This document shows positions 1 through 64,000 of a stretch of DNA of 64,000 nt, piece after piece. The stretch is from positions 368 through 64,367 of the forward strand of contig JAQUKX010000005.1 in assembly GCA_028718865.1 (NCBI GenBank), given 5' to 3'. The stretch's first letter is position 1, and every line of letters starts with the position of its first letter. A model generated the notes under the pieces. It did no database searches and was not told the DNA's origin. It was given only the letters and a program-made list of their open reading frames with translations. The position numbers and the translations under genes were made by a program. The stretch comes from Patescibacteria group bacterium (GTDB lineage Bacteria > Patescibacteriota > Patescibacteriia > UBA1558 > GWA2-36-10).

Positions 1-33
1 TTCATAAACTATCAGACCATCAGCGCCAGCCCT

Positions 34-432
34 TTGAATCAAGAATCAGCCCAAACCACCCTCCGGCAAAAAATTACTGCCCATGGCTTGATTTTTGACC
101 AATCGGATTTGGTAAAAGCCAGTCAAGAAAAATTCCAAAACCAGCTGCAAGGCAATGAAGCTCTTTTGGATTTTGACGATAAAAACATCACTTATCGCGT
201 GCTGGAAATGAACAGTGAAAAAGGCGAAGTAATTTTGGAAGTAGCTGTTAGCGGCTTTATCAGCTCCCAGGCCGGCCACATTGCTGTTGACAAAGAAAAA
301 ATCATTGGCCTAAGCCAAGAGGAAATCGCCGCCTATCTCAATTCCGTAGGCATAGATCGCTTCCAAATTTATTTTTTCCCCCGCTGGCTCAAAACCGCTC
401 CCAAATTTACCGATCACATCATCATCAAATAA
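34..432 (+). CDS. hypothetical protein; reading frame is open to the window start, so the gene may be 5'-truncated by the window edge
   Basis: ORF track 34..432 starts at a TTG read as M. Upstream codons in frame from position 1 contain no stop. No recognisable domain. Confidence 0.4.
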   Translation: MNQESAQTTLRQKITAHGLIFDQSDLVKASQEKFQNQLQGNEALLDFDDKNITYRVLEMNSEKGEVILEVAVSGFISSQAGHIAVDKEKIIGLSQEEIAAYLNSVGIDRFQIYFFPRWLKTAPKFTDHIIIK

Positions 433-434
433 TT

Positions 435-462
435 TTGACTTTTTCCTTAAAATATATATAAT
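435..462 (+). promoter_or_regulatory. sigma70-like promoter TTGACT-N16-TATAAT upstream of the thrS leader
   Basis: TTGACT at 435-440 and TATAAT at 457-462, read directly from the sequence. Sits about 210 nt upstream of the thrS ATG. Confidence 0.4.
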
Positions 463-672
463 ATAAATAATCAGACGATTGAAATAGCTACCAACTATTT
501 TTTCTGGCCCAAAAGCCAAGAAACCCTATTTTGGGGCTAAGTCTAAAAAATGAAGTGCTCTCCTTCGCCAAGGCTAGGGAGGGAACTTGGGTGGAACCAT
601 CCCAAAATTTTTGGGATCCCAAGACAAGTATGTCTTGGGTTATTTTATTTTCATCAATAAAACAATAAAAAT
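463..672 (+). promoter_or_regulatory. T-box-like riboswitch leader of thrS, with terminator hairpin 618-639 followed by a T-run to about 651
   Basis: A 210-nt leader contains GGGTGGAACC (T-box core UGGN-ACC) about 25 nt upstream of an intrinsic terminator (cccaagaca-agta-tgtcttggg plus T-run). The T-box segment cttggg can pair with the 5' terminator arm cccaag, which is the classic antiterminator arrangement. An ACC Thr codon sits in a possible specifier region (gctACCaac). Confidence 0.5.
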
Positions 673-2427
673 ATGAACAAAGAAGAGAAATTGCATTGCC
701 AGCGCCATTCTCTATCGCACATCATGGCCACAGCTGTGCTAAAAAAATTCCCCAAAGCTAAATTGGGCATAGGTCCGGTAATAGACAATGGCTTTTATTA
801 TGATTTCCTTTTGCCGGAAAAAATATCCGACAGCGACTTGCCGGCCATAGAAAAAGAAATGCGAAAAATCATCAGCCAAAACATCAAATTTGAAAAAGAA
901 ATAGTCAGCCGCCAGGAAGCCCTCCAGCGGGAAAAAAATAATCTTTTCAAGGTGGAACTGATAAACGACCTGCCCAAAAACGAGGAAATCAGCTTTTACA
1001 AATCCGGTGATTTTGCCGATCTCTGCTCTGGTCCTCATGTCAAAAATAGCAAAGAAATAAACCCCAAAAGTTTCAAGCTCACTCATATTGCCGGCGCTTA
1101 TTGGCGGGGCGATGAAAAAAACCAAATGCTCACCCGCATTTACGGCCTGGCTTTTGACAGCCAAAAAGAACTGGAGACTTATTTGAAAATGCTGGAAGAA
1201 GCCCGAACAAGAGATCATCGTAAGCTGGGCAAAGAATTGGATTTATTTACTTTTTCCGAACTGGTCGGCTCTGGCATGCCACTCTATACTCCCAAAGGAG
1301 CAATAATCCGAAAAGAAATAATCAATTTCTCCAATCAACTGCAAAAAGCCATCGGCTTTCGTGAAGTGCATACTCCTCAGATAAACAAAGCTGAATTATT
1401 TCATGTCTCTGGGCATTATGAAAAATTCAAAGATGACATGATATCAGCTTCCTCTCATTACAGCCAAGATGAATTTTTCCTCAAGCCCATGAATTGCCCC
1501 CAGCATACCCAAATATACGCTTCTCAAAAAAGAAGCTATCGCGATCTGCCTATCAGATATTCTGATTTTGCCAATTTATTTCGAGATGAAAAGCCGGGCG
1601 AATTATCCGGCCTGACCAGATTGAGGTGCTTTTCCCAAGACGACGGCCATAGCTTCTGCCGTGAAGACCAAATTGAATCGGAATTCAAAAATATCTTGAG
1701 CGCAATAAATCAGGCGCTTGAAATATATGACATGAAATACTTCATCCGCTTATCTCTATGGGATCCAGAGCAAAAAGAAAAATATCTAGGCGATGAAAAA
1801 AACTGGGAAAAATCCCAAAAACTTCTGGAAAAGTTACTGAAAGAAAACCGGATAAATTACCAAGTAGCAATCGGCGAAGCGGCTTTTTATGGGCCGAAAA
1901 TGGATATAGTAGTCAAAGACGCTATTGGCCGAGACTGGCAGGTCTCTACCATCCAGCTTGATTTCAACATGCCAAAAAGATTCAAGTTAAGCTATACCGA
2001 CAAAGACAGTCAAGAAAAAACTCCCATAATGATACACCGCGCCATAGTCGGATCACCGGAAAGATTTATGGGCATATTGATAGAACACTACGGCGGTAAT
2101 TTCCCGCTATGGCTGGCTCCAGTCCAAGTCAAAATCCTCACTGTCGGCCAAAATCATATTGATTTTGCCCAAAAACTAGCGGAACAATTTATCAGCCAAG
2201 AAATCCGGGTGGAAATCGATGATAGCGATGAAACTGTCGGCAATAAAATCCGAAAAAGCGCCAAGGAAAAAATCCCCTACACATTGGTAATCGGCGACAA
2301 GGAAATGGGCTCTGATAAATTAGCCGTTCGGGTTCGTGGCCAAAAAGAGCTACTCAGTATTGATAGTCAAGAGTTTATCACCAAATTAAAATCCGCCATA
2401 AAAAACCGAAACTCAGAGCTTTTATAA
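673..2427 (+). CDS. thrS: threonyl-tRNA synthetase (N2 editing domain and class II core present; no N-terminal TGS domain)
   Basis: 584 aa with an N-terminal HxxxH editing motif (HCQRHSLSH) and class II aaRS motifs. The C-terminal anticodon-binding region matches ThrRS (HRAIVGSPERFMGILIEHYGGNFPLWLAP). Confidence 0.93.
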   Translation: MNKEEKLHCQRHSLSHIMATAVLKKFPKAKLGIGPVIDNGFYYDFLLPEKISDSDLPAIEKEMRKIISQNIKFEKEIVSRQEALQREKNNLFKVELINDLPKNEEISFYKSGDFADLCSGPHVKNSKEINPKSFKLTHIAGAYWRGDEKNQMLTRIYGLAFDSQKELETYLKMLEEARTRDHRKLGKELDLFTFSELVGSGMPLYTPKGAIIRKEIINFSNQLQKAIGFREVHTPQINKAELFHVSGHYEKFKDDMISASSHYSQDEFFLKPMNCPQHTQIYASQKRSYRDLPIRYSDFANLFRDEKPGELSGLTRLRCFSQDDGHSFCREDQIESEFKNILSAINQALEIYDMKYFIRLSLWDPEQKEKYLGDEKNWEKSQKLLEKLLKENRINYQVAIGEAAFYGPKMDIVVKDAIGRDWQVSTIQLDFNMPKRFKLSYTDKDSQEKTPIMIHRAIVGSPERFMGILIEHYGGNFPLWLAPVQVKILTVGQNHIDFAQKLAEQFISQEIRVEIDDSDETVGNKIRKSAKEKIPYTLVIGDKEMGSDKLAVRVRGQKELLSIDSQEFITKLKSAIKNRNSELL

Positions 2428-2476
2428 ATAACTGCTTTGATGCTATAATAAAAAAACTAAAAATTAAGGAAGAAAT

Positions 2477-3706
2477 ATGAATAAATTAAAGCTATTTTTA
2501 CCCTTAATGTTTTTTGCTTTGGCAATAATTGTTGCGCCACTTTTCTCTCAAGCCCAGGAAAACAGGGCTCTTGATATCATGCTTTTGGAATTTGAAAATG
2601 ACAAATTAAAAGCCGCCGACTTGGGCATAGAAGAGCCAAGAGTCCTGCCCGGTGATAGGTCTTATTGGTGGCAAATTTTTAAAGAAAATACCAGCTTGTT
2701 TTTCACTTTTAATCAGGAAAAAAAACTGGAAAAACTAGAAGAAATGAGTAGCCGCCGTTTGATAGAAGCGCAAAAGTTAGCGGAAAAAGGCACTTTAAAT
2801 GCCGCCCAAAATGTAGAGCTAGCGCTTAAGCGCTACCAAGAGCAAAGACAAAAAATGTACCAAAAATTCCAGGAGCGAGAAGACCTAAGGGGAAAAATGC
2901 TGGAAAATTTTGATGCTCAAGAATTGCGCCACAAAGAAATACTAAGTGCTGTGATAGAAAGATTAAGAAATCGCTTGCCAGAAAAACAAATAGAAGATTT
3001 TGAAAAAATAAACAAAGAAAATACTCTCAACTGGTATAATACTGATCCTGCTCAGATTCGCCAAAGATTAGAAAAATCCTTGGAACAAAACAGCCAAGGC
3101 AGTCAATTCAGGCAACTAAAAAATCTTCAACTCTTGGAAGAATTGGAAGAGACTTTGCCTGGACAAAATAAAGCTGATTTGGACAGCGCCAAAAGAAAAA
3201 TAGAGCAAAAAATGGCCGACAAACTACGCAATCTTTCTAACGAAGAAGAAATCAAATTGGAAAAATACATTGAAAACATCCCTGCCTCTGAACTAAGAAA
3301 ACAGCAAATGCTGGAAAATATTCAAGCCAGCGAAATAATCCCCGCCGCTGTTCGCCAAAAAATGGCCGAGGTCAGTCAAAATTATGCTCAAAGAATCAGG
3401 CAAGAATTTGCCCAAATGAGCGAAGAAGAAAAAACCAGATTTCTTGAGCAAATAAAAGACAAGGCTCATCCGGTTTATCTGCAATTTTTGGAAAATAGTG
3501 ACATTCCTCCGGCTTTGAGTGAATATGCCCAAGAGCTAAGAGAAAGACAGGAGCTGCAAATCAGGGAAAAAATCCAGCAAACCCAAGACCCCGTCAAACT
3601 ACGAGCTTTAGAAAACAGCCTGGAAAATTATCCGGCTTTAAGAAGGCAAATTCAAGAACAAAGACAACAGCTTGCGCCGACCAGTCCCAGCGTCAGAAAC
3701 CAATAA
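2477..3706 (+). CDS. secreted coiled-coil protein of unknown function
   Basis: N-terminal signal peptide (MNKLKLFLPLMFFALAIIVAPLFSQAQE). The rest is E/K/Q/L-rich with heptad-like low complexity. An RBS AAGGAAG lies upstream. Confidence 0.55.
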   Translation: MNKLKLFLPLMFFALAIIVAPLFSQAQENRALDIMLLEFENDKLKAADLGIEEPRVLPGDRSYWWQIFKENTSLFFTFNQEKKLEKLEEMSSRRLIEAQKLAEKGTLNAAQNVELALKRYQEQRQKMYQKFQEREDLRGKMLENFDAQELRHKEILSAVIERLRNRLPEKQIEDFEKINKENTLNWYNTDPAQIRQRLEKSLEQNSQGSQFRQLKNLQLLEELEETLPGQNKADLDSAKRKIEQKMADKLRNLSNEEEIKLEKYIENIPASELRKQQMLENIQASEIIPAAVRQKMAEVSQNYAQRIRQEFAQMSEEEKTRFLEQIKDKAHPVYLQFLENSDIPPALSEYAQELRERQELQIREKIQQTQDPVKLRALENSLENYPALRRQIQEQRQQLAPTSPSVRNQ

Positions 3707-3725
3707 ATTTATTTAGAAAAATCAA

Positions 3726-3762
3726 ATCAGCCCGGCGTATGCTGGGTTGATTTTTTATACTG
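3726..3762 (+). terminator. intrinsic terminator after the coiled-coil gene
   Basis: Hairpin cagcccggcgtatgctgggttg followed by ATTTTTT. Confidence 0.45.
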
Positions 3763-3784
3763 AAATATATACAATTGATCTGCT

Positions 3785-5815
3785 ATGAAAAATCGTCAAA
3801 AAAAATTCCATTTGATTATATTCGGTTGTCAGATGAATCAATCTGACGCTGAAAGACTGGCTACGGTTTTAAAAAGCCTCGGCTATAGAGAAACCAACAA
3901 AGAAAATGAAGCTGATCTGATAGCAATAGTGGCTTGTTCAGTTCGCCAAGCTTCCGTTGATAGGCTATACGGGCAGTTGCGTAATTGGCAACTAGTCAAA
4001 GAAAAAAGACCATTAATTACCCTCTTGGCTGGCTGTGTTCTGGAGCGCGACCAAAAAAAACTCAAAGACAAATTTGATATTTTTATTGATATTAAAAATC
4101 TCCATAAGCTAGCTGATCAATTAAGTCGCCTAGCTCCCGAACAAAAAATAGCTCTGCCTGATTTTTTTGACATTTCCCCCAGCTATCAATCCAACTACCG
4201 AGCTTATGTGCCAATTATGACTGGTTGCAACAAATTTTGCTCTTATTGCGCTGTGCCCTACACTCGTGGCCGAGAAACTTCCCGTCCGTCTCAGGCAATA
4301 ATTGCCGAAGTCAAAAATCTCCTTGAAAAAGGTTATAAAGAAATAATACTACTAGGCCAAAACGTCAACAGCTACGGCAAAGACTTGGTCAAAAAAGGCA
4401 AAAAAGAGCTGACTTTCCCTGAGTTGCTTTTGCAAATAGACTCATTGACTGATCATTTCTGGCTCAAGTTTTTGACCAGCCATCCCTATGATATGAGCGA
4501 TGAGCTAATTGAGACTATGGCCAAAGGCAAAAACTTGAACCACTATCTTCATTTGCCTGTCCAAAGCGGCTCAAACAAAATCCTCAAAAAAATGAATAGG
4601 CATTACAGTGTTTCTCAATATACAAAACTGATCAAAAAAATCCGCCACCAAATGCCCGAGATTGCCCTTTCCACTGACATTATAGTTGGCTTTTGCTCGG
4701 AAAAAGAAAAAGATTTTCAAGCCACCATCAATCTAGCCAAGAATATAAAATTCAATCTAGCTTATATTGGCCAGTATTCTGCCCGCGCTGGTACAGTAGC
4801 TCAGCGTCTTTATCAAGACGATGTGCCCAAAAAAATCAAAAGCGCTCGCTGGCAAAAACTGAACAAAATAATTGAACAGCAATCTTTGGCTTTTAATAAA
4901 AGCTTAATTGGCCAAACAAAAGAAGTGCTGATAGATAAAAGCCAAAAACAAAACGGCCACTATATCAATTTTGGCCGTTTGGCTAATTATGTTTCTGTAG
5001 CAATCAAAACTCAAAAACCTTTGTCTGTCGGCCAATTTTATCAGGTAAAAATAAAAAGCGCTTTAGCTTGGGGATTAAATGCTGAACTTTATCAAAAACC
5101 CAAAATTGTCGTAGTCTTAGGACCAACGGCCAGTGGCAAATCTGCTCTGGCAGTCAAAATTGCCAAAGATTTTTCTGGGGAAATAATCTCCGCTGATAGC
5201 CGGCAAATTTATAAAGGCCTCAATATTGCCAGCAACAAAATCAGCCAAAGAGAAATGTCTGGCATCCCTCATTATCTCTTAGATATAGTTTATCCTAATC
5301 AAGAATACAATCTCTACAATTGGCAACAAGACACTTTCCAGGTAATAGAAAAAATATTAGCCAAGGGCAAACTACCTATAATTGCCGGTGGTACTGGCCT
5401 CTATATTTCCTCTATTTTACAAAATTATGATTTAGATCCTCAAAATCCGCGTCAACAAACTTGCCCTTATGATTTTGTAGTTTTTGGTATTTCTCCTGAA
5501 AGAAATCAGCTCTATGAAAAAATAAATAAGCGAGTAGAAAAAATGATAGCTGACGGCTCTATAGAAGAAACAAAAAAAATTTATAAAAAATACAAAAATA
5601 AAAAACTGCCGGCTTTAAGTGGTATTGGCTATAAAGAAATTATCCAATATTTAGATGGAAAAATCAGTTTAGAAAACGCTATAGCCAAAATCCAACAAAA
5701 CACTCGCCATTATGCCAAAAGGCAAATGACCTGGTTCCGCAAAATGGAAAAAGAAGGCCTAAAAATATACTGGAATCTCAAATACAGCCAAATTAAAAAA
5801 GAATTAAAAAAATAA
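3785..5815 (+). CDS. miaB-miaA: bifunctional fusion: N-terminal MiaB-like radical-SAM methylthiotransferase joined to C-terminal MiaA tRNA dimethylallyltransferase
   Basis: Residues 1 to about 430 carry an MTTase N-domain (FHLIIFGCQMNQSDAE), a radical-SAM CxxxCxxC (CNKFCSYCAVPYTRG) and a TRAM-like end. Residues from about 437 to 676 carry the MiaA P-loop and signature (VVLGPTASGKSALAV...ISADSRQIYKGLNIASNK...PHYLLDI...IIAGGTGLY) in one uninterrupted ORF. Confidence 0.85.
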   Translation: MKNRQKKFHLIIFGCQMNQSDAERLATVLKSLGYRETNKENEADLIAIVACSVRQASVDRLYGQLRNWQLVKEKRPLITLLAGCVLERDQKKLKDKFDIFIDIKNLHKLADQLSRLAPEQKIALPDFFDISPSYQSNYRAYVPIMTGCNKFCSYCAVPYTRGRETSRPSQAIIAEVKNLLEKGYKEIILLGQNVNSYGKDLVKKGKKELTFPELLLQIDSLTDHFWLKFLTSHPYDMSDELIETMAKGKNLNHYLHLPVQSGSNKILKKMNRHYSVSQYTKLIKKIRHQMPEIALSTDIIVGFCSEKEKDFQATINLAKNIKFNLAYIGQYSARAGTVAQRLYQDDVPKKIKSARWQKLNKIIEQQSLAFNKSLIGQTKEVLIDKSQKQNGHYINFGRLANYVSVAIKTQKPLSVGQFYQVKIKSALAWGLNAELYQKPKIVVVLGPTASGKSALAVKIAKDFSGEIISADSRQIYKGLNIASNKISQREMSGIPHYLLDIVYPNQEYNLYNWQQDTFQVIEKILAKGKLPIIAGGTGLYISSILQNYDLDPQNPRQQTCPYDFVVFGISPERNQLYEKINKRVEKMIADGSIEETKKIYKKYKNKKLPALSGIGYKEIIQYLDGKISLENAIAKIQQNTRHYAKRQMTWFRKMEKEGLKIYWNLKYSQIKKELKK

Positions 5816-5838
5816 GCGTTTATAAACGCTTATTTTAA
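5813..5838. terminator. bidirectional palindromic terminator between miaBA (+) and gatB (-)
   Basis: Perfect palindrome aagcgtttataaacgctt flanked by A and T runs. Confidence 0.5.
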
Positions 5839-7344
5839 CTTTTTCTTTAATATTTCTTCAATTTTCTTCGGATTGGCCTTGCCTTTTGATTCTTTCATTA
5901 CCTGTCCGACCAAAAACTGCAAAACAGCTGTCTTACCCTGACGATATTGCTCAGCCTGATCAGGAAAAAGCACCAATACTCTCATTACAATACCTTCTAA
6001 AGTAGTATCATCCTCAATTTGCGCCAAATCCAAACGCTCGGCAACCCGACTAGGATCATCATCAGTGCCCTGAAACATTTCTTTGAGAATAATTTGTCCA
6101 GCTGAGCTGTTTATTTTTTTCTCATAAACTAAATATACTAGCTCCGCCATATTCTCGGCACTAATTTTTAATTTTTCCATTTTAAAATGGGCTCCCAAAA
6201 GTGAAAAAAGCTCGCTACTAATCCAATTATAAGCCAGTTTAGCTAATTTTTTCTTATGCTCTTGCCACAGCTTGGCGGCCTGATCACTTTCTGGATAAGC
6301 GCCTTTGGCCTTAAAAAGCCAAGCCCGCAAGTCAGACATTACTCCCTCATAATAATTAGCCCAGTCCTTTTGCCTGATAAGCACCCAAGCGTCTTTGGCA
6401 CTTAAGCCGTATTCTCTGATAAACCTTTCTTTTTTGACCAGGGGTAATTCGCCTAGTTGATTTTTGGTTCTTTGCAAAAACTCGTCCGAGATTAACAAGG
6501 GCGGTAAATCCGGCTCGGGAAAATAACGGTAGTCACTTGAACCTTCTTTGCTTCTTTGGGCAACTGTCTGCTTTTTATCTTCATCCCAACCCCGAGTCTC
6601 GGTTTTTTTGGGAGCTTTTTTCTCCTGCCAAAGCTTGGTCTGCCTTTTTTCTTCAAACTCCAAAGCTCTTTGCACTGCCTTAAAAGAATTAAGATTTTTT
6701 ATCTCTGTTTTAGGATAAAGCTTGGTGTCGCTTAGTGGCCGAAGAGAAATATTGGCATCGCATCTTAGCTGGCCTTTTTCCATATCAGCATCTGACACTC
6801 CCAAATATCTAGCTGTTAATCGGAGTTGTTCCAAAAAAAGACGAGCATCCTCAGGACGACGAATGTCAGGCTTAGTAACTATCTCCGCTAAAGGCACTCC
6901 CCCGCGATTGAAATCTACAAAAGTTTCTTCTTTCTCATGAATATTTTTAGCCGCATCTTCTTCCAAATGCAGACGTTCTATACCCAAGCTCCAATTGTCG
7001 CCATTTTCTCTTTCTATCACAAAAAATCCTTCATCAGCCAATGGTTCATCAAATTGAGAAATCTGATAACCTTTAGGCAAATCCGGATAAAAATAATTTT
7101 TGCGGTCAAATTTTGATTTTTTTCTAATCTGACAATTTAAAGCCAAAGCCATCATCAATCCCATTTTGACTGCTTCTTTATTTAGAGCTGGTAAAGTGCC
7201 GGGATGACCTAGGCAAATTGGGCAGACCAAAGTATTGGGCGCTTGATTTTGAGCATCATTGGCGCAAGCACAAAACATCTTGCTTTTGGTTTTGAGTTGC
7301 AAGTGAATTTCTAATCCAATAATTGTCTCAAATTTATTTGGCAT
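5830..7344 (-). CDS. gatB: Asp/Glu-tRNA amidotransferase subunit B
   Basis: 504 aa. The N-terminus MPNKFETIIGLEIHLQL...CPICLGHPGTLP is the GatB signature. Confidence 0.93.
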   Translation of the reverse strand: MPNKFETIIGLEIHLQLKTKSKMFCACANDAQNQAPNTLVCPICLGHPGTLPALNKEAVKMGLMMALALNCQIRKKSKFDRKNYFYPDLPKGYQISQFDEPLADEGFFVIERENGDNWSLGIERLHLEEDAAKNIHEKEETFVDFNRGGVPLAEIVTKPDIRRPEDARLFLEQLRLTARYLGVSDADMEKGQLRCDANISLRPLSDTKLYPKTEIKNLNSFKAVQRALEFEEKRQTKLWQEKKAPKKTETRGWDEDKKQTVAQRSKEGSSDYRYFPEPDLPPLLISDEFLQRTKNQLGELPLVKKERFIREYGLSAKDAWVLIRQKDWANYYEGVMSDLRAWLFKAKGAYPESDQAAKLWQEHKKKLAKLAYNWISSELFSLLGAHFKMEKLKISAENMAELVYLVYEKKINSSAGQIILKEMFQGTDDDPSRVAERLDLAQIEDDTTLEGIVMRVLVLFPDQAEQYRQGKTAVLQFLVGQVMKESKGKANPKKIEEILKKKLK

Positions 7345-7379
7345 ATTATCTTAAAACTATGATTATAAGTCCTAAATTA

Positions 7380-8003
7380 TTAACTACCAGCTATCTTATT
7401 CACTTCTTCTTTTATCTGCTCAAAAATATCCTCAATACTGCCGATAGCTGACATTTTCACCCAATTTTTATTTTCTTCTGCCTGCTCTAAATAACCAGCT
7501 CTCACTGCTTGGTGGAATTCTTTTCTTTCATTATCTAGTCTATCATGTTTTTCACCTCTTAGTCTATCAGCTGCTTCTTCTGGAGAAATGTCCAAATAAA
7601 TCACCAAGTCCGGCTCCAAATCCTGCTTGGCCCAATTATTTATGTTTTTTATTTCTGCCAAATCCAATTGACGGGCTGCTCCCTGGTAAGCAAAAGTAGA
7701 GCCATCAAAACGATCACACAAAACTATCTTACCCTGCTCTAAAGCCGGACTAACTACCTCCGCTACATGCTGAGCTCGGGCAGCCAAAAAAAGCAGCAGT
7801 TCAGTGCGAGCTTCCATTTCCTTGTGGCTTTTATCCAAAATAATTTCCCGGATCTTTTCCGCAATCACTGATCCTGTGCCTCCTGGCTCTCGGGTCAAAA
7901 GCACGCTTTTACCTTGTTTTTGCAAATAATCAGCCAAAAGCTTTATTTGCGTACTTTTACCCGATTTTTCTCCCCCTTCAAAAACTATAAATTTACCTAC
8001 CAT
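7380..8003 (-). CDS. tmk: thymidylate kinase
   Basis: P-loop FEGGEKSGKSTQ plus LTREPGGT and DRF motifs typical of dTMP kinase. Confidence 0.9.
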   Translation of the reverse strand: MVGKFIVFEGGEKSGKSTQIKLLADYLQKQGKSVLLTREPGGTGSVIAEKIREIILDKSHKEMEARTELLLFLAARAQHVAEVVSPALEQGKIVLCDRFDGSTFAYQGAARQLDLAEIKNINNWAKQDLEPDLVIYLDISPEEAADRLRGEKHDRLDNERKEFHQAVRAGYLEQAEENKNWVKMSAIGSIEDIFEQIKEEVNKIAGS

Positions 8004-8132
8004 CTTTTTATTTATTTTATCATTGTTTTATAAGTAAAAATTTTTGACCAATGATCCTGAGCGATCCTGAGCTTGCGAGGGAGAGTCAAGGGGTAAAGAC
8101 TATAAATTTTTCTGGCATATTTTACTTAATTT

Positions 8133-8203
8133 CGCTAATTTACTTACCCTGGACGCGACTTCTGCGCTAGCAGCTTAGAGCGGACAGGGTAAGTAAATTA
8201 GCG
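8133..8203. repeat. long inverted repeat (19-bp perfect arms, about 33-nt loop) in the dut-tmk intergenic region
   Basis: cgctaatttacttaccctg (8133-8151) and its exact reverse complement cagggtaagtaaattagcg (8185-8203). The tandem direct repeat gatcctgagc x2 lies at about 8052-8071. Confidence 0.5.
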
Positions 8204-8211
8204 ATTATATT

Positions 8212-8634
8212 TTAATATCCACTGGAAGCAAAACGATTTTCTCCCCTATTTGTCTCATCTAACTCCTCTGCTTCCTCTATTTCTACATCTTCGTGTCTGG
8301 CAATTATCATCTGGCAAATTCGGTCGCCTTTTTTTATATTATAAATTTCTTTCCCCAAATTAATTATAATTATTTGCACTTCACCACGATAATTGGAATC
8401 AAACACTCCGCCCATAGTATGCAAACTGTGCTTGGCAGCCAAACCGCTACGGTCTCGGACATTGCCCCAATAACCCCTAGGAATTGCAATAGCCATGCCA
8501 GTTTCAACTATAATAGTCTGCCCAGGGGAAAGCTGATAATCTTTGTAACTATAAAAATCCATAGCCGCATCACCCTCTTTGAGCATCTGGGGCAATTGAG
8601 CGTCTGGATATAATTTTTTGGCTTTAATTTTCAT
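8212..8634 (-). CDS. dut: dUTP diphosphatase
   Basis: dUTPase motifs (AAMDFYS, GLAAKHSL, GVFDSNYRGEV, GDRICQMII). Confidence 0.88.
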   Translation of the reverse strand: MKIKAKKLYPDAQLPQMLKEGDAAMDFYSYKDYQLSPGQTIIVETGMAIAIPRGYWGNVRDRSGLAAKHSLHTMGGVFDSNYRGEVQIIIINLGKEIYNIKKGDRICQMIIARHEDVEIEEAEELDETNRGENRFASSGY

Positions 8635-9007
8635 CAGGCAAATCTTCTAAATATTTTATTACTTTATCTAAAATCGCATCGCCGGCTTCTATATCTTCCG
8701 GTCTAGTTCTGGGCAATTCTCCAAATTCCTTTGCACCATAATATTTTATAAAATCTTTTACTTCTTTTTTTAAAGCATCTTCCTTGCCATCGGGTAAATG
8801 ATCTTCCATAAAAAAAGACAAGCCCAATATCAAAGACTGAAACCAACCTCCTTTTCTCACTTTGAACACATTATTCTGATGAGTACTATGGATAATTTCC
8901 TCGGGTATTTCATTGCTATAATCATTTTTCAGAGTAAAAAATAAGCGCCTCATCTCTTCTGAGCTTTGAAATTTATCTTTATTTTCTATACCTGGCATTC
9001 TTTCCAT
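8624..9007 (-). CDS. hypothetical protein inside the thymidylate operon
   Basis: 127-aa ORF with no recognisable motif. Overlaps dut by 11 nt and sits between folA and dut, so it is probably co-transcribed. Confidence 0.45.
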   Translation of the reverse strand: MERMPGIENKDKFQSSEEMRRLFFTLKNDYSNEIPEEIIHSTHQNNVFKVRKGGWFQSLILGLSFFMEDHLPDGKEDALKKEVKDFIKYYGAKEFGELPRTRPEDIEAGDAILDKVIKYLEDLPDEN

Positions 9008-9017
9008 ATTAGTAAAA

Positions 9018-9497
9018 TTATTTGCTTAATTCTAAATATTTAAATTTTATACCCTCATGCTCTTGAACTGGCGACTCTGATATTATGTTTTTAAATTCAC
9101 TATAATCAGGAAAATAAGTATCCGCCGGATAAACTGCATCAATAATAGTCAAATAAAGTTTGTCAGCGTATTTGATGGATTGAGCGTAAATAGAGGCACC
9201 GCCTATAAAAAAAACTTCTTCGTCTCCGCTTTGTTTGGCATATTCAAGCGCCTCTTCTAAAGAATACATTACTTTGGCATCAACTATTTTAAAATCGGGG
9301 TCTTTGGTCAAAACTATATTTTCTCTATTGGGAAGTGCTCTACCCATAGACTGATAAGTGGTTTGACCCATTATCACCATATGGCCACTGGTAATGGCTT
9401 TGAAGTGCTTCAAATCAGGGGGCAAATGCACCAGCAGTTTATTCTGATATCCTATGCCCCTGTCTCGGGCAATAGCAGCTATAAGGCTTACTGTCAT
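9018..9497 (-). CDS. folA: dihydrofolate reductase
   Basis: DHFR N-terminus (SLIAAIARDRGIGYQNKLLVHLPPDLKHFK...IMGQTTYQS). Confidence 0.9.
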   Translation of the reverse strand: MTVSLIAAIARDRGIGYQNKLLVHLPPDLKHFKAITSGHMVIMGQTTYQSMGRALPNRENIVLTKDPDFKIVDAKVMYSLEEALEYAKQSGDEEVFFIGGASIYAQSIKYADKLYLTIIDAVYPADTYFPDYSEFKNIISESPVQEHEGIKFKYLELSK

Positions 9498-9517
9498 AAT
9501 TTATATATTGTTTATTA

Positions 9518-9625
9518 TTTGTCTTACCTGGAATATTTTTTGTCCTCCCAAGTATATTTTTGTCATCCTTGCTATAATTTTTGTCATTCCTGGCATATCT
9601 TTTTGTCATCCTCGGGCTTGACCCG
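9518..9625. repeat. about five imperfect tandem repeats of a TTTTGTCATCC(N)-type unit in the thyA-folA intergenic region
   Basis: tttgtcttacctgg / ttttgtcctcccaag / tttttgtcatccttgc / tttttgtcattcctggc / tttttgtcatcctcgggc on the + strand, each about 20-22 bp. Confidence 0.5.
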
Positions 9626-9681
9626 GGGATCTATCAATATTTAATAGATTCAGAATCAAATCCGAAATGACAAAACTTTAA

Positions 9682-10578
9682 TTACACGGCAATTGGCGCT
9701 TTAATGGCCGGATATGGATCATAATTTTCCAGAGTAAAATCCTCATATTTAAAATCTTCTATATTTTTGACCTCTGGATTTATTTTCATAGTTGGTAATT
9801 TTCTGGGCTGACGTGATAATTGTTCTTTGACCTGCTCAAAATGATTGCTGTAAATATGCAAATCGCCGTAAACGTGGACAAAAGTTCCTGGCTGAAGGCC
9901 CGTCACTTGAGCAACCATCATCAGTAGCAGTGAATAAGAAGCAATATTAAATGGCACGCCCAAAAATGTATCACAACTTCTCTGATACATTTGTAGCGAC
10001 AATTTACCCTCAGCTACATAAAACTGAAAAAGCAAATGACAAGGCGGCAAGGCCATCTGAGGAATCTGAGGCGGATTCCAAGCCGAAACTATCATCCGCC
10101 TATCATTGGGATTATTTTTTATTCTTTCAATTACATCTTTGAGCTGATCTACTCCGCCAAAATCCCGCCACTGCCGGCCATAGACTGGGCCAAGATCTCC
10201 CCACTGCTGGGCAAAATCAGCATCATTTTTTATCTCTTCCACAAACTCCTGCATTTTTTCTTCCCACTCTGGACTGTATTTAGGATATTTGTCTGCCAAG
10301 CCACTGGCCTCCAGATATTTTTGATAAGGCCATTCATTCCAAATCTTGACGCCATTGTCCACTAGATATTTGATATTGGTCTCACCACGAACAAACCAAA
10401 TCAGCTCATGAATAATACCTTTAAGAAATACTTTTTTGGTGGTAAGAAGCGGGAAGCCTTGACTCAAATCAAAATGAGCTTGAGCGCCAAAAACACTACG
10501 CGTGCCCACACCTGTTCTATCGCCTTTGTCTACACCCTCATCCATTATTTTTTGCAGTAGTTCCAAATATTGTTTCAT
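9682..10578 (-). CDS. thyA: thymidylate synthase (ThyA type)
   Basis: ThyA signature ([11 protein letters not shown], ...CHLLFQFYV... with the active-site Cys, ...[10 protein letters not shown]). Confidence 0.93.
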
Positions 10579-10595
10579 AATTTATTATTTATTAT

Positions 10596-10662
10596 TGCGA
10601 GGGGTCTAAAGTAAAAGCGTTTTAGGATTTTAATCCCTTAGCGTTACTTTAGACCGCGAGCA
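10596..10662. repeat. nested inverted repeats (structured element) between the P-loop kinase and thyA
   Basis: ggtctaaagtaa ... ttactttagacc (12-bp arms) encloses a second imperfect hairpin (ttaggatt-tta-atccctta) and is flanked by gcgag/cgagg. Confidence 0.4.
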
Positions 10663-10719
10663 AATAAAATACATTTTTTATTTTTACCTTTTCAAAAAAT
10701 TTTGAATTTATTTAACAGA

Positions 10720-11259
10720 CTAAACTAATTTATCCAATTGTTTATAAAACTCCTCCAAAGAACCGTTATTATCCACCACTACGTCTGCTTTTTCCATCAA
10801 CTCCGGAATACTCAACTCGGTTTCCAACTGATGGTCAGCGACAAACTCTTCCCAAGTTTTGCTCTGATCATCAGGATTTTCTCCTCTTTTTACCAAGCGC
10901 TGATAACGAATCTTCATATCTCCTTCAATGGCTATTAATAAAAATCCCTTGATTTTGCTCAAGTGTTCTACATCAGCCAAACGACGAGCTCCGTCAATCA
11001 CTACAATGTCTGTCTCTGCTTGTTTGGCGTCCTCAGCCATTACTTTGGCAAAAATATCCTCGGCAAAATTCTCTCTAACTATTCTGGAAAGCAAAGACAT
11101 ATTTTCTCTGGATTGAGGCAAATAAAGCCTATCTAAAAGATCACGCATAATAGTAGAAAATCGAAAAGTCTTGGCGTCGTATTTTTCTGCCAAATATTTG
11201 GTAGCTGTGCCTTTGCCACAGGCTGGTAGTCCGGTAAAAACAAGAATTTTTTTGGTCAT
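10720..11259 (-). CDS. P-loop nucleoside/nucleotide kinase of the dNMP-kinase/AAA_18-like family
   Basis: Walker A GLPACGKGT at the N-terminus, about 180 aa. Lies in the pyrimidine deoxynucleotide cluster. Confidence 0.55.
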   Translation of the reverse strand: MTKKILVFTGLPACGKGTATKYLAEKYDAKTFRFSTIMRDLLDRLYLPQSRENMSLLSRIVRENFAEDIFAKVMAEDAKQAETDIVVIDGARRLADVEHLSKIKGFLLIAIEGDMKIRYQRLVKRGENPDDQSKTWEEFVADHQLETELSIPELMEKADVVVDNNGSLEEFYKQLDKLV

Positions 11260-11286
11260 ATTTTGACTTGACTCAATATTTTAAAA

Positions 11287-11793
11287 TTATTCTATTTTTA
11301 ATTTTCTAGTTGGCTTATGTTCTCTCAATTTTACTCCACTGGCTTCAAACAAGCGACGGGAAGCAATAAAAATATCCACATCCCTATATTTATCATCTTG
11401 ATACACTACTTCTTTTATGCCTGCTTGAATAATAGCCTTGGCACAATCATTGCAAGGAAAAAGATGACAATACAAACGACCGCCTGCTACTGATTTATTA
11501 GCATTTAAAATAGCATTTATCTCCGCATGCACCACATAAGGATATTTTGTTTTCAAAAATTCTTCTTTTTCATAACCACCGTCTCTATCCCAAGGAAAAA
11601 CTCCTTCATCCACTCCTCTGGGCCAGCCATTGTAGCCCAAACCAAGAATAACATTATTTTCATCCACCACCACTGCACCAGTATGAGTGGAAGGGTCTTT
11701 GGAGCGCTCAGCTATCAAGTCAACCATAAGCATAAAAGTATCATCCCAGGATAAAACTCCTTTTCTTGGCTCGGTTTTTCCTGCTTTTTTCAT
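11287..11793 (-). CDS. dCMP deaminase (CMP/dCMP deaminase zinc-binding family)
   Basis: HAEINAI ... CHLFPCNDCAKAI zinc-binding deaminase motifs. Confidence 0.85.
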   Translation of the reverse strand: MKKAGKTEPRKGVLSWDDTFMLMVDLIAERSKDPSTHTGAVVVDENNVILGLGYNGWPRGVDEGVFPWDRDGGYEKEEFLKTKYPYVVHAEINAILNANKSVAGGRLYCHLFPCNDCAKAIIQAGIKEVVYQDDKYRDVDIFIASRRLFEASGVKLREHKPTRKLKIE

Positions 11794-11800
11794 AATATTT

Positions 11801-12583
11801 TTATTTTAAAATTTTTAATACTTTGTCAGCTACTATTTTATTATTAGCAGTTATAAACATATCATTACTATCATCGCCTTCTATGTTGCCATCAAAATCT
11901 ACCACCACTGCTCCTGCTTCTTTAGCAATCAACTTACCAGCTACAAAATCATACAAATCACAACCTCGATTAAAAATAGCTTCCATTTTGCCAGATGCCA
12001 AAAGACAAAAATCAATTCCTACCGACCAATTAAAACACATTCTTCTAATATCTGATTCCACCACCTTGGTCATATAAGAAGCATTTAATTTTTTTTCTTC
12101 ATCAGTTTTCATGTATCCCCATACCATGCTTATGCAAACATCTTTGGTATCTTTTTTATCATTTACATTTATTTTATTACCATTTAAAAATGCTCCTTTG
12201 CCTTTCATTGCATAATATACGTTGTCCAATATTGGTTGATAAACCAAACCAAAAATTGTTTCTTTATTTTTTTGCAAAGCAATTATGATAGAAAAATTGG
12301 GAATGCCCATGACAAAATTATTAGAAGCATCCAAAGGATCAATAATAAAAGTATATTCTGAACCGTTTTCTATATTATCAGTTTCCTCAGAATGAATATT
12401 ATAATCTGGAAATTCTTTTTTAAGTATTTTTAAAATAGCCTCTTCAGACTCCAGATCAGCTTTGGTCCTGATATCAGCTGGCATAGACTTTTCTTCTATA
12501 GCCAAAAGCTGGCCTAAATAATGCTTTAAAACTTGACCGCCAGCTTTGGCTGCTTCTATTATTTTTTGGTATTTTTCTTCCAT
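11801..12583 (-). CDS. inositol monophosphatase-family phosphatase (SuhB/IMPase-like)
   Basis: IIDPLDASNNF and WSVGIDFCLLASG motifs of the IMPase/FBPase family. Confidence 0.8.
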   Translation of the reverse strand: MEEKYQKIIEAAKAGGQVLKHYLGQLLAIEEKSMPADIRTKADLESEEAILKILKKEFPDYNIHSEETDNIENGSEYTFIIDPLDASNNFVMGIPNFSIIIALQKNKETIFGLVYQPILDNVYYAMKGKGAFLNGNKINVNDKKDTKDVCISMVWGYMKTDEEKKLNASYMTKVVESDIRRMCFNWSVGIDFCLLASGKMEAIFNRGCDLYDFVAGKLIAKEAGAVVVDFDGNIEGDDSNDMFITANNKIVADKVLKILK

Positions 12584-12647
12584 ACTTGTTTTCTAATTTT
12601 AGCAAAATAAACAACTTTTTTCAAACTAAAAATTTAGCCAATATTAG

Positions 12648-13235
12648 CTAAATTTTTCTAAGATTAGCCTTTCTTATTTTATAATCAGGAATTGTTTTTG
12701 CCACTAGTTGCCAAAAAGCCGGACTATGATTCATTTCGCGCGTGTGGCAAAGCTCATGCACTATAATATAATCGGCAATTTCGGGTGGTAAAAGACAAAG
12801 TCGATAATTAAAATTGAGATTTTTATCAGTTGAGCAAGACCCCCAACGGCTTTTTTGGTTTCTAATAGCTACTCGCCTATAAGAAAAACCATAAAATTGG
12901 TTGAAATACTCCAAGCGACTTTTAACCAAAATTCTAGTTTGTTTTTTATACTGCCTGACTTGAAGTTCTGTATGTCTGAGGCCAAAAATACTGGGGTTGC
13001 TTTTTATTTTTTCCACATTTTTGGCTATCCAGTCAAAGCGAGAAATCAAAAATTTTTTGAGCAAAAAAATCGGATAAAGACTGGGGACGGTCACAGTCAA
13101 TGATCCATCCTGGGCAAGGCTCAAACGCAAAGTTCTAGTATAAGGCCGCCGCCGCAAAGTATAAGGATAATCAAGTCCTTGGATTTTTATTTTTCTTTGT
13201 TCAGTTTTTATCGTCATTTTTATTTTCCCAGCCAC
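12648..13235 (-). CDS. YgjP-like metal-dependent hydrolase (DUF45/SprT-like)
   Basis: HELCHTREMNHSPAFW HExxH-type motif typical of YgjP/DUF45. Confidence 0.75.
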   Translation of the reverse strand: MAGKIKMTIKTEQRKIKIQGLDYPYTLRRRPYTRTLRLSLAQDGSLTVTVPSLYPIFLLKKFLISRFDWIAKNVEKIKSNPSIFGLRHTELQVRQYKKQTRILVKSRLEYFNQFYGFSYRRVAIRNQKSRWGSCSTDKNLNFNYRLCLLPPEIADYIIVHELCHTREMNHSPAFWQLVAKTIPDYKIRKANLRKI

Positions 13236-13605
13236 TTAGCAAAGCTGATTGTCCGGCTTGAGTATAAGCCCGAATCAAGCCTCCTACTCCCAGCTTGATA
13301 CCGCCAAAATAACGGACAACCACCAACAGACAATTTTCCAGTTCTTTTTTCTGCAGAAGATAAAGCAAAGGCGCGCCAGCCGAAGCAGCTGGCTCTTTGT
13401 CGTTGACAAATTTTTCCCTCCAAACACCGCCTGATTTCAAACGATAGGCATAAACCAAGTGGCTGGCGTCAGAATATTCTTTTTTTAGCTCAGCGATTTT
13501 TTCTCTGATTACCTCCTCGCTGTCCAGCCAAAAACAAAAACCCAAAAATTTGGATTTTTTGATTATAATCTCACTAGGTATATTTTGCAGATTTTTGCCG
13601 GCCAA
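13201..13605 (-). CDS. YigZ/IMPACT-family protein (UPF0029)
   Basis: KSKFLGF...HLVYAYRL...GGIKLGVGGLIRAY pattern of the IMPACT N-domain. Overlaps the preceding gene by 35 nt. Confidence 0.7.
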   Translation of the reverse strand: MAGKNLQNIPSEIIIKKSKFLGFCFWLDSEEVIREKIAELKKEYSDASHLVYAYRLKSGGVWREKFVNDKEPAASAGAPLLYLLQKKELENCLLVVVRYFGGIKLGVGGLIRAYTQAGQSALLSGWENKNDDKN

Positions 13606-13620
13606 AGTACTGTTGCTAAT

Positions 13621-13860
13621 TTATTGCTCGTCGACTACTTTATGTCCTTTGTTTTTATTCTTGTCTTTGGAACCACAAAGCCAGCACCAGCAGCCGCCAT
13701 CACCTTTTTTCTTCTTGCTTTTATCAGCAATGGACAGACCTAAGAATATAATCAGCAAAGGCCAAAGATAGCCCCAAAAATCGCCGGCGATAATGCCCAT
13801 ATTTTTGAGCAGGAAAAACACGCCGACTATTACTAGAAATAATCCAAACATAATTTTCAC
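13621..13860 (-). CDS. small membrane protein with a Lys/Cys-rich tail
   Basis: 79 aa with two predicted TM helices and the C-terminal KSKKKKGDGGCWCWLCGSKDKNKNKGHK. Confidence 0.45.
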   Translation of the reverse strand: MKIMFGLFLVIVGVFFLLKNMGIIAGDFWGYLWPLLIIFLGLSIADKSKKKKGDGGCWCWLCGSKDKNKNKGHKVVDEQ

Positions 13861-13882
13861 AATTAATAATTAATTTTCAAAA

Positions 13883-14020
13883 TTACTTCGGTAAAAATGG
13901 CTTGAGATAATCCATCTGGCTCAAAAGGTCAAAACCAATGACAAAAACTACATAAAAAACCGCAATGCTACCAAATATAAAGCCCAAAAAAATCAAAACT
14001 TTTTTCTGTTGGCTGGTCAT
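13883..14020 (-). CDS. small membrane protein (45 aa, below the ORF-track cutoff)
   Basis: Hand translation of the minus strand gives MTSQQKKVLIFLGFIFGSIAVFYVVFVIGFDLLSQMDYLKPFLPK, with a single hydrophobic helix. Confidence 0.3.
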   Translation of the reverse strand: MTSQQKKVLIFLGFIFGSIAVFYVVFVIGFDLLSQMDYLKPFLPK

Positions 14021-14148
14021 AGCTCTTTAATTATAGCAGATTTTTCCATTGTTGACAGCTTATTTTTTAGTAAAAATAAAAGCGGCCGACATGCTGTCAA
14101 CCGCCCGATTTTCATAGGCTTTGCTATGACTGTGGAAAGAACTAATAC

Positions 14149-14476
14149 TCAAATGCCATTGGTGCTTCGACACTGGTTGATAATAGGCGCGATAAGGTGA
14201 TTGACATGCTCGCTCAATCCGCCGTTGGGCATTGCTGCCTCTCCTTTGATGATCAGCTGAGCAAGAACGATCAAATCGCCTTTGCCCAAACTGGCGACTC
14301 GATCGCAATCGCAAATTCTGGGGCACTTGGCCGAACACAACGGCCTATTACCCAAAATACTCAACTTATACTCACTCAAAAAAGCTCTTGCTATCCACAC
14401 CAAACGATCCATGGGAGTGTTTTCATCGATTTGAATACTCGCCTGTTGGCTAGGCCTAGCCGTCAATGCCTTCATC
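14149..14476 (-). CDS. hypothetical Cys-rich protein (start chosen at MKALTARPS behind a strong RBS)
   Basis: RBS AAGGAGGAGG sits 7 nt upstream of the ATG at 14476. CSAKCPRICDCDR cysteine cluster. Local GC is higher than the surroundings. Function unknown. Confidence 0.4.
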
Positions 14477-14584
14477 TGAGAGACCTCCTCCTTGGGCGTC
14501 TTTGAAAACCCTAGAAAATATGCTATCTTTAAGCCGAAGCGGCTCAAAAAAGCGGTGCGAAGATTCTAATCAAAAAAAACAAAA

Positions 14585-15037
14585 ATGTCAACCCTACTGA
14601 TAAATAAAGACGCTGGTTTTAGCTTCAAAATCCTGGAAGAATTTGAAGCTGGCTTGGTTTTGACCGGACAAGAAGTAAAATCCCTCAAAAACAAAAGAGC
14701 CAGCTTCAAAGGCGCCTTTGTCTCTATCAAAAATCAAGAAGCCTGGATAAAAAAAATGCATATTCCCGCCTATGCCAAAGCCTCGCTAATGAGCCTGAAA
14801 AACTACAATCCGGAAAGAGACCGCAAACTGCTTTTAAACAAAAAACAGCTAAGTTATCTGGCCAGCAAAACCGATGAAAAGGGCTTGACAATTATACCTG
14901 TTTCCCTGTATACTAGGCGGAGACTTGTCAAGCTTAAAATCGCTTTGGTCAAAGGAAAAAGGAAGTTTGACAAGCGACAGGACATAAAAAAACGCGATAT
15001 CCAAAGAGATATCCAGCGCAAATTAAAAAGTTATTAG
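14585..15037 (+). CDS. smpB: SsrA-binding protein
   Basis: SmpB signature (GLVLTGQEVKSLK...ASFKGAFVSIKNQEAWI...NYNPERDRKLLL). Confidence 0.9.
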   Translation: MSTLLINKDAGFSFKILEEFEAGLVLTGQEVKSLKNKRASFKGAFVSIKNQEAWIKKMHIPAYAKASLMSLKNYNPERDRKLLLNKKQLSYLASKTDEKGLTIIPVSLYTRRRLVKLKIALVKGKRKFDKRQDIKKRDIQRDIQRKLKSY

Positions 15038-15056
15038 CAGTTGCTTTTTTATTTCA

Positions 15057-15466
15057 GGGGGATGTTTTTATTCGATGCCAAATGAAATAAAGCGCCGCAA
15101 GCGGAGTTCATGATCTCCCCAAAATCATCAAAATAAGTGCAAAAAACACTTTTGCTAAAGTCAAAGAGTTGTTTACAGCTCCTAGACTAGCCCCAGTCTT
15201 GGCATAAATTTGCCTCGACCGTTTCCAGATTGATTGGCCTGAGGTCGGCTGGAAGCGCCATTTATCAGGCTAAGGATACAAGTAGTTAGGACTTGCATCT
15301 CGAAAATCAAACTAACTAGATTGTCGGTTCCGCCCAAAGGGCGGCCGCCCTTTGGGCGGTTTTGCCGGTTTTCAAGCTGATAATTGAAAAAACAAAAGCG
15401 GCTAAGCTTGTAGAAACGCTTTAGGCAATTTGTCAGACAGGGGGGCAGTACCCCTCATCTCCACCA
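15057..15466 (+). ncRNA. ssrA: tmRNA (ssrA) candidate immediately downstream of smpB
   Basis: 5' GGGGGAUG...AUUCGAUG pairs with 3' CAUCUCC-ACCA, a 7-bp acceptor with a G3:U wobble. GCA resume codon at about 15139 opens a tag ORF AKNTFAKVKELFTAPRLAPVLA-stop. Internal GC hairpins are present. The T-loop is non-canonical. Confidence 0.6.
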
Positions 15467-15574
15467 ATTAATCCCCTGCTAATAAGCCCGAGCCTTAAAA
15501 TTTAATTTTATTTATATTCTCAATATCCCTAAAAGATAAAGAGAGCACCCTTAGCTAATAATTAATAAAAAAAT

Positions 15575-16117
15575 ATAATAAACAATAGATTCTATCGTCC
15601 CAAAAACTTCGGCTCCAAATACCGCATCAATGATCAAATCCGCGTACCGGAAGTAATGATTATTGACGAAAACGGCCAATCTTTGGGACTGATGCCGACC
15701 AATCAAGCGCTTGAACTAGCTACTGATAAAGAGCTAGATCTAGTAGAGGTTTCCCCTTTGGCTCAGCCACCGGTCTGCAAAATCATTGATTATGGCAAAT
15801 TCCAATACCAGCAGAGCCGCAATCAGCAAAAAGCCAAAAGAGTAGAAACCAAAGTCATCCGGCTTTCGCTGGGCATAGGCCAGCATGATTTGGAAGTCAA
15901 AAAAAAGCAGGCCATCAAATTCCTAGAGCAAGGCCACAATCTAAAAATAGAGCTGCGGCTCAAGGGTCGGCAAAAAGCTTTTACTTTTAAAGATAAAGCT
16001 AAAGGAGTGATCAGCCAATTTCTGCAAAATCTAGGGCTGGAATATAAAATGGACAAAGCCATAGAAGCTCAAGGCCACACTCTGACCGCTGCTATCAGTA
16101 AAAAATCAAACAACTAA
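15575..16117 (+). CDS. infC: translation initiation factor IF-3, probably with a non-AUG (AUA/AUU) start
   Basis: In-frame upstream codons encode ...NNRFYRPKNFGSKYRINDQIRVPEV, matching the conserved IF-3 N-terminus (RINxxIRxxEVR). There is no ATG before this and an in-frame stop at 15566-68, so initiation must be at an ATA/ATT codon around 15575-15580. Confidence 0.8.
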   Translation: MINNRFYRPKNFGSKYRINDQIRVPEVMIIDENGQSLGLMPTNQALELATDKELDLVEVSPLAQPPVCKIIDYGKFQYQQSRNQQKAKRVETKVIRLSLGIGQHDLEVKKKQAIKFLEQGHNLKIELRLKGRQKAFTFKDKAKGVISQFLQNLGLEYKMDKAIEAQGHTLTAAISKKSNN

Positions 16118-16130
16118 GACAAGTAAATAA

Positions 16131-16334
16131 TTGACAAATATGAAATCCAAGACTAAACAGGCTTTGAAAAAAAGGGTTAAAATAAGTAAAAAGAAAAAAA
16201 TTCTTATACGCACTGGCGGCCAAAATCATTTTAATTCTCGCGAAAGCGGCAAAGTCACTCGCAACAAAAGAAGGGATAAAAAAATCTCTACCGCTAATGT
16301 CAAAATGGTTAAAAAATTACTGCCTTATCTATAA
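16131..16334 (+). CDS. rpmI: ribosomal protein L35
   Basis: 67 aa, basic, MKSKTKQALKKRVKIS... Confidence 0.9.
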   Translation: MTNMKSKTKQALKKRVKISKKKKILIRTGGQNHFNSRESGKVTRNKRRDKKISTANVKMVKKLLPYL

Positions 16335-16374
16335 ATTTTAATAACTTTTATACTTTAAACTTGAAATCAAAAAT

Positions 16375-16725
16375 ATGCCTAGAGTAAAACGCGGCACCAC
16401 TCATGTCAAACGCAGAAAAAATATCCTCAAAGCTACCAAGGGTTATAATTGGGGTAGAAAAAATAAAATAAAGCAAGCCAAGGAAGCTATCTTGCACGCC
16501 GGCGCTCATGCTCTGGCTGACAGGCGCAAAAAAAAGCGGGTCAACCGCCGCCTCTGGCAAATCAAGCTCAATGCTGCCCTGCGCCAGCTTGACTGGAAAT
16601 ACTCTGAGTTTATTGATGCCTTGAAAAAGAATAAATCCGAACTAGACAGAAAAGTGTTGGCCGACATTGCTGAAAAAGATTCTAAGACTTTTGAAAAAAT
16701 CGTCAAAGCTTTGAGAAAAAAATAA
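16375..16725 (+). CDS. rplT: ribosomal protein L20
   Basis: MPRVKRGTTHVKRRKNILKATKGY... is the canonical L20 start. Confidence 0.93.
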   Translation: MPRVKRGTTHVKRRKNILKATKGYNWGRKNKIKQAKEAILHAGAHALADRRKKKRVNRRLWQIKLNAALRQLDWKYSEFIDALKKNKSELDRKVLADIAEKDSKTFEKIVKALRKK

Positions 16726-16730
16726 ATAAA

Positions 16731-16760
16731 AATCCGGCTTTTTAGCCGGATTTTTTATTT
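16731..16760. terminator. bidirectional intrinsic terminator (rplT / VanZ-like gene)
   Basis: aatccggct-tttt-agccggatt hairpin followed by a T-run. Confidence 0.6.
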
Positions 16761-17146
16761 TTCAAAAATTTCGTAGCTGGATAAAACTTATAAGCAACTA
16801 TGCCCAAAAATATGCCTATTGAATCAATCATAATATCCTTGTGGCTGCCGTGGCGACCAGCAACAAAAGATTGATGCAATTCATCTATCAGAGCATAAGT
16901 CACCACAACAATCACCACAAACAAAAGATGGCGACGCTGATGACTGTCAAAAGCATTGGCCAGTAAATAAGCTAAAACTGCGAAAACAAAAACATGAGCA
17001 ATCTTTCTTAAAATAAAATCATAGGCGGGCGGAAAACCACTAGCTAAATCCGGCCGAGAAGAAAGATAAAAAATAAAAGACGCCCATAAAACTGATAGAA
17101 TAAAAAACAATATTTGCCTTTGGCCTTTATTATAAAAAATTGACAT
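16742..17146 (-). CDS. VanZ-like membrane protein
   Basis: Four TM helices and the VanZ family pattern (FIFYLSSRP...RKIAHVFVFAVLAYLL). Confidence 0.7.
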   Translation of the reverse strand: MSIFYNKGQRQILFFILSVLWASFIFYLSSRPDLASGFPPAYDFILRKIAHVFVFAVLAYLLANAFDSHQRRHLLFVVIVVVTYALIDELHQSFVAGRHGSHKDIMIDSIGIFLGIVAYKFYPATKFLKNKKSG

Positions 17147-17159
17147 TTTGATCCTGCAA

Positions 17160-17190
17160 AAAACAAGCCGAAAGCGGCTTGTTTTTTTAT
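17160..17190. terminator. hairpin terminator
   Basis: aaaaacaagccg-aaa-gcggcttgttttttt. Confidence 0.5.
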
Positions 17191-17197
17191 TATTAAA

Positions 17198-17542
17198 TTA
17201 AGATCCAGACTCCTCTATTTTTCTTTGAGCACTATCTAGAGCGCCCTGCAATGCTTCAATTATATTATTTTCTTGTAAAAACTCTGCCCTGCCACCACCC
17301 TTATATTTTGCTTCCAGTTCTTCGTAGCCATCTTGCCAATTGGCAATTACCTTATCATCAGCTCCGGCCATCACTACCGCCCGCATTACTTTCCGGTAAG
17401 CATCAGCGCCGGGGAAATCCTCGGCCGAATTAGCCTGCTCTATAGCCAAAAGAGCTTTTTCTGCCAATTCTAGAGCCTCTTGCGGCTTAATCTCGCCTTC
17501 CTGCTCAAGCTGAGGGCTAAGAAAATCTAATTTTTCTGCCAT
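17198..17542 (-). CDS. hypothetical acidic protein
   Basis: 114-aa ORF with no recognisable domain. Confidence 0.45.
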   Translation of the reverse strand: MAEKLDFLSPQLEQEGEIKPQEALELAEKALLAIEQANSAEDFPGADAYRKVMRAVVMAGADDKVIANWQDGYEELEAKYKGGGRAEFLQENNIIEALQGALDSAQRKIEESGS

Positions 17543-17579
17543 AAGTTAACTTTAATTGTTATGTATTTATTATAGCAAA

Positions 17580-17605
17580 AAATCGCCTTTTAGGCGATAA
17601 AAAAT
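17580..17605 (-). terminator. terminator downstream of tRNA-Asp
   Basis: atcgcct-tttt-aggcgat hairpin with a T-run in minus-strand sense. Confidence 0.5.
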
Positions 17606-17616
17606 CTGCTTTTATC

Positions 17617-17693
17617 TGGCGGGATGGAAGGGACTCGAACCCTCGACCTCCTGCGTGACAGGCAGGCGTTCTAACCAACTGAACTACCACCCC
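17617..17693 (-). tRNA. tRNA-Asp (GTC), CCA encoded
   Basis: The reverse complement GGGGTGGTAGTTCAGTTGGTTAGAACGCCTGCCTGTCACGCAGGAGGTCGAGGGTTCGAGTCCCTTCCATCCCGCCA folds as a cloverleaf with anticodon GUC. Confidence 0.9.
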
Positions 17694-17786
17694 AACAGAT
17701 AAAAACAGATTTATTTTAAATATTTTTCAATCCCGCTAAAATCAGGAGACTATCGTTCCAAGAATAAATAGCCAAAATATAATATA

Positions 17787-18575
17787 CTATTTCTTCAATT
17801 TTGGCAAGAAGTAAAGGCCGGCCAAAAACAAAAGAGGCAAAAGCAAGGCAATCAGCTGAGGCAAGCGCCAGCCAAAAAAATCCGGCGTTTCATCTATCCT
17901 GACTGTTTCCATAAAAAACCTTATCAACCCATAAAAAATCAAATAAACAAAAAATACTCGGCCCGCCGCCAATTTGACTTTAAGCAAACTGTGCAGCAAA
18001 AAAAACAAAACTAAACAAAGAATAGACTCGTAAAAAAAGGCCGGCTGGAAAAAATTATAATTTTCATAGCCGCTAACTCTGTTGATCGGATTGATCGGTA
18101 TGCCCCAGCTGGCTGGCTGTCCGTAGAGCTCCTGATTGAAATAATTGCCCCAGCGGCCTATCACTTGACCCAAGGCTACTGCCGGTACCAGTCTATCGCC
18201 AAGAGCCAAAAAGGAAACTTTGTTTTTCACTGACCAAATCAGTAAAGTCAAGGCAGCAAAAACCAAGGCGCCTTGGATAGACATCCCTCCCTGCCAAACT
18301 TTGACAATGTCAGCCGGATTATCAAAATAATAATCAAAATTGAAAAAAAACACATGCCCGAAACGAGCGCCAAGAAGTCCGAAAATAATCAAATAAAAAA
18401 TAAGGTCTTCGGCTTTTTTGGCGCTTAAGACCTCTGATTTTTTAAAACTGTAAAAAGCATAAACTGCCGCTGCTAGCATGGCCAGTACCATAATCAATCC
18501 GTACCAATGCACATTGAACGGCCCAAAAGAAAAAAGCAGAGGCTGGGGTAAATAATTTTGCCAGAAATAAGACAT
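17787..18575 (-). CDS. lgt: prolipoprotein diacylglyceryl transferase
   Basis: Lgt signature GQVIGRWGNYFNQELYG. Multi-TM protein. Confidence 0.85.
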   Translation of the reverse strand: MSYFWQNYLPQPLLFSFGPFNVHWYGLIMVLAMLAAAVYAFYSFKKSEVLSAKKAEDLIFYLIIFGLLGARFGHVFFFNFDYYFDNPADIVKVWQGGMSIQGALVFAALTLLIWSVKNKVSFLALGDRLVPAVALGQVIGRWGNYFNQELYGQPASWGIPINPINRVSGYENYNFFQPAFFYESILCLVLFFLLHSLLKVKLAAGRVFFVYLIFYGLIRFFMETVRIDETPDFFGWRLPQLIALLLPLLFLAGLYFLPKLKK

Positions 18576-19345
18576 TAGTATTCCCCTTTGACAATAAAGC
18601 CGATTATCTCTTCCCAGAGCTCATAGCTAATAGCCCCGGGAATAAGATTGCCGTTGATTATATAAGTCGGCGTGCCCTCTACGCCGATGCGCGCGCCTTC
18701 GGCCCAAGACTGCTTGATTTCATAAGTATATTTTTCCTCATCCAAGCATTTGTTAAAATCGTTCATATTGATGCCCAAAGGTACGGCAAAGCTCTTGAGA
18801 TTTGTCTTGGTAAATTCAGTCTGGTTTTGATACAAAACATCTCTATACTGCCAATAAGCGCCCTGCTCATTGGCGCAAGCTGCCGCCAAATGAGCTTCAA
18901 ATGATCCCGGATGCAAACTGTCAGTGGGAAAATCTTTGGTGGTAAATCTGACTATTGAGCCAAAATTGGCCAGCATTCTTTTGATATTGGCCTGATCCTC
19001 GCGGCAAAAAGGACAGGTCAAAGACTCATAAGCCACCACATGGATAAAAGGCTCCTCTGATCCCAGCCAAGGGCTATCACCGCTTATTAGCTCAGCAGCT
19101 ATCAGCCGGCTTTGCCTTTCTTCTTCTTCTGTTATCCAAAGGCCAGTGGCTGGATCATAAATTTTACCTTGGCTCATTTGATAAAAAGTATTAGCCAGTA
19201 TATAAGCGAAATAAAGGCTAAAAAGGAAAATCAAGACTGCCAGAACTATCAATATTCTGCCCCAAGTCCGCTTGTACCAAGGCTTAAAATAGCTTTTGAC
19301 TACTGTCTCGTCTATTCTGGCTTTTATTCTTTTTTGCACTCCCAT
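18575..19345 (-). CDS. membrane-anchored DsbA-like thioredoxin-fold oxidoreductase
   Basis: N-terminal TM anchor and a CPFC active site (YESLTCPFCRED). Confidence 0.75.
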   Translation of the reverse strand: MGVQKRIKARIDETVVKSYFKPWYKRTWGRILIVLAVLIFLFSLYFAYILANTFYQMSQGKIYDPATGLWITEEEERQSRLIAAELISGDSPWLGSEEPFIHVVAYESLTCPFCREDQANIKRMLANFGSIVRFTTKDFPTDSLHPGSFEAHLAAACANEQGAYWQYRDVLYQNQTEFTKTNLKSFAVPLGINMNDFNKCLDEEKYTYEIKQSWAEGARIGVEGTPTYIINGNLIPGAISYELWEEIIGFIVKGEY

Positions 19346-19349
19346 ATTT

Positions 19350-20783
19350 TTAAGCGATTAATTGTTCAATATAATTACCCAAATTGAGAATTTTTTCTTC
19401 CTGGAAAGCATCACCCAAAAGCTGCAAGCCTATAGGCAATCCTTTTTTGTCCTGACCTATAGGCAAAGACAAGCCACAAACACCGCCAATGTTGGCCGCC
19501 ACTGTAAAGATATCAGACAAATACATAGTCAGAGGATCCTGTGATTTTTCGCCCAGCTTAAAAGCAGTAGTAGGCGTAGCTGGCGTGAGCAAAACATCTA
19601 CTTCTGAAAATACCTTGGCAAAATCTTCTTTGATCAAAGTGCGGACTTTTTGCGCCTGCTTGTAGTAGGCATCATAGTAGCCAGCGGACAAAATATAAGT
19701 CCCTAGCATAATTCTCCTTTTGACTTCAGCGCCAAAACCGCGACTTCTTATTTCTTTGTACCAATCATCCAAGCCTGATTTTTTATCCGCTGACAAGCCA
19801 TATAGCACCCCGTCGTAGCGCGCCAAATTGGAACTCACTTCCGCCGGCATCAGAAGATAATAAGTAGCCAAAGCATAATCAGTGTAAGGCAAACTCACTT
19901 CTTTTACCGTCATTCCTTCTTTTTCCAAGCTGGCCACCAGTCCTTTCACTGCCTGCTCTACTTCTTTGTCCAAGCCAGCTGCAAAATATTCTTTGGGCAG
20001 TCCCAAGCGCAATTTTTTGGTATTTTTGCCCAGTCCAGACAAATAATCTGGTACTTTGGTCTGAGCGCTAGTTGCATCCAAAGGATCAAAGCCGGCCATA
20101 TATTGCAAAAGCAAAGCCAAATCCCGCACGCTATTGGCCATAGGACCTATTTGGTCCAAAGAAGAAGCCATAGCCATAGAACCATAGCGGGAAACTCGGC
20201 CATAGCTGGGCTTGAGGCCGCAAACGCCGCAAAAAGAAGCTGGCTGGCGTATAGAGCCACCCGTATCAGTGCCCAAAGCAGTTGGCGCCAGAGAAGCAGC
20301 CAAAGCTGCTGCTGAGCCGCCTGAAGATCCGCCCGGCACTCTTTTTTTGTCATAGGGGTTCAAGACCGGCCCAAAAGCTGAATTCTCATTGGAAGACCCC
20401 ATAGCAAACTCATCGCAATTGGTTTTGCCCAAGACTACCATGCCTGCTTTTTGCAGGTGATCAACAGCCGTAGCAGTATAACTGGCAATATAATCTGCCA
20501 AAATATTGGAAGCTCCGGTGGCTCTCAAGCCCTCAACCAAAATAATGTCCTTAACTGCCAAGGGCACGCCACAGAGCTCGCCTCCCTTTTTTGCCGCTAG
20601 CAACTTATCAGCGAACTTGGCCTGTTCCAAGGCCTTGTCATTTACTGAAATAAAAGCATTGCAATCGTCTTTTTTAATTTTTTTCAAATAAGCCGAAGTA
20701 AGCTCATAGCTGGAAAATTTCTTTTGCTTGAGTCCGGCGCTGATTTTCGATATTGTTAATTTTTCCGTTTTTAAATTAGTCAT
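19350..20783 (-). CDS. gatA: Glu-tRNA(Gln) amidotransferase subunit A (start placed at MTNLKTEKL)
   Basis: Amidase signature GGSSGGSAAALAA. The start overlaps the gatC stop in an ATGA-style coupling. Confidence 0.9.
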   Translation of the reverse strand: MTNLKTEKLTISKISAGLKQKKFSSYELTSAYLKKIKKDDCNAFISVNDKALEQAKFADKLLAAKKGGELCGVPLAVKDIILVEGLRATGASNILADYIASYTATAVDHLQKAGMVVLGKTNCDEFAMGSSNENSAFGPVLNPYDKKRVPGGSSGGSAAALAASLAPTALGTDTGGSIRQPASFCGVCGLKPSYGRVSRYGSMAMASSLDQIGPMANSVRDLALLLQYMAGFDPLDATSAQTKVPDYLSGLGKNTKKLRLGLPKEYFAAGLDKEVEQAVKGLVASLEKEGMTVKEVSLPYTDYALATYYLLMPAEVSSNLARYDGVLYGLSADKKSGLDDWYKEIRSRGFGAEVKRRIMLGTYILSAGYYDAYYKQAQKVRTLIKEDFAKVFSEVDVLLTPATPTTAFKLGEKSQDPLTMYLSDIFTVAANIGGVCGLSLPIGQDKKGLPIGLQLLGDAFQEEKILNLGNYIEQLIA

Positions 20784-21072
20784 TTTTTTTGTTAAAAACA
20801 TTGGGCACGGCCACAAAACCAGCTTTAATATTTTTTGCTGGGATAAGCCCTTGGCTTTTGCTAAACTGAGGCGAATCTGCTCGCAAAAACAAAGAATTTT
20901 GCTGAGCGCCGCTTAGACTCTGCTCTACTTGGGACAAATCCAGCTGATTTATTTTATTGACATAACCCAAAACATCAGCCAACTCACGGCCAAAAGCCGC
21001 TGCTTCTTTATCGCTGAGATTGAGCTTGGCCAAATCGGCTATTTTTATTATTTCTTTTTTACTTAAAACCAT
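20776..21072 (-). CDS. gatC: Glu-tRNA(Gln) amidotransferase subunit C (start at MVLSKKEI)
   Basis: GatC pattern (IIKIADLAKLNLSDKEAAAFGRELADVLGYVNKI). The ORF-track N-terminal extension is probably not translated. Confidence 0.8.
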   Translation of the reverse strand: MVLSKKEIIKIADLAKLNLSDKEAAAFGRELADVLGYVNKINQLDLSQVEQSLSGAQQNSLFLRADSPQFSKSQGLIPAKNIKAGFVAVPNVFNKKND

Positions 21073-21109
21073 GAATTTTATTTTAGCTAAAATAAAGGCA
21101 AAGGGCAAA

Positions 21110-21702
21110 TTATTTTTTTGACTGCCAGTTATCAATTTTTAAAACATAGATAGTAAATAAAATAACTAAGATGGTCTGTAAAGCAAATAAAACAACATTT
21201 GTCAGCCACCAGCTGATCAAACTGGCATCATCATAAAACAAAACTGCCGGTAATAAGACGCCAGCGGAGAGTAAAAAAGAAAATAATAATCCCGTGGAGC
21301 GGATAAAAGCCATTGTTTATGCCACCAAATTTTTTCTTTATTAAACTGCTTGAGCGGATAATGAGGATTGTAAACAAACCACAGATAATCCCATAGAACT
21401 ATAAAAATCAGAAACATAGACAAGGTCATTGACCAATTATATAGATTAAAAGGCAGAGTAAAAACATAAGGCAAATGCAAAATCAAAAAAACAAAAGTAA
21501 ACATAGTGATATGATAGCCAGTAGTTTCCCGACCGCTCATAAATTTACTATAAAGGCGATTGAGCTTACTTTTGCTGTTTTTAGGGCGCCAAGTAGGCAA
21601 ATTTTGCGCCCAGCCGTGAGGGCCTTCTATTTGAATTTCCAATATTGCCAAAACAGAGGCTAAGACAAAAATATAAATATTGGCAATGATTATTTCTGAC
21701 AT
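21110..21702 (-). CDS. multi-TM membrane protein, either two overlapping ORFs or one frameshifted gene
   Basis: ORFs 21217..21702 and 21110..21313 overlap by 97 nt in different frames. Both are hydrophobic. T6/A6 runs lie nearby. Confidence 0.35.
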
Positions 21703-21706
21703 AAAA

Positions 21707-23707
21707 TTAATTATTTTTATTTAATAATTTTAAAAACTCTTCTTCGCTGATTATCTTGATACTTTTTATTTTTTTAGCCCCAGCTAGTTTGGATCCAGGA
21801 TTTTCGCCAATAACCAAATAATCCAAATTTTTACTAACTGCCGAAAGAATTTTGGCGCCAGCTAACCTAAGCATATTTTTGGCTTTTTCTCTTTCCATTG
21901 ACAGAGAGCCGCTAAAAAGAAAAGTTTTATCTGCCAAAGCTCCTTTTTGGGAAACAAGATTTTTAATTTTTATTCCTGCTTGCTCAATAGCCGAAAAAAT
22001 GTTTTGATTTTCCCGCCACCAAGAAAATAAAGAGCTGGCCACCTCCGGACCAATATCAGAAAGGGTCATAAACTCCTCTTGGCTGGCTTGGCTGATTTTT
22101 TTCAAACTGCCAAAATGCCTGGCTAGAAGCTGAGAAGTTTCCTCTCCTACATGCCTAATGCCCAGGGCATAGATAAAATTACTCAGATTTATTTCTCTGG
22201 CTTGAGAAATGGCTTTTACCAAATTATCCGCTTTTTTGCGAGCAAAGCCTTCCAAAACTTCCAAATCTCCAGTTTTGAGAGTAAAAAAATCAAAAGGACT
22301 GGAAACCAAGCCCTTATCCGCCAAAAGCCTGACTATGCTTTTGCCCAAACCCTCAATATTAAAAGCTTTTTTGGAAACAAAATGTATCAGCTTTTCTACA
22401 TTCTGGCCATAACATTTTTTGTTCTGGCAATAATAAGCTACCTCGCCTGGTTTTTTGGCTACTGCTTGCTGGCAAATCGGACATTTTTTGGGAAAATAAA
22501 AAGGCTTTTCTTTTCCAGTTCGCAAAGTTTTGATTACTTCCACTATATCGGGAATAATATCACCGGCTTTTTGAATAATAACTGTATCGCCTATTCTGGC
22601 ATCTAATCTTTTTATTTCATCTTGATTGTGCAAAGTAGCTCGAGAAACTGTAGTGCCAGCCACCAAAACTGGTTTTAAGATTGCCACTGGTGTCAGAGCA
22701 CCACTACGACCAACTTGGAGCTCTATATCCAAAATCTGGCTAGTAGCTTGCTCAGCCGAAAATTTATAAGCCAGCATCCAACGCTCGGCCTTACCTATAT
22801 GCCCCAATACTTTTTCTTGACTTACATCATTGACCACTATCACTGCTCCATCGGTCTGATAAGGCAGAGTTTTTCTTTTTTCTTCCCATTTTTTTAAATA
22901 TTTTTCCACTGCTTCTATGTTCTGACACAATTGGTTATATGGGCTGGTTTTAAAACCTAAATCTTGTAAAAATTGATGCACTTGGGCGTGATTTTTTTGA
23001 CCCAAATCACTGATAAGCTCAAAAGCAATAAAGTCTAGCTGGCGAGAAGCGGTCACTTTGGGATCAAGTTGCCTGATAGAGCCGGCGGCCACATTACGCG
23101 GATTGGCAAAAAGAGCCAAGCCTTTGGCAAGCTGTTTTTTATTTAATTTTTCAAAAACATCTTTATTCATCACTACCTCGCCTCTGACTTCTAAAACAGC
23201 CGGCAGTTTTTTATTTTTCAATGCTTGCAAAGACAAAGGAACGCTATTGATAGTTTTGATATTAGTAGTGACATCCTCCCCTATTTTACCGTCGCCCCGA
23301 GTAGCTGCTCTTTGTAAAACTCCATTTTGATAAGTCAAAACTACTGTCAAGCCATCTAGTTTTAATTCCAAATAATAATCCTTGATTTTTTCTCCCAAAA
23401 TTTTTTCATTTCTCTTTTGCCAGTCTTTAATATCTACCAGATCAAAAGCATCGGCCAAAGATAAAATAGGGCTAAGATGACTTACTTTGGAAAACTTGTC
23501 CAGAGGCAATCCCCCTACTCTTTGACTGGGAGAATCAGGAAGAACTAAATCAGGAAATTCTTTTTCCAGTTTTTCCAGCTCATTTTTAAGCGAATCAAGA
23601 GCCCCGTCGGAAATCTCCGGCTTATCCAAAACATGATAAAGATAACGATGATGGTTCACTTCCCTTGTCAGTTTGGCTATTCTTTTTTTGGCTTCAGTTT
23701 TGTTCAT
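21707..23707 (-). CDS. ligA: NAD-dependent DNA ligase (start at MNKTEAKKRI)
   Basis: Adenylation motif KLDG (ELKLDGLTVVL), a zinc-finger Cys4 and a BRCT-like C-terminus. Confidence 0.9.
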   Translation of the reverse strand: MNKTEAKKRIAKLTREVNHHRYLYHVLDKPEISDGALDSLKNELEKLEKEFPDLVLPDSPSQRVGGLPLDKFSKVSHLSPILSLADAFDLVDIKDWQKRNEKILGEKIKDYYLELKLDGLTVVLTYQNGVLQRAATRGDGKIGEDVTTNIKTINSVPLSLQALKNKKLPAVLEVRGEVVMNKDVFEKLNKKQLAKGLALFANPRNVAAGSIRQLDPKVTASRQLDFIAFELISDLGQKNHAQVHQFLQDLGFKTSPYNQLCQNIEAVEKYLKKWEEKRKTLPYQTDGAVIVVNDVSQEKVLGHIGKAERWMLAYKFSAEQATSQILDIELQVGRSGALTPVAILKPVLVAGTTVSRATLHNQDEIKRLDARIGDTVIIQKAGDIIPDIVEVIKTLRTGKEKPFYFPKKCPICQQAVAKKPGEVAYYCQNKKCYGQNVEKLIHFVSKKAFNIEGLGKSIVRLLADKGLVSSPFDFFTLKTGDLEVLEGFARKKADNLVKAISQAREINLSNFIYALGIRHVGEETSQLLARHFGSLKKISQASQEEFMTLSDIGPEVASSLFSWWRENQNIFSAIEQAGIKIKNLVSQKGALADKTFLFSGSLSMEREKAKNMLRLAGAKILSAVSKNLDYLVIGENPGSKLAGAKKIKSIKIISEEEFLKLLNKNN

Positions 23708-23718
23708 TTTGCCAAATC

Positions 23719-24606
23719 TTACTGCCAAATAGGATCTTTTATAAAAGGCTCTTCCGAAAAAATAACATAGCTAAAAACTCCGGAAACCGGTGCTATTGCC
23801 GGCATCACTGCCTTGAGACGATAGCGGGAATTGCGATAAATACCGTCGACTGTCATAGCTGTCCTTGAAAAGATGCCTAGATTATTATCGTCCTGATCCA
23901 TTATTCTCATTTCCAGTCTTTCTACTGGATTATTTAAAGGCTTAAAACTAAAACGATAATAGCGGTTTGGACTGATGTCATACACTACCGCCTGGCACTG
24001 ATCCGAGCCAAAAGCGCAATTGCAAATAGCCAAATCCTTGCGGCTCTCAAAATCTGTAAAACTCTGGGCAAAAGAATTAAAATTTATTTCCAAACGGTCA
24101 GAAGCATGGTAAGGAAAGCAATTTTTCACCTGCCAAATTATATGATATTTTGTTTGAAAAACTTCTGGCTGTTCTTCTACCCAATCAATGCCACTGACAC
24201 TCCCGGCCGGATCAATAATATCCACATAAGCAGCGGTGGTGGTAGTGAGATTGTAAGCGATAAAATTCTCGTGCTTCATCTGGCTCTCAATAATCTCAAA
24301 AGTCTGACCCGCCCCGATGCTAAATGCTTCTGCTTGACTCTCCAAAGCCCTAAATTCATCAAAATAACTGAAACGATAAGCATATTTGAGATGATGGAGA
24401 GCTTTTTCCATACCGCCATTGGCGGCATAAAAAGAACCAACTGAGTTGATGATATTGGCCGACATTCTGACTTCGCTCATGATAATCTTGGCAAAAGCCA
24501 AACTAGAAACCATAATCAAAGACAAAATCAACAAGGCCGTTACCAAGGCCATGCCCGAAGGGTCAGAAATATTTTTTGTTTTTTGGCTGAAATATTTGTT
24601 GAACAT
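23719..24606 (-). CDS. PilX-like minor pilin (PilX N-terminal domain)
   Basis: GMALVTALLILSLIMVSSLAFAKIIMSEVRMSAN matches the PilX_N pattern. Confidence 0.55.
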   Translation of the reverse strand: MFNKYFSQKTKNISDPSGMALVTALLILSLIMVSSLAFAKIIMSEVRMSANIINSVGSFYAANGGMEKALHHLKYAYRFSYFDEFRALESQAEAFSIGAGQTFEIIESQMKHENFIAYNLTTTTAAYVDIIDPAGSVSGIDWVEEQPEVFQTKYHIIWQVKNCFPYHASDRLEINFNSFAQSFTDFESRKDLAICNCAFGSDQCQAVVYDISPNRYYRFSFKPLNNPVERLEMRIMDQDDNNLGIFSRTAMTVDGIYRNSRYRLKAVMPAIAPVSGVFSYVIFSEEPFIKDPIWQ

Positions 24607-24615
24607 TTTTTGATA

Positions 24616-25266
24616 TTAGCGGCGATAAATCCGGGAAGAAACTGTTGTTTGAAAATTCTGACTGACTTGTTCTATCGCCCTGTTACTGGCGTAGTTCACC
24701 TGCAGGCGGATAGTAGCGCGAGGATGGTAATCGCAATCAGGATAATCCTCAATTTGATTACAACCTTTATAAGAATTGATATTTGGCTTGATATAAAAAT
24801 CCAGCTCATCCACTGAGATTTTATTACTAGCCGGTGACAATAAAATAGTAAAAGATGAGGGACTAGCTTCCCAAGGCTGACAACTGGTATAATCAATATT
24901 ACAATTCAAAACAACGTGATAAAGCGATTCATTATTCACGGTAAAAGCTGTCAAAAGTCCGTCTTCTCTAAGCAGAAGAATGCAGTTGGAGTATACCTCC
25001 CCCAAATAACCCGCGCAATCACCAGCGCTGGGATCAAAATCAAAAATCATATTGTTTCTGATTTCTCTGGCCATCATCTCCAAAGCGTACTGGGAATCAT
25101 TGAGCAAGCGCTGAGAAGCTCTGGACTGGGTCTGTAAACGGGAAAAAGCCAAATAAATCCCAGCAATAAGCCCTGTCATCAAAGCAAAAATCCCCACGGC
25201 AATAACCAGCTCCAAAAGAGAAAAGCCTTCTTTTTGTTTTTTTATTATCTTTATCATCGGCGCCAA
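24616..25266 (-). CDS. prepilin-type minor pilin (PilW/GspJ-like)
   Basis: Class III signal KEGFSLLELVIAVGIFAL (G|FSLLE). Confidence 0.65.
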   Translation of the reverse strand: MAPMIKIIKKQKEGFSLLELVIAVGIFALMTGLIAGIYLAFSRLQTQSRASQRLLNDSQYALEMMAREIRNNMIFDFDPSAGDCAGYLGEVYSNCILLLREDGLLTAFTVNNESLYHVVLNCNIDYTSCQPWEASPSSFTILLSPASNKISVDELDFYIKPNINSYKGCNQIEDYPDCDYHPRATIRLQVNYASNRAIEQVSQNFQTTVSSRIYRR

Positions 25267-25955
25267 TTATAAATCCTATCGTTTAATTCCAAATTATACT
25301 CTTTGCCGGCTCTGCTCCAATCAACTACTGCTGTCACTCTAAGACCGATTACAACTTCGTCTGACTGACATTCTTCTCTTTCTATTTCTTCCGGAAACGG
25401 TAAATTACCATCCCAGTCACGCTCCAAACAAATAGGCATCAATCTGACCAGGCGGGAAAAATTCGTTCTGGCATTCAATGATCCTGGCGATCCTAAATCA
25501 TGACTATAAAACCCATTCTGATCAATAAATAAAGGGCATTCATTTTGTCCTTTACACTGATTAAAACAAGCCAAAATATTACCAGGATCGGGGAATCCTT
25601 GGCAAATCTCACTTCCCCGGCTATAAATGTCATAATCAACCACCAAAAACAATTTATTTAAAGCCCCGTAATTCCAAGGAACAATAAAATCTTCACCGCC
25701 TATTTCCACTGTCTGATTGCTATCCGCCGCCAGCCAATTGCTGTCACGGATATTTCTCACTATTTCCAAAGCTTCTCTAGCCAAGTTAGCTGCTATTATC
25801 CTGTCCCGATTGCTTCTGTTTTCATTGAAATTTGCTAGAGCCAAAGTAAAAGCCGCCATAATCCCGATGGTAAAAACCGCAATAGTGATTATCAACTCCA
25901 CCAAAGTAAAAGCTTCTTGCCGGCCAGATGAATTATTTTTTCCGAAAAAAATCAT
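25254..25955 (-). CDS. PilV-like minor pilin
   Basis: QEAFTLVELIITIAVF prepilin motif. RDRIIAANLAREALE is typical of PilV. Confidence 0.7.
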   Translation of the reverse strand: MIFFGKNNSSGRQEAFTLVELIITIAVFTIGIMAAFTLALANFNENRSNRDRIIAANLAREALEIVRNIRDSNWLAADSNQTVEIGGEDFIVPWNYGALNKLFLVVDYDIYSRGSEICQGFPDPGNILACFNQCKGQNECPLFIDQNGFYSHDLGSPGSLNARTNFSRLVRLMPICLERDWDGNLPFPEEIEREECQSDEVVIGLRVTAVVDWSRAGKEYNLELNDRIYNWRR

Positions 25956-26620
25956 AACATTTCAAGTTGTTGCGGATCTTCTGGAGGCAAAGGCGGTCTT
26001 GGCGGGGTAAAATCTTCATAATAAAGTCCAAAATTCGCCCAAGTGTATTCTACTTCTCCCTGAGCATTAAAAGATTTCTCTCCTAAGGTAATAATGGATC
26101 GGTAGCCTTTGTTGGGGTAGCCCGGGCCGTTGTTAACAACCGCCAAAAGATACTTGCCGCTATCGTTGGCTGCCATATTGCTATCAGCTTGATTTTCTGT
26201 CAAAAAATTGACGTAAAAACTCGCTTTATCCTCAACATGATCTTTCAAATAAACATCGGTGTTATTGACGGTTCTTTCTTTGATAAGTATTTGTTGATCG
26301 CCAAAGTCGGCAAAAATCCTGTACCTAGCTTTGTTGTTAACCCTATCAAAAACAATCTTATAACCCGAAGAAGGATATTGAGCACCCTCCTCCTCACTTA
26401 AGGTATAAGTAGTCCGAGAGACTGCCAAATTTCTGACATAGCGAAGATCCGCCACCAAGAGATCGGTTTCTTCAATTATTTCGCTCTGCATACTTTTTTG
26501 GTTGATATTGATGATAAAAAAAGAAGAAATAATAGAAATAATAGCTATCACTATCAAAATCTCTACCAAGGTCAAGCCGCTATTTTCCTTCTGCAATTTT
26601 TTTGCTTTGAAAATTCTCAT
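25952..26620 (-). CDS. GspH/FimT-like pseudopilin
   Basis: NSGLTLVEILIVIAII prepilin motif. DLLVADLRYVRNLAVS is GspH-like. Confidence 0.7.
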   Translation of the reverse strand: MRIFKAKKLQKENSGLTLVEILIVIAIISIISSFFIININQKSMQSEIIEETDLLVADLRYVRNLAVSRTTYTLSEEEGAQYPSSGYKIVFDRVNNKARYRIFADFGDQQILIKERTVNNTDVYLKDHVEDKASFYVNFLTENQADSNMAANDSGKYLLAVVNNGPGYPNKGYRSIITLGEKSFNAQGEVEYTWANFGLYYEDFTPPRPPLPPEDPQQLEML

Positions 26621-26641
26621 AAAAATAAATAAATTATTATT

Positions 26642-27445
26642 TTAAAAAATAAATAAAGACCAATACCAATCAACCAGAATCTGGCCATAAAGCATAGTCA
26701 AAAAAGTAGCTAGCGCCAAAAAAGTGCCAAAAGGCAATTTGTCTTTGAGGCCTTTTTTGCGGCCAGCCAAAAGAAAAATGCTAAATACTGACCCTAGAAT
26801 ATAGGCAATAAATAAGGCTGTCAAAATATGCGGCCAGCCCAAAATCGCGCCCATCAGCGCTCCCAGCCGCACATCGCCGCCGCCTATCCAGCGGCCCTGA
26901 GAAATGACAAACTGCAAAAAGAAAAATCCGCCACCTACCAGCATAGCTGTAAACAAAGACCAGACTAACATGCCCAAAACCAAATTGGCGGTCAAAGCCA
27001 AAATTATTGCCGGCCAAACTACGCTGTCCAAAATCAAATAATACTTGAGGTCATAGACAAAAATAATAACCAAAAAGGCCGCCAACGCCCACCAGTTGAA
27101 CAAGTGCAAAATAACCAGAGGCGTCAAAAACTCCGGACTAAAATCCCCAAACAAGCGGACAAAAATCAAAACAAAAGCCAAGGCAGTAGCTAGCTCTACC
27201 AGCGGATACTGGACAGAAAATCGCTCACGGCAATAGCGGCAACGTCCTCTGAGGTACAAAAAGCTAAAAAAAGGCACTAGGTCCTGCGGATAAAGCTTGT
27301 GGCCGCAAAACAGGCACTTGGAAGAGCCGCGTATAAAGGACTCCTGTCTGTGCAGACGAAAAATAACCACATTGAGAAAACTGCCGACAAATAGCCCGAA
27401 AATAAAAACAAAAGCTACTATCATAGTAGCTTTATTATAACACAA
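26642..27445 (-). CDS. pilD: prepilin peptidase (A24 family)
   Basis: N-terminal zinc knuckle (CLFCGHKL...CRYCRERF) and eight TM helices with conserved Asp residues. Confidence 0.9.
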   Translation of the reverse strand: MCYNKATMIVAFVFIFGLFVGSFLNVVIFRLHRQESFIRGSSKCLFCGHKLYPQDLVPFFSFLYLRGRCRYCRERFSVQYPLVELATALAFVLIFVRLFGDFSPEFLTPLVILHLFNWWALAAFLVIIFVYDLKYYLILDSVVWPAIILALTANLVLGMLVWSLFTAMLVGGGFFFLQFVISQGRWIGGGDVRLGALMGAILGWPHILTALFIAYILGSVFSIFLLAGRKKGLKDKLPFGTFLALATFLTMLYGQILVDWYWSLFIF

Positions 27446-27466
27446 TAGAGCCGTGTTTGGTAGCGT

Positions 27467-27901
27467 TTAATTGGCGCGACAAACCATATTCATAGCGGCT
27501 GTTATCCGACACTGGCCGCCTTTATTTTTGTCTATATTCCACAAAGGCCACTTGCGCTTGAGTTCAAACTCTATCAGATAATTGTCTGCCCGGCTGATAA
27601 TAGTAGCCGAACCGACCCAAGCAAAATCTCGGACAAAATAATACTTTTGCTCACCAGCGACATTCACGCCCTTATCGCTAATAGAGCCAATGGACACCGC
27701 CGAACTTCTGGTCAAATCCGGATAAACATTGAACTTATCATAATATCTCTCCAAACCAAAGGCCAGTTGTTTGGCTTGAGCTACTAGTAGCAGATCATCA
27801 GCTCGGCGCTTTTCTTCAGTAGTAATAATAAGTAAAAAAACCAGCAAAAAAACAAAAGCCATGATTAGAAATATTTTTGTTTTAAGACTGTAGTTAAACA
27901 T
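27467..27901 (-). CDS. pilin-like protein lacking a canonical prepilin cleavage motif
   Basis: N-terminal TM helix followed by RRADDLLLVAQAKQLAFGLERYYDKFNVYP, which resembles the conserved mature-pilin helix of GspG/PilA. No G-F-T-L-x-E leader. Confidence 0.4.
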   Translation of the reverse strand: MFNYSLKTKIFLIMAFVFLLVFLLIITTEEKRRADDLLLVAQAKQLAFGLERYYDKFNVYPDLTRSSAVSIGSISDKGVNVAGEQKYYFVRDFAWVGSATIISRADNYLIEFELKRKWPLWNIDKNKGGQCRITAAMNMVCRAN

Positions 27902-27936
27902 AAATCAATTTGCTTTTATTTTGCCAATATTTACAC

Positions 27937-28097
27937 TCGGCTGTTTTGTTTCCCAGGAGCACGGCGTCGGCTCAAGAAGGCAGGCCATCTTTGTCCATAG
28001 CCGCGCCTATTGCTTGCCCCGCCTAAAATAAGTAAAAAATAAAAATCATTTTGCTGGGCGGGTCGGCGCAAATACTCCCTGTCAACAAAACAGCCTC
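27937..28097. ncRNA. candidate structured ncRNA (GC-rich island in AT-rich spacer downstream of the pilin gene)
   Basis: The 5' ggctgttttgtt (27939-50) and 3' aacaaaacagcc (about 28083-94) ends are perfectly complementary. Inside are GC-rich stems (cccgcc/ggcggg) plus an AT-rich loop. Strand and identity are undetermined. Confidence 0.25.
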
Positions 28098-28159
28098 GTT
28101 GATAATAAACTAAAAGATATAAACAATACTATTATTCATATTATACCACAAAAATCCCC

Positions 28160-28200
28160 AAACAAAAAACTCTCCTTTAGGAGAGTTTTTTGTTTTTAAA
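28160..28200 (-). terminator. intrinsic terminator of the major pilin gene
   Basis: aactctcct-tta-ggagagtt hairpin with flanking T/A runs. Confidence 0.55.
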
Positions 28201-28219
28201 TAAATTTTTGAAAATTTTA

Positions 28220-28636
28220 TTATGTTTCTATACAGCCGCTCGCTGTACATGTAATAGTGATAGTGCCATTAGTAGCTGCATAATTAAATGTGCCAGCGGA
28301 AGCAGAGCTATTACAAGTAGCACTATAACTCCAACCTGTTTGCTGAGCAACATTAGGCCAATTAATACTCGATCCTGTGCATATAGTACCTCCGGCTGTT
28401 GGGGTTTGGGCGCCTGCGCATGTAGCAGGAGTGGCCGCTCCATCATGTAAGTTTGCTCCCGCATCATGACAAAGAATTACACCTGGAATAATAGCTGCCA
28501 AAGATCCTTTGACCGCTGCTGTTCTTGCCTTGTCTCTAGCGCTATTTAAGTTTACCACCGCCACAGTGGACAAAATTCCGATGATGGCAATAACCACCAA
28601 AAGCTCAACTAAAGTAAAACCTTTTTTATTTCTCAT
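28220..28636 (-). CDS. pilA: type IV major pilin (start at [13 protein letters not shown] behind RBS GAGGAGGTGA)
   Basis: Class III signal [20 protein letters not shown]. Gly/Thr/Ala/Cys-rich C-terminal domain with six Cys. Confidence 0.85.
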
Positions 28637-28801
28637 TTTGTCACCTCCTCTCATACTAACTTTTGTTTTAGTTAAAACCCGAGATCTCCGAGGTTCTAGC
28701 CAAAAAACAAAAGCTAAAGGTGTTAATTTTTAAATATTTATAAAAATACGACTTTCTAATTATAGCATTTTTTCAAAAAACCAACAAGAAAAATAAAAAA
28801 A

Positions 28802-30010
28802 TTAGGAAATGCCCTGAGCAATTTTAAACATCGGCAACATTATGGCTGCTACCATACCACCCACGCCCACTCCCATGATGATAAGAATCATCGGCTCTAT
28901 CAAAGACGTCAGGCCAGCCACCAAATTATCTATTTCTCGGCTATAAAAAGAGCTTAATTTTTCTAGCACTGCATCCAGCTTGCCGGTACGCTCGCCTATC
29001 ACCATCATCTGGGAAAGCATCTTGGGCATCAGCGGTGATTTGACAAACAAACTGGCAATGGAATTGCCGCCTTCCACCTCATCCACTGTGTCCAAAATCA
29101 ACTTTTCATAAGCGTGATTATCTACTACTTCAGCGCTGATGGTCAGAGCCGAAGCAATAGGCACGCCGCCTCTGATGAGAGTGGACAAGCTTCTGGTAAA
29201 ACGTACTATATATATTTTTTTGAACAAAGAGCCAAAAATCGGCATTTCTATTTTAAAAGCATCCCAAGTAATTTTACCGGCTTTAGAGCTTACTAAAAAG
29301 CGGAAAATCACGATAAAAGCCGCTAGTCCAAAAAGAATAAAATACCAATAATCAGCCATAAAGCCGGAAATATTTATCAACAGACGAGTCAAAAAAGGCA
29401 GCTCGGCGCCGGTTTCTTCCAGCATCTGAGTCATCTGAGGCACCACAAAAACCATCATCAAAAATCCCACTGCTATCATGCCAAAGATAATAAAAGCCGG
29501 ATAAATCATGGCGCTTTTTACCCGCGAAACCAGATCATAATCTTTTTCCATCTGGTCAGCCAAATACTGCAAAATCTCGTCCAATTTACCCGAGGTTTCG
29601 CCGGATTTCAACATGGCTACATAAAAATTGCTAAACACTTTTTTATGCTTAGCCATGGAATCGGACAAGCGCATACCGCCTTCCACGTCATCGGCCATTT
29701 CTACTATCTTGGCGACAAAAATAGGATTAGTAGTTTGCTGAGATAATATTCTCAGCGACTGCACTATCGGCACTGTAGCAGAAATCATCACCGACAGCTG
29801 GCGGGAAAAAATCACCAGATCTTTAGCCGTCACGCTGCCAATATTTATATTGAATCCCTGCCGGCTTTTTTTTCTGGTTTCAGTCAAAGACACTATGCGC
29901 AAACCCCGCTCAGCCAAAAGCTCCGCCGCCTCATTTTCGCCGACTGCTTCTACTACTCCGGAGCTTATCTTGCCCTCACTGGTTCTGGCTCTGTATTTGT
30001 ATATAGCCAT
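28802..30010 (-). CDS. pilC: type IV pilus platform protein (GspF family)
   Basis: 402 aa. MAIYKYRARTSEGK start and two GspF repeats. Confidence 0.9.
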   Translation of the reverse strand: MAIYKYRARTSEGKISSGVVEAVGENEAAELLAERGLRIVSLTETRKKSRQGFNINIGSVTAKDLVIFSRQLSVMISATVPIVQSLRILSQQTTNPIFVAKIVEMADDVEGGMRLSDSMAKHKKVFSNFYVAMLKSGETSGKLDEILQYLADQMEKDYDLVSRVKSAMIYPAFIIFGMIAVGFLMMVFVVPQMTQMLEETGAELPFLTRLLINISGFMADYWYFILFGLAAFIVIFRFLVSSKAGKITWDAFKIEMPIFGSLFKKIYIVRFTRSLSTLIRGGVPIASALTISAEVVDNHAYEKLILDTVDEVEGGNSIASLFVKSPLMPKMLSQMMVIGERTGKLDAVLEKLSSFYSREIDNLVAGLTSLIEPMILIIMGVGVGGMVAAIMLPMFKIAQGIS

Positions 30011-30022
30011 AGCGCAAATAAA

Positions 30023-31075
30023 TTATCTAAGAGAAGAAAAATCTGTTGATTCTTTTTTGGCTTCTTCCATGTTGACTTGGCCGCTTTTGACCAGCTCCAG
30101 CAGCGATTTATCCAAAACCTGCATGCCCTCGTCTCGGGAAGTCTGCATAATGCTCCTGAGCTGCTGAAAATTGCCGTCTCTGATACTGGCTTTTACCGCA
30201 TTGGTAGAAGTGAGCACTTCGCTGGCCACGATCTGTCCCCCGCCTATTTTTGGCAGCAACCTCTGTGATAAGACTCCCAACAAAACTTCCGGCAATACTT
30301 CCCGACCCCAAGTGCGTTTTTCTAGGCTCAAAAGACTCAAAAACCTCTCAATAGCTGAAATAGCTGAATTGGCGACTATCACCAAAATCAGCAACTTACC
30401 GCTTTCTACCAATTCCAGAGCTAAATCCGCCAAACCCGACTCATAAAACTGATCCAAAAAAGCCACATCTATGTCTTCATTGAACATGTCTTTGAGCCCC
30501 TGGCTGAAGCTCTCTACATCACGACCCACTTCTCTCTGTTCAATAATAGACTGATTATTGACAAACAAATATTCTATCGGCCTTTCCAAAGTCTGGATAT
30601 GGCGGCCTTTGTTTTGATTCAAAGTTTCTATCAAAGAAGCAGCTGTGGTGCTGCGCCCTGAGCCAAAAGGCCCGGAAATAATAATCAATCCTTTGTCTTT
30701 ATTGAGTAACTGCAAAATAGCCGTAGGAATTTTCAGTTCTTTTGGCGAAAGAATAAAAGCTGGAATAAGACGCAAAGAAATAGCTAAATAGCCTTTTTGA
30801 TAAAAAAACTTGACTCTGAATCTAGCCCGATTAGCCCAGACATAAGAAATAGATAATTCTTTTTTCTGACTAAGCTCAGCCAACTGCTCTCTGCTCAAAA
30901 AAGATTCGGCAATGGACTGGATAGTATCGGGATTGAGTATATCCTGATCCGTCAAAGTAATGATTTTGCCTTCAGCCCTGATAACCGGATTGTTGCCAGC
31001 TAAAAGATACAAGTCGCTGGCCTTGCTTTCCAAAAAAGTATTTAAAATATTGTTGATAAGTAGGGTCTCTGACAT
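30023..31075 (-). CDS. pilT: twitching-motility retraction ATPase
   Basis: 350 aa. Walker A GPFGSGRSTT and a PilT-type N-terminus. Confidence 0.88.
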   Translation of the reverse strand: MSETLLINNILNTFLESKASDLYLLAGNNPVIRAEGKIITLTDQDILNPDTIQSIAESFLSREQLAELSQKKELSISYVWANRARFRVKFFYQKGYLAISLRLIPAFILSPKELKIPTAILQLLNKDKGLIIISGPFGSGRSTTAASLIETLNQNKGRHIQTLERPIEYLFVNNQSIIEQREVGRDVESFSQGLKDMFNEDIDVAFLDQFYESGLADLALELVESGKLLILVIVANSAISAIERFLSLLSLEKRTWGREVLPEVLLGVLSQRLLPKIGGGQIVASEVLTSTNAVKASIRDGNFQQLRSIMQTSRDEGMQVLDKSLLELVKSGQVNMEEAKKESTDFSSLR

Positions 31076-31081
31076 TTTAGG

Positions 31082-31450
31082 CTATAAGATATCTTTTATT
31101 TTTTTGATTACCTCTGAAGGAACAAAATGAGCTTTGATAAGATAATCACTAGCTCCCAATTCCAAGCAACGGTCTATATGCTCTTTTTGCGAATAGTTGG
31201 TCAAAACTATCACTTTGACTTCTTTGGTTTCCTCATCTTGACGTAACTGCTTGAGCACCTCAAAACCGTCTATCTCCGGCAAATTGAGATCCAAAAGGAT
31301 CAAATCAGGTTTTTCTTTTTTGGCTACTTTGATGGCTTCTCGCCCATTGGTAGCCTCTACTACGCCAAAGCCCTCCAGTTCCAGCTTGGTAGTATACATT
31401 TGTAGTAAAAACTCATCGTCTTCCACAATAAGAATTTTTTTGTCTTCCAT
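31082..31450 (-). CDS. stand-alone CheY-like receiver (REC) domain protein (PilG/PilH-like)
   Basis: ILIVEDDEFL...D (phospho-acceptor in LILLDLNLP)...K. 122 aa with no output domain. Confidence 0.85.
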   Translation of the reverse strand: MEDKKILIVEDDEFLLQMYTTKLELEGFGVVEATNGREAIKVAKKEKPDLILLDLNLPEIDGFEVLKQLRQDEETKEVKVIVLTNYSQKEHIDRCLELGASDYLIKAHFVPSEVIKKIKDIL

Positions 31451-31451
31451 A

Positions 31452-33194
31452 TTATTCTTCTATTTTACTTACTCTTAAAACTTCCTCCAGGGTGGTCAGG
31501 CCCAGCAAAACTTTGATAATACCATCTTGCTCCATATCAATAAAATGCTGTTTCTCTAGCTCTTCATTGACAGCTGAGCGGGAAAATCCCTTGGCAACCA
31601 CCTCCTGCAAATTGGTACTGATGTTTATTGCTTCCACTATAGCTAATCGGCCTTTGTAGCCAGTATGCCCGCAATGTGAGCAGCCTTTGCCATGATAAAA
31701 TTTTAGATTTTTAGGATCAATATCGCCAAAAATCGCTTCCTGAGGTATAGTTGCCAATTTCTGCCTAACATCTTCCACTAGGTTGTCTGGTAATTTTACT
31801 TCTTCTTTACATTTTTCGCAATTTTTCCTGACTAGACGCTGAGCAACAATAGCATTGAGAGTAGAGGCAAGTAAAAATGGCTCTACATGCATATCAAATA
31901 ATCGCGGTATGGCGCCAATAGCGCTATTGGTATGCAAGGTAGTCAAAACCGAGTGGCCAGTCAAGCCAGCATGGATAGCTAGTTCAGCTGTTTCATTGTC
32001 ACGAATTTCTCCTACCATGATAATATCGGGATCCTGACGCAAAAGAGCTCGTAGTCCAGTAGCAAAAGTAAAATTTACTTCTGGCCTTATCTGTGACTGG
32101 TTGACTCCTGGGATATAATACTCTACCGGATCTTCCAAGGTAGCGATATTGACATCTTCTTTATTGAGATAGCTCAAAGCGGCAAACAAAGTGGTTGATT
32201 TTCCACTGCCAGTCGGACCAGTGAGTAAAAACAAGCCATTGGGTTTGTGGATATTTTTTTCCACGATTTTCAGCTGCAGCCCCATAAAGCCTAGATCGGA
32301 AAAAGTCGGTGCCCGCTCTGGCGTATCCAGTATACGCATCACTACTTTTTCCTGACCCAGCAAAGGTATGGTAGAAATACGAAAGTCGATTTCTTTGTTG
32401 TGCACCTTGATGCGAATACGGCCGTCCTGCGGTATCCTGGTTTCATCTATTTTCAAGTTGGCCATTACTTTTATTCTGGAAACCAAAGCTGCATGGACAT
32501 AAATAGGCAAAACTATGGTAGTATGAAGGACGCCGTCTATTCTGTATCTGACCTTGCTCTGTTTGCCTACCGGCTCAATATGAATATCAGAAGCCCGCCC
32601 CTCTATGGCATGGCGCAATACTACCGAAACTATCTTGGAAACCGGAGCGCTTTTTATCACTTCGCCCAAATCAGCCGAAGCCTCCAAAAAATCATCCTTG
32701 GGAGCAAAAATCGCTTCCGCTGTATCTAAGGCTTCACCCACTTCTTCACCCAAAGTTTCATATTGCTTGGCGGCCGAACGATAGCTATCTTCAGAAATTA
32801 TATAATACTTGAAAGTAAAATTCTTCTTGCGAGCCAAAAAATTCAGCGCTTCAATTGCCTTGAAATTGGTCGGATCTACCAAGCCCACTTCAATATTTTT
32901 GCCTTGGCGGTCAAAAACCACCATTTGATAGTTTTCCGACAAATTAAGCGGCAAAATATTCAAAATCGCCGAGTCAATCTTGCGGCCGACCAAGTTGACA
33001 TAATCCATTTCATAAAAAGCCGCCTTGACGCTGATCCAATCTTCCTCAGAAATCAAAGACAAACGGCGAACCGATTTTTCCAAATCCTCAAAAGAATCAA
33101 AATCACTGGCGGCCAATTCTTGATATTGGTCGTCGTTTATAAATTCTCGTTTTCGTAAAAGATATAAAAGCTTTTTGCTTTCTGGTCTAGTCAT
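31452..33194 (-). CDS. pilB: type IV pilus assembly ATPase (GspE family)
   Basis: Walker A GPTGSGKSTT, a GSPII_E N-domain and a C-terminal zinc motif CSHCGHTGYKGR. Confidence 0.9.
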   Translation of the reverse strand: MTRPESKKLLYLLRKREFINDDQYQELAASDFDSFEDLEKSVRRLSLISEEDWISVKAAFYEMDYVNLVGRKIDSAILNILPLNLSENYQMVVFDRQGKNIEVGLVDPTNFKAIEALNFLARKKNFTFKYYIISEDSYRSAAKQYETLGEEVGEALDTAEAIFAPKDDFLEASADLGEVIKSAPVSKIVSVVLRHAIEGRASDIHIEPVGKQSKVRYRIDGVLHTTIVLPIYVHAALVSRIKVMANLKIDETRIPQDGRIRIKVHNKEIDFRISTIPLLGQEKVVMRILDTPERAPTFSDLGFMGLQLKIVEKNIHKPNGLFLLTGPTGSGKSTTLFAALSYLNKEDVNIATLEDPVEYYIPGVNQSQIRPEVNFTFATGLRALLRQDPDIIMVGEIRDNETAELAIHAGLTGHSVLTTLHTNSAIGAIPRLFDMHVEPFLLASTLNAIVAQRLVRKNCEKCKEEVKLPDNLVEDVRQKLATIPQEAIFGDIDPKNLKFYHGKGCSHCGHTGYKGRLAIVEAINISTNLQEVVAKGFSRSAVNEELEKQHFIDMEQDGIIKVLLGLTTLEEVLRVSKIEE

Positions 33195-33201
33195 AAAAGG
33201 C

Positions 33202-33597
33202 TTAAAATCCGAAAAATCCGCCTTGCCTGATTAACTCTTCATCGGAAGTAGTAGCGGTAGAAACAAAAGGGTTAGGATTGCCGATATCTTCACTGATGTT
33301 TATCACTACTTCCAACTCTTCCAGCTGGCGATATTGTTCGTCGTTATAAAAATTTTCCCAAATTGACTCTGGTCCCAAGCTTTCCAATTTGAGAAAATCA
33401 CTGATATTATCCAAAGCAATAGCCTTTAATCTCATTACTCTGGCTAGCTCTACATTTTGTTGCACTTCTAAATCAAGAGAGGTTTCCTCTGGTTTGAAGC
33501 TGTCATAAAGCCAAAAAGCAGACACTATCAAAACCAAGCCAAAAATCGCCAAAAGTACCAGTAAAGTTTTTTTATCGTTTTCTTTTGTCTCAGGCAT
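33202..33597 (-). CDS. membrane-anchored hypothetical protein (possible PilP analogue)
   Basis: 131 aa with a single N-terminal TM helix. Lies between pilO-like and pilB. Confidence 0.4.
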   Translation of the reverse strand: MPETKENDKKTLLVLLAIFGLVLIVSAFWLYDSFKPEETSLDLEVQQNVELARVMRLKAIALDNISDFLKLESLGPESIWENFYNDEQYRQLEELEVVINISEDIGNPNPFVSTATTSDEELIRQGGFFGF

Positions 33598-33602
33598 TTT
33601 AA

Positions 33603-34274
33603 TTAACGATAATAAGTAATCAAATCCAAATTAAAGCTGGCTATTGAGCTGCCGCTGGTGAGCTCACCGAAAGAAATAGTCTGAATATCCATCAAACGCA
33701 AATTACTCTGTAAATCTTCTACATAATCCTTAAAATCCTGATAAATATCCGGTGACTCCTGCTCGGGCAATCCGGTTATATCCAAAGGCCGAGCTAAAGA
33801 TAAATGAACTACCAAAGATTTAAGCGGAGCATCTTGCCCAACCTCTGCTCTATCCGGCTCAGTACTAGCTGCTGACCCACGATCGCTAATATTGATAGAT
33901 GTAAGAGTAAACAAATGCCGAGCTGCCAAGCGATCAGCTATTACGAACAACTCAGCAATTTGCGGCTCCTCGGGCAATATTTTTTTGATTTTTTCCAAAT
34001 CCTGGGCTCGAGACGACCTTATGCTCAGATATTCTTCTTCCAATTCCCGAATTCTAGTCAGCAATTTTTCATTTTGGACCCTTCTTTCTTCTGTTTCTAT
34101 ATCCTGTTCCCTGACTTGAGAGATATCATCTAGCTTGGGATTGAGCAAAAAGAAATAAGACAAAGCAAAGACCCCGGCCAGCAAAACAAACAGAATCAAA
34201 ACAAAATAACGATTGGCCAGCAAAAGCAGTTCCGAGGGCTGTTCAAATTTTATTTCTTTTTTTCTGATGGGCAT
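33603..34274 (-). CDS. PilO-like protein
   Basis: N-terminal TM helix followed by a coiled coil. Position follows pilN. Confidence 0.5.
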   Translation of the reverse strand: MPIRKKEIKFEQPSELLLLANRYFVLILFVLLAGVFALSYFFLLNPKLDDISQVREQDIETEERRVQNEKLLTRIRELEEEYLSIRSSRAQDLEKIKKILPEEPQIAELFVIADRLAARHLFTLTSINISDRGSAASTEPDRAEVGQDAPLKSLVVHLSLARPLDITGLPEQESPDIYQDFKDYVEDLQSNLRLMDIQTISFGELTSGSSIASFNLDLITYYR

Positions 34275-34293
34275 AAAAATACTTGACTAAGGA

Positions 34294-35700
34294 TTATTGA
34301 GACCGCGGTCCATAGCCGTAATAAAATAAATTCTCATTGAGCACCAAAGTAACACTGAAAGCCACGCCGTTGGCTTGCAGTGAAGCTGCCGAAATGCTGG
34401 CCATAGAAACAAACTCTCTAGCCTCAGGCTGCTGCAGGAGCTTCAACAGCCGTGCCGGCGAATCATAATCACGACCAATAGCATTGAGAGTGAGCGCTCC
34501 CTTATTGCCAGCATTTATCCCCTGATAATAAACTTCTGTAGGAGTATATTTTTCCAGCATAGCAAAAAAATTGGTCCAATAGATATGCTTATTCAAAAGA
34601 TTGTGCACTGTTTTTATTTCCTGACCCAAAGCGCTGATTTCCTTATTGATAAGCTCATATTCCAAAATCTTTTTTTCCAAATCCGATATCTGACTACTGC
34701 GCCTTTCCTGCTGTTTGCGGATATTGTGCTCCTGGAAGGACAAATAAGCATAAAATGACCCAGCGACCAAGATTGATCCCAAAAAAGCCGCCAAAGCCAA
34801 AATTCCTATCTGGCGCCAGCTCTTGGTTCTGACTGACTTAGGTATCAAATCCAGGCCGCCACCGCCGTCAACAAATCTATCCGACTGCTTGTCTGTAGGA
34901 CGATGAAACCTATCAGTTGAAGCCTTGCTCTTATTGCCATTATCTTGAAGCGGCGGACTGACTATCTCTGGTATGGAAAAATCTCTTTTTTTTGTCTCCA
35001 GCTGATCAAAAGATGTCTTCAACGCCGGGATAAATGCTTCTGGCGCCGGCGCTCTTGCCAGCGGCTCTTTTATAGGCTCTTCTTCTAGGACTGGTTTCTG
35101 TGTTTCGACTTTTGGCGCCGGCGCCGAGTTTTTGGCGTCATCATGCAGGCTCTTAAGCAATATGGAGTCAGCACCGTTTTTCAAAGGCTGAGCTTGATAT
35201 TGGTTTTTTTCCTGCGGCTCTTTCCCTTTTTTGTCTTGCTTGGGACGGCCGGCAAATTTGCTCTTTAGCTTGACCCAAAAAGAAATTTTCTTTTGCGAGG
35301 GAACCGAGCTGTCTGGCAGAGAAAAATCAAAACCGGATTTTTTGACATAGTGGATCTTTCTTTCTTCTGGCCTGGCTTCTTTTTTGGGAATATGAACTGA
35401 AGAAAATTCTCGTTTTTGTTTCTTGGGTGATTGCAGGCGGTCAAAATCAATATCGCCTGTATCTTTTTCTGTTTTTTTGACTTGACCCGGCTTAGGCGCT
35501 TGAGGAATTTGAAAACGGGTCTTTTTAGAAAAAACATTTTTGAATTTCTGGCCAAACAAACCGGCTGACTTCAAAGGCCGAGACTGCTCTACTGAATCAG
35601 GCACTACTAAATCAATATGAAAATCGCGCGGCTGTTGACTCTTGTCTTCTTTAGCTCGCAAGTCTTCCGGTAATAAATTGATGTTTCTGTCGCTAGACAT
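34294..35700 (-). CDS. PilN-like protein with a long disordered cytoplasmic insertion
   Basis: N-terminal INLLPEDLR PilM-binding motif. A second DLIPKSVR copy sits immediately before the single TM helix. C-terminal PilN-like periplasmic domain. Confidence 0.55.
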   Translation of the reverse strand: MSSDRNINLLPEDLRAKEDKSQQPRDFHIDLVVPDSVEQSRPLKSAGLFGQKFKNVFSKKTRFQIPQAPKPGQVKKTEKDTGDIDFDRLQSPKKQKREFSSVHIPKKEARPEERKIHYVKKSGFDFSLPDSSVPSQKKISFWVKLKSKFAGRPKQDKKGKEPQEKNQYQAQPLKNGADSILLKSLHDDAKNSAPAPKVETQKPVLEEEPIKEPLARAPAPEAFIPALKTSFDQLETKKRDFSIPEIVSPPLQDNGNKSKASTDRFHRPTDKQSDRFVDGGGGLDLIPKSVRTKSWRQIGILALAAFLGSILVAGSFYAYLSFQEHNIRKQQERRSSQISDLEKKILEYELINKEISALGQEIKTVHNLLNKHIYWTNFFAMLEKYTPTEVYYQGINAGNKGALTLNAIGRDYDSPARLLKLLQQPEAREFVSMASISAASLQANGVAFSVTLVLNENLFYYGYGPRSQ

Positions 35701-35706
35701 AAAAAC

Positions 35707-36834
35707 TTAAAAAATATCTCTCATTGCCAGCCCCAGGCAAACTGACATGCGCGGCCCCATCTCGTCCAGTATCGGCTTGAGATCCAAAGGATAAATTATC
35801 CTGTCCCAAGGATCGCCGATAATTACCGAGATATTGAGCAGTTCTGACAAATACTGGGGAAAATTGGGCAAAAAAGAGCTGCCGCCGGTAAGAATTATTT
35901 TTTCTATACTGCCGGTATCCTGCTTGTGATAGCGGTCAAAGACATAGCGAATTTCATTGATAATGGCATCAAGCGATTTTTTTATAACATCAGGTATTTT
36001 CTGATCACCACCAGCTAAAGACAAGCCAAAATCACGCTTAAATTGCTCAGCCCTGTCTTTACTGACATTAAGGCTGTTCATAATAGTAGTAGTGATAGAC
36101 TCGCCTCCCATATCCAGCCCCTGGTTAATAATAGGCACACCTTCTTCAATAATACAGATATCCGTTGTAGTCGAGCCCACATCCACTATCATCACCGTTG
36201 ACCTGTCGTTGCCCAAAAGCGAACGAGCTAAGGCAAAAGACTCTGTTTCTAGACTAAGCAAATTGAGCTTGGCTCGCTTGAAGATATCAATATAGCGAGC
36301 TACTAGATTTTTGGGAGCGGCTGTGAGCAAAATACGGTAATTCTGCTCATCCTGTTTGACATTAGCCTTGCCGGCGCTATCTGACTGAATGTCTCCATTT
36401 TTTTTATCAGCTTCTTTTTTATCTTTTTTCAGTCCTTGACTTTTACGTTTAGCACCAATTATCTTCCAATCCAAAATAGTTTCCTCCAAAGGCACGGGGA
36501 TGAATTTTTTGGCCTCCCATTTGATAGCCGAAGCCAAATCCTTTTTGGGCATGGGAGGCAAGTTGATAATAAAATTAAAAACCGAAAAAGTCGGCAAAGC
36601 CGCTACTGCCGATCTGGTCTGAGTATTGGCTTTTTTGGTTATTTCATTAATATAACGGGCTATTTTTTCATTATTTTGTTCTATATCGCCACCCAAGACA
36701 TTGACTGCCGCATCGGCATAGCCGTAGGTCTTAAGACGAGCCTGATTTTTGAAGTTTTCAAGCTCAACAATCTTGATACTGGAGGTACCAATATCCACTC
36801 CCAAATAACTAGTAGAACTGGAAAATAATCCCAT
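35707..36834 (-). CDS. pilM: actin-like ATPase
   Basis: YLGVDIGTSSIKIVEL ... DVGSTTTDICII ... ILTGGSS are the actin/PilM motifs. Confidence 0.85.
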   Translation of the reverse strand: MGLFSSSTSYLGVDIGTSSIKIVELENFKNQARLKTYGYADAAVNVLGGDIEQNNEKIARYINEITKKANTQTRSAVAALPTFSVFNFIINLPPMPKKDLASAIKWEAKKFIPVPLEETILDWKIIGAKRKSQGLKKDKKEADKKNGDIQSDSAGKANVKQDEQNYRILLTAAPKNLVARYIDIFKRAKLNLLSLETESFALARSLLGNDRSTVMIVDVGSTTTDICIIEEGVPIINQGLDMGGESITTTIMNSLNVSKDRAEQFKRDFGLSLAGGDQKIPDVIKKSLDAIINEIRYVFDRYHKQDTGSIEKIILTGGSSFLPNFPQYLSELLNISVIIGDPWDRIIYPLDLKPILDEMGPRMSVCLGLAMRDIF

Positions 36835-36904
36835 ATTTATTATTTTGCTAAAAACTTAAATAACACTTGATATTATAACACATTTGACAATCTTAGCCAA
36901 AGAA

Positions 36905-39037
36905 CTACTGCAAGGTCTCACTGAACCTCGGTATCATGCGGCTGAAATCAACAAAACCAAAAGGCGGATTGGCTTGCAAGCGGCCGTCATTGATGAAAAG
37001 CTCTGACGGCTGAAGATTAGCCGGGTCATAAAAACCACGGCAAAGTTCAAAACGACGCGCTAAAACATTACCGTTCACTGTCAAAGAATTATTAGCACAC
37101 TGGCCGGGATTATTTGAATTACAGGAAACAAAACGACCGCAAGAAGCATCGTCGGCATCATAAGGATCAAGACTGCATTGAGGCAGTCCGCCCGAACAGG
37201 TTGTACTATCTTCTGCTCCTAGAATAATAAAAGTTCCGGCTATCGTGCTAACCTCAGGGTGCACATAGACATCGCCTCTGACTACCCAAACTATAGAGGG
37301 AATCATTTTTAAATTACTTACCGCGGTTGAAGGATCGTATATAATATTTGAAGTAATGGTTAAATCCCCTTCTACTACCACTACTACCGAAGCGTTTTGC
37401 GGTAAAATAATTCCCGTTTCCCCCAATTTGATAGAAAAACCACCAGTAGTCAGGTTGCCCTGAAAATGAATGGTTTTGCCATTTGTTACTTGATTAAACT
37501 GGTCGGAAAAAGTATTAGGGTTATTATGCCTGACCACTTGAGAGCCATATTTATTGTAAGCATTTCCGCCGGATTGATAAGCTGGTGTAATCAATCCCCG
37601 ATAATCAACTGTGCCCAAAACATTCTGATATTTTCCCGACTGACTTAAATAAGAAAAAAAATCAATGGCCGGACGGCTGGGCATCTCGCCTTGATAACGG
37701 CCTTCCAAAGTACTAGAGCTGATAAAATTTCTGATGGTGCCGCCTGACTCAATCAAAAATGAAGCATTAGCACGGTTATAAGGTGGGTAATAACGAGCAA
37801 AAATATCGCCTCGGGAATAAACACTGCCATCACTTACTTCTATAAAAGGCCTGGTAGTGGTTGATATTCTTGAAGAAAATTGGAGCCAACCTAAGCTATA
37901 GTCATCATCCTGCCATTGATTATAAGCCCAGCCACACATATAAGCCCTGTCTCTGAAGCTAATCTCTCTGTTGTCAGTATCATATATCTTATAATCCACC
38001 ATCACCCCGGGTCGGCTAAAATAACTATCGCAAGACTGGCAATGGTTGAGGTTGCCCTGATAGGCGCTCGTGCCGCAAATATTGTCGTAATTTTCTATAG
38101 TACATCCGATACAGTCATATCCACCTATCACGCCACGCATATCACCAGCTTGGTATTGCAAACAAATATTGTTTTCGCCTTCACAAGCAGTGACCGAACA
38201 ATCCGCTCCGGTCTGACTACAAACAGCTGTATCAGCATTATAATAATCATACTCCAGACAATTATCACAATTATAATTGATATTAACTGCCTGACAAATG
38301 CCAAAGGCCTCTTTTTCCGCTGGCGGACAAAGCAAGTTAACACAAGAATCAACATTACCGGGACAGAAACAATTAGCTCCTCCGGTTCGACAGGCATACT
38401 GATATTGCTCATAGCAATTGAAACAGCCGTTTATTTCCGCTGGCGGACTCGCCACCGCCTCTTCTATTGGAAAACGCAAACGCCAAGCCAGTAAATCCCC
38501 AAGCGATTCTAATCCTACAATACTGGCATATTGATCAGTAGATAAAGCGTTCAAATAAGTACTGGACAAAGCAATGCCATTTGCCGGCGCATTGGTACTT
38601 CCTGGATCAGAAAAACAAATCCAGCCCAAAGTGACTGTCTGACAAGGACCAGCTATTCCACAATTGGCATCAATAGTACAAGCTGCTCCGTTGCCTTGGC
38701 AAAAACCACCGATATTTAAAGGCGTGCCAGCCCAAGCACAGCCTTGGATATGATTAGTACCGCTAACATTGACGATATTCAATCCATAATCAATATCATC
38801 ACAAGTATTGTCCAATTGACCATCGCCGTCAAAATCGTTGAAGCAATTGAGACTTATCCAGCCCAAAATATCAGACCAGACCCAGTCGCCAATCGCTATA
38901 GGAGAGTCTTCTGGCACCGGATCAGCCTGAGTGAGAACCGGATTTTTGATGGACTGATGGACAAAAAACAAAAGCAGAAGAAAAATCGCCATTATACCCA
39001 AGCGGCTATAAAAATGAAAATGAAAGTCTGATTTCAT
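36905..39037 (-). CDS. large cysteine-rich secreted protein (candidate pilus-associated adhesin)
   Basis: Signal peptide ending LTQA. More than 45 Cys, many in CxxC/CxC spacing. C-terminal region has beta-rich repeats. Confidence 0.55.
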   Translation of the reverse strand: MKSDFHFHFYSRLGIMAIFLLLLFFVHQSIKNPVLTQADPVPEDSPIAIGDWVWSDILGWISLNCFNDFDGDGQLDNTCDDIDYGLNIVNVSGTNHIQGCAWAGTPLNIGGFCQGNGAACTIDANCGIAGPCQTVTLGWICFSDPGSTNAPANGIALSSTYLNALSTDQYASIVGLESLGDLLAWRLRFPIEEAVASPPAEINGCFNCYEQYQYACRTGGANCFCPGNVDSCVNLLCPPAEKEAFGICQAVNINYNCDNCLEYDYYNADTAVCSQTGADCSVTACEGENNICLQYQAGDMRGVIGGYDCIGCTIENYDNICGTSAYQGNLNHCQSCDSYFSRPGVMVDYKIYDTDNREISFRDRAYMCGWAYNQWQDDDYSLGWLQFSSRISTTTRPFIEVSDGSVYSRGDIFARYYPPYNRANASFLIESGGTIRNFISSSTLEGRYQGEMPSRPAIDFFSYLSQSGKYQNVLGTVDYRGLITPAYQSGGNAYNKYGSQVVRHNNPNTFSDQFNQVTNGKTIHFQGNLTTGGFSIKLGETGIILPQNASVVVVVEGDLTITSNIIYDPSTAVSNLKMIPSIVWVVRGDVYVHPEVSTIAGTFIILGAEDSTTCSGGLPQCSLDPYDADDASCGRFVSCNSNNPGQCANNSLTVNGNVLARRFELCRGFYDPANLQPSELFINDGRLQANPPFGFVDFSRMIPRFSETLQ

Positions 39038-39071
39038 CAGTCTATTTAAGAGCTATAAGCTTACTTTTAAA

Positions 39072-40064
39072 TTATTGCAAATCAACGTATTTCCAAGTTG
39101 TATTACAAATATATAACCTACTATTAGCATGATCAAAAAGCATCTTGCCTTTTGAGTTGATATCACAATGCCCGGCATCAGGCGGCCCATTTTTATGATG
39201 AATAGTCAAATAATTAACCTGCCCGCTAACATGTGCTAGCTCTACATTGCCAACAAAATAACCAGCCTTTCCAGTAGCAGCCACTTGCTGACCATAGACA
39301 CCAATAGCGCCAGAAGTTTCGCCAACACCCAAAACTCCGATACCTACGCCAGAAGCATAGCCATTATCTCTTACACCCAGAAAACCAGTGGCTGATACTG
39401 AACCTCCAGAGGTTCTAAAATTACCTGCTACTCCTCTGCCAAAGTTGGCCTGAGTCTGTCCATAAATAGCATAGCTATTGGCCGTATTATTAAATACATC
39501 AAGATAATAATTGGGGTTTGATTTATTGATACCTACTTTTCCATCAGTAGAAAAATAAACCCTATCGGTATTATTCCAAAAAATTAACTGATTATTCTCA
39601 CTCCTATGCTGATAAATCCCCCAGCTATTGCCAGCGTCACTTTGCAATTTTATTTCTGCGTTCTGACCAGAAAGCCTATAAATATGCAGAGGGTTAGCCG
39701 GGTCGCTAATTCCTATGCCGACATTATCCGTAGAATAATGAATTTTATTACCCGCGCCAGCCTGCCAAAATCCAGTTGGCCAAGTTGCTCTGCAGTCAAC
39801 GCCAATGCAAACCTGACTACCTTCAACATTGCCGCTGGCTGTAATTTTAGCAGCACTTATATCTCCGCCATTGAATAAATTTTTTCCACTTAAATCCAAA
39901 TTTGTAGTCATTGGGTTGACCACAATCACTCCCGGACCCGTCTGACCAGGCAGTTGACCTGGATTTTGCCACTGGGCTTGAGCGTATTGATAAATCAAGC
40001 CAAAGCTCAAAACCGAAACAATCACCGCCAAAATGGGCAATTGCCAATTTTTTATTTTGCTCAT
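39072..40064 (-). CDS. secreted tail-fibre/collar-like repeat protein
   Basis: Signal/TM at the N-terminus. TDNVGIGISDPANPLHIY and KVGINKSNPNYYLDV motifs resemble phage tail-fibre collar repeats. Confidence 0.5.
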   Translation of the reverse strand: MSKIKNWQLPILAVIVSVLSFGLIYQYAQAQWQNPGQLPGQTGPGVIVVNPMTTNLDLSGKNLFNGGDISAAKITASGNVEGSQVCIGVDCRATWPTGFWQAGAGNKIHYSTDNVGIGISDPANPLHIYRLSGQNAEIKLQSDAGNSWGIYQHRSENNQLIFWNNTDRVYFSTDGKVGINKSNPNYYLDVFNNTANSYAIYGQTQANFGRGVAGNFRTSGGSVSATGFLGVRDNGYASGVGIGVLGVGETSGAIGVYGQQVAATGKAGYFVGNVELAHVSGQVNYLTIHHKNGPPDAGHCDINSKGKMLFDHANSRLYICNTTWKYVDLQ

Positions 40065-40188
40065 ATTTTTTTAATTAAAAATTCTAAATTATTTAATTTT
40101 TATTTGATAATTATACCATATTTGCTAAAAATATGACAATAAGGTAAAATTAAAAACACTTAGCTAAAAAATTAATAAATAAAAATCT

Positions 40189-40746
40189 ATGCAAACAACC
40201 TATTATATTATTCTGGCCGTGATCGTGGTGCTGATTTTGTGGCTTATCGGTGTCTACAACGGCCTTGTCCGATTAAGAAACCGCGTTAAAGAAGCTTGGT
40301 CTGACATTGATGTCCAGCTCAAAAGACGCTATGACCTTATCCCCAACTTGATGGAAACAGTCAAAGGCTACATGAAACACGAAGAAGGGGTACTAACCAA
40401 AGTCACCCAAGCCCGCGCTCAAGCCATGCAAGCCAAGGGTCTCAAAGAAAAAGGCCAAGCTGAGAATATGCTCTCTGACACTCTCAAAAGCTTGTTTGCC
40501 GTAGCCGAAGGCTATCCCGATCTCAAGGCTTCGCAAAATTTCCTCCAACTGCAAGAAGAAATCGCTGATACAGAAAACAAAATCCAGGCTGCCCGGCGCT
40601 TTTACAACGGCCAAGTCCGCGACTTTAATACCAAAATTGAAGTTTTCCCAAATAATGTAGTAGCCGGCATGCTCAAATTCCAAGCTCAAGATTTCTTTGC
40701 TATTGAAGATGAAAAGCAAAGAGAAAATGTGCAGGTAAAATTTTAA
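40189..40746 (+). CDS. lemA: LemA family protein
   Basis: N-terminal TM helix and the LemA pattern (NGLVRLRNRVKEAWSDIDVQLKRRYDLIPNL). Confidence 0.85.
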   Translation: MQTTYYIILAVIVVLILWLIGVYNGLVRLRNRVKEAWSDIDVQLKRRYDLIPNLMETVKGYMKHEEGVLTKVTQARAQAMQAKGLKEKGQAENMLSDTLKSLFAVAEGYPDLKASQNFLQLQEEIADTENKIQAARRFYNGQVRDFNTKIEVFPNNVVAGMLKFQAQDFFAIEDEKQRENVQVKF

Positions 40747-40761
40747 GAAAAATTATTTTAT

Positions 40762-40808
40762 CCGCCCGCCCGCCGAAGCTCGTAGAGCGTAGGCGGGCGG
40801 ATTTTTTT
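40762..40808 (+). terminator. intrinsic terminator after lemA
   Basis: ccgcccgcc ... ggcgggcgg stem followed by T7. Confidence 0.6.
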
Positions 40809-40921
40809 ATTCTCTTGTCCTTGACAAGCAAAGACCTATATTGTTATATTAACTTGACTAATTTCTAAAAAATCTACCCAAAAAACGCTTCTTAACAGCT
40901 TTATTTAGAGCTAGAAAAAAT

Positions 40922-41803
40922 ATGTATAAACAAATAGACAGCAACAAAAGAAAAAGTTTTTTACTAATGCTGATTTTCTTTTTGGTCATAGTGGCTCTGG
41001 CCTGGGTCTGGCAAGCTTACTATGAAGGTGGCTACTATATCGTGGCACTGGCGGCTATATTTGCTCTGGTGATGAGTTTGACCAGCTTTTATTCTGGCGA
41101 CAAAATCGCTTTAGCCAGCGCCGGCGCCAAGGAAATCAAAAAGCAAGACAATCCCCAAATCTACCGCTTGGTGGAAAATCTGGCTATTACTGCCGGCGTC
41201 CCCACGCCCAAGGTCTATATCATCAATGATCCTTCGCTCAATGCCTTTGCTACTGGCCGCGATCCCAAGCACTCCTCTATTGCCCTGACCACTGGATTGA
41301 TAAACGCTCTAGAAAAAGACGAGCTGGAAGGAGTAATTGCCCATGAGCTGGCTCATGTCAAAAACTATGACATCCGGCTAATGATGGTAGTAATAATTTG
41401 CGTCGGCATTATTACTCTTTTGGCTGACTGGCTACTGCGCAGCTTTATCTGGGGCGGAGCTGGCCGCAATCGCGACAGCAAAGGCAATCCCATTATCATG
41501 ATAGTCGGCCTAGCGCTGATGATCTTATCTCCGATTTTTGCCAAGCTAATACAGCTGGCAATATCGCGCAAGCGCGAATATCTGGCTGATGCTTCCGGCG
41601 CTCTGCTTACCCGCTATCCCCAAGGCCTGGCCAAGGCTCTGGAAAAAATATCCCGCCAAAGCCAGCCACTTAAAAGAGCCAACAAAGCCACTGCCCATCT
41701 ATATATTGCCAACCCTTTTGCCGCCAGCGGCAAAAAAATCAGCCAAGCTTTTTCTACTCACCCGCCTATTGAAGAAAGAATTCGCCTATTGCGGCAGATG
41801 TAA
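40922..41803 (+). CDS. htpX: HtpX-like M48 zinc metalloprotease
   Basis: HELAHVKNYD HExxH motif plus four TM helices. Confidence 0.85.
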   Translation: MYKQIDSNKRKSFLLMLIFFLVIVALAWVWQAYYEGGYYIVALAAIFALVMSLTSFYSGDKIALASAGAKEIKKQDNPQIYRLVENLAITAGVPTPKVYIINDPSLNAFATGRDPKHSSIALTTGLINALEKDELEGVIAHELAHVKNYDIRLMMVVIICVGIITLLADWLLRSFIWGGAGRNRDSKGNPIIMIVGLALMILSPIFAKLIQLAISRKREYLADASGALLTRYPQGLAKALEKISRQSQPLKRANKATAHLYIANPFAASGKKISQAFSTHPPIEERIRLLRQM

Positions 41804-41833
41804 AGCAAAGCCGCGGTCAAAATAAATAAAAAT

Positions 41834-44305
41834 ATGTCAAAAGATAATCCGCAAAATATACTAAATAAATTCACTTATCACTTCAAAAAAGTGCTAATTC
41901 GCGCCCAGAATTTGGCTTTGGTCAAAAAACGGCCCATGATAGAAACCAGCGACCTTTTGCTCTCGCTGATAAAAACTCGCGGCTCGCTGGGCTCAGATAT
42001 CTTAATCAAGCAAAAAATAGAAATCAGCCTGCTCTCGGAAATCAGCTTGGATGAAAACTACCAGATGCTGGACTTAGACCAAGCCAAATTGCCCCAGCCT
42101 TCTCAAGATGCACAGAAAATAATTGAGCGAGCTGTAGCTACTGCCTACAAGCACCAGCACAAATACATCGGTACCGAGCACCTGCTTTGGAGCATCAGCC
42201 ACAGCGATGATCCGGCGGTCAAGGAAATGTTTGAAAAAACCAAGATCAACACTTTGCACCTTAGGCAGCAATTGAGCTTGATTTTGAAAAGCACTTCCAA
42301 ATTCAGCGACCTTACCGCTGAAGAAGAAATCAAAGAACTGGAAAACATCTTTGACGAAGAAGAGCCGGAAGGCAATTTCCTGGACGGCTTTACTGTCAAT
42401 CTCACCAGTTTGGAAGTGCAAAAAGACATAGATCCAGTGATTGGCCGCGGCAAAGAAATAGATCGGCTGATAGAAATCCTTTCTCGGCGCACCAAAAACA
42501 ATCCCCTGCTGCTGGGAGACGCTGGCGTGGGCAAAACCGCTATTATTGAAGGACTGGCCAAACGCATTACCCAAAACCGCGTACCCGATGTTCTTCTAAA
42601 TAAAAAAATCCTCAACTTGGATATTTCCAGCCTGATTGCCGGTACCATGTATCGCGGTGAATTTGAAAGTCGGCTCAAGCAGGTAATCAAAGAAATAAAA
42701 AACGACCCCAATGTCATCCTCTTTATTGACGAATTCCACACTATAGTTGGTGCCGGTGCTACCGCCGGCTCACTTGATGCCGCCAATATCCTCAAGCCGG
42801 CCTTATCGCGCGGCCAATTGCGCTGTATCGGTGCCACTACTTTTGAGGAATACAAAAAAAATATAGAAAGCGACAAAGCTCTGGAGCGAAGATTCCAGCC
42901 TATTATCATTGAAGAAAACAGCGAAGCGGAAACATTGGAAATACTAGCTGGCCTAAGGGAAAACTACGAAAAATTCCACAATGTCAAAATCAGCCCGGCT
43001 GCTCTGCAAGCTGCTGTCTCTTTGAGCAAAAGATTTTTACCGGACAAAAAACTACCTGATAAAGCCATTGACCTAATAGATGAAGCCGCTGCTCGCTTCC
43101 GCGTCAAAAACAGCAAAACCAGCCTAGTCAAAAAAATAAAAGAGCTAAAAGATCAGATAGAAACAATGGCTAGCAACAAAAAACAAGCTATTATCAGTGA
43201 AGATTATCTCACTGCCCTCAAATACAAAGACCAGGAAGAAAAACTGCTGGAAGAACTCCTCCAGCTCCAGGCTGAAGCTGACAAAAAGCAGCGAAAAAAC
43301 CTAGGAGAAATAAATGAGATCCATATCAAAGAAATTATATCCGATATCGCCAAAGTTCCTGTCAGCGACCTTGATGCCAAGGCCAGCCGCCAACTTCTGA
43401 ATCTGGAAAAACATCTAAGTAGCAATATTTTTGGCCAGGACAAAGCCATTGCCGCTATTTGCCAGCAAATCAGAAAATCAAAAGCCGGCCTGAGCAACCA
43501 AAACCGACCGCTAGCTTCTTTTATGTTTTTGGGTCCAAGCGGCGTAGGCAAGACCGAAATGTCCAAACAGCTGGCTCGCTATGTCTTTGGCGGCCAGCAG
43601 AATATGATCCGAGTGGATATGTCAGAATTCTCCGAAAAATTCAATATCTCCAAACTGATCGGCTCGCCGGCCGGATATATCGGCTACAAAGACAGCAACA
43701 AACTGACCGATCTGGTCAAAAACAAGCCTTATAGCCTGATACTTTTTGATGAAATAGAAAAAGCCCACCCCGATGTCTTCAATCTCCTTTTGCCTATTTT
43801 GGAAGAAGGTGAGCTGACCGACGCCACCGGCCGGACAGTCAATTTCCGCAATTGTATCATCACCATGACCTCCAATATCGGCCTCAAAGAATTCAATCAA
43901 GAAGCGGCTTTGGGCTTTACCAGCGAGGAAGACAAAAATAATTTTGAAAATTTAAGCCAAAAAATAATTTCTTCTCTGAACCAATATTTTCCCGTGGAAT
44001 TCAGCAACCGCCTAGACTCAATTATTGTCTTTGAACCGCTAAATCAGTCAGCTATTGCCAAAATCATCAAAAAGGAAATAGAAACTCTTGGTAGTCTACT
44101 TAGTAACAAAGGAATCAATTTGAAAGTCAGCCCGGCTCTGGTAAGCTACCTGGCGGAAAAATCCTCTCTAGGCAAAGAAGGTGCCCGAGGCCTAAAAAGG
44201 CTGGTCAATGAAGAGCTGGCCGAGCCTTTGGCCGCCAAACTGCTAGCGAACAAGCCAGCCAAAATAAGTATACAAATAAAAAAATCCCGCGTGCTAATCC
44301 AATAA
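41834..44305 (+). CDS. clpC: Clp/Hsp100 AAA+ chaperone, ClpC type (Clp_N repeats and two AAA modules)
   Basis: GDAGVGKTAI (AAA-1) and GPSGVGKTEM (AAA-2) Walker A boxes. Short middle domain. Confidence 0.85.
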   Translation: MSKDNPQNILNKFTYHFKKVLIRAQNLALVKKRPMIETSDLLLSLIKTRGSLGSDILIKQKIEISLLSEISLDENYQMLDLDQAKLPQPSQDAQKIIERAVATAYKHQHKYIGTEHLLWSISHSDDPAVKEMFEKTKINTLHLRQQLSLILKSTSKFSDLTAEEEIKELENIFDEEEPEGNFLDGFTVNLTSLEVQKDIDPVIGRGKEIDRLIEILSRRTKNNPLLLGDAGVGKTAIIEGLAKRITQNRVPDVLLNKKILNLDISSLIAGTMYRGEFESRLKQVIKEIKNDPNVILFIDEFHTIVGAGATAGSLDAANILKPALSRGQLRCIGATTFEEYKKNIESDKALERRFQPIIIEENSEAETLEILAGLRENYEKFHNVKISPAALQAAVSLSKRFLPDKKLPDKAIDLIDEAAARFRVKNSKTSLVKKIKELKDQIETMASNKKQAIISEDYLTALKYKDQEEKLLEELLQLQAEADKKQRKNLGEINEIHIKEIISDIAKVPVSDLDAKASRQLLNLEKHLSSNIFGQDKAIAAICQQIRKSKAGLSNQNRPLASFMFLGPSGVGKTEMSKQLARYVFGGQQNMIRVDMSEFSEKFNISKLIGSPAGYIGYKDSNKLTDLVKNKPYSLILFDEIEKAHPDVFNLLLPILEEGELTDATGRTVNFRNCIITMTSNIGLKEFNQEAALGFTSEEDKNNFENLSQKIISSLNQYFPVEFSNRLDSIIVFEPLNQSAIAKIIKKEIETLGSLLSNKGINLKVSPALVSYLAEKSSLGKEGARGLKRLVNEELAEPLAAKLLANKPAKISIQIKKSRVLIQ

Positions 44306-44311
44306 AAAATT

Positions 44312-45019
44312 ATGAAGAAGAAAAGCGAAACAGGCTTTTTCCCCCGACTGGGGGAAAAAGCCTTAAAATTTTTCCTAGACTGCGTCTTTCCCCAATTTTG
44401 CCTAGGCTGCAAAAAAGAAGGAGAAATCTGCTGCCAAGATTGTCTGGCCAAGCTGGACTTTTTGCCGCTTGACCCTTGGCCTTGGCCAGAAGAAAAATAT
44501 TGTTTTGATGCTTGCTATATTTGTCTGGCTTATGAAAACAAGTTGGTAGAAAAGCTAATCAAAAACTACAAATATAAATATCTGGAAAATCTGGCTGATA
44601 CACTTGCCGATATACTTTATCAGCAGGTACAAAAAATCCCTCTTGACCAAGGAGTCATAATCAGCAATGTGCCGCTCCATAGCCGTAAAAAGAAAAAGCG
44701 AGGCTTTGACCAGACTGAACTCTTGGCCAAAAAACTAGCGCAAAAAATGTCTTTAAAATACCAATCTCTACTTGTCCGCCAAAAAAATACTCAAACTCAA
44801 GCTGAGTTAAGCAAAGATAAACGCCAAAAAAATATGGCCAATGCTTTTGGCTTGCTAAATAGCAAAAAAATCAAAATCTATTTAGAAAAAGAAAAAATCA
44901 AGACTATTATTCTAATAGATGATATTGCCACTACTGGCTCCACTTTCAACGAAGCCAGTAAAACTATTAGTCAAAAATTTGATCAAAAAATCATCTGTTT
45001 AGCGCTAGCCAAAAATTGA
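44312..45019 (+). CDS. comFC: ComF family protein (competence; phosphoribosyltransferase domain)
   Basis: N-terminal CxxC...CxxC zinc finger and the C-terminal PRTase motif ILIDDIATTGSTF. Confidence 0.85.
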   Translation: MKKKSETGFFPRLGEKALKFFLDCVFPQFCLGCKKEGEICCQDCLAKLDFLPLDPWPWPEEKYCFDACYICLAYENKLVEKLIKNYKYKYLENLADTLADILYQQVQKIPLDQGVIISNVPLHSRKKKKRGFDQTELLAKKLAQKMSLKYQSLLVRQKNTQTQAELSKDKRQKNMANAFGLLNSKKIKIYLEKEKIKTIILIDDIATTGSTFNEASKTISQKFDQKIICLALAKN

Positions 45020-45098
45020 TTTTTTTCGTCTATTTTTTTATTGGCCAAAATAAGGTATAATAGTAGGGAAATTTTAAAAAATAAGCTAAAAAGAAAAC

Positions 45099-46046
45099 AT
45101 GGACACTATTACTGGACTAATATCTATCCTTACTTTATTCTACCTTTTGGGCAAATCAGCTGACTTGGCTATAAACAGCCTGCGAGAAATCGGCAAAAAA
45201 ATGGGTCTGGGTATTTTTTTCCTGGGCATTATCATGGGCTTTTTTACTTCTTTGCCGGAACTAGGCGTGGGCGTCAACTCCCTGCTAAACGATGTAGCCG
45301 ATATTTCACTTGGCAACCTGTTGGGCGGGACCATAGTGCTTTTTGGCCTGGTCTTAGGCATCAATCTTATTCTGCAAAAAAAAGTTGATTCTGAACAAAA
45401 AATAAAACACTTTGCCTTGATTTTGGCCTATTTATTTTTACCTTCTATTTTTGGATTAAACGGCCGTATAGAAATAATTGAAGGCATAATAATCGTAATA
45501 GCTTATTTTTGCCTGCTATTTATGCTATACTCCAAGCAAAAATATCATTTATCTGTTATCAGTCCTTTGGAAAGACGCCAATTTGTCCGACGCATTTTCC
45601 TTTTTTTAGCCGGTGTAGTTTTAGTACTTTTAATCTCTCATTTTATCGTGGAAATCACCGTCGACTTACTGGAAAAATTCGCTTTGAGCAATTTCATTAT
45701 CGGCCTTTTGATATTTTCCATTGGCACCAATTTTCCGGAAATTATCATTGCTGTGCGTTCTTGGAAAAACAAAATAAAAGAACTGTCCATCAGCAATCTT
45801 ATCGGCTCGGTCATGGCCAATATTCTGATAGTGGGCATCTTTGCCATAATCAAGCCCTACAAGATGGTCATTGACAACTCTTATTATGTCTATGTAGGCG
45901 GTTTATTTATTTTACTATCCTCTTTGCTGATATTTTATAAAACTGACAAAGCCCTTACCCGAAACGAGGGCTTTGCTTTGCTTTCTATCTATCTGGCTTT
46001 TATTATCGTCCAAATTCTTGTCGGTAATAAAAGCTTTATTTCCTAA
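45099..46046 (+). CDS. Na+/Ca2+ exchanger family membrane protein (YrbG-like)
   Basis: Two alpha-repeats (GNLLGGTIVL / GTNFPEIIIAV) and about 10 TM helices. Confidence 0.8.
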   Translation: MDTITGLISILTLFYLLGKSADLAINSLREIGKKMGLGIFFLGIIMGFFTSLPELGVGVNSLLNDVADISLGNLLGGTIVLFGLVLGINLILQKKVDSEQKIKHFALILAYLFLPSIFGLNGRIEIIEGIIIVIAYFCLLFMLYSKQKYHLSVISPLERRQFVRRIFLFLAGVVLVLLISHFIVEITVDLLEKFALSNFIIGLLIFSIGTNFPEIIIAVRSWKNKIKELSISNLIGSVMANILIVGIFAIIKPYKMVIDNSYYVYVGGLFILLSSLLIFYKTDKALTRNEGFALLSIYLAFIIVQILVGNKSFIS

Positions 46047-46126
46047 ATTTCGCCTGAAAAATAAAAAAACGCACCCTTTACAAAATGAGTAAAATATATT
46101 ATTATTGAGCGGCCTTATTTAATACT

Positions 46127-46218
46127 GGAGAGGTGGCTGAGTGGTTGAAAGCGGCACCCTGCTAAGGTGTTACTCCGATTTTTTGGGGTCGAGGGTTCGA
46201 ATCCCTCCCTCTCCGCCA
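46127..46218 (+). tRNA. tRNA-Ser (GCT) with long variable arm, CCA encoded
   Basis: GGAGAGG acceptor pairs with CCTCTCC-G-CCA. Anticodon loop CTGCTAA. T-arm GGGTTCGAATCCC. Confidence 0.9.
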
Positions 46219-46263
46219 TAAGCCATTGCGGTTTATGGCTCCGCCAGTAAAAATTCTTGACAC

Positions 46264-46339
46264 GGTCCCGTAGCTCAACGGATAGAGCGTTTGGTTGCGG
46301 TCCAAAAGGTTGCAGGTTCGATTCCTGCCGGGATCACCA
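46264..46339 (+). tRNA. tRNA-Arg (GCG), CCA encoded
   Basis: 76-nt cloverleaf. Acceptor GGTCCCG/CGGGATC with a G:U. Anticodon loop TTGCGGT. T-loop TTCGATT. Confidence 0.75.
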
Positions 46340-46388
46340 CACTGCGCCCCTCATTTCATTCGGAGCTTCGTGTGGTTTTATAACCACA
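46336..46388. repeat. left copy of a roughly 50-bp direct repeat (its partner is at 50063-50113)
   Basis: accacactgcgcccctcatttcattcggagcttcgtgtggttttataaccaca is about 78% identical to gccacactacgctactcattatattcgtagcttcgtatggcttgtagccaca, by hand alignment. Confidence 0.55.
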
Positions 46389-46462
46389 ATGAAATCCAAT
46401 ATCAACAATGAAGTGTGTCACCCGAGGTCTTGACGAAGGGTGACAAATTAGAAGAAAATGCG

Positions 46463-46747
46463 ATGTATTACGTCTATATTTTACATTTAAACAATAGCTC
46501 TTTTTATACTGGGTACACTATAAATATTATCAAAAGATTGAAAGAGCATAAAAACGGAAGAGTTAAATCAACAAAAAATTTTAGACCAATCAAATTAGTT
46601 TGGTATTGTATTTTTCCATCTCGTTTACAAGCAAGAAGGTTTGAGAATTATCTAAAAACTGGCTCTGGTCAAGCATTTAGAAATAAAAGGTTAATAAAAA
46701 TTAATTTCATGGAGAGTTGGCAGAGCGGTCGAATGCGGCGGTCTTGA
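46463..46747 (+). CDS. GIY-YIG nuclease family protein (start at MYYVYILH); its 3' end overlaps tRNA-Ser(TGA)
   Basis: [18 protein letters not shown]...RLKEHKNG...WYCIF...[14 protein letters not shown] motifs. The ORF reads through into the tRNA gene at 46711. Confidence 0.65.
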
Positions 46748-46798
46748 AAACCGTTAGACCGAAAGGTCTCGGGGGTTCGAATCCCTCACTCTCCGCCA
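46711..46798 (+). tRNA. tRNA-Ser (TGA) with long variable arm, CCA encoded
   Basis: GGAGAGT acceptor pairs with ACTCTCC-G-CCA. Anticodon loop CTTGAAA. Variable arm TAGACCGAAAGGTCTC. Confidence 0.9.
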
Positions 46799-46828
46799 CA
46801 TCGTGCTAGCCCGAGGACCTTGAGACAC

Positions 46829-46906
46829 TCGAGCGCTCGAGCATGTTAAAAAACAACCCCTTCGACAAGCTCAGGGCTGTTTTTTTGTATGTATAATTTT
46901 TATTAA
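46829..46906 (+). terminator. 14-bp palindrome plus intrinsic terminator downstream of tRNA-Ser(TGA)
   Basis: ctcgagcgctcgag palindrome, then aacaacccc...gggctgtt hairpin followed by T7. Confidence 0.4.
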
Positions 46907-46920
46907 CTCCTTGCTATTTT

Positions 46921-47970
46921 TTAGGGGGGGGTAGTATAATAGTCTTGTATGAAAGAATTTCTTAGATCATTACTAAAGTCATAAGCATTAGCGTGACTCA
47001 AAACACCCAAGTAAGATTGTAATGATTGTTCGTAAGTATATTTAGTTATTTTATCATCTTCATATTCATTTCTACGCAATTCTAATTTCCTTATCATCCT
47101 TTTCTTAGTATTAGCTCTAATGAGTTTGTGGTAAGGGAAAATAATATGACCCAGAAAATCAATACCTTGGCTATATTTACGAATAGATACTTTCTTAGGA
47201 TGTAATTGTAATAATAATTCATTAGATAAAAATTTAGATATTGGCTTCAAAATATTTTTTAAATACTCTTTGTCATCAGAAACAATTATAAAATCATCAG
47301 TATATCTGACATAATGCTTAACTTTCAATTCTTGTTTTATATACTGATCTAGCTTGTTCATGTAAATATTAGCGAAAATTTGTGAAGTGAGATTACCAAT
47401 CGGTAAGCCTTTCTTTTGAAATATATTAGAAGAATAACTATTAATTATATCTTCCATTAACCACATGGTATCTTTATCTTTTATACGTTTACAAAGAACA
47501 ACTAAAAGAACATAATGATCCACTGAATCAAAGAATTTCTTTATATCACATTTTAAAGCATAACAATTCCTTGTATTATTTTGACTTACTTTTCTTAATA
47601 TTTTAGCTAGAGTGTCCACTCCTTTGTGGCTACCTTTACCTTTACGGCAAGAAAATGAATTAGGAATAAAAGTCGGTTCAAATATTGGCAGCAATATTTT
47701 ATAAACAGCGTGGTGTAAAATTCTATCTCTAACCTTTGCCTTATGAATATGTCTAAGCTTAGGATCAGTAATATAGAAACCAGTATATGAACCATGACTA
47801 TAACTTTTATTGTCTAATTCCCTATGTAATTTAAAAACGTTTTCCTCTAAATTAAACTCAAACTTTTGGACATCAATTTTATGCCTTTTGTCTTTTTTAA
47901 ACTCATCCCAAGCTAAAAATAAATTTTTCAGTGAAATAATATCTTTAAATATATCATTATAAACTTTCAT
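46921..47970 (-). CDS. diversity-generating retroelement (DGR) reverse transcriptase
   Basis: 349-aa RT with no maturase or endonuclease domain. Conserved N-terminus (LFLAWDEFKKDKRHK...FEFNLEENVFKLHRELDNKSY). Motif 4 LPIGNLTSQIFANIYMNKLD carries the DGR-specific [ILV]GxxxSQ. Catalytic YTDDFII. A cognate TR/VR pair is adjacent. Confidence 0.9.
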   Translation of the reverse strand: MKVYNDIFKDIISLKNLFLAWDEFKKDKRHKIDVQKFEFNLEENVFKLHRELDNKSYSHGSYTGFYITDPKLRHIHKAKVRDRILHHAVYKILLPIFEPTFIPNSFSCRKGKGSHKGVDTLAKILRKVSQNNTRNCYALKCDIKKFFDSVDHYVLLVVLCKRIKDKDTMWLMEDIINSYSSNIFQKKGLPIGNLTSQIFANIYMNKLDQYIKQELKVKHYVRYTDDFIIVSDDKEYLKNILKPISKFLSNELLLQLHPKKVSIRKYSQGIDFLGHIIFPYHKLIRANTKKRMIRKLELRRNEYEDDKITKYTYEQSLQSYLGVLSHANAYDFSNDLRNSFIQDYYTTPP

Positions 47971-48321
47971 ATGGACAATTTTGACATTCCAATTTTTAAG
48001 AAAAGCTACGATTTATACAAAACACTACATGAGTATAGAAACTCAATTCCCAAAAAAGATAGATTTACTATTTTTGAGCGGTGTGAGAATATCTTACTTG
48101 ATATCATAGCCAACATACTTTTGGCTTCCAGTCAAAAACCTAAAGATAAATTACCAACTCTAAACAATATAAGTTTAAAATTAAACCTATTAAGAGTATT
48201 TATTCGTCTGCTCAAGGACATCAAAGCCATAGACAATAAGAAATATGTTAGTCTGGAAAGCATGGTTGATGAAATTGGTAAAATGCTTGGTGGCTGGATA
48301 AGATCTACTAAGATCAGATAA
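47971..48321 (+). CDS. avd: Avd (accessory variability determinant; four-helix-bundle family), encoded divergently from the RT
   Basis: 116-aa basic protein. C-terminal EIGKMLGGWIRS resembles the BPP-1 Avd ...EVGRILGSWIAR as I recall it. YDLYKTLHEY...IPKKDRFTIFERCENILLDIIANILLA fits the four-helix-bundle family pattern. Its ATG directly abuts the RT ATG in the palindrome CATATG at 47968-47973. Confidence 0.8.
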   Translation: MDNFDIPIFKKSYDLYKTLHEYRNSIPKKDRFTIFERCENILLDIIANILLASSQKPKDKLPTLNNISLKLNLLRVFIRLLKDIKAIDNKKYVSLESMVDEIGKMLGGWIRSTKIR

Positions 48322-48357
48322 ACGAAAAGGTGCTAAAAAGCACCCTTTCGTAACAAT
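48322..48357. other. hairpin immediately 3' of the TR (in TR sense); also usable as a terminator for avd
   Basis: acgaaaaggtgc-taaaaa-gcaccctttcgt, a 12-bp stem with one mismatch. Confidence 0.5.
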
Positions 48358-48366
48358 GAGAAGATA

Positions 48367-48495
48367 CTTCGGGACGAAGGCCGACACCGAGCCATAGTTG
48401 TCGTTGGCATTGTTGACCCAGTTGGTGTTGAACTTGACCTTGCCGTCGTTGAAGTTGAAGATTGGCGCGTTGTTGAACTGACCATCGGCATCCGG
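48367..48495 (-). repeat. DGR template repeat (TR); the adenine-bearing sense strand is the minus strand, the same orientation as the RT
   Basis: 129 bp aligning to 48905-49033. In the TR frame it encodes PDADGQFNNAPIFNFNDGKVKFNTNWVNNANDNYGSVSAFVP. It is AAC/AAT (Asn)-rich, the classic TR signature. Confidence 0.85.
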
Positions 48496-48833
48496 ATTAT
48501 TACTTCTGTCCATCTTTTATCACCAAGTATTGGGCTTTACTTCTTATTGGCTATAAGACTATATTCTCTTTACTTTGAATTTTATTTGGCAGCAACTAAT
48601 AAAGTATCTGCACCAGACAAAAGCAAGCAGTATCTCCTCAAAATAACACTCTCTTAAAAATCTTGATTTTTAAGACTCTGGTTATATATCTTTAAAGAGA
48701 AAGTCAGGCGATGGCAATTCTTAAAATGCCATTCACTAGCCCAACTCAAAAATATTATAACAAATTATTTAAACAAAATGAAAAGAGGGTTACCCACGGT
48801 ACGTGGTACCTATGGATAACCCCCCTGTGGCGA

Positions 48834-48852
48834 GTCACCGCTACGCGGTGAC
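48834..48852. other. GC-rich hairpin about 50 bp downstream of the VR
   Basis: gtcaccgc-tac-gcggtgac, a perfect 8-bp stem. Confidence 0.5.
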
Positions 48853-48898
48853 AAGGTCTCAAAGGCTCAAAAGAACTCAAGCCTTCAAGAGTTCAAGG

Positions 48899-49780
48899 CT
48901 AGGACTGCGGGACGAAGGCCGACACCGAGCCACAGCGGTCGCCGGCACCGTTGACCCAGCGGGTGCTGACCTCGACCTCGCCGCCGCTGAAGTGGAAGAA
49001 CGGCGCGCTGCGGAACTGACCATCGGCATCCGGAGCGAACTCGTCGCCCGCACAGTCGATCCAGAGATCGTCGTAGTGCTTGAGACGCTCGGGGTGGGTG
49101 AGCAGCATGATGGCGATCTCGTAGGCACCGAGACCGAACTCGTCGGAGGTGAAGACCTCGCGGGCTCGGCGGACGGAACTTCCACGGTGACGGAGACCGA
49201 ACTGGACCGGAACGAGCAGGATGTCGTGCTCCGATTGCTGGTCGCCGATGAGATCCAGCGCGTGGTTGGTGCGAGCCGATCGCTGCAGGTACTCGGGGCC
49301 GAGCTGGCCCTCGCGGTAGTTGTGGAACTTGCCGCCACGGGTCTGCTTGATCAGATCGAGGACGATCTGGACAGCCTCGCCGTAGGTCAGCGCGATCTTC
49401 TCCCACCTCGGGATGGCGAACCAGCCCTCGGCACCATCCGGCAGAACCTGACCAGCAACGTCCTCGTCCACCCGCATCGGGATGCCCGAGAAGAACTGGC
49501 GCAGGATCTTGCACTGCTCGGTGATCGGCTTGACCACGTAGCCCGACAGGTAGCCGTACTTGGAGGAGACCTCCTCGTCGGCGTACTGGTTGGAAACCGA
49601 GAGTTCCCTGATGGCCGCGATGATGCTGGCCTGGAACTCGCCGCCTCTCGAGATGAGCTTTTGGATGCGATCCTTGTCCAGGTTCGCTTCCTGAAGTGCC
49701 CGCTGAGCTGCGTCTTCGACGAAACGCTTGTATTGCTTGAGTTGACCGGACGTGATCGACGTGTTGGTCGTCATCGTCAT
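48899..49780 (-). CDS. DGR target protein (VR at the C-terminus; no signal peptide) with anomalously high GC
   Basis: RBS AGGAGG upstream of ATGACGATGACG. 293 aa ending ...PDADGQFRSAPFFHFSGGEVEVSTRWVNGAGDRCGSVSAFVPQS, collinear with the TR translation. Codon third positions are overwhelmingly G/C, unlike all neighbouring genes. Confidence 0.8.
   Translation of the reverse strand: MTMTTNTSITSGQLKQYKRFVEDAAQRALQEANLDKDRIQKLISRGGEFQASIIAAIRELSVSNQYADEEVSSKYGYLSGYVVKPITEQCKILRQFFSGIPMRVDEDVAGQVLPDGAEGWFAIPRWEKIALTYGEAVQIVLDLIKQTRGGKFHNYREGQLGPEYLQRSARTNHALDLIGDQQSEHDILLVPVQFGLRHRGSSVRRAREVFTSDEFGLGAYEIAIMLLTHPERLKHYDDLWIDCAGDEFAPDADGQFRSAPFFHFSGGEVEVSTRWVNGAGDRCGSVSAFVPQS
48905..49033 (-). repeat. 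DGR variable repeat (VR)
   Basis: By hand alignment to the TR there are 21 mismatches over 129 bp, 20 of them where the TR sense strand has A (T on the + strand). The 3' end carries an identical GC-rich IMH-like segment ggctcggtgtcggccttcgtccc, then cag in the VR versus aag in the TR. Confidence 0.85.
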
Positions 49781-50035
49781 ACCTCCTATTAAATCGCTGG
49801 AATGCTGTCCAGTGCAGTCTCATACTCCCTATGAGATGAGCTTTTTATGTGCTATTTAAAATTAACGCACAAAAAGCACACCTCATAGAGATTGCCTTGA
49901 ATTTATTGATATAAAGGACTATTTAAGATTATATTAGTATATCATATTTTAATTAAAATGTCAATATTCAGGATTTTGAATTTTAGCTTGAAGTGCGAAA
50001 TTAAGGCCAGTTTTATAAGGGTCTTAGAGCTAGCA

Positions 50036-50066
50036 CGAGGATGTTCGAATCCCTCCCTCTCCGCCA
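50036..50066 (+). pseudogene. 3' fragment of tRNA-Ser (duplicate of the last about 24 nt of tRNA-Ser(GCT) including CCA); candidate att-site remnant
   Basis: cgaggatgttcgaatccctccctctccgcca. The last 24 nt are identical to 46195-46218, and no 5' half is present. Confidence 0.6.
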
Positions 50067-50113
50067 CACTACGCTACTCATTATATTCGTAGCTTCGTAT
50101 GGCTTGTAGCCAC
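50063..50113. repeat. right copy of the roughly 50-bp direct repeat (partner at 46336-46388)
   Basis: See the left copy. Both contain a small hairpin (tgtggtt..aaccaca / tggcttgtagcca). Confidence 0.55.
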
Positions 50114-50273
50114 AAAAAAACACTAAACGAAAAAAATATCAAAAATCTTCATTGTTACAGATATTAGTAGGAAAAAGTAGCTTGAAGATTTTTTATTATA
50201 AAAATTATAAAATGTGTGTTAAGATAGCTTATTTACAGTAACGTAAAATTTAAACAAAAGATATAACATTACG

Positions 50274-51484
50274 ATGAGAATTGGCTTTTTTACTGAAACC
50301 TACCTACCAGACCTTAATGGAGTGACCGTTAGTCTATCTTTTGTTAAAAAAGAATTAGAAAAAAAGGCCATCAAGTGTATATTTTTGCCCCAAAAATAAA
50401 AAATTATAAAGACGAAGAAAAAAATATTATCCGCCTACGCTCTCTAACAATCCTTAATTCAGAACCAAAGCAAAAACTTCCTGTATCAACCATTGATTTT
50501 CATAAAATTCTTAACCTAAAACTAGACCTTGTTCATGGTCATGGTGGTGGACTTGTCAGTATTATTGGTTATGAGCTAGCCTTAATAAAAGGCTATCCTT
50601 ATATTTTCACATATCATACTTATATAGAAAAATACGCCCATTACTTTTTCTTGAAAAATAAAAACATAAGCTCGCCAATCATTAAAAAAAGTAGCCGTCT
50701 TATGTGCAATTTGAGCGATGCTATTCTAGTTCCAAGTAAAAAAATGAAGACTATCTTACAAAATTATGGTGTTAAAAAAGAAATTTCTGTACTCCCCAAC
50801 CCAATAAACTTAGATCGTTTCAAAAAAGGGAAAAGGGGTTTTCTTAGAAAAAAACTAAACATTACTGATGAAACTTTTATTTTATTAACTGTCTCTCGAC
50901 TAGGTCAAGAAAAAAATATTGATTTTTTAATAAGAAGCTTTTTTGAAGTTTCTAAAGAAAATAAAAAAACAGTTTTAGTAATTGTTGGCGCTGGGCCAGA
51001 AGAAGAAAAACTAAAAAAATTAACAGAAAAATTAGGCTTGGCAGAAAAAATATTTTTTACTGGTTATATTAGCGCCGAAAAAATGCCTGAAGTTTATTCT
51101 GACTCTGATATTTTTGTTTTTGCTTCTACCACTGAAACCCAGGGCTTGGTAGTATTAGAAGCGGCCGCTTGCGAATTAGCAATTATTATTGTTAAAGACG
51201 AGGCCTTTGCTGGAGTAGTAAAAAATGATTTTAATGCTTATATAGTTGCAGAAAACGAGAACTTATTTGCCAAAAAAACATTGGCTTTATTAAATGATAA
51301 TAAAAAAAGAAAACAATTTGGAATTAATTCTAATCAATGTATAAAAGAAAACTTTAATCAAAGCAAAATTATTAAACAACTTGAAGAAATTTATAGCACT
51401 GCTATTGAAATCAGAAAAAATAAACCCAGGCGAACACTTAGATTACGAAATCAAATCAAAAAATTTATTCCCTGGTTTAGCTAG
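50274..51484 (+). pseudogene. GT4-family glycosyltransferase interrupted by a frameshift in an A7 tract (50359-50365); candidate phase-variable gene, or a homopolymer sequencing error
   Basis: Frame 1 (50274-50399) gives MRIGFFTETYLPDLNGVTVSLSFVKKELEKKA-IKCIFLPQK*. The -1 frame gives ...KGHQVYIFAPK... and continues through 51484 with GT4 motifs (VGAGPEEEKL, ETQGLVVLEAAACELAII). One extra A in the A7 run would restore a single ORF of about 400 aa. Confidence 0.7.
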
Positions 51485-51511
51485 ACTAAATACAAAATTA
51501 TTAGACAAATT

Positions 51512-51546
51512 AAGCCCAGCAAAGACCAATTATCGGGTCTTTTTTG
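51512..51546 (+). terminator. intrinsic terminator after the glycosyltransferase gene
   Basis: aagacc-aattatc-gggtctt followed by TTTTTTG. Confidence 0.5.
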
Positions 51547-51603
51547 TTTTATTCTTTTTCTCACCAAAATATGCTATAATAAAAACACTTAAATAAAGGA
51601 TTT

Positions 51604-52149
51604 ATGGCTACAAAAAAATCAAAAAAAGAAGAAAAAGAATTGGAAAAAATAGAAGAAACTCAGCCTGCTGAAGGCGAATTTGGCCAAATACTGGCTGCTT
51701 GGGATTTCCCCGAATTTGTCAAAGAAAAAAAAGGCAAGTGGTGGTATATTTCCTTTGCAGTTATCTTTTTACTGATGCTAGTTTACTCCTATTTTGAAGA
51801 AAATTTCCTGTTTATGATCATCATCACTCTGTTTATTTTTGCTTATTTTTCCTTGGACAAAAAAGATCCTCAGCGCATCCCCATTGCCTTGGCCGAAGAC
51901 GGCTTGCTCCTAGGCGACAAATTCATAGACTACAAAGATTTGGAAAACTTCTATATCATCTACTACCCCCCGCAGATAAAAAACCTCTATTTTCAGCCCA
52001 AAAATCAGCTTAAAAACCGACTAATTATCTCTCTGGAAAAACAAAATCCCGTGGAAGTAAGAAAAATCCTCTTAAACCACCTGCCTGAGGACTTGGAAAA
52101 AGAAGAAATACCGGCCAGCGAAACAGTTTCCCGATTTTTCAAACTATAA
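51604..52149 (+). CDS. hypothetical membrane protein
   Basis: 181 aa with two TM helices after a charged N-terminus. An extended -10 (TGcTATAAT) lies upstream. Confidence 0.5.
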   Translation: MATKKSKKEEKELEKIEETQPAEGEFGQILAAWDFPEFVKEKKGKWWYISFAVIFLLMLVYSYFEENFLFMIIITLFIFAYFSLDKKDPQRIPIALAEDGLLLGDKFIDYKDLENFYIIYYPPQIKNLYFQPKNQLKNRLIISLEKQNPVEVRKILLNHLPEDLEKEEIPASETVSRFFKL

Positions 52150-52219
52150 AAATTATTGCCCCCCCAATAACAAAAGCGACTGCAAGCTGAACTCCGGTTC
52201 AGCTTTAATCGGCCAAAAA

Positions 52220-54292
52220 ATGCCAAAATTTAGCCGACAAGACCATCTGACACGTCTCCACTCCATTGCTCTGAAGCTGGAGCCGGATTTTAAAAAGCTG
52301 AAAATAAAAAATATCGGCGATCTGCTCTGGCATTTTCCCAATCGCTACGAGGACTTGAGCCAAATAAAAAAAATAAGCGAGCTCAAAGAAAATGAACTGA
52401 TTTCCCTCAAAGTAAAAATAGACAGCCTCAAAAGCTACCGTTCTTGGCGCAAAAAAATATTTATCACTCAGCTAAGCGCCAGCGACTCCAGCGGCAAAAT
52501 TCAAGCTAGCTGGTTTGGTCAAAAATTCATCAGCCAAACTTTAAAGATAGGCGACGAAATTTATCTAAGCGGTAAAGCTCAAAAAAAAGGAAATATCTGG
52601 ACTTTCACCAGTCCAAATTATGAAAAAGTAAAATATAACCCTCTCCACAGCGCCCGACTAGTGCCGATTTATCCTCTCAGTGGCCAAATCAGCCAAAAGC
52701 AACTGCGGTTTTTGATGGATAGAGCCCTGCAGCTGACGCCGCCGCTGGCTGACCGCCTGCCGGCAGAAATAATCAAGGCTGAAAATTTTCCCGATATCAA
52801 TTCTTCTTTGCAGGAAATTCATTTTCCTCAAAATGAAGAAAAATTAGCCTCCGCCACTGCTCGGCTAAAATTCCAAGAACTTTTTTACCTGCAATGCAAA
52901 TACCAGCTGGCCAAAAAACAATACCAGAGCCTGCCCAGTTACTCGCTGTCTCTCAATCAAGAACTGCTCAACAAAATTCTCCAACAACTGCCTTTTGTCC
53001 TTACTCTTGACCAGCAAAAAGCCCTGTATGATATTTTGGCTGATATCAGACAAAATAAGCCAATGAATAGACTACTGGAAGGCGATGTTGGGTCAGGCAA
53101 AACAATCGTGGCTTTTCTAGCTGCATTCAACACGGTTTCTTTGGGACACCAAGCAACGCTGATGGCGCCCACTGAAATACTGGCCCGCCAGCATTTTGAC
53201 AATACTCTCAAAATTTTGCCGGCAAAATTCCGCCGAGAAATCGCCCTTTATACTCGCAGTCAGATTTTATCCGGCCAAAACAAAAAGCTGAGCAAAAAAG
53301 AAATAAACGAAAAAATAAAAAACAGGAAGATAAATTTTGTTATTGGCACCCACTCTCTTATCCAAGAAGCAGTGGCTTTTGATAAATTGGCACTGGTAAT
53401 AATTGACGAGCAGCACCGCTTCGGCGTCAGGCAAAGAAAAGCCCTCAAAGAAAAAAATCTAAATAAAAAAGTCCCTCACCTGCTGTCTATGACTGCTACG
53501 CCCATTCCTCGCACTCTGGCGCTCACGCTATACGGCGATTTGGACATTTCCCTGATAAAAACCAAGCCCGCCGGCCGGCAAAAAATAAAAACTTTTCTGG
53601 TGCCGGAAGAAAAAAGAGTCGCTGCCTATGATTTTTTACGGCAAAAAATCCAGACGGGCGGTCAAGCTTTTGTCATTTGCCCTTTGATAGAAGACAGCGA
53701 CAAGCTGGGACTAAAGTCCGTCAAAAAAGAATACAAAAAATTAAATCAAACTGTTTTTCCTGACTTAGAAATAAGAATGCTCCACGGCAAGCTCAAAGCT
53801 CAAGAAAAAGAAAAAATAATGACTGACTTTAAGGCCGGCAAATTTCCCATTCTAGTTGCCAGTTCCGTAGTGGAAGTAGGAGTAGATATTCCTCAAGCTT
53901 CTTTGATGCTGATAGAAAGTGCCGAAAGATTTGGCTTGTCTCAGCTTCATCAATTTCGTGGTCGCATAGGTCGCAATAATCAAGAAAGTTTTTGTCTGCT
54001 CTTTACCAGCGACAATTCCCAGCTGAATAAGGAAAGGCTCAAGGCCTTGGTTAAAAATGATGATGGTTTTGAGCTAGCGCAAATTGATCTGGAACTAAGA
54101 GGATCAGGAGAAATCTTTGGCCATAAGCAAAGTGGCTTGATAAAATTAAAAATCGCCCGCCTAACTGATCTTGAGCTAATCAAAAAAGCCCAAAACTGGG
54201 CCAAAAAAGTTCTAGCTAATAAAAAATATCTGGAACAGGATAATTTTCAAAAAATTATCCGCCAGTTAAAACAGGAAATGCATTTGGAATAG
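52220..54292 (+). CDS. recG: ATP-dependent DNA helicase RecG
   Basis: Wedge and OB domains, helicase motifs (GDVGSGKT, DEQHRFG) and a RecG C-terminus. Confidence 0.9.
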   Translation: MPKFSRQDHLTRLHSIALKLEPDFKKLKIKNIGDLLWHFPNRYEDLSQIKKISELKENELISLKVKIDSLKSYRSWRKKIFITQLSASDSSGKIQASWFGQKFISQTLKIGDEIYLSGKAQKKGNIWTFTSPNYEKVKYNPLHSARLVPIYPLSGQISQKQLRFLMDRALQLTPPLADRLPAEIIKAENFPDINSSLQEIHFPQNEEKLASATARLKFQELFYLQCKYQLAKKQYQSLPSYSLSLNQELLNKILQQLPFVLTLDQQKALYDILADIRQNKPMNRLLEGDVGSGKTIVAFLAAFNTVSLGHQATLMAPTEILARQHFDNTLKILPAKFRREIALYTRSQILSGQNKKLSKKEINEKIKNRKINFVIGTHSLIQEAVAFDKLALVIIDEQHRFGVRQRKALKEKNLNKKVPHLLSMTATPIPRTLALTLYGDLDISLIKTKPAGRQKIKTFLVPEEKRVAAYDFLRQKIQTGGQAFVICPLIEDSDKLGLKSVKKEYKKLNQTVFPDLEIRMLHGKLKAQEKEKIMTDFKAGKFPILVASSVVEVGVDIPQASLMLIESAERFGLSQLHQFRGRIGRNNQESFCLLFTSDNSQLNKERLKALVKNDDGFELAQIDLELRGSGEIFGHKQSGLIKLKIARLTDLELIKKAQNWAKKVLANKKYLEQDNFQKIIRQLKQEMHLE

Positions 54293-54321
54293 AGACAACT
54301 CTGTCTTTGGAAACTAAAAAA

Positions 54322-55050
54322 TTATCGAAATCTACTACCATATCTTAATTCATTTGAAACACAAGTACAATCAATTGACTCGCCTTGATCTGATCTAGAA
54401 ATCATATATTCCATAGTACATCTCTCATAAGTAGTTCCGCCTTTGGGTATAACACAAGATGCATCAGAACGACTACATCTAAGTCCCCCCGGACAAGTCC
54501 TATCGGTTCCCTCATAAACTACTGTGAAAGCGCCCGATGATCCGCAATCATGATTTTGAGCCTCTTGCATACACGAACCTAGTAAATCTAAAGGAATATT
54601 TACTCTGGGAACATTAACAACTTCCAATCCAGTAAATGTAACCAAACGGTTACTTATCTGGGCCAAAAGCAAATAACTACCAAAAAGCAAAATCAATCCT
54701 ACGACTGCTCCTTGGATAGTGTCTTTGGCTGCAGAGATTTTCTCCGGGTTACCGGCGGCCATCAGCCATTTCCAGCCAGCCAAGACCAGCATAAACATGG
54801 CTACCAATCCGGCTACAGTTGCTCCATACTGATAAATAGCAATAATATAATTGGCCAAAGTACTGCCGTCTCCCATCACTCTATCAACCGAAAAACCCGG
54901 AATAGGAATTTGGGGAGTGAAAGGTATGCCTACTCGTTCTCCAGATTCATTAAGAATAACATCTTGAGCCAAAACATTACTTATAGAAAAAGTAAAAAAC
55001 GAAAAAAAACCTAGAAACAAAACTGGCAAAAAATATCTTTTTTTCTTCAT
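54322..55050 (-). CDS. VirB2/TrbC-like T4SS pilin-type protein with a cysteine-rich C-terminal extension
   Basis: Signal peptide, then two hydrophobic helices separated by a short loop (ANYIIAIYQYGATVAGLVAMFMLVLAGWKWLMAAGNPEKISAAKDTIQGAVVGLILLFGSYLLLAQI), then an eight-Cys domain. Confidence 0.45.
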   Translation of the reverse strand: MKKKRYFLPVLFLGFFSFFTFSISNVLAQDVILNESGERVGIPFTPQIPIPGFSVDRVMGDGSTLANYIIAIYQYGATVAGLVAMFMLVLAGWKWLMAAGNPEKISAAKDTIQGAVVGLILLFGSYLLLAQISNRLVTFTGLEVVNVPRVNIPLDLLGSCMQEAQNHDCGSSGAFTVVYEGTDRTCPGGLRCSRSDASCVIPKGGTTYERCTMEYMISRSDQGESIDCTCVSNELRYGSRFR

Positions 55051-55059
55051 AAAATATAT

Positions 55060-56283
55060 TTATCTTAATCTAATACTCTGCAAAGTGCCTGTTTTGGCGT
55101 CAGTGAAATAAAGTAGTGAACCGTCAGCTGAAAGAAATAAATTATAAGCGCTATAACCGCCTCTGGCTCCTACTGGTGAAGCCAGCATAGTTCTTTGTCC
55201 ACTGGTTAAGTTGACACTATAAAAATTATCCGGATAATCATGCGCAATTTCCGGGAAAAGCCCGGCTCCTCGCGGCAGTCCTTGAGGTACAGCGCAATAA
55301 AGATTATTTTCTCCGGCAAAAGTGCATTTTTCCGGCCAAGTAGCCAGATTCAGGGAAACTTTGAGATCGCCTAGTTGGCTGGTATTGCCCTTGGTAATCC
55401 ATAAATTAGGGTTGTAGTTATTTTGCTCATTATAAACGCTATAAAGCAAAGAATTGCCCTGCGGCGACCAGCTAGAAGTAAAGCCCGCGCCGCTAACAGC
55501 AAAAGACTTGAAATTTTCTCCCCTCATGCCTAGAGGGTATACTTCCTGCGCATCCAGGCCTGTCGCCTTGCTGTGCAAAGCCACTACTTGATTGTCCGGT
55601 GAAAAACCCACTTGGACAGTATGGGCATTTTCCCCCAAGGGCTCCACCAACCGCATACCCGAGCCGTCTTCATTGGCAACTATCAGCCAATTGTAATCGG
55701 CTGATTGCCCTTGCCATTTAGCGGCGATTTGAGTGCCACTAGAATTAAAAGAAAAATTTTCCAGCTCTCTGGGCAGAGTCACTTGCTTTTGCGTGCGAAA
55801 ATCATACAAAATTTTCATTCCATCAGGGTATTCCAAAATCGCTTTATCGCCATAATTATCCCAAGTTACTTTTTCCACCTGAAAAAACTTCCTGTCCGAT
55901 AAAGAAACCAAATTGCCATTTTCATCCAGCCGGAAAAACTGCTGCTTATCAGCATCATAATATTGCAAGCCGGCAGAAGTAGGCAGTAGTCCTTTGACCG
56001 TATTATTGACAACTTCCTTGACTTCCGTCAAACCGCCGCTGGCTACTGGCGATACCTGGTCTCGGATAAGCGCCTGCCAAGGCAAACCTTGATCGCTTGT
56101 GCCAGTATCCTGACCAATGATAGCCACATCCCCCGATCCGATAATAGGTATATCGCCAGCACTGAAATCACCAGGAGCATCTGTTTCCGTAACGCTGCGA
56201 AAAAACACCCAATAAAGAGAAAAACCTACAAAAACAACAAAAACGAGAAAGAGTACGGTCAAAATAATTTTTTTTAAATTCAT
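55060..56283 (-). CDS. membrane-anchored beta-propeller (TolB/PD40-like repeat) protein
   Basis: N-terminal TM helix. Repeated FSPDNQ/WSPQGN-type PD40-like motifs. Confidence 0.5.
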   Translation of the reverse strand: MNLKKIILTVLFLVFVVFVGFSLYWVFFRSVTETDAPGDFSAGDIPIIGSGDVAIIGQDTGTSDQGLPWQALIRDQVSPVASGGLTEVKEVVNNTVKGLLPTSAGLQYYDADKQQFFRLDENGNLVSLSDRKFFQVEKVTWDNYGDKAILEYPDGMKILYDFRTQKQVTLPRELENFSFNSSGTQIAAKWQGQSADYNWLIVANEDGSGMRLVEPLGENAHTVQVGFSPDNQVVALHSKATGLDAQEVYPLGMRGENFKSFAVSGAGFTSSWSPQGNSLLYSVYNEQNNYNPNLWITKGNTSQLGDLKVSLNLATWPEKCTFAGENNLYCAVPQGLPRGAGLFPEIAHDYPDNFYSVNLTSGQRTMLASPVGARGGYSAYNLFLSADGSLLYFTDAKTGTLQSIRLR

Positions 56284-56312
56284 GATATTTTATAAAATAT
56301 TTTTATTTGAAA

Positions 56313-56837
56313 TTAAGTGCCGATAATATTACCGATAATATTGCCAAACCAGTCTTGCAACAATTGGCCAAAAATTGCCAAAAAATCAGCTGGGCTTAAA
56401 GCCATGCGCAAAATTATCATCAATAAACCAAAAAACAGAATAAAAGTAAGTAAAATTATCAAAGAAACCACCCCCCAAACTATCTGCTCCCAAAGCTCCA
56501 AAGGAGGCACACCTGATACTTTGAGCCAATTTCCCAAAATCATCTGAGCGGTCATAATCAAATACGCTACTATCAACCCAACCAGACTAGCGGCAAAGGC
56601 CCAAGATACCCGACGCAACATCATCTGCCTAGCTCTCTGCTTAGCCAGCTCGGCTGCCTGTCTAAAAGCTTCCTGCTTGATATCTTCTGCACTGGCAATG
56701 GCTTTTTTCCTAGCCAAATTTTGAGCTATGTTAAGAGCTCGAGAATTAGCGGCTTCATTTTGACCGCTTTCTTCCTCTTCTTCCGGCTCATAGCCACCAT
56801 AATATTCTCTTTCAGCTGTACTAGCAACTGCTGACAT
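56313..56837 (-). CDS. hypothetical two-TM membrane protein with an acidic N-terminus
   Basis: 174 aa, hydrophobic C-terminal half. Confidence 0.4.
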   Translation of the reverse strand: MSAVASTAEREYYGGYEPEEEEESGQNEAANSRALNIAQNLARKKAIASAEDIKQEAFRQAAELAKQRARQMMLRRVSWAFAASLVGLIVAYLIMTAQMILGNWLKVSGVPPLELWEQIVWGVVSLIILLTFILFFGLLMIILRMALSPADFLAIFGQLLQDWFGNIIGNIIGT

Positions 56838-56868
56838 AAAAAATCAATAATTAACTATTATAAATTAT

Positions 56869-57438
56869 TTATTTCCAATTAGCGGCGCTCACCAGCCAAC
56901 TATCACCGCTATTTACCAGCGATATTTCAATATCCTGATAAAATACTTCTTCAGGCTGGGCGCCTTGTTTTTTTATTCTCTGAGTCTTGACCAAAACCCT
57001 AGCTTGAGAAGGCCCTAGGCTAGCAATACTTGACGACAAGCTCTTGGTGCTGATGCCAAAAAACTCTTCCGACTGATAATTTATTTCTAAATTGTTCAAA
57101 TAATTAACCATGACCGATGAACTAAGAGGCAAAAGCTCTCGCAAATTGGCGCCGGGATTATCACTTGACCAAGAGCCAAAACGCTCGGCAAAATTCTTGG
57201 CCAGCTCGCTGACGGCAAACTCGGTGTTGGTCTGAGCCGGCGGCAAGCTAGGATCAAACTCAAATGGCACGCTAGGCGCTTCAAATATTGGCTGTTCTTC
57301 TTCAACTGGCGCCATGGGCTGGCTCCTATCCGACAAGCGCCAAATAAGAAATAAAACTCCCAAGATTACCAAAATAGCTATGGCGATAATAATTATTTTT
57401 TTTCTTCGGTCAATTTGCATACTATTATTCTTAAACAA
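56869..57438 (-). CDS. membrane-anchored hypothetical protein
   Basis: 189 aa with a single N-terminal TM helix. Confidence 0.4.
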   Translation of the reverse strand: MFKNNSMQIDRRKKIIIIAIAILVILGVLFLIWRLSDRSQPMAPVEEEQPIFEAPSVPFEFDPSLPPAQTNTEFAVSELAKNFAERFGSWSSDNPGANLRELLPLSSSVMVNYLNNLEINYQSEEFFGISTKSLSSSIASLGPSQARVLVKTQRIKKQGAQPEEVFYQDIEISLVNSGDSWLVSAANWK

Positions 57439-57452
57439 ATTTTTTAAAAATA

Positions 57453-59348
57453 TTAAAGCTTCTCTGCTTCAGCCATTTGCTGCTCTTCAAACTCTTTTTT
57501 GGCTTCTTCAATTTCCAAAAGCTGGCGAGGATCAGAAGTAATTACTTGATGCTCGGTATAAGAAGCCTGGACTTTGATAGCCGCGTGCTTGGCGCCGGCA
57601 AAAAATATGCCTTCGCCCTGGCCGGCTTCCAAAAGTAAATACTTTTCCCCTTCCGTGAGCATAAAAGTCTTCTGCACCAGATTAATAGCCGCCGGCGTTT
57701 GCTTAAGCAGAAGCTGCAAAGAACAATTATTGACAATGGCATTGCCGTAAGCGGAAGTCAAAAAGTCATTGACATCCTGGGTAATGGTGGTGACCCCCAA
57801 ATAATATTTGCGGCAGCGCTTGACCAAAGCATACATAAACTTGGCACTATCTTCATGGCGCATCATAATCCAAGCTTCATCTACCACCAGCAAACGGCGC
57901 TTCAACTCACTGCGGATTATATTCCAAATGTAATTCATAATCACATACATGGCAATAGGCCGGAGCTCGTCCTCCAAGTCTCTGATACTGAAAACAATCA
58001 GTTGATTGTCCACTTTGATATTGGTCGGATTATTAAACAAGCCGGCAAAAGTACCTTCGGTATATTTCTTGATTCTTAGAGCCATATCCTCGCCGCCCTC
58101 CATGCCCAAGAGCACTTCTTCCAAATCCGACATCAGAGGCGGCTCAACATTGGTCAAATCACTGGCGGCAGTGATATCCTTTTTAGCATAAGTTTCTATC
58201 AAAGCTCTATCCAAAAGAGAGTCTTCGGCATTGGTAATATCGCCTATCATCAACCGAATCAATCCTTTGAGAGTAATAACCGCGCTACGCAATATATCCT
58301 CGGGCTTGGATTCTCCGCCCACTCCCCGAGGCAAATCAAAAGGATTAAGCTTACTCTCGGAATTAAGGGAAAGATTGATGTAAGCGCCATTGACGGCTTC
58401 CGACAAATGCCGATATTCATTTTCTGGGTCTATGACTATCACATCAGTACCCAGCATCATGGTGCGCAAAATTTCCAGCTTGATAGCATAGCTTTTGCCG
58501 GCTCCTGAGGTAGCAAACACCACCATATTGGCGTTTTGCAAACTAAAACGGTCAAAAAGGATCAAGCTGTTGTTGTGACGATTGATGCCGTAGAGTATGC
58601 CCTGGTCAGAAGTCAGCTCAGAAGAAACAAAAGGAAAAGAAGAAGCAATCGGCGAACTATTCATGTTGGTGGAAATGCCCAGCTCATCATTGCCCATCGG
58701 TAAAGTAGAGTTGAATCCTTGCTCAGCCTGAAACAAAGCGCGGCGGGAATAAATCAATTGCATACCAAGAAGATTTTCCACCCTATCGCTGGCCAAATCC
58801 AGCTCCTCTTTGGTTTTGGCGTAGATAGTGACATAAAGAGAAAATTGAAAAAATTTTTCCGTGCCTTGGGTCAAATCATCTCTCAATCTTTCTATATCAC
58901 GCAAAGCGGTTTCGGCAATAGGATCGCGCGGCGCGCCTTTTTCATGGTCAGCCATAATTTGCGCTTCCATATTACCGACCTTGTTTCTCAATTGTTTCAA
59001 AACCGTGGTGACATCCATTGGATAAAAAAACATGGTAATATCCAAAGTCATGCTTTCGTTGATAATCGGAGCAAACCAGCCGATAGTCAGATAACGAGGA
59101 TAAGTCATCACGAACAAGGTCCGGACATAGAGATCATTGAGGCGCAAAAAATTATTTTCTATTTTCAGAGATGAGGGGGCGATAACGTCTCGTACCGATA
59201 CTACTCCTTCTCGAAAAACTTTTTCCGCTTCCAAAATCTCCTTTTGGCGACCAATATCCTGAGCCAAGTTTTGAAGCTCGGCTTTTTGAGCTGCCTCCTT
59301 AGCTGAAGGCTGTTTTTCTACTTGTTTTATTTTTTTAAATCCAAACAT
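57453..59348 (-). CDS. VirB4/TrbE-family T4SS ATPase, C-terminal ATPase part
   Basis: Walker A TSGAGKSY and Walker B LLVVDEAW. VirB4/CagE-like. Confidence 0.85.
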   Translation of the reverse strand: MFGFKKIKQVEKQPSAKEAAQKAELQNLAQDIGRQKEILEAEKVFREGVVSVRDVIAPSSLKIENNFLRLNDLYVRTLFVMTYPRYLTIGWFAPIINESMTLDITMFFYPMDVTTVLKQLRNKVGNMEAQIMADHEKGAPRDPIAETALRDIERLRDDLTQGTEKFFQFSLYVTIYAKTKEELDLASDRVENLLGMQLIYSRRALFQAEQGFNSTLPMGNDELGISTNMNSSPIASSFPFVSSELTSDQGILYGINRHNNSLILFDRFSLQNANMVVFATSGAGKSYAIKLEILRTMMLGTDVIVIDPENEYRHLSEAVNGAYINLSLNSESKLNPFDLPRGVGGESKPEDILRSAVITLKGLIRLMIGDITNAEDSLLDRALIETYAKKDITAASDLTNVEPPLMSDLEEVLLGMEGGEDMALRIKKYTEGTFAGLFNNPTNIKVDNQLIVFSIRDLEDELRPIAMYVIMNYIWNIIRSELKRRLLVVDEAWIMMRHEDSAKFMYALVKRCRKYYLGVTTITQDVNDFLTSAYGNAIVNNCSLQLLLKQTPAAINLVQKTFMLTEGEKYLLLEAGQGEGIFFAGAKHAAIKVQASYTEHQVITSDPRQLLEIEEAKKEFEEQQMAEAEKL

Positions 59349-60022
59349 TATGTTTCCACATTTAATTTATTGACCGCTTCTAGCCCCTGACGCTGGTAAA
59401 GGTCGGGATTATAACTGTTGTAATAAAGCTCTATCAAAGCCTGCGTCTCCAGACGCTCATTGCGTAGCCCTAAGCTGTTGAGACCAGCCGAGACAAAACT
59501 GCAGCGTTTGTCCAGCTGCTGGCCGAACTCCTCAAAGCGCTTACGGCTCAAGGTCACTACCTTGGCAGCGGAAAAAACCGAAGAAAACCTGGCAACAAAA
59601 CTGCGATTTTTATCACTGACAGCATTATAGGGCACAATAACATAAAATCGTTTGCTCATAATTTTCTCCAAAGTCAAAAGCTCTTTGACAAATTCCCGAT
59701 AATCAGCGGTCTGCATTCGCAATAATTCATTAGTCTGCTCTCTTTCCACTTTTTTCAAACGATCCAAATACTCATCAATATCCAAAGGCCGAGACTGGAT
59801 AACTATCTGCAAAGGATAATCCACGGAATTAAGAAAATTGACATAATTGGCAATAATCGCCTGCTGCTCATCCCCTGATTTGAGATCAAAATTAATAGAA
59901 GAAACCAAAAGCACGCCGCGGACACTGCCATCATTTAAAAGCACTAGATCATCTCTGATTTCAGCGATGTTGAGAAATTTTTGGGTTGAATTACTTGGTC
60001 CTTTCTTTTTTTTATTTTTCAT
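59348..60022 (-). CDS. VirB4 N-terminal domain protein (split VirB4; TAATG stop/start overlap with the ATPase part)
   Basis: LNIAEIRDDLVLLNDGSVRGVLLVSSINFDLKSGDEQQAI matches the conserved VirB4 N-terminal segment. Its stop codon overlaps the downstream ATG by 1 nt. Confidence 0.6.
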   Translation of the reverse strand: MKNKKKKGPSNSTQKFLNIAEIRDDLVLLNDGSVRGVLLVSSINFDLKSGDEQQAIIANYVNFLNSVDYPLQIVIQSRPLDIDEYLDRLKKVEREQTNELLRMQTADYREFVKELLTLEKIMSKRFYVIVPYNAVSDKNRSFVARFSSVFSAAKVVTLSRKRFEEFGQQLDKRCSFVSAGLNSLGLRNERLETQALIELYYNSYNPDLYQRQGLEAVNKLNVET

Positions 60023-60035
60023 AAAAATATCTCTG

Positions 60036-60494
60036 CTAAATTCTCAAATTATTTTCCTTGTTGGCATCACCTTCTCCTTTGTAAGCTCCGCCCGTGTCAA
60101 TAATCAAGGATAATTCCGATAATTTCTTGCTGGAAACCATTTTTTTTCTAGGCAAGACTTCTTCAGCGGCTGCTCCTTCGTCCTTGCTCTTGAAAACTTC
60201 TATTTTTATATACTCTTTGCGCCAGACTCGGACATTGGGCTTTTTCAAAGTTTCTATAAAATTAAGGGCAAAAAGATGAAAAGGAGCGCCATTGACTTTG
60301 TAAAAAGCAAAAACTATAGTCAGCACTACTGTTAAAAAAGCTTGCAAAAGAAAAAGCGAAAAGTCCGATAATTTGTAGGCCAAAAATATAAATAAGCCGC
60401 CGACCATGACAATAATAAACTGCCGGATGGTTATCGGTCCCCAGATTTTATTTTCTGCATCAATAAACTGTGGCACTATAAATCTATTTTCCAT
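60036..60494 (-). CDS. PrgI/VirB3-like small membrane protein
   Basis: FIVPQFIDAENKIWGPITIRQFIIVMVGGLFIF resembles the PrgI family. Two TM helices. Confidence 0.5.
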   Translation of the reverse strand: MENRFIVPQFIDAENKIWGPITIRQFIIVMVGGLFIFLAYKLSDFSLFLLQAFLTVVLTIVFAFYKVNGAPFHLFALNFIETLKKPNVRVWRKEYIKIEVFKSKDEGAAAEEVLPRKKMVSSKKLSELSLIIDTGGAYKGEGDANKENNLRI

Positions 60495-60500
60495 GCTATT

Positions 60501-61895
60501 TTAAAATCTCAATTTTTTATTTAAATCGGCAATAGCGGAAAATTCTTCTATGGCCAAATGACTGGCATCGGCCTGCTGACGCTGAGCCAAAAATTCCTCA
60601 ATTGCCTGCCCTTGACCCATGCTTTTGGCGCCTAAGGACAAATAAAGCTGGTGCAAAGGACTGTTTCTCCACGCAGCAATGCCTTGGGCTTTTTTGGTAA
60701 AAGAATCTTTTTCCAATAAATTTATCTTGGCCAAAATCTTTTCTACTCTTTCCTGAGGACTCTGACCCAAGCGACGAAAAGCAGTCAAATCCAAAGAGCC
60801 TATTTCCATCACTGGCCCGGTCAAAACCGCCTTGGGCGCCGGCCGACTGACAGAACTTGCCTTGGCCAAAACATCAGCCAGCTGTTTTTTAGCCGGCATT
60901 GCTTGCGGCCGCAATACTTTTGGCAAATTTTCTTTATCATTATCGCTGACTGTTTTTTCTTGAGGTAGGGAAAAATCTTCTTTGGCGGACGCTTGGCTTT
61001 TTAAAGGCTGAAGCGGCTGCTCAAGCGCTGGGCTTGGCTCGTCTTTTTTTGTTTCTTCTTTACCAGCTTGATCTTTTTTATCAAGTTTTTCCGCTAATGC
61101 CTCTGTCTTTTTTTCCGGCCCTAAAGAATCTTGCTTTGACTCATTTGCGTCTTGAGTTTTGGCAATATCATCCGGCAAAGAAAAATTCGGCTTTTGAGTA
61201 AGGGCCAATCCGGCCAGAGCATTGTCTATTTCCGCTTGAGGAGGCTGGCTCAAATCCTCGTTTTCTTCCAAAACAATGGTTTTTAATTTCAGCTTGTCGT
61301 CTTTTATCTCAGGCGCCGTGACCGGTGCTGGCTGCCAAACTACCAAACCGCCGGTTGCCGATATTTTTTCCTTGATGCCCTTGGCCACTGACATAATAGC
61401 GTCAATGGTTTTTTCCGGCAGCAGTCGGCCATCTGACTTGACCTTTTCACTGATAAAAATTCTGGTGCTAATGGAATTTTTCCGGTTGCGCAAAAAGTTA
61501 AAAATAGCCTCAATAAATTTTTTTCTATCCTCGCCGGCTAAATTCAAATTCTGTTTTTCTATTATCTTGGCCGAAATTTTTTCCACTGAATATTTTTTGC
61601 TCTCATCTTGAGGAAGGTGTCCAGCCAAAACCTCCAAATCCTTTTTGTCTTCCGGATGAAAGTGAAAATCAGCTTTATCGCTTGATTTACCCCTAAATTT
61701 CGCGTAATTATCCTCCCGAAAGTGCTCCTCAGTTGCTGTTTTTGGCAAATCAACCCTATCTGAAGCTGCGCTTGAGGCCGGCGTTTGCTTCTTTTGATAG
61801 TATGACAAAAGGCCTTGCTCATCTTTTAGAAGCAAATTTTCTTTCCAATTGACAGCAACCGGCGCACTGATTGTCTGATTGTCTATATCTGGCAT
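60501..61895 (-). CDS. hypothetical low-complexity protein encoded with the T4SS-like genes
   Basis: 464 aa, K/E/P-rich with a more ordered C-terminal region. No TM helix. Confidence 0.4.
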   Translation of the reverse strand: MPDIDNQTISAPVAVNWKENLLLKDEQGLLSYYQKKQTPASSAASDRVDLPKTATEEHFREDNYAKFRGKSSDKADFHFHPEDKKDLEVLAGHLPQDESKKYSVEKISAKIIEKQNLNLAGEDRKKFIEAIFNFLRNRKNSISTRIFISEKVKSDGRLLPEKTIDAIMSVAKGIKEKISATGGLVVWQPAPVTAPEIKDDKLKLKTIVLEENEDLSQPPQAEIDNALAGLALTQKPNFSLPDDIAKTQDANESKQDSLGPEKKTEALAEKLDKKDQAGKEETKKDEPSPALEQPLQPLKSQASAKEDFSLPQEKTVSDNDKENLPKVLRPQAMPAKKQLADVLAKASSVSRPAPKAVLTGPVMEIGSLDLTAFRRLGQSPQERVEKILAKINLLEKDSFTKKAQGIAAWRNSPLHQLYLSLGAKSMGQGQAIEEFLAQRQQADASHLAIEEFSAIADLNKKLRF

Positions 61896-61950
61896 TTTTA
61901 CGATTTTATCTTGCTATATTATAACATATTTAATCCAATTGAGCCAATAA

Positions 61951-61980
61951 TAAAACCCGGCTTTTGGGCCGGGCTTTTTC
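61951..61980. terminator. bidirectional intrinsic terminator downstream of efp
   Basis: cccggc-ttttgg-gccggg hairpin with flanking A and T runs. Confidence 0.6.
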
Positions 61981-61991
61981 AATATAATTAT

Positions 61992-62549
61992 TTAAGCTCT
62001 AGCTACATATTCTCCGGTTTCAGTATTGACTATTATTTGGTCTCCGTCTTTGATAAACATCGGCGTCCTTATTTCCAAACCGTTTTCCAAAACAACTGTT
62101 TTAGTGGCCGCACCAGCGCTATTGCCTTTTACTCCTTCGGGAGCCGACGCTACTTTCAAAATCACTTTGGGAGGCAGGGCAATTGCTACTGGCTGCTGAT
62201 TAAACACCAAAACATTGACTATCTGTCCTTCTTTGAGATATTTGACTGCCTCTCCTATTAGTTCTTGAGAAAACTGAAACTGCTCAAAATCCTGATTATC
62301 CATAAAAAAATAAAGATCATTTTCCCGATAGAGAAAATTTGCCTGACGATAGCTCAAATCGGCCATCACTATATCATCAGAGCCGGAAAAAGTCTTTTCC
62401 AAAGTATTGCCGCTGACCAAATTCTTAAGCTTGGTCTTGATGACCGCTCCTCCTCTGGCCACCTTGATATGCTGAGCAAAAACTACCTGATAGGGTTCAT
62501 CTTCTATATTGATTACCCTGCCCAATTTCAAATCATTCAGCCCAGACAT
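61992..62549 (-). CDS. efp: elongation factor P
   Basis: 185 aa; KLGRVINIEDEPYQVV...VKTKLKNLVSGN pattern. Confidence 0.93.
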   Translation of the reverse strand: MSGLNDLKLGRVINIEDEPYQVVFAQHIKVARGGAVIKTKLKNLVSGNTLEKTFSGSDDIVMADLSYRQANFLYRENDLYFFMDNQDFEQFQFSQELIGEAVKYLKEGQIVNVLVFNQQPVAIALPPKVILKVASAPEGVKGNSAGAATKTVVLENGLEIRTPMFIKDGDQIIVNTETGEYVARA

Positions 62550-62551
62550 AA

Positions 62552-62770
62552 TTATTTACTCAAATAAGGCAAAAAGGCCATAAATCTAGCGCGCTTAATG
62601 GCTTGCGTCAATTCACGCTGGTGACTGGAGCAAGCACCGCTTCTCCTTTTGGGCACAATTTTGCCATAGGAAGAAGTAAATTTCTTCAGTTGCTGCCAAT
62701 TTTTGTAGTCAATATAATCTATGTTATTGACGCAAAAATAACAATATTTACTAGTTTGCTTTTTATGCAT
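62552..62770 (-). CDS. rpsR: ribosomal protein S18
   Basis: YIDYKN...[34 protein letters not shown]. Confidence 0.9.
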
Positions 62771-62818
62771 ATGTTTGTTAATAGCTTATAGCTTATGGCC
62801 TATAGAACGTTGCTTTGG

Positions 62819-63166
62819 CTATAAACTCTTTTTAAAAGCTGTTATTTTTTTAATAAGAATTTCTGCTTCTCTATAAAGAAATACAAATTCTTTCGGCGAT
62901 ATAAATCCTCTATCTCTCGCTATGTACAACTCCGAAACTAATTCCGCATTGGATCTAATAGCATAATTAAGGAAAACTCTAAAATCATTTTTACTGCTAC
63001 TACCTGATCCCTCTGCTATATTGGCTGAGATAGAAACTACTGCCCTTTTTATTTGGCTCGACAAGCCAAATAATTAATTTTTAGGAAATTTATCAGTAAT
63101 ATCATATATTTTCCCTGCATAATTAACTGACAATTTCCAAATTTCTAAATGTTCAAATCTAAACAT
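62819..63166 (-). pseudogene. four-helix-bundle protein (Avd/'23S rRNA IVS protein' family) interrupted by an in-frame TAA at 63074-63076
   Basis: Hand translation of the minus strand from the ATG at 63166 gives MFRFEHLEIWKLSVNYAGKIYDITDKFPKN-stop-LFGLSSQIKRAVVSISANIAEGSGSSSKNDFRVFLNYAIRSNAELV..., which matches the family consensus on both sides of the stop. The ORF track only sees the TTG-initiated C-terminal 81 aa. Confidence 0.6.
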
Positions 63167-63228
63167 ATAAAATCACTTTCTTCTTCAAACTATTTACTTA
63201 TTTACTATTAGCCATAAGCTATACGCTC

Positions 63229-63717
63229 CTAAAAAGGAATGTCTTCAATGCTGATTTCTTCTTCATTACTACTCTTTTTGGCCGGAGCTTGGCTGGAAGC
63301 GCCAAAGTCAACTACCGGCTCACTCTCGGCCGGTTCAGGCTGGGATCCTTCAGACGGCATAGTGGCGGCAGCGCCCAAACGATCAAGCATAATCATATTA
63401 TCAGCGATAATTTCCGTTTTGTAGCGCTTGATGCCATTGGGATCATCCCAAGATCTGGTCTGTAGACGGCCTTCAATATAAACTTTACTGCCTTTTTTCA
63501 AATACTGGTTGCTGATTTCGGCCAAGCGTCGCCAAGCAACCACATTGTGAAATTCCGCTCTCTCCTGCTTTTGACCGCTTTGATCTTTCCAAACAAGATT
63601 GGTAGCAATGGAGAAAGAAGTGACATTTTGACCGCCAGCCGTGGAACGCATCTCTGGATCGCGCACCACATTGCCGATGATCATTACTTTGTTTAAATCC
63701 ATATGATTTTTTATCAA
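63229..63717 (-). CDS. ssb: single-stranded DNA-binding protein
   Basis: OB-fold N-terminus ([13 protein letters not shown]...), an acidic tail and a terminal IEDIPF. Confidence 0.9.
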
Positions 63718-63724
63718 TTGATAA

Positions 63725-64000
63725 TTAATCTATTTTCGGTCCTTTTTCCAAGATTTCATCCAGCTTTTGCGGCATTTCTCCCAACTCTATTTTATCTTCT
63801 TTTTTATCAGCTACTGGACTTGGAGCCAACCGACGAGGCCTTGGGACTGCATCGCTCCTTCTTTTTCTAGGAGCCGCTTTGGTTTTGGCTTCTGGCGCAT
63901 CGGCAAAACGACTAGGATCAACCTTGCTTCTGACTGCTTCTTTTTCTTTTTTGATAATCAAATGACGCAAAATATTCTTGTCATGCTTGAGTTTGACCTC
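63725..64000 (-). CDS. rpsF: ribosomal protein S6 C-terminal part (gene continues beyond the window end)
   Basis: The reading frame is open to the window edge. ...[14 protein letters not shown] then a basic/acidic tail, consistent with the S6 C-terminus and the rpsF-ssb-rpsR order. Confidence 0.55.

Follow-up and report, generated by a model that had tools for sequence, protein, structure and literature searches.

The window analysed here, a 64 kb stretch of a Patescibacteria contig, features near its start an intergenic region that houses the leader under study, between an open reading frame (ORF) of 132 aa with its stop codon at 432 and a second ORF at 673–2427. The product of the latter is a threonyl-tRNA synthetase (ThrRS) with tRNA_SAD, class II core and HGTP_anticodon domains (Pfam PF07973, PF00587 and PF03129, respectively), which is 75% identical to the ThrRS of the relative L001. 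Its closest relatives are encoded by metagenome-assembled genomes with the labels Patescibacteria, Paceibacterota, Falkowbacteria, Komeilibacteria and the like, which places the window in a bacterium of the candidate phyla radiation (CPR). Matches to other proteins of the window are confined to ∼5-kb Logan contigs of SRR22315506. A single ORF, of 45 aa with a TTG start, is found within the leader (531–668); it includes two Thr residues and is not conserved.

A promoter-like site (TTGACT-16-TATAAT) that matches 11 of 12 consensus positions is the top-scoring site in the first 3 kb of the window, and in two relatives, L001 and L007, TTGACA...TATAAT lies equally far from P1, the first helix of the leader. 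Transcription would probably start at ∼469–471, about 10 nt past TATAAT, so the position of this site implies a transcript that would begin just 5′ of the structure. The leader as a whole (440–672) folds with −62.6 kcal/mol, which corresponds to z = −4.0 relative to dinucleotide-shuffled sequences. Its features are as follows:

435–462, plus strand: promoter-like site, TTGACT (435–440) and TATAAT (457–462) with a 16-nt gap
473–476, plus strand: 5′ arm of P1, AGAC, which pairs with 541–544 and can be extended to 471–476/541–546 with one mismatch
477–481, plus strand: junction strand GAUUG, at the place of a K-turn bulge strand but without tandem G-A pairs
482–500, plus strand: short Stem I, 6 bp AAAUAG/CUAUUU (482–487/495–500) with the 7-nt loop CUACCAA (488–494)
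490–492, plus strand: Thr specifier codon, ACC; a conserved purine, A493, comes next
502–522, plus strand: variable hairpin P2, UUCUGGC/GCC-A-AGAA with loop CCAAAA
524–536, plus strand: variable hairpin P3, CCC(U)/(G)GGG, abutting CUAA
537–540, plus strand: junction strand CUAA, conserved across leaders
541–544, plus strand: 3′ arm of P1, GUCU
545–557, plus strand: A-rich linker ending in AAGUG, with a RAG motif inside (AAG, 553–555)
558–585, plus strand: Stem III, 10 bp at 558–583, then AA (584–585)
586–623, plus strand: antiterminator, comprising helix A1, CUUGGG (586–591)/CCCAAG (618–623), the bulge UGGAACC (592–598) and helix A2 (599–617)
618–651, plus strand: intrinsic terminator, CCCAAGACA-AGUA-UGUCUUGGG (618–639), and U-tract UUAUUUUAUUUU (640–651)
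673–2427, plus strand: thrS, 584 aa without a TGS domain, the gene predicted to be regulated by the leader

The 3′ half of this leader features elements that are generally expected of a T-box: a RAG motif, Stem III and purines before A1 (553–555, 558–583 and 584–585, respectively), and then helices A1 and A2 around a 7-nt bulge that starts with UGGN. The RAG motif is a known feature preceding Stem III in T-boxes (PMC11297988). Helix A2 is the hairpin AUCCCAAA/UUUGGGAU, and the T-box sequence itself, GGGTGGAACC, is located at 589–598. Positions 588–601 read UGGGUGGAACCAUC and correspond to the conserved T-box sequence AGGGUGGNACCGCG; the core GGGUGGNACC is matched at 10 of 10 positions, while the flanks deviate (A to U, GCG to AUC). 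The full GGGUGGAACCGCG is present in most members of the leader class described below.

The initial annotation had placed a 9-bp intrinsic terminator and a T-run at the end of the leader, and both are present. The terminator stem, with five G-C pairs among its nine, was also recovered by a consensus scan, and its U-tract is interrupted by two A residues. The competition postulated between antiterminator and terminator is equally borne out: CUUGGG is complementary to CCCAAG, and as CCCAAG is both the 3′ arm of A1 and part of the 5′ arm of the terminator, the two structures exclude each other. UGGA stays free for a tRNA 3′ end as predicted, since UGGAACC remains a 7-nt bulge in the antiterminator. 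With Stem III present in both folds, the terminator fold was calculated at −36.1 kcal/mol and the antiterminator fold at −29.9 kcal/mol, which makes the terminator 6.2 kcal/mol more stable. For a transcript ending at 630, before the 3′ arm of the terminator, the minimum-free-energy fold is the antiterminator. These modelled energetics follow the classic default-OFF logic of T-boxes.

Canonical transcriptional T-boxes, such as those of Bacillus subtilis tyrS and thrS, are represented by the Rfam model RF00230, and a scan with this model, which the initial annotation had proposed as a check, gave a divided answer. The full-length leader was not matched, either in a search of the whole window at the gathering score of 93 bits or in a search of 380–760 at E ≤ 10. 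When only 545–630 was provided, 545–624 aligned to model positions 151–219 (27 bits, E = 6.6e-5); this alignment spans the RAG motif, Stem III, the T-box and the antiterminator, pairs the linker with the consensus aaAGuG and leaves model positions 1–150 unmatched. A Veillonella thrS leader (L061), which served as a positive control, scored 106.8 bits and was the sole RF00230 pass among 80 thrS loci.

The 5′ half has a different organization from that of a canonical T-box. P1 closes a junction comprising GAUUG, the codon hairpin, P2, P3 and CUAA, and there is no canonical Stem I. The initial annotation had anticipated a Stem I and specifier fold; the canonical stem and its specifier internal loop are not found, whereas a Thr codon is displayed in a 7-nt hairpin loop. 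This loop, C-U-ACC-A-A, has the Y-U-NNN-R-A outline of an anticodon loop, and its codon, followed by a purine (ACC-A, 490–493), matches the downstream gene, thrS. By sequence inspection, the AGVGA box, the S-turn specifier internal loop, the AG bulge and the distal-loop platform are absent from 470–545, and the AGUA/GAA S-turn and the CGUUA F-box are absent from 500–557, which also has no Stem II or IIA/B pseudoknot. GAUUG and CUAA were considered as the strands of a K-turn, but this was rejected because tandem G-A/A-G pairs cannot form with these strands flanking P1. A pseudoknot between GAUUG and CAAUY was also discarded, as it was found in 26 cases against 18.7 expected, which is not significant, and it is absent in the window. 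Likewise, a second ACC (523–525), preceded by GAA, was considered as a canonical 3′-strand specifier, but it is missing in close relatives.

Taken with the absence of a full-length RF00230 match, the lack of a canonical Stem I indicates a divergent T-box rather than a standard member of RF00230. It could still be argued that this is an ordinary member of RF00230 with a long Stem I that has merely diverged too far to score: its 3′ half matches the model, and two other Patescibacteria leaders (L002 and L038) that have AGAGA, distal-loop-like sequences and a 3′-strand ACC also fall below 93 bits. However, no segment of 470–545 can form a long Stem I, the AGVGA, GNUGNRA and CGUUA boxes are missing, the conserved ACC is on the 5′ side in a terminal loop whereas the ACC at 523–525 is not conserved in close relatives, and P2 and P3 vary in both sequence and number. 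We consider this explanation very improbable, as the covariation of P1 and the short hairpin, documented below, largely refutes it; in addition, a covariance model of this architecture (R1, below) misses the canonical Veillonella leader.

The anticodon-loop shape of the 7-nt loop (YU-NNN-AA) and the identity of the gene are also reminiscent of Escherichia coli thrS, whose mRNA is repressed by ThrRS bound to mimics of the anticodon arm, a use of tRNA mimicry (PMC9976931), so the loop could in principle be an operator bound by ThrRS. Yet CUACCAA presents the codon ACC and not a mimic of the Thr anticodon (NGU), and a T-box bulge and antiterminator play no part in that mechanism. Attenuation through a leader peptide rich in Thr codons would have to rely on the non-conserved ORF at 531–668, which has just two of them. 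Both of these protein-based schemes have a negligible probability, and the interpretation of the leader as a T-box is retained.

To place the leader in a comparative context, 59 leaders of the same type were assembled. Among the 80 closest thrS loci, GGTGGAACC-type motifs occur in the 450 nt upstream of 20, and a structural filter applied to 1.5 kb identified an upstream UGGA antiterminator at 23, the Veillonella locus included. Side by side, many of the Patescibacteria leaders show the order P1, GAUUG, CUACCAA hairpin, one or two variable hairpins, CUAA and the 3′ arm of P1. The loop CUACCAA and the strand CUAA are each found in 57 of the 59 leaders, while position 482 varies across the class. 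In an alignment of 38 leaders, GAUUG is invariant, in part because the search pattern demanded it, although it is also conserved in relatives of the window that were retrieved by ThrRS similarity and not by motif. CUAA is likewise invariant in this alignment and was outside the search pattern, yet the members had been trimmed at a C[U/C]AA site. The variable hairpins are conserved in position only: a hairpin (P2) begins 0–1 nt past Stem I in 43 of 52 leaders and the last hairpin (P3) stops 0–1 nt short of CUAA in 33 of 52, but their sequences and number are not conserved, with two hairpins predicted in 24 of 52.

Covariation was assessed in the MAFFT alignment of 38 class members, from which the window was left out. 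This showed that 91.7% of cells in P1 and Stem I are paired, compared with 52% in shuffles (86% for P1 and 97% for Stem I). Double-sided changes occur in all 12 pairs of the two helices, including all six of Stem I, and the covariation score of 1.09 exceeds the 0.28 obtained in shuffles, was reached by none of 500 shuffles and compares with at most 0.19 in controls with slid partners. Sliding the partners by one to three columns reduced pairing to 26–41%. RNAalifold, run on the alignment of the 5′ domain, independently predicted Stem I and did not recover P1, so support for P1 comes from pair counts and swap controls. Its four inner pairs are ∼100% paired across the 38 leaders, with three to six pair types each. 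As the CUAA site had been picked by complementarity, an arm-swap control was run, in which real sequences had 4.0 Watson–Crick pairs out of five in P1, compared with 2.0 when arms were exchanged between sequences.

A covariance model, R1, was then built from the 38-leader alignment, which consists of other organisms only. In the window, R1 matched 470–548 with 51.2 bits (E = 2.7e-10), while the runner-up in the 64 kb scored 13.5 bits. It also matched 14 of the 80 thrS relatives, every time upstream and on the sense strand, and gave no match to the canonical Veillonella leader.

The 3′ half shows comparable conservation. Constraint folding and a minimum-energy search for the antiterminator both chose helices that enclose the terminator and were set aside; a shortest-architecture rule with a swapped-arm control was therefore adopted across the leaders. 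By this rule, 55 of 59 leaders have the antiterminator architecture, and their A1 arms come in 34 different combinations. The second and third pairs of A1 are U-A in some leaders and C-G in others, and all six A1 pairs form in 61% of leaders, compared with 17% when arms are swapped. Stem III is also found in 55 of 59 leaders, with AGUG, AGAG or AGCG just before it in 39 of these 55, and AA precedes A1 in 45. In 53 of 55 leaders, the 3′ arm of A1 re-pairs downstream in a terminator-like helix, and most of the 55 have terminator-like hairpins with a U-run after the antiterminator. The initial proposal of a T-box-type leader in front of thrS is thus upheld by the RF00230 match of the 3′ half and by recurrence with compensatory changes in dozens of Patescibacteria.

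The prevalence of these terminators also bears on a T-box that would act on translation by sequestering the ribosome-binding site, as in actinobacterial ileS. That class is indeed similar in having a short Stem I whose terminal loop presents the codon (PMC7583486). However, the alternative helix in the window is a G-C-rich hairpin with an immediate U-tract, its end is 34 nt from the ATG, neither A1/A2 and their surroundings nor 640–672 include a purine run resembling a Shine-Dalgarno sequence, and the terminator-like hairpins recur in most relatives. Control at the level of translation is accordingly most unlikely, and transcriptional attenuation is the reading that we follow here.

The T-box motif by itself is not significant, whereas the architecture is. 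TGGNACC occurs at 11 sites in the 64 kb window, of which just one has the A1/bulge/A2 shape. For GGTGGNACC on its own, chance predicts 0.54 matches per window, and at least one was found in 41 of 100 shuffles. This frequency is what would favour a coincidental motif beside the terminator of the upstream gene, but a promoter-like site sits between the stop codon of that gene (432) and the structure, and the whole 180-nt architecture is conserved and covarying in 59 leaders before thrS. A chance origin is already refuted by these data and can be practically dismissed.

The association between codon and gene was examined in metagenomes with a pattern in which both the codon and the discriminator-pairing base were left free (GATTG-N6-CT-NNN-AA-N{70,100}-GGGTGG-N-ACC). 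This identified at least 120 loci, and the N6 arms pair in 53 of the matches listed. Among these hairpin-forming matches, 51 of the 53 listed have ACC at NNN together with A at N, which gives UGGA, while the 67 listed matches without a hairpin have scattered, chance-like triplets. The two structured matches with other triplets (CGC in L140 and CGA in L184) have no T-box context and were rejected. A thrS homologue lies downstream on the same strand in 47 of the 51 ACC leaders among the matches listed; the remaining four have merely 48–1100 nt of downstream sequence, and three of them no more than 202 nt. The same pattern gave 25 hits in viral contigs, all of which are chance matches in coding sequence. 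The leader class therefore appears to be specific to Thr among the matches listed. An ACC in the upstream half had been suggested as the specifier from the outset, and its position in the hairpin loop at 490–492 and its recurrence in these structured matches agree with that suggestion.

UGGA (592–595) of the bulge predicts a tRNA with the 3′ end 5′-UCCA-3′, that is, with U at position 73, and all genuine thrS T-boxes found here, the canonical ones included, have UGGA. The host tRNA-Thr would therefore be expected to have a U73 discriminator, to judge from the leader sequence. No tRNA-Thr gene is found in the window or in ∼200 fetched loci. In bacterial tRNA-Thr genes, U73 is present in 28,854 of 160,271 and A73 in 131,288, which makes A73 ∼4.5 times commoner (PMC6097841).

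With this evidence, the element is very probably a tRNA-Thr-responsive T-box that attenuates transcription of thrS and has a reduced, non-canonical decoding domain. The tRNA steps of the following scheme are drawn by analogy with studied T-boxes. The first 75 nt of the transcript would fold into the P1-closed junction, displaying ACC in CUACCAA, with which the anticodon of tRNA-Thr(GGU) may pair. If this tRNA is uncharged, its 3′ end, predicted to be UCCA, would pair with UGGA and stabilise A1/A2; CCCAAG would then be unavailable to the terminator and RNA polymerase would enter thrS. With a charged tRNA, or with none, the terminator would form as the more stable fold, and transcription would halt at the U-tract at ∼640–651.

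The discriminator domain is that of a regular T-box, but the decoding domain fits neither the canonical RF00230 type nor the actinobacterial translational class. In common with canonical T-boxes, the leader has a RAG motif, Stem III, AA, A1, the 7-nt bulge UGGNACC, A2 and an overlapping intrinsic terminator, together with a specifier (ACC) followed by a purine, an aminoacyl-tRNA synthetase target and a predicted default-OFF state, as the terminator is the more stable fold. Unlike them, it lacks the long Stem I, the K-turn, the S-turn loop, the AG bulge and the elbow platform; an S-turn in Stem II, the IIA/B pseudoknot and the F-box are missing as well. P1 instead closes a junction of several helices, on the 5′ side of which a terminal loop of 7 nt presents the codon. 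Its A2 helix also differs (AUCCC.../...GGGAU against the canonical GCG...CGU), and RF00230 scores only the 3′ third of the leader.

An actinobacterial T-box class with an ‘ultrashort’ Stem I was reportedly described by Sherwood et al. in 2015. Structures of actinobacterial translational ileS T-boxes are available (6UFG and 6UFM; see PMC7583486 and PMC11297988 for summaries). The leader resembles these in its truncated Stem I without an elbow platform, in its specifier near the 5′ end in the apical loop of a short hairpin, and in its association with one aminoacyl-tRNA synthetase gene in one phylum. However, the actinobacterial T-boxes keep a K-turn and need a long Stem II with an S-turn and a IIA/B pseudoknot, none of which is present in the leader. 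They also switch through a Shine-Dalgarno sequestrator, in contrast to the terminator of the leader, and pair ileS with AUC where the leader pairs thrS with ACC. The glyQS T-boxes are similarly compact and transcriptional, and lack Stem II and the pseudoknot, but they retain a long Stem I with a K-turn and an elbow platform, the latter of which provides speed for co-transcriptional action (PMC7583486).

Other leaders of the phylum have further forms of Stem I. L032 and L060 have a K-turn-like element (C-stem, 3 nt, GA...GA, as GAU-GA...GA or CUU-GA...GA) under a CUACCAA or UCACCAA loop and look intermediate between the actinobacterial-type and window forms, while L002 and L038 retain a long Stem I. 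The coexistence in Patescibacteria of relatives with a K-turn plus a short Stem I and relatives with a long Stem I suggests, at the level of sequence, a stepwise reduction of Stem I within the phylum.

These features raise the prospect of a distinct and previously unmodelled Patescibacteria T-box class, in which a P1 junction replaces the K-turn, long Stem I, Stem II and pseudoknot while action remains co-transcriptional; we put this at even chances. The two sources of the T-box database TBDB are Rfam-type models for class I T-boxes and a class II model that was searched in Actinobacteria only (PMC7778990), so leaders of the window type would be missed. A full-text literature search for T-boxes with Patescibacteria, CPR or Parcubacteria returned no report; subscription papers lie outside this search, and novelty is thus unproven.

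Such a class would bear on what a T-box requires. The K-turn is considered near-universal, and a 2020 review poses the question of whether a T-box could function in its absence; for transcriptional T-boxes, the double T-loop platform of a long Stem I is generally required, as tRNA has to be bound by the time the polymerase arrives at the terminator, whereas short or ‘ultrashort’ Stem I T-boxes are translational, mostly in actinobacterial ileS, and Stem II is essential when Stem I is truncated (all PMC7583486). As the proposed class has no elbow, K-turn or Stem II parts and is nevertheless transcriptional, tRNA would be captured without the elbow contact or the Stem II ‘pincer’ that are thought to be indispensable. 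Recognition would essentially consist of a loop–loop kiss, in which the codon loop, itself shaped like an anticodon loop, meets the anticodon loop of the tRNA, together with a contact at the 3′ end. T-boxes are a model system for RNA–RNA recognition of tRNA, and a natural, widespread, covarying and terminator-controlled class without these parts would make ideas about T-box requirements directly testable. At ∼150 nt, the leader would also be a very small tRNA-sensing module for engineering. Since annotation with Rfam and the Rfam-reliant TBDB misses these elements, censuses of riboswitches in CPR bacteria underestimate their regulatory RNA. For the organisms themselves, it would mean that CPR bacteria with ultra-reduced genomes, reliant as they are on amino acid import, gauge the charging of tRNA-Thr to set the level of ThrRS.

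Comparison of the leaders upstream of thrS revealed at least three forms of Stem I among the Patescibacteria T-boxes, each of which scored below the gathering score of RF00230 (93 bits), the standard T-box model of Rfam.

Stem I forms in leaders upstream of thrS (L-numbers denote loci of relatives)
L002 and L038: long, canonical-looking Stem I
L032 (~1205-1330) and L060 (~1300-1420): K-turn-like GAU-GA...GA or CUU-GA...GA under a short stem, with the loop UCACCAA or CUACCAA
Window: P1/GAUUG/CUAA junction type

Of the 52 members of the Thr T-box class, 15 (for example, L214, L163 and L216) share a CAAUY motif, the complement of the invariant GAUUG junction strand, in the linker that follows the 3' arm of P1; the motif is absent from the corresponding linker of the window (545-553). 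A GAUUG:CAAUY pseudoknot was considered and rejected, as the 26 cases observed with G-U pairs allowed did not differ significantly from the 18.7 expected in shuffled sequences.

The leader is not always directly adjacent to thrS. Unrelated small ORFs lie between them in L147, L128 and L182, while in the metagenome relatives L123, L130, L132, L153 and L175 this position is occupied by one or two genes for GNAT acetyltransferases of ~180-190 aa, two of which were tested and matched Pfam Acetyltransf_3 (E ~1e-20). These GNAT genes appear to be co-transcribed under tRNA-Thr control. The ThrRS of the window (673-2427, 584 aa) retains the tRNA_SAD editing-domain module, and a Pfam search of the protein indicated that the N-terminal TGS domain is missing. 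Several loci of ThrRS relatives from metagenome-assembled genomes, including L001, carry TPA assembly titles of 'uncultured Gammaproteobacteria' or 'Prevotellaceae'; their ThrRS and leader are clearly Patescibacteria-like, and these titles are probably taxonomic mislabels.

Further features were identified elsewhere in the window:

3785-5815, + strand: 676-aa ORF, MiaB-like methylthiotransferase joined to MiaA
15058-15466, + strand: tmRNA gene (RF00023, 92 bits)
36905-39037, - strand: 710-aa ORF
60501-61895, - strand: 464-aa ORF

The tmRNA features a long insertion 3' of the tag-coding region, and one of its loops spans 47 nt, versus 18 nt in the RF00023 model. Neither of the two large minus-strand ORFs had a Pfam match. 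The 464-aa ORF clusters with genes resembling PrgI, TraC and TraG/VirB4, and this gene content points to a possible system for type IV secretion or a conjugation-like process. In the 676-aa ORF, the MiaB-like portion comprises UPF0004, Radical_SAM and TRAM domains and is fused to the IPP transferase MiaA, and a single polypeptide therefore holds both steps of ms2i6A37 tRNA modification.

Follow-up and report, generated by a model that had tools for sequence, protein, structure and literature searches.

Type IV pili (T4P) are regarded as playing a central part in the way ultra-small CPR bacteria locate host cells, attach to them, and live on them. To our knowledge, their mechanisms have been worked out almost exclusively in diderm model organisms and in a small number of Saccharibacteria. 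The roles proposed for CPR T4P are host attachment and motility (PMC6744442, PMC12206443, PMC9894109, PMC10633639). The closest described systems are the Saccharibacteria T4P (TM7x T4P-1, TM7i, and Southlakia) and the CPR set of Meheust et al. 2019, which share with the locus analysed here secretin-less PilB, PilC, PilM, PilN, PilO, PilD, and pilins, along with a nearby MdbA/DsbA-like oxidoreductase. The adhesins proposed in TM7x are minor pilins with accessory domains (PilX2 with a beta-propeller), whereas the candidate considered here is a non-pilin beta-helix protein. Term searches of passages in these papers turned up neither a receiver beside pilB nor a PilT with degenerate motifs, and likewise no PilN with two motifs and no conserved protein encoded ahead of pilM.

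Several components have counterparts elsewhere. PilY1, the T4aP tip adhesin of Pseudomonas and Myxococcus, resembles the 710-aa protein described below in being a large, Sec-exported non-pilin that is genetically tied to the pilus, occurs in one copy per system, and combines a conserved C-terminal module with variable N-terminal adhesion modules; it differs in having a beta-propeller and lying in a minor-pilin operon, whereas the 710-aa protein is modelled as a beta-helix and its gene precedes pilM. ComZ of Thermus thermophilus (PDB 6QVI; PMC6561018), a large pilus-associated beta-solenoid, is the best fold match (E 0.07), but it is a DNA-binding pilin with a prepilin leader, which the 710-aa protein lacks. 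Receiver proteins proposed to control PilB/PilT activity or localisation include PilG/PilH (Pseudomonas Chp), PixG/PixH (Synechocystis Tax1), and DrdR (Xanthomonas) (PMC11656802, PMC11181946, PMC13507683). Their genes belong to operons for chemosensory or two-component systems whose kinase is known, and do not lie between motor genes, whereas the receiver considered here is a bare 122-aa protein inside pilB-REC-(pilT-like)-pilC. In relation to PilT/PilU, including engineered ATPase-dead PilT, the homologue at this locus is a full-length family member whose motif loss is natural and clade-wide; no example of a natural ATPase-dead PilT was found in the literature searched.

The 64-kb window (the whole stretch of DNA analysed, 64,000 nucleotides, from a Patescibacteria MAG) contains an 18-gene T4P locus lying entirely on the minus strand. 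The gene order and strand given in the earlier note were borne out by ORF, Pfam, and NCBIfam matches, which also confirmed the coordinates, and the domain assignments support its identification as a type IV pilus. From the 5′ end, the features are as follows.

40110..40139, minus strand: promoter-like site 5′ of the first gene, TTGTCA-18-TATAAT with TG, 11/12 consensus (a consensus match alone, function not implied)
39072..40064, minus strand: 330-aa tail-fibre-like repeat protein, secreted or anchored (PHROG phrog_18345, E 5.5e-12)
36905..39037, minus strand: 710-aa Cys-rich secreted protein, no Pfam family, C-terminal beta-helix module of ~330 aa
36872..36900, minus strand: promoter-like site 5′ of pilM, TTGGCT-17-TATAAT with TG (consensus match alone)
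35707..36834, minus strand: PilM, actin-like ATPase (PF11104, PilM_2, E 6e-42; TIGR01175, 166 bits, above cut-off)
34294..35700, minus strand: PilN, its N-terminal extension long and disordered (PF05137, E 1.4e-4, over residues 378-452)
35668..35682, minus strand: first PilM-binding-type motif of PilN, INLLP, residues 7-11 (conserved in ~25 orthologues)
34840..34854, minus strand: second PilM-binding-type motif of PilN, LDLIP, residues 283-287 (likewise conserved in ~25 orthologues)
33603..34274, minus strand: PilO (27-orthologue profile against Myxococcus PilO 3JC8, E 8.5e-7)
33202..33597, minus strand: 131-aa bitopic protein of unknown function between pilO and pilB (16 orthologues aligned)
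31452..33194, minus strand: PilB extension ATPase (T2SSE, E 4e-127, plus MshEN)
31082..31450, minus strand: stand-alone CheY-like REC, 122 aa (PF00072, E 3e-29)
30023..31075, minus strand: PilT-family protein with degenerate motifs, a predicted pseudo-ATPase (against Aquifex PilT 2EWV, E 4e-73)
28802..30010, minus strand: PilC platform protein (T2SSF, E 1e-58)
28220..28654, minus strand: major pilin candidate, KKG|FTLVE (N_methyl, E 1e-10)
28160..28195, minus strand: terminator-like hairpin with a 16-bp stem, 3′ of the pilin gene (top-ranked terminator-like site of the region)
27467..27901, minus strand: 144-aa membrane-anchored pilin-like protein without a prepilin site (AF2 model; conserved MFNYSL N-terminus)
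26642..27445, minus strand: PilD prepilin peptidase (A24_N_bact, E 1e-30, plus Peptidase_A24)
25952..26620, minus strand: minor pilin, GspH/FimU-like (N_methyl; TIGR01708, E 7e-8)
25254..25955, minus strand: minor pilin, PilV/GspI-like (N_methyl; TIGR02523, E 1.4e-6)
24616..25266, minus strand: minor pilin in the PilW/GspJ position, with a ComGE-like N-terminus (N_methyl)
23719..24606, minus strand: minor pilin, PilX/GspK-like, 295 aa (PilX_N, E 3.7e-4; T2SS_GspK, E 3.3e-4; both below curated cut-offs)

PilC, PilD, PilM, PilN, and PilO are thus all present (Pfam and NCBIfam, with PilO recognised by its profile match to 3JC8), and no ORF of the locus matched the PilQ secretin or PilP families in Pfam, NCBIfam, and further family searches, which is consistent with the CPR literature (PMC6744442). 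Comparison with loci L001 and L002, a third JGI contig, and ~35 GTDB species loci, whose labels include Komeilibacteria, Parcubacteria, Nomurabacteria, and Uhrbacteria, revealed a conserved order running from LemA through the tail-fibre-like gene, the beta-helix protein gene, pilM, pilN, pilO, the small-protein gene, pilB, REC, the pilT-like gene, pilC, pilA, the 144-aa protein gene, and pilD. Such a search in related genomes had been suggested as a check, and since the identical order recurs in dozens of independent genomes, the arrangement lies far beyond chance. As a machine, the pilus is of a familiar type; three parts that are fixed across the clade are unreported, namely the beta-helix protein, the CheY-like receiver, and a catalytically degenerate PilT.

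The 710-aa protein, 100% identical to NCBI PHO91_02595, has no Pfam (E ≤ 0.01), NCBIfam, or PDB sequence match and belongs to a large, unannotated family (2984 matches at E ≤ 1e-3, 693 at ≤ 1e-10, and 357 representative clusters at ≤ 1e-30). It does not match DUF7305, to which 11 of the 66 members compared show weak similarity (best E 3e-4; a score of 17.3 bits for one of them, against a gathering threshold of 27 bits). More than 45 cysteines had been attributed to it, but the count is 34 (4.8%), and 16 of them are invariant across 30 homologues. A DsbA-like thioredoxin gene lies 5 kb away and was noted beside the invariant cysteines as support for disulfides. The protein begins with MKSDFHFHFYSR followed by a hydrophobic helix, and in the close subfamily the N-terminal 30 residues (to QKSV) are nearly invariant; the export signal comprises this hydrophobic N-terminus and, ~8-10 residues further on, a position occupied by Ala in almost every homologue, a small residue standing at -3. 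Three GW..GW[IL]x[LF] motifs are also found. Its AF2 model (mean pLDDT 71.7) is a beta-helix, confident over residues 460-700, and residues 390-458 are highly conserved yet modelled at low confidence. The best PDB fold matches, two ComZ chains of Thermus (6QVI), are not significant (E 0.07, probability 0.30, TM 0.10-0.19). The conserved core of the family spans profile positions 360-690, a C-terminal module of ~330 aa, whereas the N-termini vary (Laminin_G_3, PKD, Big_7, fn3, and DUF4215 modules); across the wider family only the C-terminal third is conserved, with N-terminal lectin, PKD, Ig, and Cys-repeat modules swapped in. Membership of the PilY1 family was considered and rejected, given the lack of any Pfam match at E ≤ 0.01, the beta-helix in the AF2 model, and the absence of propellers among the fold matches; a ComZ-like modular pilin was likewise rejected, given the lack of a G|FxxxE prepilin leader and the E 0.07 of the 6QVI match.

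Each of the two secreted proteins shows co-conservation with the pilus genes; a lack of it had been named as grounds for abandoning the proposed association. The start of pilM lies at most 400 nt downstream of the 710-aa family gene in 35/35 genome loci, distant members (27-33% identity) stand directly 5′ of pilM in 3/3 cases, and the adjacency persists at 23-40% identity, even where the LemA-side neighbours differ. Matches of the 330-aa protein by tblastn fall between LemA and the beta-helix gene in ~24 loci and were not detected by tblastn in more distant loci. This protein, which contains VGIGxxxPxxxLH[IV] repeats, matches phrog_9942 (E 2e-6) in addition to phrog_18345, as do its paralogues in L001 and L002, where one to three copies, 28-32% identical to it, occupy the same position.

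Canonical PilN has one INLLP peptide at its N-terminus, a short distance ahead of the transmembrane helix, and this peptide is bound by PilM. PilN of the window shares with it the INLLP-type N-terminal peptide, one transmembrane helix, and a periplasmic PilN domain (Pfam match 22.2 bits, just under the cut-off of 22.8), but has two motifs, at the extreme N-terminus and before the transmembrane segment. Both motifs, already recognised in the earlier note, recur in ~25 orthologues as INL[LM]PE[DN]LR and [VL]DL[IV]P, the latter ~15 residues before a transmembrane segment that lies at ~298 in the window protein; the intervening linker is disordered, ranges from 100 to 400 aa across orthologues, and contains conserved SFWxKxK patches. 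The 131-aa protein, fixed in position, has a conserved C-terminal GNPxPF in which N107, P110, and F111 are invariant (16 orthologues), and searches of Pfam, NCBIfam, PHROG, and PDB gave no match for it.

In 34 loci (the window and 33 others) PilB keeps all four catalytic motifs (Walker A, Asp box, Walker B, and His box), whereas the gene given as pilT in the earlier note encodes a PilT homologue in which all four are degenerate: R141 replaces the Walker A Lys, R165 lies in the Asp box (ERPIE), Q209 takes the place of the Walker B Glu, and K227 and V234 that of the His-box histidines. The same four losses occur in 24 orthologues besides that of the window, and TIGR01420 scores 300 bits against a cut-off of 319. 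The protein is nevertheless under clear purifying selection (55-62% identity, constant length), and alignment to 2EWV indicates that the AIRNLIRE-type region is partly retained. It is predicted from the motif losses to be ATPase-inactive, which would leave the locus without a catalytically competent PilT; a canonical PilT may be encoded in the genome outside the 64 kb covered here.

Between these two genes lies the receiver, at most 200 nt after pilB in 28/32 loci. It possesses the complete CheY-like set (acidic pair, phospho-acceptor Asp, Thr, aromatic switch residue, and Lys), with D11, D12, D54, and K106 found in 30/30 orthologues and T84 and Y103 in 29/30; the phospho-acceptor Asp, whose absence had been named as refuting the earlier proposal, is present as D54. 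Orthologues are 52-80% identical, a conservation on par with that of PilB and PilC. Scans of the large ORFs in the window gave no match to HisKA, HATPase_c, or a histidine kinase, and no chemosensory genes were seen; a kinase may be encoded elsewhere in the genome. Phospho-relay control of the extension and retraction ATPases had been proposed, of which the canonical REC fixed in the operon stands, while the assumption of an active retraction ATPase is undercut by the degenerate PilT homologue. Because that homologue is degenerate, PilB is intact, and related lineages keep pilB-REC-pilC without any pilT (Uhrbacteria loci and L063), the receiver is linked with PilB and not with PilB and PilT as a pair. 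Binding of the receiver to PilB or to the PilT-like protein is suggested by gene order and conservation.

At the pilin end, the class III signal of pilins (G|F-x-x-x-E; N_methyl) was found in four proteins, the major pilin candidate and three minor pilins, and the fifth pilin, PilX/GspK-like, lacks Glu5, as does GspK, in agreement with the four minor pilins originally counted. The major pilin gene is flanked by its own intergenic regions, with a strong terminator-like hairpin downstream. The 144-aa protein, whose orthologues are flanked by pilA and pilD in at least 10 loci, had been described as a leaderless protein of pilin fold. It is indeed without an N_methyl match or the Gly/Phe/Glu pattern, has a conserved MFNYSLKTK... 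N-terminus and a conserved C-terminal Cys pair (C131 and C141), and is modelled by AF2 (pLDDT 77) with a long helix (6-57) and a four-stranded sheet; the pilin fold itself is less secure, as the top Foldseek matches (PilV, PilA, and PulG) are not significant (E ≥ 0.7) and hhalign against the locus pilin was negative.

Our main reading, to which we assign a probability of about 0.6, is that the locus encodes a secretin-less, T4aP-like adhesion pilus that has a protein PilY1-like by architecture and in which a CheY-like receiver governs the balance between PilB and an inert PilT-like ring. On homology, the prepilin peptidase PilD acts on a major pilin and on four core minor pilins of GspH/I/J/K type, PilB is the motor expected to power polymerisation through PilC, and PilM, PilN, and PilO make up the alignment/platform set. 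The beta-helix protein would act like PilY1, docking through its C-terminal module on the pilus or on the complex of minor pilins and reaching the host cell with the variable modules at its N-terminus (Cys-rich, lectin, and Ig/PKD), and the tail-fibre-like proteins may provide further host-binding fibres; it is the architecture of the secreted proteins that suggests a tip-adhesin role. The position of the beta-helix gene next to pilM, whereas PilY1 genes usually adjoin those of minor pilins, is an observation against the PilY1-like reading. The receiver, phosphorylated by some donor, would bind PilB and/or the inert PilT-like ring and thereby select which of the two, active motor or inactive ring, sits on the PilC/PilM platform. 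Extension would then be subject to an on/off switch, and retraction, if there is any, would occur passively and not through a conventional PilT motor. A broader and more tentative version envisages a pilus without a retraction motor in a large part of Patescibacteria, in which the dead PilT ring serves as a "clutch" competing with PilB for the platform under the operon CheY, PilM is held by the two-peptide PilN, and the beta-helix family, its adhesin modules being interchangeable, replaces PilY1 as the factor on the pilus by which these epibionts recognise their hosts.

Another reading regards the 710-aa protein as a membrane-anchored collar or conduit spanning the wall or S-layer and replacing the PilP/PilQ/TsaP layer, not as a tip adhesin. 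Its gene directly precedes pilMNO in 35/35 loci, where alignment-complex genes sit, secretin and PilP are missing from the locus (Pfam), and residues 390-458, conserved but of low confidence, could fold only upon oligomerisation or partner binding. Signal peptides that are cleaved off are seldom as nearly invariant as the first 30 residues, hydrophobic helix included, are here; this stretch may stay on the protein as a membrane anchor, which would favour a structural, cell-bound role. However, the Ala past the hydrophobic helix and the small -3 residue fit signal peptidase I, distant members have ordinary, cleavable-looking signal peptides, and conservation is confined to the C-terminal third, the N-terminal parts being exchanged for lectin, PKD, Ig, and Cys-repeat modules of a kind typical of adhesins, so that we regard a collar as rather doubtful. 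The view that both secreted proteins encoded upstream belong to the ordinary cell surface, as mere neighbours of the operon with no functional link to the pilus, draws on the promoter-like site between the beta-helix gene and pilM and on the variable copy number (1-3) of the tail-fibre-like genes and their absence from distant loci in our searches; the adjacency of the beta-helix gene to pilM over very deep divergence makes it improbable for the pair, although for the tail-fibre-like genes alone it is plausible.

Two further alternatives concern what the pilus does. A pilus devoted mainly to DNA uptake, with the beta-helix protein as a ComZ-like DNA receptor, appears unlikely. In its favour, the two ComZ chains are the only PDB fold matches below E 0.1, Com genes and T4P widely co-occur in CPR (PMC6744442, PMC10633639), and a ComF-family gene lies nearby in a conserved neighbourhood. 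That gene (44312-45019, plus strand; E 1.5e-28 against TIGR00201, short of the curated cut-off) had been placed 4 kb downstream in the earlier note but is situated 4.2 kb beyond the 5′ (upstream) end, on the opposite strand, with LemA, M48 peptidase, and ClpB between it and the operon. Since ComF thus belongs to a separate, divergently oriented housekeeping block (LemA-M48-ClpB-ComF), the competence argument drawn from it is weak. Moreover, the ComZ match is not significant, the beta-helix protein has no prepilin leader, no ComEC, ComEA, or DprA adjoins the locus, T4P essentiality in Southlakia is independent of comEC (PMC10633639), and the lectin, Ig, and tail-fibre modules suggest binding to cell surfaces. 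An active retraction motor with non-canonical residues, the REC tuning a normal PilB/PilT antagonism, would be compatible with the full-length PilT homology, the partly retained AIRNLIRE-type region, and the purifying selection on the homologue; we consider it quite unlikely, as all four motifs that hydrolysis requires in this ATPase family are changed together and consistently in 24 orthologues while the neighbouring PilB keeps them, and sister lineages without pilT still keep the REC.

These comparisons delineate a conserved operon for the Parcubacteria/Komeilibacteria/Uhrbacteria, a much larger and uncultivated portion of the radiation, and point to three testable differences from the textbook T4P: a beta-helix family, a pilB-linked CheY-like switch, and a predicted, naturally inactive PilT. 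The beta-helix family is the best candidate for whatever part of the system recognises the host or crosses the envelope, and the switch appears wired to the extension motor in organisms with very few signalling proteins. If the inactivity of PilT holds true, it would bear on how pili are retracted or switched off without a PilT motor and on the roles of ATPase-dead PilT rings.

The type IV pilus (T4P) locus runs from position 40064 down to 23719 with all of its long open reading frames (ORFs) on the minus strand, and family scans recover the gene order that an earlier note had read from the sequence, apart from three points. The 710-aa secreted protein, credited there with more than 45 cysteines, has 34 by count; the ComFC gene placed downstream is a ComF-family gene (TIGR00201, E 1.5e-28) at 44312-45019 on the plus strand, outside the operon on its 5′ side, within a divergent LemA-M48-ClpB-ComF block; and the gene taken for a normal pilT encodes a protein whose catalytic motifs are degenerate on alignment to Aquifex PilT.

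Genes of the pilus locus, listed from 40064 towards 23719
Gene 1, 39072-40064, minus: 330-aa tail-fibre-like protein (PHROG phrog_18345, E 5.5e-12)
Gene 2, 36905-39037, minus: 710-aa Cys-rich protein, without known family
Gene 3, minus: PilM (family scan)
Gene 4, minus: PilN-like, 468 aa (family scan)
Gene 5, minus: PilO (profile from 27 orthologues matches Myxococcus PilO 3JC8, E 8.5e-7)
Gene 6, 33202-33597, minus: 131-aa protein, no family
Gene 7, minus: PilB (T2SSE, E 4e-127)
Gene 8, 31082-31450, minus: receiver domain (REC), 122 aa (family scan)
Gene 9, 30023-31075, minus: PilT-family protein (family scan)
Gene 10, minus: PilC (family scan)
Gene 11, minus: pilin (KKG↓FTLVE)
Gene 12, 27467-27901, minus: 144-aa protein without prepilin site
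Gene 13, minus: PilD (family scan)
Genes 14-16, minus: three minor pilins (N_methyl)
Gene 17, minus: GspK/PilX-like minor pilin (family scan)

Consensus scans place promoter-like sites ahead of the first gene and ahead of pilM, and the strongest terminator-like hairpin directly 3′ of the pilin gene. The 710-aa ORF matches NCBI protein PHO91_02595 (Patescibacteria group bacterium) at 100% identity. Assignment to a Gram-positive Com (ComG) pilus was ruled out by the presence of PilM, PilN, PilO and a PilT homologue and by PilB/PilC family scores far above the ComGA/ComGB scores. The divergent block of LemA, M48 peptidase, ClpB and ComF-family genes (40189-45019, plus strand) is syntenic with the pilus operon in many genomes, including the related loci L001 and L002, and its LemA is 74-89% identical across genomes.

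Homologues of the 710-aa protein fall into 41 clusters at 32-59% identity, none of them named, and all three contigs traced carry the same block: LemA on the opposite strand, one to three secreted proteins, the Cys-rich protein, PilM, a long PilN, PilO, a protein of ~120 aa, PilB, REC, the PilT-like protein and PilC. GTDB, sampled at a single genome per species, yielded 60 loci, which come from Komeilibacteria, Parcubacteria, Nomurabacteria, Kuenenbacteria, Falkowbacteria, Uhrbacteria and unnamed Patescibacteria, with gene adjacency measured by tblastn using the window's proteins. REC follows pilB within 200 nt in 28 of 32 loci, and pilM starts no more than 400 nt from the end of a 710-aa family member wherever enough sequence is available (35/35); the condition that the earlier note had set as refuting, secreted proteins that are not co-conserved with the pilus genes, does not hold. 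Distant family members (three random picks, 27-33% identity, with other N-terminal modules) also lie directly before pilM in all three cases. The same-position proteins of L001 and L002 share 28-32% identity with the 330-aa protein and, like it, match tail-fibre PHROGs. Its gene is present in one to three copies per locus and went undetected by tblastn in more distant loci. Public MAGs titled "uncultured Gammaproteobacteria" (loci L011, L012, L013, L019, L023, L032, L034, L040 and L044) carry a typical Patescibacteria pilus operon, and their record titles are likely to be mistaken.

The 710-aa protein has 2984 relatives at E ≤ 1e-3 in a profile search against 1.84 billion representative proteins; the number falls to 693 at ≤ 1e-10 and to 357 at ≤ 1e-30. 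The part common to all is the C-terminal ~330 residues (profile positions ~360-690), and the N-terminal parts vary, with Laminin_G_3 lectin, PKD, Big_7, fn3 and DUF4215 Cys-repeat modules. Nothing in Pfam, NCBIfam or PHROGs scored above threshold, and sequence and profile searches of the PDB gave no match; a sub-threshold signal for DUF7305, which no paper in the literature searched mentions, appears in 11 of 66 relatives. Searching again with a profile built from distant members brought up the same close set of homologues and no domain fusions with pilin leaders. In an AlphaFold2 model built on 30 homologues (mean pLDDT 71.7), an N-terminal helix (residues 2-28) precedes a beta-rich, Cys-rich region; residues 390-458 have low model confidence yet are among the most conserved in sequence, and residues 460-700 form a confident beta-helix-like domain. 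Foldseek with this model gave no significant match in the PDB, with only two Thermus ComZ chains (E 0.07, probability 0.3) below E 0.1, followed by generic beta-helix proteins, and nothing among viral structures (BFVD). Thermus ComZ is a pilus-associated beta-solenoid pilin.

The family alignment contains 16 invariant cysteines. The close subfamily hardly varies in its N-terminus of the form MK-x-DFHFHFYSR, in the hydrophobic helix or in QKSV; ~8-10 residues further on, nearly all homologues have Ala, preceded by a small residue at -3. Signal peptides of the usual kind occur in distant members. DFHFHFY, in which Phe and His alternate, is present once in the window (39003-39037, codons 1-12 of the 710-aa ORF), and FHFHFY as a genome-wide sorting signal was rejected on this single occurrence and its limitation to the close subfamily. 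FHFHFY also features in amyloid peptides designed to bind metal (PMC12559458), an analogy that might point to metal binding or beta-strand pairing by the conserved N-terminus.

By membership tests, the 710-aa protein falls outside both the PilY1 family and ComZ. Its architecture is PilY1-like, combining a conserved C-terminal module, exchangeable adhesin-type N-terminal modules, Sec export and strict pilus-operon linkage, and on this analogy we infer, as the favoured reading, a pilus-borne adhesin. The conserved N-terminus could instead anchor an envelope-spanning structural part of the machine, which we consider the less likely of the two readings. Downstream of the pilus locus, at a distance of 4-5 kb, lie the genes for a DsbA/MdbA-like thioredoxin (18575-19345, minus; Thioredoxin_4, E 1e-26) and Lgt (17787-18575, minus). 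The thioredoxin could plausibly act as folding factor on the 34-Cys protein and on the pilin disulfides, and its nearby gene fits the CPR oxidoreductase family that PMC6744442 discusses.

The receiver is canonical (D11, D12, D54, T84, Y103, K106), and its key residues are invariant or present in 29/30 across 30 orthologues at 52-80% identity; the alignment thus confirms, as D54, the phospho-acceptor Asp on which the phospho-relay proposed in the earlier note depends. Its conservation equals that of PilB and PilC and exceeds that of every extracytoplasmic part. In the PilT homologue, aligned with Aquifex PilT 2EWV (E 4e-73), Walker A has changed from GPTGSGKSTT to GPFGSGRSTT, the Asp box from EDPIE to ERPIE, Walker B from VGEMRD to LDQFYE, with the catalytic Glu replaced by Gln, and the His box from TGH...LHT to SGK...IVA. 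All four losses recur in 24/24 PilT-like orthologues recovered, and two more distant ones keep the Lys and have lost the other motifs; PilB keeps every motif in 34 loci. At 350-356 aa the PilT-like proteins retain their full length, and they share 55-62% identity, so selection maintains them. Judging from these motifs, no catalytically competent retraction motor appears to be encoded at this locus in the clade. The order pilB-REC-pilC without any pilT is found in Uhrbacteria loci and in a further related locus, L063, and both REC and pilT are missing from loci of Kuenenbacteria and Falkowbacteria; since pilT-less loci can keep REC with pilB, the receiver travels with PilB.

The two PilM-binding-type motifs previously noticed in PilN stand and prove general. 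They are INLLP at residues 7-11 and LDLIP at 283-287, ~15 residues ahead of the transmembrane (TM) helix, and both patterns, INL[LM]PE[DN]LR and [VL]DL[IV]P, are kept in about 25 orthologues, separated by a disordered linker of 100-400 residues with conserved SFWxKxK patches. More distant lineages have the N-terminal motif only, ~200 residues from the TM helix. A double-motif PilN may provide two PilM contacts per PilN or act as a tethered competitor. PilM itself contains a Lys/Asp-rich low-complexity insertion, KRKSQGLKKDKKEADKKNGDIQSDSAGKANVKQDEQN, at residues ~127-160 (36370-36480), which splits its PilM_2 match in two. The 131-aa protein is conserved and bitopic, has no match in Pfam, NCBIfam, PHROGs or PDB profiles, and carries an invariant GNPxPF-type motif that may resemble PilP-type motifs. 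As for the supposed leaderless pilin-like protein of 144 aa, the absence of a prepilin site holds, and the closest structural matches, none of them significant (E ≥ 0.7), are the pilins PilV, PilA and PulG. Its model has a 52-residue helix and a sheet of four strands, two Cys near the C-terminus are conserved, and it has no profile similarity to the locus pilin; a putative uncleaved, membrane-anchored, pilin-like protein is a reasonable reading.

Elsewhere in the window, a diversity-generating retroelement (46921-49780, minus) accounts for the GC-rich stretch and overlapping ORFs at 48-50 kb. It comprises a reverse transcriptase (46921-47970, minus; RVT_1, E 2e-28) and 131-nt template (48366-48496) and variable (48904-49034) repeats with 22 mismatches, 21 at template adenines; because these hit codon positions 1 and 2 of ORF 48899-49780 (293 aa, no Pfam match), that ORF is the likely target gene. 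A tmRNA gene and four tRNA genes lie at 15058-15466 (plus), 17620-17693 and 46127-46795, with three of the tRNAs directly beside the reverse transcriptase gene, and a 63-nt repeat (46316-46378 and 50043-50105, 73% identical) runs from the 3′ end of tRNA 46264-46336. A 676-aa ORF (3785-5815, plus) joins a MiaB-like methylthiotransferase (UPF0004, Radical_SAM, TRAM) to a MiaA IPP-transferase domain; two enzymes that modify tRNA A37 in succession thus appear to be fused. Additionally, a VirB4/TraG-type P-loop ATPase (57453-59348, minus) lies among unannotated membrane-protein-sized ORFs at 55060-61895; this is probably the type IV secretion cluster that bioRxiv 10.1101/2025.01.22.634366 reports for Patescibacteria.

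This account covers 64 kb of the genome, and its functional statements beyond homology are inferential. As a pilus locus it is ordinary, since secretin-less T4P operons are an established CPR hallmark, important for Saccharibacteria epibiotic growth (PMC6744442, PMC9894109, PMC10633639 and PMC12206443). What is new, judged against the literature searched, is a conserved accessory set of a beta-helix family before pilM, an operon-embedded CheY, a degenerate PilT and a double-motif PilN, which the available text of that literature does not describe. The same literature gave no report of a natural pseudo-PilT and nothing relevant on a receiver within CPR pil operons or on the 710-aa family motifs. 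Known CheY-like pilus regulators include PilG/PilH, PixG/PixH and DrdR (PMC11656802, PMC11181946, PMC13507683), none of which is encoded between motor genes, whereas REC here sits between them. No histidine kinase was found among the large ORFs of the window, and REC would be phosphorylated by a donor encoded outside them. Phosphorylated REC may then gate PilB, either by direct action or by tipping platform occupancy towards the inert PilT-like ring. Whereas an active PilT is defining for classical T4aP, the system here would operate without a catalytically competent PilT at its locus, and pilus retraction, if any, would be passive.

Follow-up and report, generated by a model that had tools for sequence, protein, structure and literature searches.

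How did a complete DGR come to lie between a tRNA-Ser gene and an isolated tRNA-Ser 3′ fragment in a Patescibacteria genome that offers no integrase nearby? DGRs are viewed as domesticated, non-mobile systems that spread only when carried by phages, plasmids or large islands. How they spread among CPR bacteria is hardly documented at all (PMC5758913), and the CPR clade of DGRs is, according to one survey, almost entirely cellular-encoded (10.1101/2020.04.01.020958). The locus belongs to a stretch of 64,000 nucleotides of contig JAQUKX010000005.1 (the window), and its features are collected in Table 1. A first-pass annotation had read it as the footprint of a tRNA-targeted insertion or recombination event of about 3.7-3.9 kb, with boundaries at tRNA-Ser(GCT) and tRNA-Arg and with a GIY-YIG nuclease or a trans-acting recombinase as candidate enzymes.

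Table 1. Features of the locus, in window coordinates
Feature	Position	Strand	Remarks
tRNA-Ser(GCT)	46127..46218	+	ARAGORN, Rfam; final 24 nt identical to the fragment at 50043-50066
tRNA-Arg(GCG)	46264..46339	+	ARAGORN, Rfam; probably resident, outside the insert
R1, structured trailer after tRNA-Arg	46340..46392	+	Hairpins 46346-46350/46362-46366 and 46371-46377/46382-46388
Small GIY-YIG (UPF0213-type) gene	46463..46747	+	Pfam PF01541, E=5e-16
tRNA-Ser(TGA)	46711..46798	+	ARAGORN, Rfam
Left direct repeat (attL-like)	46775-46800		tRNA-Ser(TGA) 3′ end plus 'CA'; 25/26 against the fragment
Left inverted-repeat arm, TCGTGCTAGCCCGAGGACC	46801..46819		Just after tRNA-Ser(TGA)
14-nt palindrome CTCGAGCGCTCGAG	46828-46841		Followed by A-run/hairpin/T-run, 46848-46886; read off the sequence
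DGR reverse transcriptase (RT)	46921..47970	-	Pfam RVT_1, 2e-28; GC 0.27
Horizontally shared DGR core	46958..49964		88% nucleotide identity to L095/L096, ~78-84% to L090-L094
Avd accessory protein	47971..48321	+	Divergent from RT, 0 intergenic bases
Template repeat (TR)	48366..48496	-	
Non-coding stretch adjoining TR	48497..48760	-	~67-74% nucleotide identity across >50 related loci
GC-rich hairpin GTCACCGCTACGCGGTGAC	48834..48852	-	~50 nt past VR
DGR target gene, 293 aa	48899..49780	-	VR 48904-49034; GC 0.63
Target promoter, TTGACA-17-TATACT, extended TG	49936..49964	-	
Right inverted-repeat arm, GGTCTTAGAGCTAGCACGA	50020..50038		Just before the fragment
Right direct repeat (attR-like), isolated tRNA-Ser 3′ fragment	50043..50068	+	T-loop to CCA plus 'CA'
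R2, second trailer copy	50067..50118	+	After the fragment; hairpins 50073-50077/50089-50093 and 50098-50104/50108-50114

The DGR and the origin of its core

The DGR is complete: RT, Avd, TR, VR and target gene are all identified and, as first annotated, all lie between the repeats, within 46921-49780. The TR and VR form a pair of 131 nt in which 21 of the 22 mismatches fall at TR adenines (coding strand), and the VR ends 5 nt ahead of the target stop codon. Avd matches NCBIfam DivGenRetAVD (NF033474) at 88 bits (cutoff 80) and Pfam bAvd at 7e-19; the target protein matches no Pfam family. The RT has 5292 relatives with E <= 1e-40, the best 120 of which are 59-82% identical and, where named, mostly from Patescibacteria; in the related loci these RTs adjoin Avd and a TR. 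The target family numbers 2251 relatives, again mostly Patescibacteria among those with a named source, and GC-rich target genes are typical of it. The conserved non-coding stretch beside the TR is probably part of the DGR RNA, and the hairpin past the VR may act in retrohoming, by analogy with the Bordetella phage DGR.

Sequence comparison gives solid grounds for regarding the DGR core as acquired horizontally from another lineage, in keeping with the first-pass annotation, which had seen the DGR as probably part of a small mobile or recombining islet. Its counterparts in L090-L096 all stand in differing genomic contexts with wholly unlike flanks. By segment, the match to L095/L096 amounts to 95.7% in the promoter region, 87% at third codon positions of the target and 80% in RT, and the target side shows 93-96% DNA identity to cassettes elsewhere. 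The homology ends exactly at the -35 box of the target promoter (49964) in all three contexts, while at the other end the final ~12 RT codons fall outside the block common to relatives. Avd has relatives at least 90% identical in other organisms, whereas the neighbouring genes have no close relatives: ClpC, RecG, ThyA and the pilus ATPase are singletons at 90%, and the nearest relatives of the adjacent Na/Ca exchanger reach at most 56% amino-acid identity and are not syntenic. The GC content of RT is 0.27 against 0.40 for the window; in 20 other loci RT stays mostly within ~0.06 of its host, with L068 as the exception.

The deviant GC of RT and target might also be expected if another organism's DGR had been joined to the contig through a short tRNA repeat during assembly, and the Logan contigs of the locus do end inside both tRNA-Ser genes. 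This is hardly credible, however, as two contigs of that independent assembly (run SRR22315506), L097 covering 46770-48443 (RT into tRNA-Ser(TGA)) and L098 covering 49050-56408 (target, fragment, R2 and GT4, to RecG), span both junctions at 100% identity to the window. The repeat, at 24-26 nt, is shorter than usual assembly k-mers, and GC-rich targets are normal for the family.

The closest cassettes, in L095 and L090, have none of the junction sequences described below and no tRNA, indicating that tRNA targeting is not inherent in the DGR core; the majority of related cassettes likewise have no flanking repeats. One DGR of the same family, in L068, lies between a full tRNA-Asn gene and an orphan tRNA 3′ fragment, both adjoined by a 38-nt repeat (35/38).

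The tRNA-Ser fragment and the trailer repeat

The duplication of the last 24 nt of tRNA-Ser(GCT) at 50043-50066, reported in the first-pass annotation, proved exact. The 23-mer TTCGAATCCCTCCCTCTCCGCCA occurs at 46196-46218 and 50044-50066 without mismatch and at 46776-46798, in tRNA-Ser(TGA), with one; its chance expectation is 0 (100 shuffles). By blastn the fragment matches tRNA-Ser(GCT) over 24/24 positions and tRNA-Ser(TGA) over 25/26, the latter including the 'CA' past the CCA end. tRNA prediction returns nothing at 50043-50066, so that the fragment is an isolated 3′ piece; its identity opens at the first T-loop base and extends to the tRNA 3′ end. Its acceptor strand pairs perfectly with the 5′ end of tRNA-Ser(GCT) and with a T-C mismatch with that of tRNA-Ser(TGA). 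Nevertheless, many bacteria have the same 24-mer as the ordinary 3′ end of several tRNA-Ser isoacceptors, TGA included, and the perfect GCT match therefore says little about the origin of the fragment. In IMG/VR viral contigs the 24-mer ends tRNA-Ser(GCT/TGA/CGA/GGA) genes in 85 places and stands as an orphan piece in 35 further places, many of them close to contig ends; about 12 of the orphan copies begin at the T-stem or T-loop, as judged by eye from the upstream sequence.

A similar sequence of about 50 bp does follow both tRNA-Arg and the fragment. R1 and R2 share 40 of 53 aligned positions (75%; 73% over 63 nt with the T-arms included), and a degenerate 24-nt core of the repeat has only these two sites in the window (0 expected) and no match in ~0.7 Mb of related loci. 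Its attribution to the insertion event is not supported. Each copy folds into two hairpins, both of which are preserved by compensatory substitutions, and R1 and R2 have diverged by 25% while the 24-nt fragment has not changed at all; at that divergence, 24 unchanged nt have a chance of ~0.001-0.003 by our own calculation. The two repeats thus differ in age. R1/R2 looks like an older, structured tRNA trailer that did not arise in the same event as the fragment, and it is better read as resident sequence that follows tRNA-Arg and, before the insertion, followed tRNA-Ser(TGA).

Boundaries of the insert

Two stretches of 19 nt, one just past tRNA-Ser(TGA) and the other just ahead of the fragment, form an inverted repeat with 16 of 19 positions matched; when 3000 pairs of 40-nt windows were drawn at random, none scored as high. 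Joined head to tail, the arms fold into a hairpin with the tRNA piece in its loop (z = -2.8). Because they hold the palindrome GCTAGC they also form a 12/13 direct repeat (8/3000 by chance), which leaves the geometry, inverted or direct, ambiguous; in the rebuilt site they would stand ~30 nt apart, and a classical core site is narrower. Since this junction-proximal repeat ties the fragment to tRNA-Ser(TGA), the best-supported insert is 46799-50042, which measures 3.24 kb and contains the DGR alone, with tRNA-Arg and the GIY-YIG gene outside. Of the original proposal, the insertion-type footprint at a tRNA-Ser gene is thereby retained and the boundaries at tRNA-Ser(GCT) and tRNA-Arg are not.

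Those earlier boundaries imply a 3.85-kb element that entered tRNA-Ser(GCT) and brought tRNA-Arg, R1, the GIY-YIG gene, tRNA-Ser(TGA) and the DGR with it, the fragment and R2 being what was once the end and the trailer of tRNA-Ser(GCT), now displaced. The 24/24 identity and the perfect acceptor pairing favour such a history, as does the low GC of the GIY-YIG gene (0.31), and the 8-mer CTCCGCCA, which occurs again 20 nt past tRNA-Ser(GCT) at 46239-46246, hints at earlier events at that end. It is nonetheless improbable. The sequence past tRNA-Ser(GCT) is unrelated to that before the fragment (10/19 inverted, 8/13 direct), while the sequence past tRNA-Ser(TGA) is related to it; this history would assign R1 to the element and R2 to the host, leaving the likeness of the two and their compensatory changes without a simple cause; other genomes share only the block 46958-49964; pairs of a GIY-YIG gene and a following tRNA exist without DGRs; and the 24-mer is not specific to the GCT isoacceptor.

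The fragment and R2 could instead be remnants of duplication and decay in a tRNA array, the DGR core having landed by illegitimate or homology-assisted recombination, for instance after DNA uptake, with no site-specific integration at all. R1 and R2 are indeed old paralogues, there is a competence-type ComF gene 1.1 kb upstream, no integrase was found, the cores of L095 and L090 moved without att-like sequences, and most related cassettes are without flanking repeats. We regard this history as rather unlikely, though worth keeping in view: a decaying piece would hardly keep 24/24 identity beside an R2 that has diverged by 25%, and such a history accounts neither for the significant inverted repeat of the junctions nor for the exact T-loop start of the fragment, shared with many viral-contig orphans.

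Inside the left junction, the palindrome and terminator-like element noted at first pass were found again. A simple terminator scan did not pick up 46828..46886; from its sequence the element could terminate transcription in both directions, separating the tRNA operon from RT.

The GIY-YIG gene and the search for an integrase

Within 46100-50270 there is no integrase-sized ORF, and RT, Avd and the target are the only real genes between 46799 and 50042. Elsewhere in the window, 20 integrase-sized or nearby ORFs were tested and none has a recombinase domain, in agreement with the earlier report that an integrase is missing.

The GIY-YIG enzyme had for that reason been put forward as one of two candidates for mobility; it might move the islet by cutting tRNA-adjacent DNA in the manner of a homing endonuclease. 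Its location in a tRNA cluster has a parallel in phage T4 SegB, a GIY-YIG enzyme encoded within a tRNA gene cluster, and the overlap of its 3′ end with tRNA-Ser(TGA) is real (37 nt, all in the tail beyond the domain). The protein, however, has only 94 aa and consists of the catalytic domain without a DNA-binding part, and among solved proteins the UPF0213 members BH0048 and EF2693 come nearest to it. The gene lies beyond the block common to other genomes, and in 80 related DGR loci no copy adjoins the cassette; L071 has a distant one ~4.6 kb away, and in L048 and L057 a copy lies ~6.6 kb from an orphan target gene. In CPR loci that have no DGR (L006, L048, L057), the same small gene immediately precedes tRNAs, and direct repeats on the flanks are not a product of homing. 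We do not count the gene as belonging to the mobile unit, and a homing role for it is very improbable.

A model for the insertion

The reading that we favour, to which we give about an even chance, is that a compact, horizontally acquired DGR was inserted at the 3′ end of tRNA-Ser(TGA) by integration of the tyrosine-recombinase type. A circular DNA bearing a tRNA-like attachment site would have been integrated by such an enzyme, carrying as its cargo the target promoter, the target gene with its VR, the conserved non-coding RNA region, TR, Avd and RT, and would have left 26-nt direct repeats (46775-46800 and 50043-50068) with 19-nt inverted repeats just inside them. Because the direct repeats differ by one mismatch, the crossover would lie in the final 12 bases that they share, CTCTCCGCCACA. 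In the state before the insertion, R2 would have come straight after tRNA-Ser(TGA), as R1 comes after tRNA-Arg, and tRNA-Arg, R1 and the GIY-YIG gene would be resident. The repeats, the anatomy of the DGR, the foreign origin of its core and the lack of an integrase are established; the recombination mechanism, the crossover position and the earlier state we infer. Several points count against the model. The fragment matches tRNA-Ser(GCT), not TGA, over 24/24 positions, so that a GCT-type copy on the element is required together with the crossover in the last 12 nt. The inverted-repeat arms are spaced more widely than a classical core site and their geometry is ambiguous, and the closest cassettes have none of these ends. 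No recombinase was found, and no empty site or circular junction came to light, the nearest relatives of the flanking gene being at most 56% identical and not syntenic. As neither the insert nor the tested window ORFs supply a recombinase, the enzyme would have acted in trans or come from a larger, since-decayed element, and without a helper to provide it the islet is probably no longer mobile.

A broader generalization would make the 3-kb DGR of this Patescibacteria clade a discrete, recombinase-less cassette, bounded by the target promoter at one end and the stop codon of RT at the other, that has repeatedly been put at small-RNA genes by machinery acting in trans. DGR neighbours include tRNA-Ser here, tRNA-Asn in L068 and LOOT RNA in 18 other loci. 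We consider this doubtful; if true, LOOT RNA would be tied to DGR placement or function.

The locus presents, in a Patescibacteria genome, a DGR with the kind of scar that tRNA-directed insertion leaves and without an integrase, reduced to a functional core that lineages have exchanged and whose breakpoint falls precisely at the promoter. If the att-like ends are functional, it would serve organisms with tiny genomes as a minimal vehicle for a hypermutation system, dependent on a helper, and exact predicted sequences for the empty site and the circular junction follow from the model. If they are only a relic, this is an ordinary decayed island, and the horizontal origin of the DGR is the one firm result.

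Comparison with known systems

The arrangement resembles tRNA-targeted islands and prophages (tyrosine recombinases, T-loop sublocation type), in which the same T-loop-to-3′-end direct repeat brackets foreign DNA and an intact tRNA likewise remains on one side; the orphan tRNA-Ser 24-mer also occurs in viral contigs. It differs from them in having no integrase beside either repeat or among the tested window ORFs, in its size of 3.24 kb with the DGR as sole content, and in repeats that differ at one base. CIMEs, described for Streptococcus thermophilus ICESt1, are integrase-less cis-mobilizable elements flanked by att sites. Like them, the present insert has att-like repeats around a short cargo without recombination genes, and its movement would depend on a helper; unlike them, its cargo is a DGR, its mobility is putative and it has no known helper element.

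As in the island DGR of Legionella pneumophila Corby and in prophage DGRs, the DGR is here the cargo of horizontally moving DNA, but those islands are large and carry their own integrases, whereas the present unit has shrunk to the DGR. Earlier work already takes atypical GC, and DGRs that are near-identical across hosts, as evidence of transfer (PMC5758913), and a scenario in which a provirus decayed and its DGR was retained has been proposed (bioRxiv 10.1101/2020.04.01.020958). In its RT, Avd and adenine-specific TR/VR pair, the DGR itself is no different from other CPR/Patescibacteria DGRs (clade 2, Roux et al.; CPR set, Wu et al.); its tRNA-bounded setting is particular to this copy, with one analogue in L068.

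Organization of the locus

The window covers nearly all of a 65-kb contig from a Patescibacteria MAG, and its gene content (type IV pilus genes, thyA, IF3, L20, tmRNA) is that of ordinary chromosomal DNA. All of the elements listed in the first-pass annotation were found where it had placed them; their order is shown in the table. The DGR is complete, with an RT, an Avd protein scoring above the NCBIfam cutoff, and a 131-nt TR/VR pair in which 21 of the 22 differences fall at TR adenines, and the identity of the element is not in doubt. The start codons of RT (minus strand) and Avd (plus strand) touch (CAT followed directly by ATG, with zero intergenic bases), an arrangement kept in related loci, so the promoter of each must fall within the other gene. 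On the side of TR away from Avd, about 260 nt are conserved across more than 50 loci, representing both architectures described below, at 67-74% nucleotide identity; this is probably a structured portion of the DGR RNA, and its relatives gave only weak, sub-threshold matches to the Rfam 'RT-7' family. A long imperfect hairpin between the target promoter and start codon, 96% conserved in the related locus L095 and with weak microRNA-precursor-like Rfam matches, may regulate the target gene. The GT4 glycosyltransferase gene (GC 0.30, well under the window mean) carries a frameshift that is also present in an independent Logan contig.

Two Logan contigs of the same run (SRR22315506), identical to the window, span both DGR junctions, which excludes a joining error. 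Logan contig ends were found at 46155, 46770, 48443, and 49050. Those at 48443 and 49050 flank the TR-VR interval, a placement consistent with a VR that varies within the population. For the contig ending at 46770, the last 31-mer reaches 46800, the final base common to tRNA-Ser(TGA) and the isolated tRNA-Ser fragment; this end may stem from a second allele or simply from a tRNA that other organisms in the sample also have.

Features of the locus at 46.1-50.3 kb, in order, and features of related metagenomic loci
Feature	Position	Remarks
tRNA-Ser(GCT)		followed by a 45-nt spacer
8-nt copy of tRNA-Ser(GCT) end	46239-46246	CTCCGCCA; 20 nt beyond the tRNA; a small hairpin (AGCCAT...ATGGCT) lies just before it
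tRNA-Arg(GCG)
R1 repeat	46340-46392	about 50 nt
GIY-YIG gene	46463-46747	94 aa; tail runs 37 nt into tRNA-Ser(TGA)
tRNA-Ser(TGA)
Proposed insert	46799-50042
Left junction arm	46801-46819	starts 3 nt past tRNA-Ser(TGA)
Palindrome, then hairpin		hairpin lies between A and T runs
DGR core	46958-49964	RT except its last ~12 codons, Avd, TR, target gene with VR, target promoter
RT/Avd start codons	47968-47973	RT (-), Avd (+)
Conserved region beside TR	48497-48760	(-)
Target gene	48899-49780
Hairpin before target gene	49822-49895
Unique sequence		78 nt, between DGR and fragment
Right junction arm	50020-50038	ends 4 nt before the fragment
tRNA-Ser fragment	50043-50066	24-nt 3' end
R2 repeat	50067-50118
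GT4 gene	50274-51484	split by frameshift at A7 run, 50359-50365
UPF0213-type GIY-YIG genes, L006	11660-11908; 11975-12226
UPF0213-type GIY-YIG gene, L048	1156-1395
UPF0213-type GIY-YIG gene, L057	1153-1392
35-nt motif, L022	1457-1500
35-nt motif, L028	6915-6955
35-nt motif, L030	7790-7835
35-nt motif, L067, L068, L072		several copies
Phage-like setting of target gene, L090	3251-4759
Phage-like setting of target gene, L219	6383-7870

Foreign origin of the DGR

The DGR core was very probably acquired horizontally, and DGR transfer has already been accepted on the same kinds of evidence (PMC5758913). The closest RT relatives, at 82% amino-acid identity, led to loci L095/L096 and L090-L094. L095/L096 are 88% identical to the window in nucleotide sequence over the DGR core and show no similarity outside it; identity is uneven along the core. 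It is highest between promoter and start codon (95.7%), stands at 93-95% for TR and the non-coding RNA region, at 92.6% for the target as a whole and 87% for its third codon positions, and falls to 90.6% for Avd and 80.5% for RT. Immediately 5' of the -35 hexamer the similarity is lost abruptly; L095 and L090, with surroundings unrelated to one another and to the window, lose it at an identical base. Since there is little neutral divergence on the target side, this loss marks a true breakpoint. Relatives at 90% identity exist for Avd and for none of ClpC, RecG, ThyA, and the pilus ATPase, while the gene beside the tRNA cluster has a best relative of at most 56% identity among 5.8 billion protein clusters. 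RT is also the lowest-GC kilobase of the window (0.27, the window mean being 0.40). Of 20 related loci, most have an RT whose GC is within about 0.06 of the host value, L068 being the exception. The target gene is GC-rich over its entire length (0.63 in the window, 0.42-0.65 elsewhere in L008-L087, with host flanks of 0.29-0.63). This was rejected as a sign of recent transfer, as target GC equals or exceeds that of the flanks in 57/57 loci with usable flanks and is richer in all but L040.

The tRNA-Ser fragment and the boundaries of the insert

The duplication of the tRNA-Ser 3' end and the R repeat are both real and far beyond chance. The first-pass annotation read 46127-50113 as a tRNA-bounded islet, taking the fragment as a copy of the end of tRNA-Ser(GCT). 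The match is indeed perfect (24/24), but tRNA-Ser(TGA) is nearly as good (25/26, including two bases beyond CCA). The 24-mer forms the 3' end of tRNA-Ser GCT, TGA, CGA, and GGA genes at 85 sites across viral contigs from a wide range of environments and, being common to several isoacceptors, makes the perfect match weak evidence. The two junction arms are complementary at 16/19 positions, a score reached by 0/3000 random pairs of 40-nt windows from the window sequence, and nothing comparable pairs with the pre-fragment sequence after tRNA-Ser(GCT). This pairing ties the fragment to the tRNA-Ser(TGA) junction and limits the proposed insert to the DGR alone, so the wider islet now appears improbable. 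Separately, the 8-nt copy beyond tRNA-Ser(GCT) may be the scar of an earlier event at the end of that tRNA.

Other readings of the junctions were considered. A 13-nt target-site duplication, GCTAGC[C/A]CGAGGA (12/13), is statistically weaker than the inverted reading, and a transposase is absent. On the DGR coding strand the fragment could pair with the 3' end of tRNA-Ser, and it was therefore considered as a primer-binding site for retrotransposition of the whole cassette. This was rejected, as the fragment is located 5' of the promoter and the block that the genomes have in common includes the -35 box, which a transcript would lack. At E <= 1, Rfam gave no family for R, for the fragment, or for either junction.

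The R repeat differs in history. R1 and R2 differ at 13/53 positions (75% identity, rather than the 78% first reported), whereas the fragment has 0 changes in 24 nt, for which we calculate a probability of about 0.001-0.003 at the R1/R2 divergence. The two repeats thus did not arise from one event, as had been proposed. In both R hairpins pairing is preserved by compensating substitutions, A-T replacing C-G in the first hairpin and C-G replacing T-A in the second, and R is an older, structured, and probably functional trailer. Within the 64 kb of the window it does not behave as a generic tRNA trailer: it is missing there after tRNA-Asp, tmRNA, and tRNA-Ser(GCT), and also from all related loci retrieved. 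If R stood after both tRNA-Arg and tRNA-Ser(TGA) beforehand, its presence at both places is explained without the insertion. The main rival explanation takes the fragment together with R2 as debris of a tRNA array beside which the DGR landed by other means. We consider this rather unlikely; it accommodates the older R copies, and the pairing of the arms across the DGR speaks for the tRNA-Ser(TGA) junction.

The GIY-YIG gene

The GIY-YIG protein, earlier put forward as a candidate mobility enzyme, is a bare catalytic domain whose nearest solved relatives are UPF0213 proteins. L006 (two copies) and L048/L057 carry similar genes that overlap a tRNA or lie directly upstream of one, and none of these genes has a complete DGR cassette near it. 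In 80 related loci, no copy accompanies the DGR. The gene is a resident of the tRNA cluster and not the engine of the islet. These small genes, in unrelated CPR loci, lie on the same strand as the tRNA or overlap it (tRNA-Ser, Asn, Met, Gln).

Related cassettes and their settings

The target protein family is large (2251 matches at 60-78% identity), and many loci hold a target gene without RT within 8 kb. Two architectures were found on comparing L008-L087 with the window (46921-49780): in one, to which the window belongs, target, TR, and RT share a strand; in the other the target is inverted, so that TR faces its 5' end, and the TR-Avd-RT module is otherwise identical. Across 80 metagenomic loci, tRNAs are not regularly adjacent to cassettes and most complete cassettes lack flanking repeats, as do the closest ones; the DGR core by itself therefore does not target tRNAs. 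L068 is a real parallel: a complete tRNA-Asn stands on one side of its cassette and an orphan 3' piece of a tRNA, with an identical T-arm, on the other, and a 38-nt sequence (35/38) adjoins both. The tRNA-Ser genes near cassettes in L013, L031, L053, L073, and L219 were rejected as parallels, being kilobases away, without a duplicated piece, or in the wrong orientation.

A motif of about 35 nt, GGCTAGTGCTCAGTTCGAGCGACCGAGAGGC, recurs near DGR targets and after tRNA-Asn, always following ...GAGCA (a tRNA-like 3' end), and has no Rfam match. Close to the DGR targets of L022, L028, L030, L067, L068, and L072, a GCTAG...CGAG motif ('X') is located after tRNA-Asn or after pieces of tRNAs. It resembles the sequence after tRNA-Ser(TGA) by eye, but blastn matches it to neither window junction and homology is not claimed.

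In two lineages, represented by L090 and L219, a terminase-large-subunit-like gene and DNA methylases immediately precede the target gene, placing these copies in a phage-like setting; L219 additionally carries a LexA/S24-type repressor. This fits such DGRs travelling on larger elements that may later decay. LOOT RNA (Rfam RF03000), or LOOT-like sequence detected with a profile built from the Rfam matches, lies about 0.2-3 kb from the same DGR family in 17 of 80 metagenomic loci (L008, L009, L013, L015, L028, L034, L036, L044, L050, L051, L053, L065, L071, L073, L074, L084, L085), as well as in L095; searches of the window and of 63 kb of control CPR DNA found none. Cassettes with the RT module inverted relative to the target ('type B') carry at the RT end a paralogue of about 60 nt resembling the LOOT 5' end. 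These partial copies were rejected as att duplications, being about 65-70% identical to the full gene and having their own terminator, and are more likely paralogous small RNAs.

Proposed mechanism and comparison with known events

The best reading, to which we give about even credence, is that DNA bearing the DGR entered at the end of tRNA-Ser(TGA) by site-specific, Campbell-type integration, through a recombinase not encoded at this locus. The single mismatch between fragment and tRNA-Ser(TGA) constrains this model: if that tRNA is to keep its T7-A66 pair, the crossover would have to fall among the final 12 bases that the two share, with the C variant on the incoming site. The predicted empty site is ...GGGGGTTCGAATCCCTCACTCTCCGCCACACTACGCTACTCATTATATTCG..., and the predicted circular junction is ...GGTCTTAGAGCTAGCACGAGGATGTTCGAATCCCTC[C/A]CTCTCCGCCACATCGTGCTAGCCCGAGGACC.... 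An empty site was sought by synteny, through the upstream Na/Ca exchanger. An exact look-up gave as its sole match a 2.4-kb contig of the same strain. A genome-collection scan added a single relative, at 51%, on a contig that stops at this gene; three others, 54-55% identical, are on long contigs and have different neighbours.

In summary, the feature is real and represents a modest advance. The arrival of foreign DNA carrying a DGR at a tRNA gene is a known kind of event; here its form is unusually minimal, lacking an integrase, and the lineage is one for which the spread of DGRs has not been documented.
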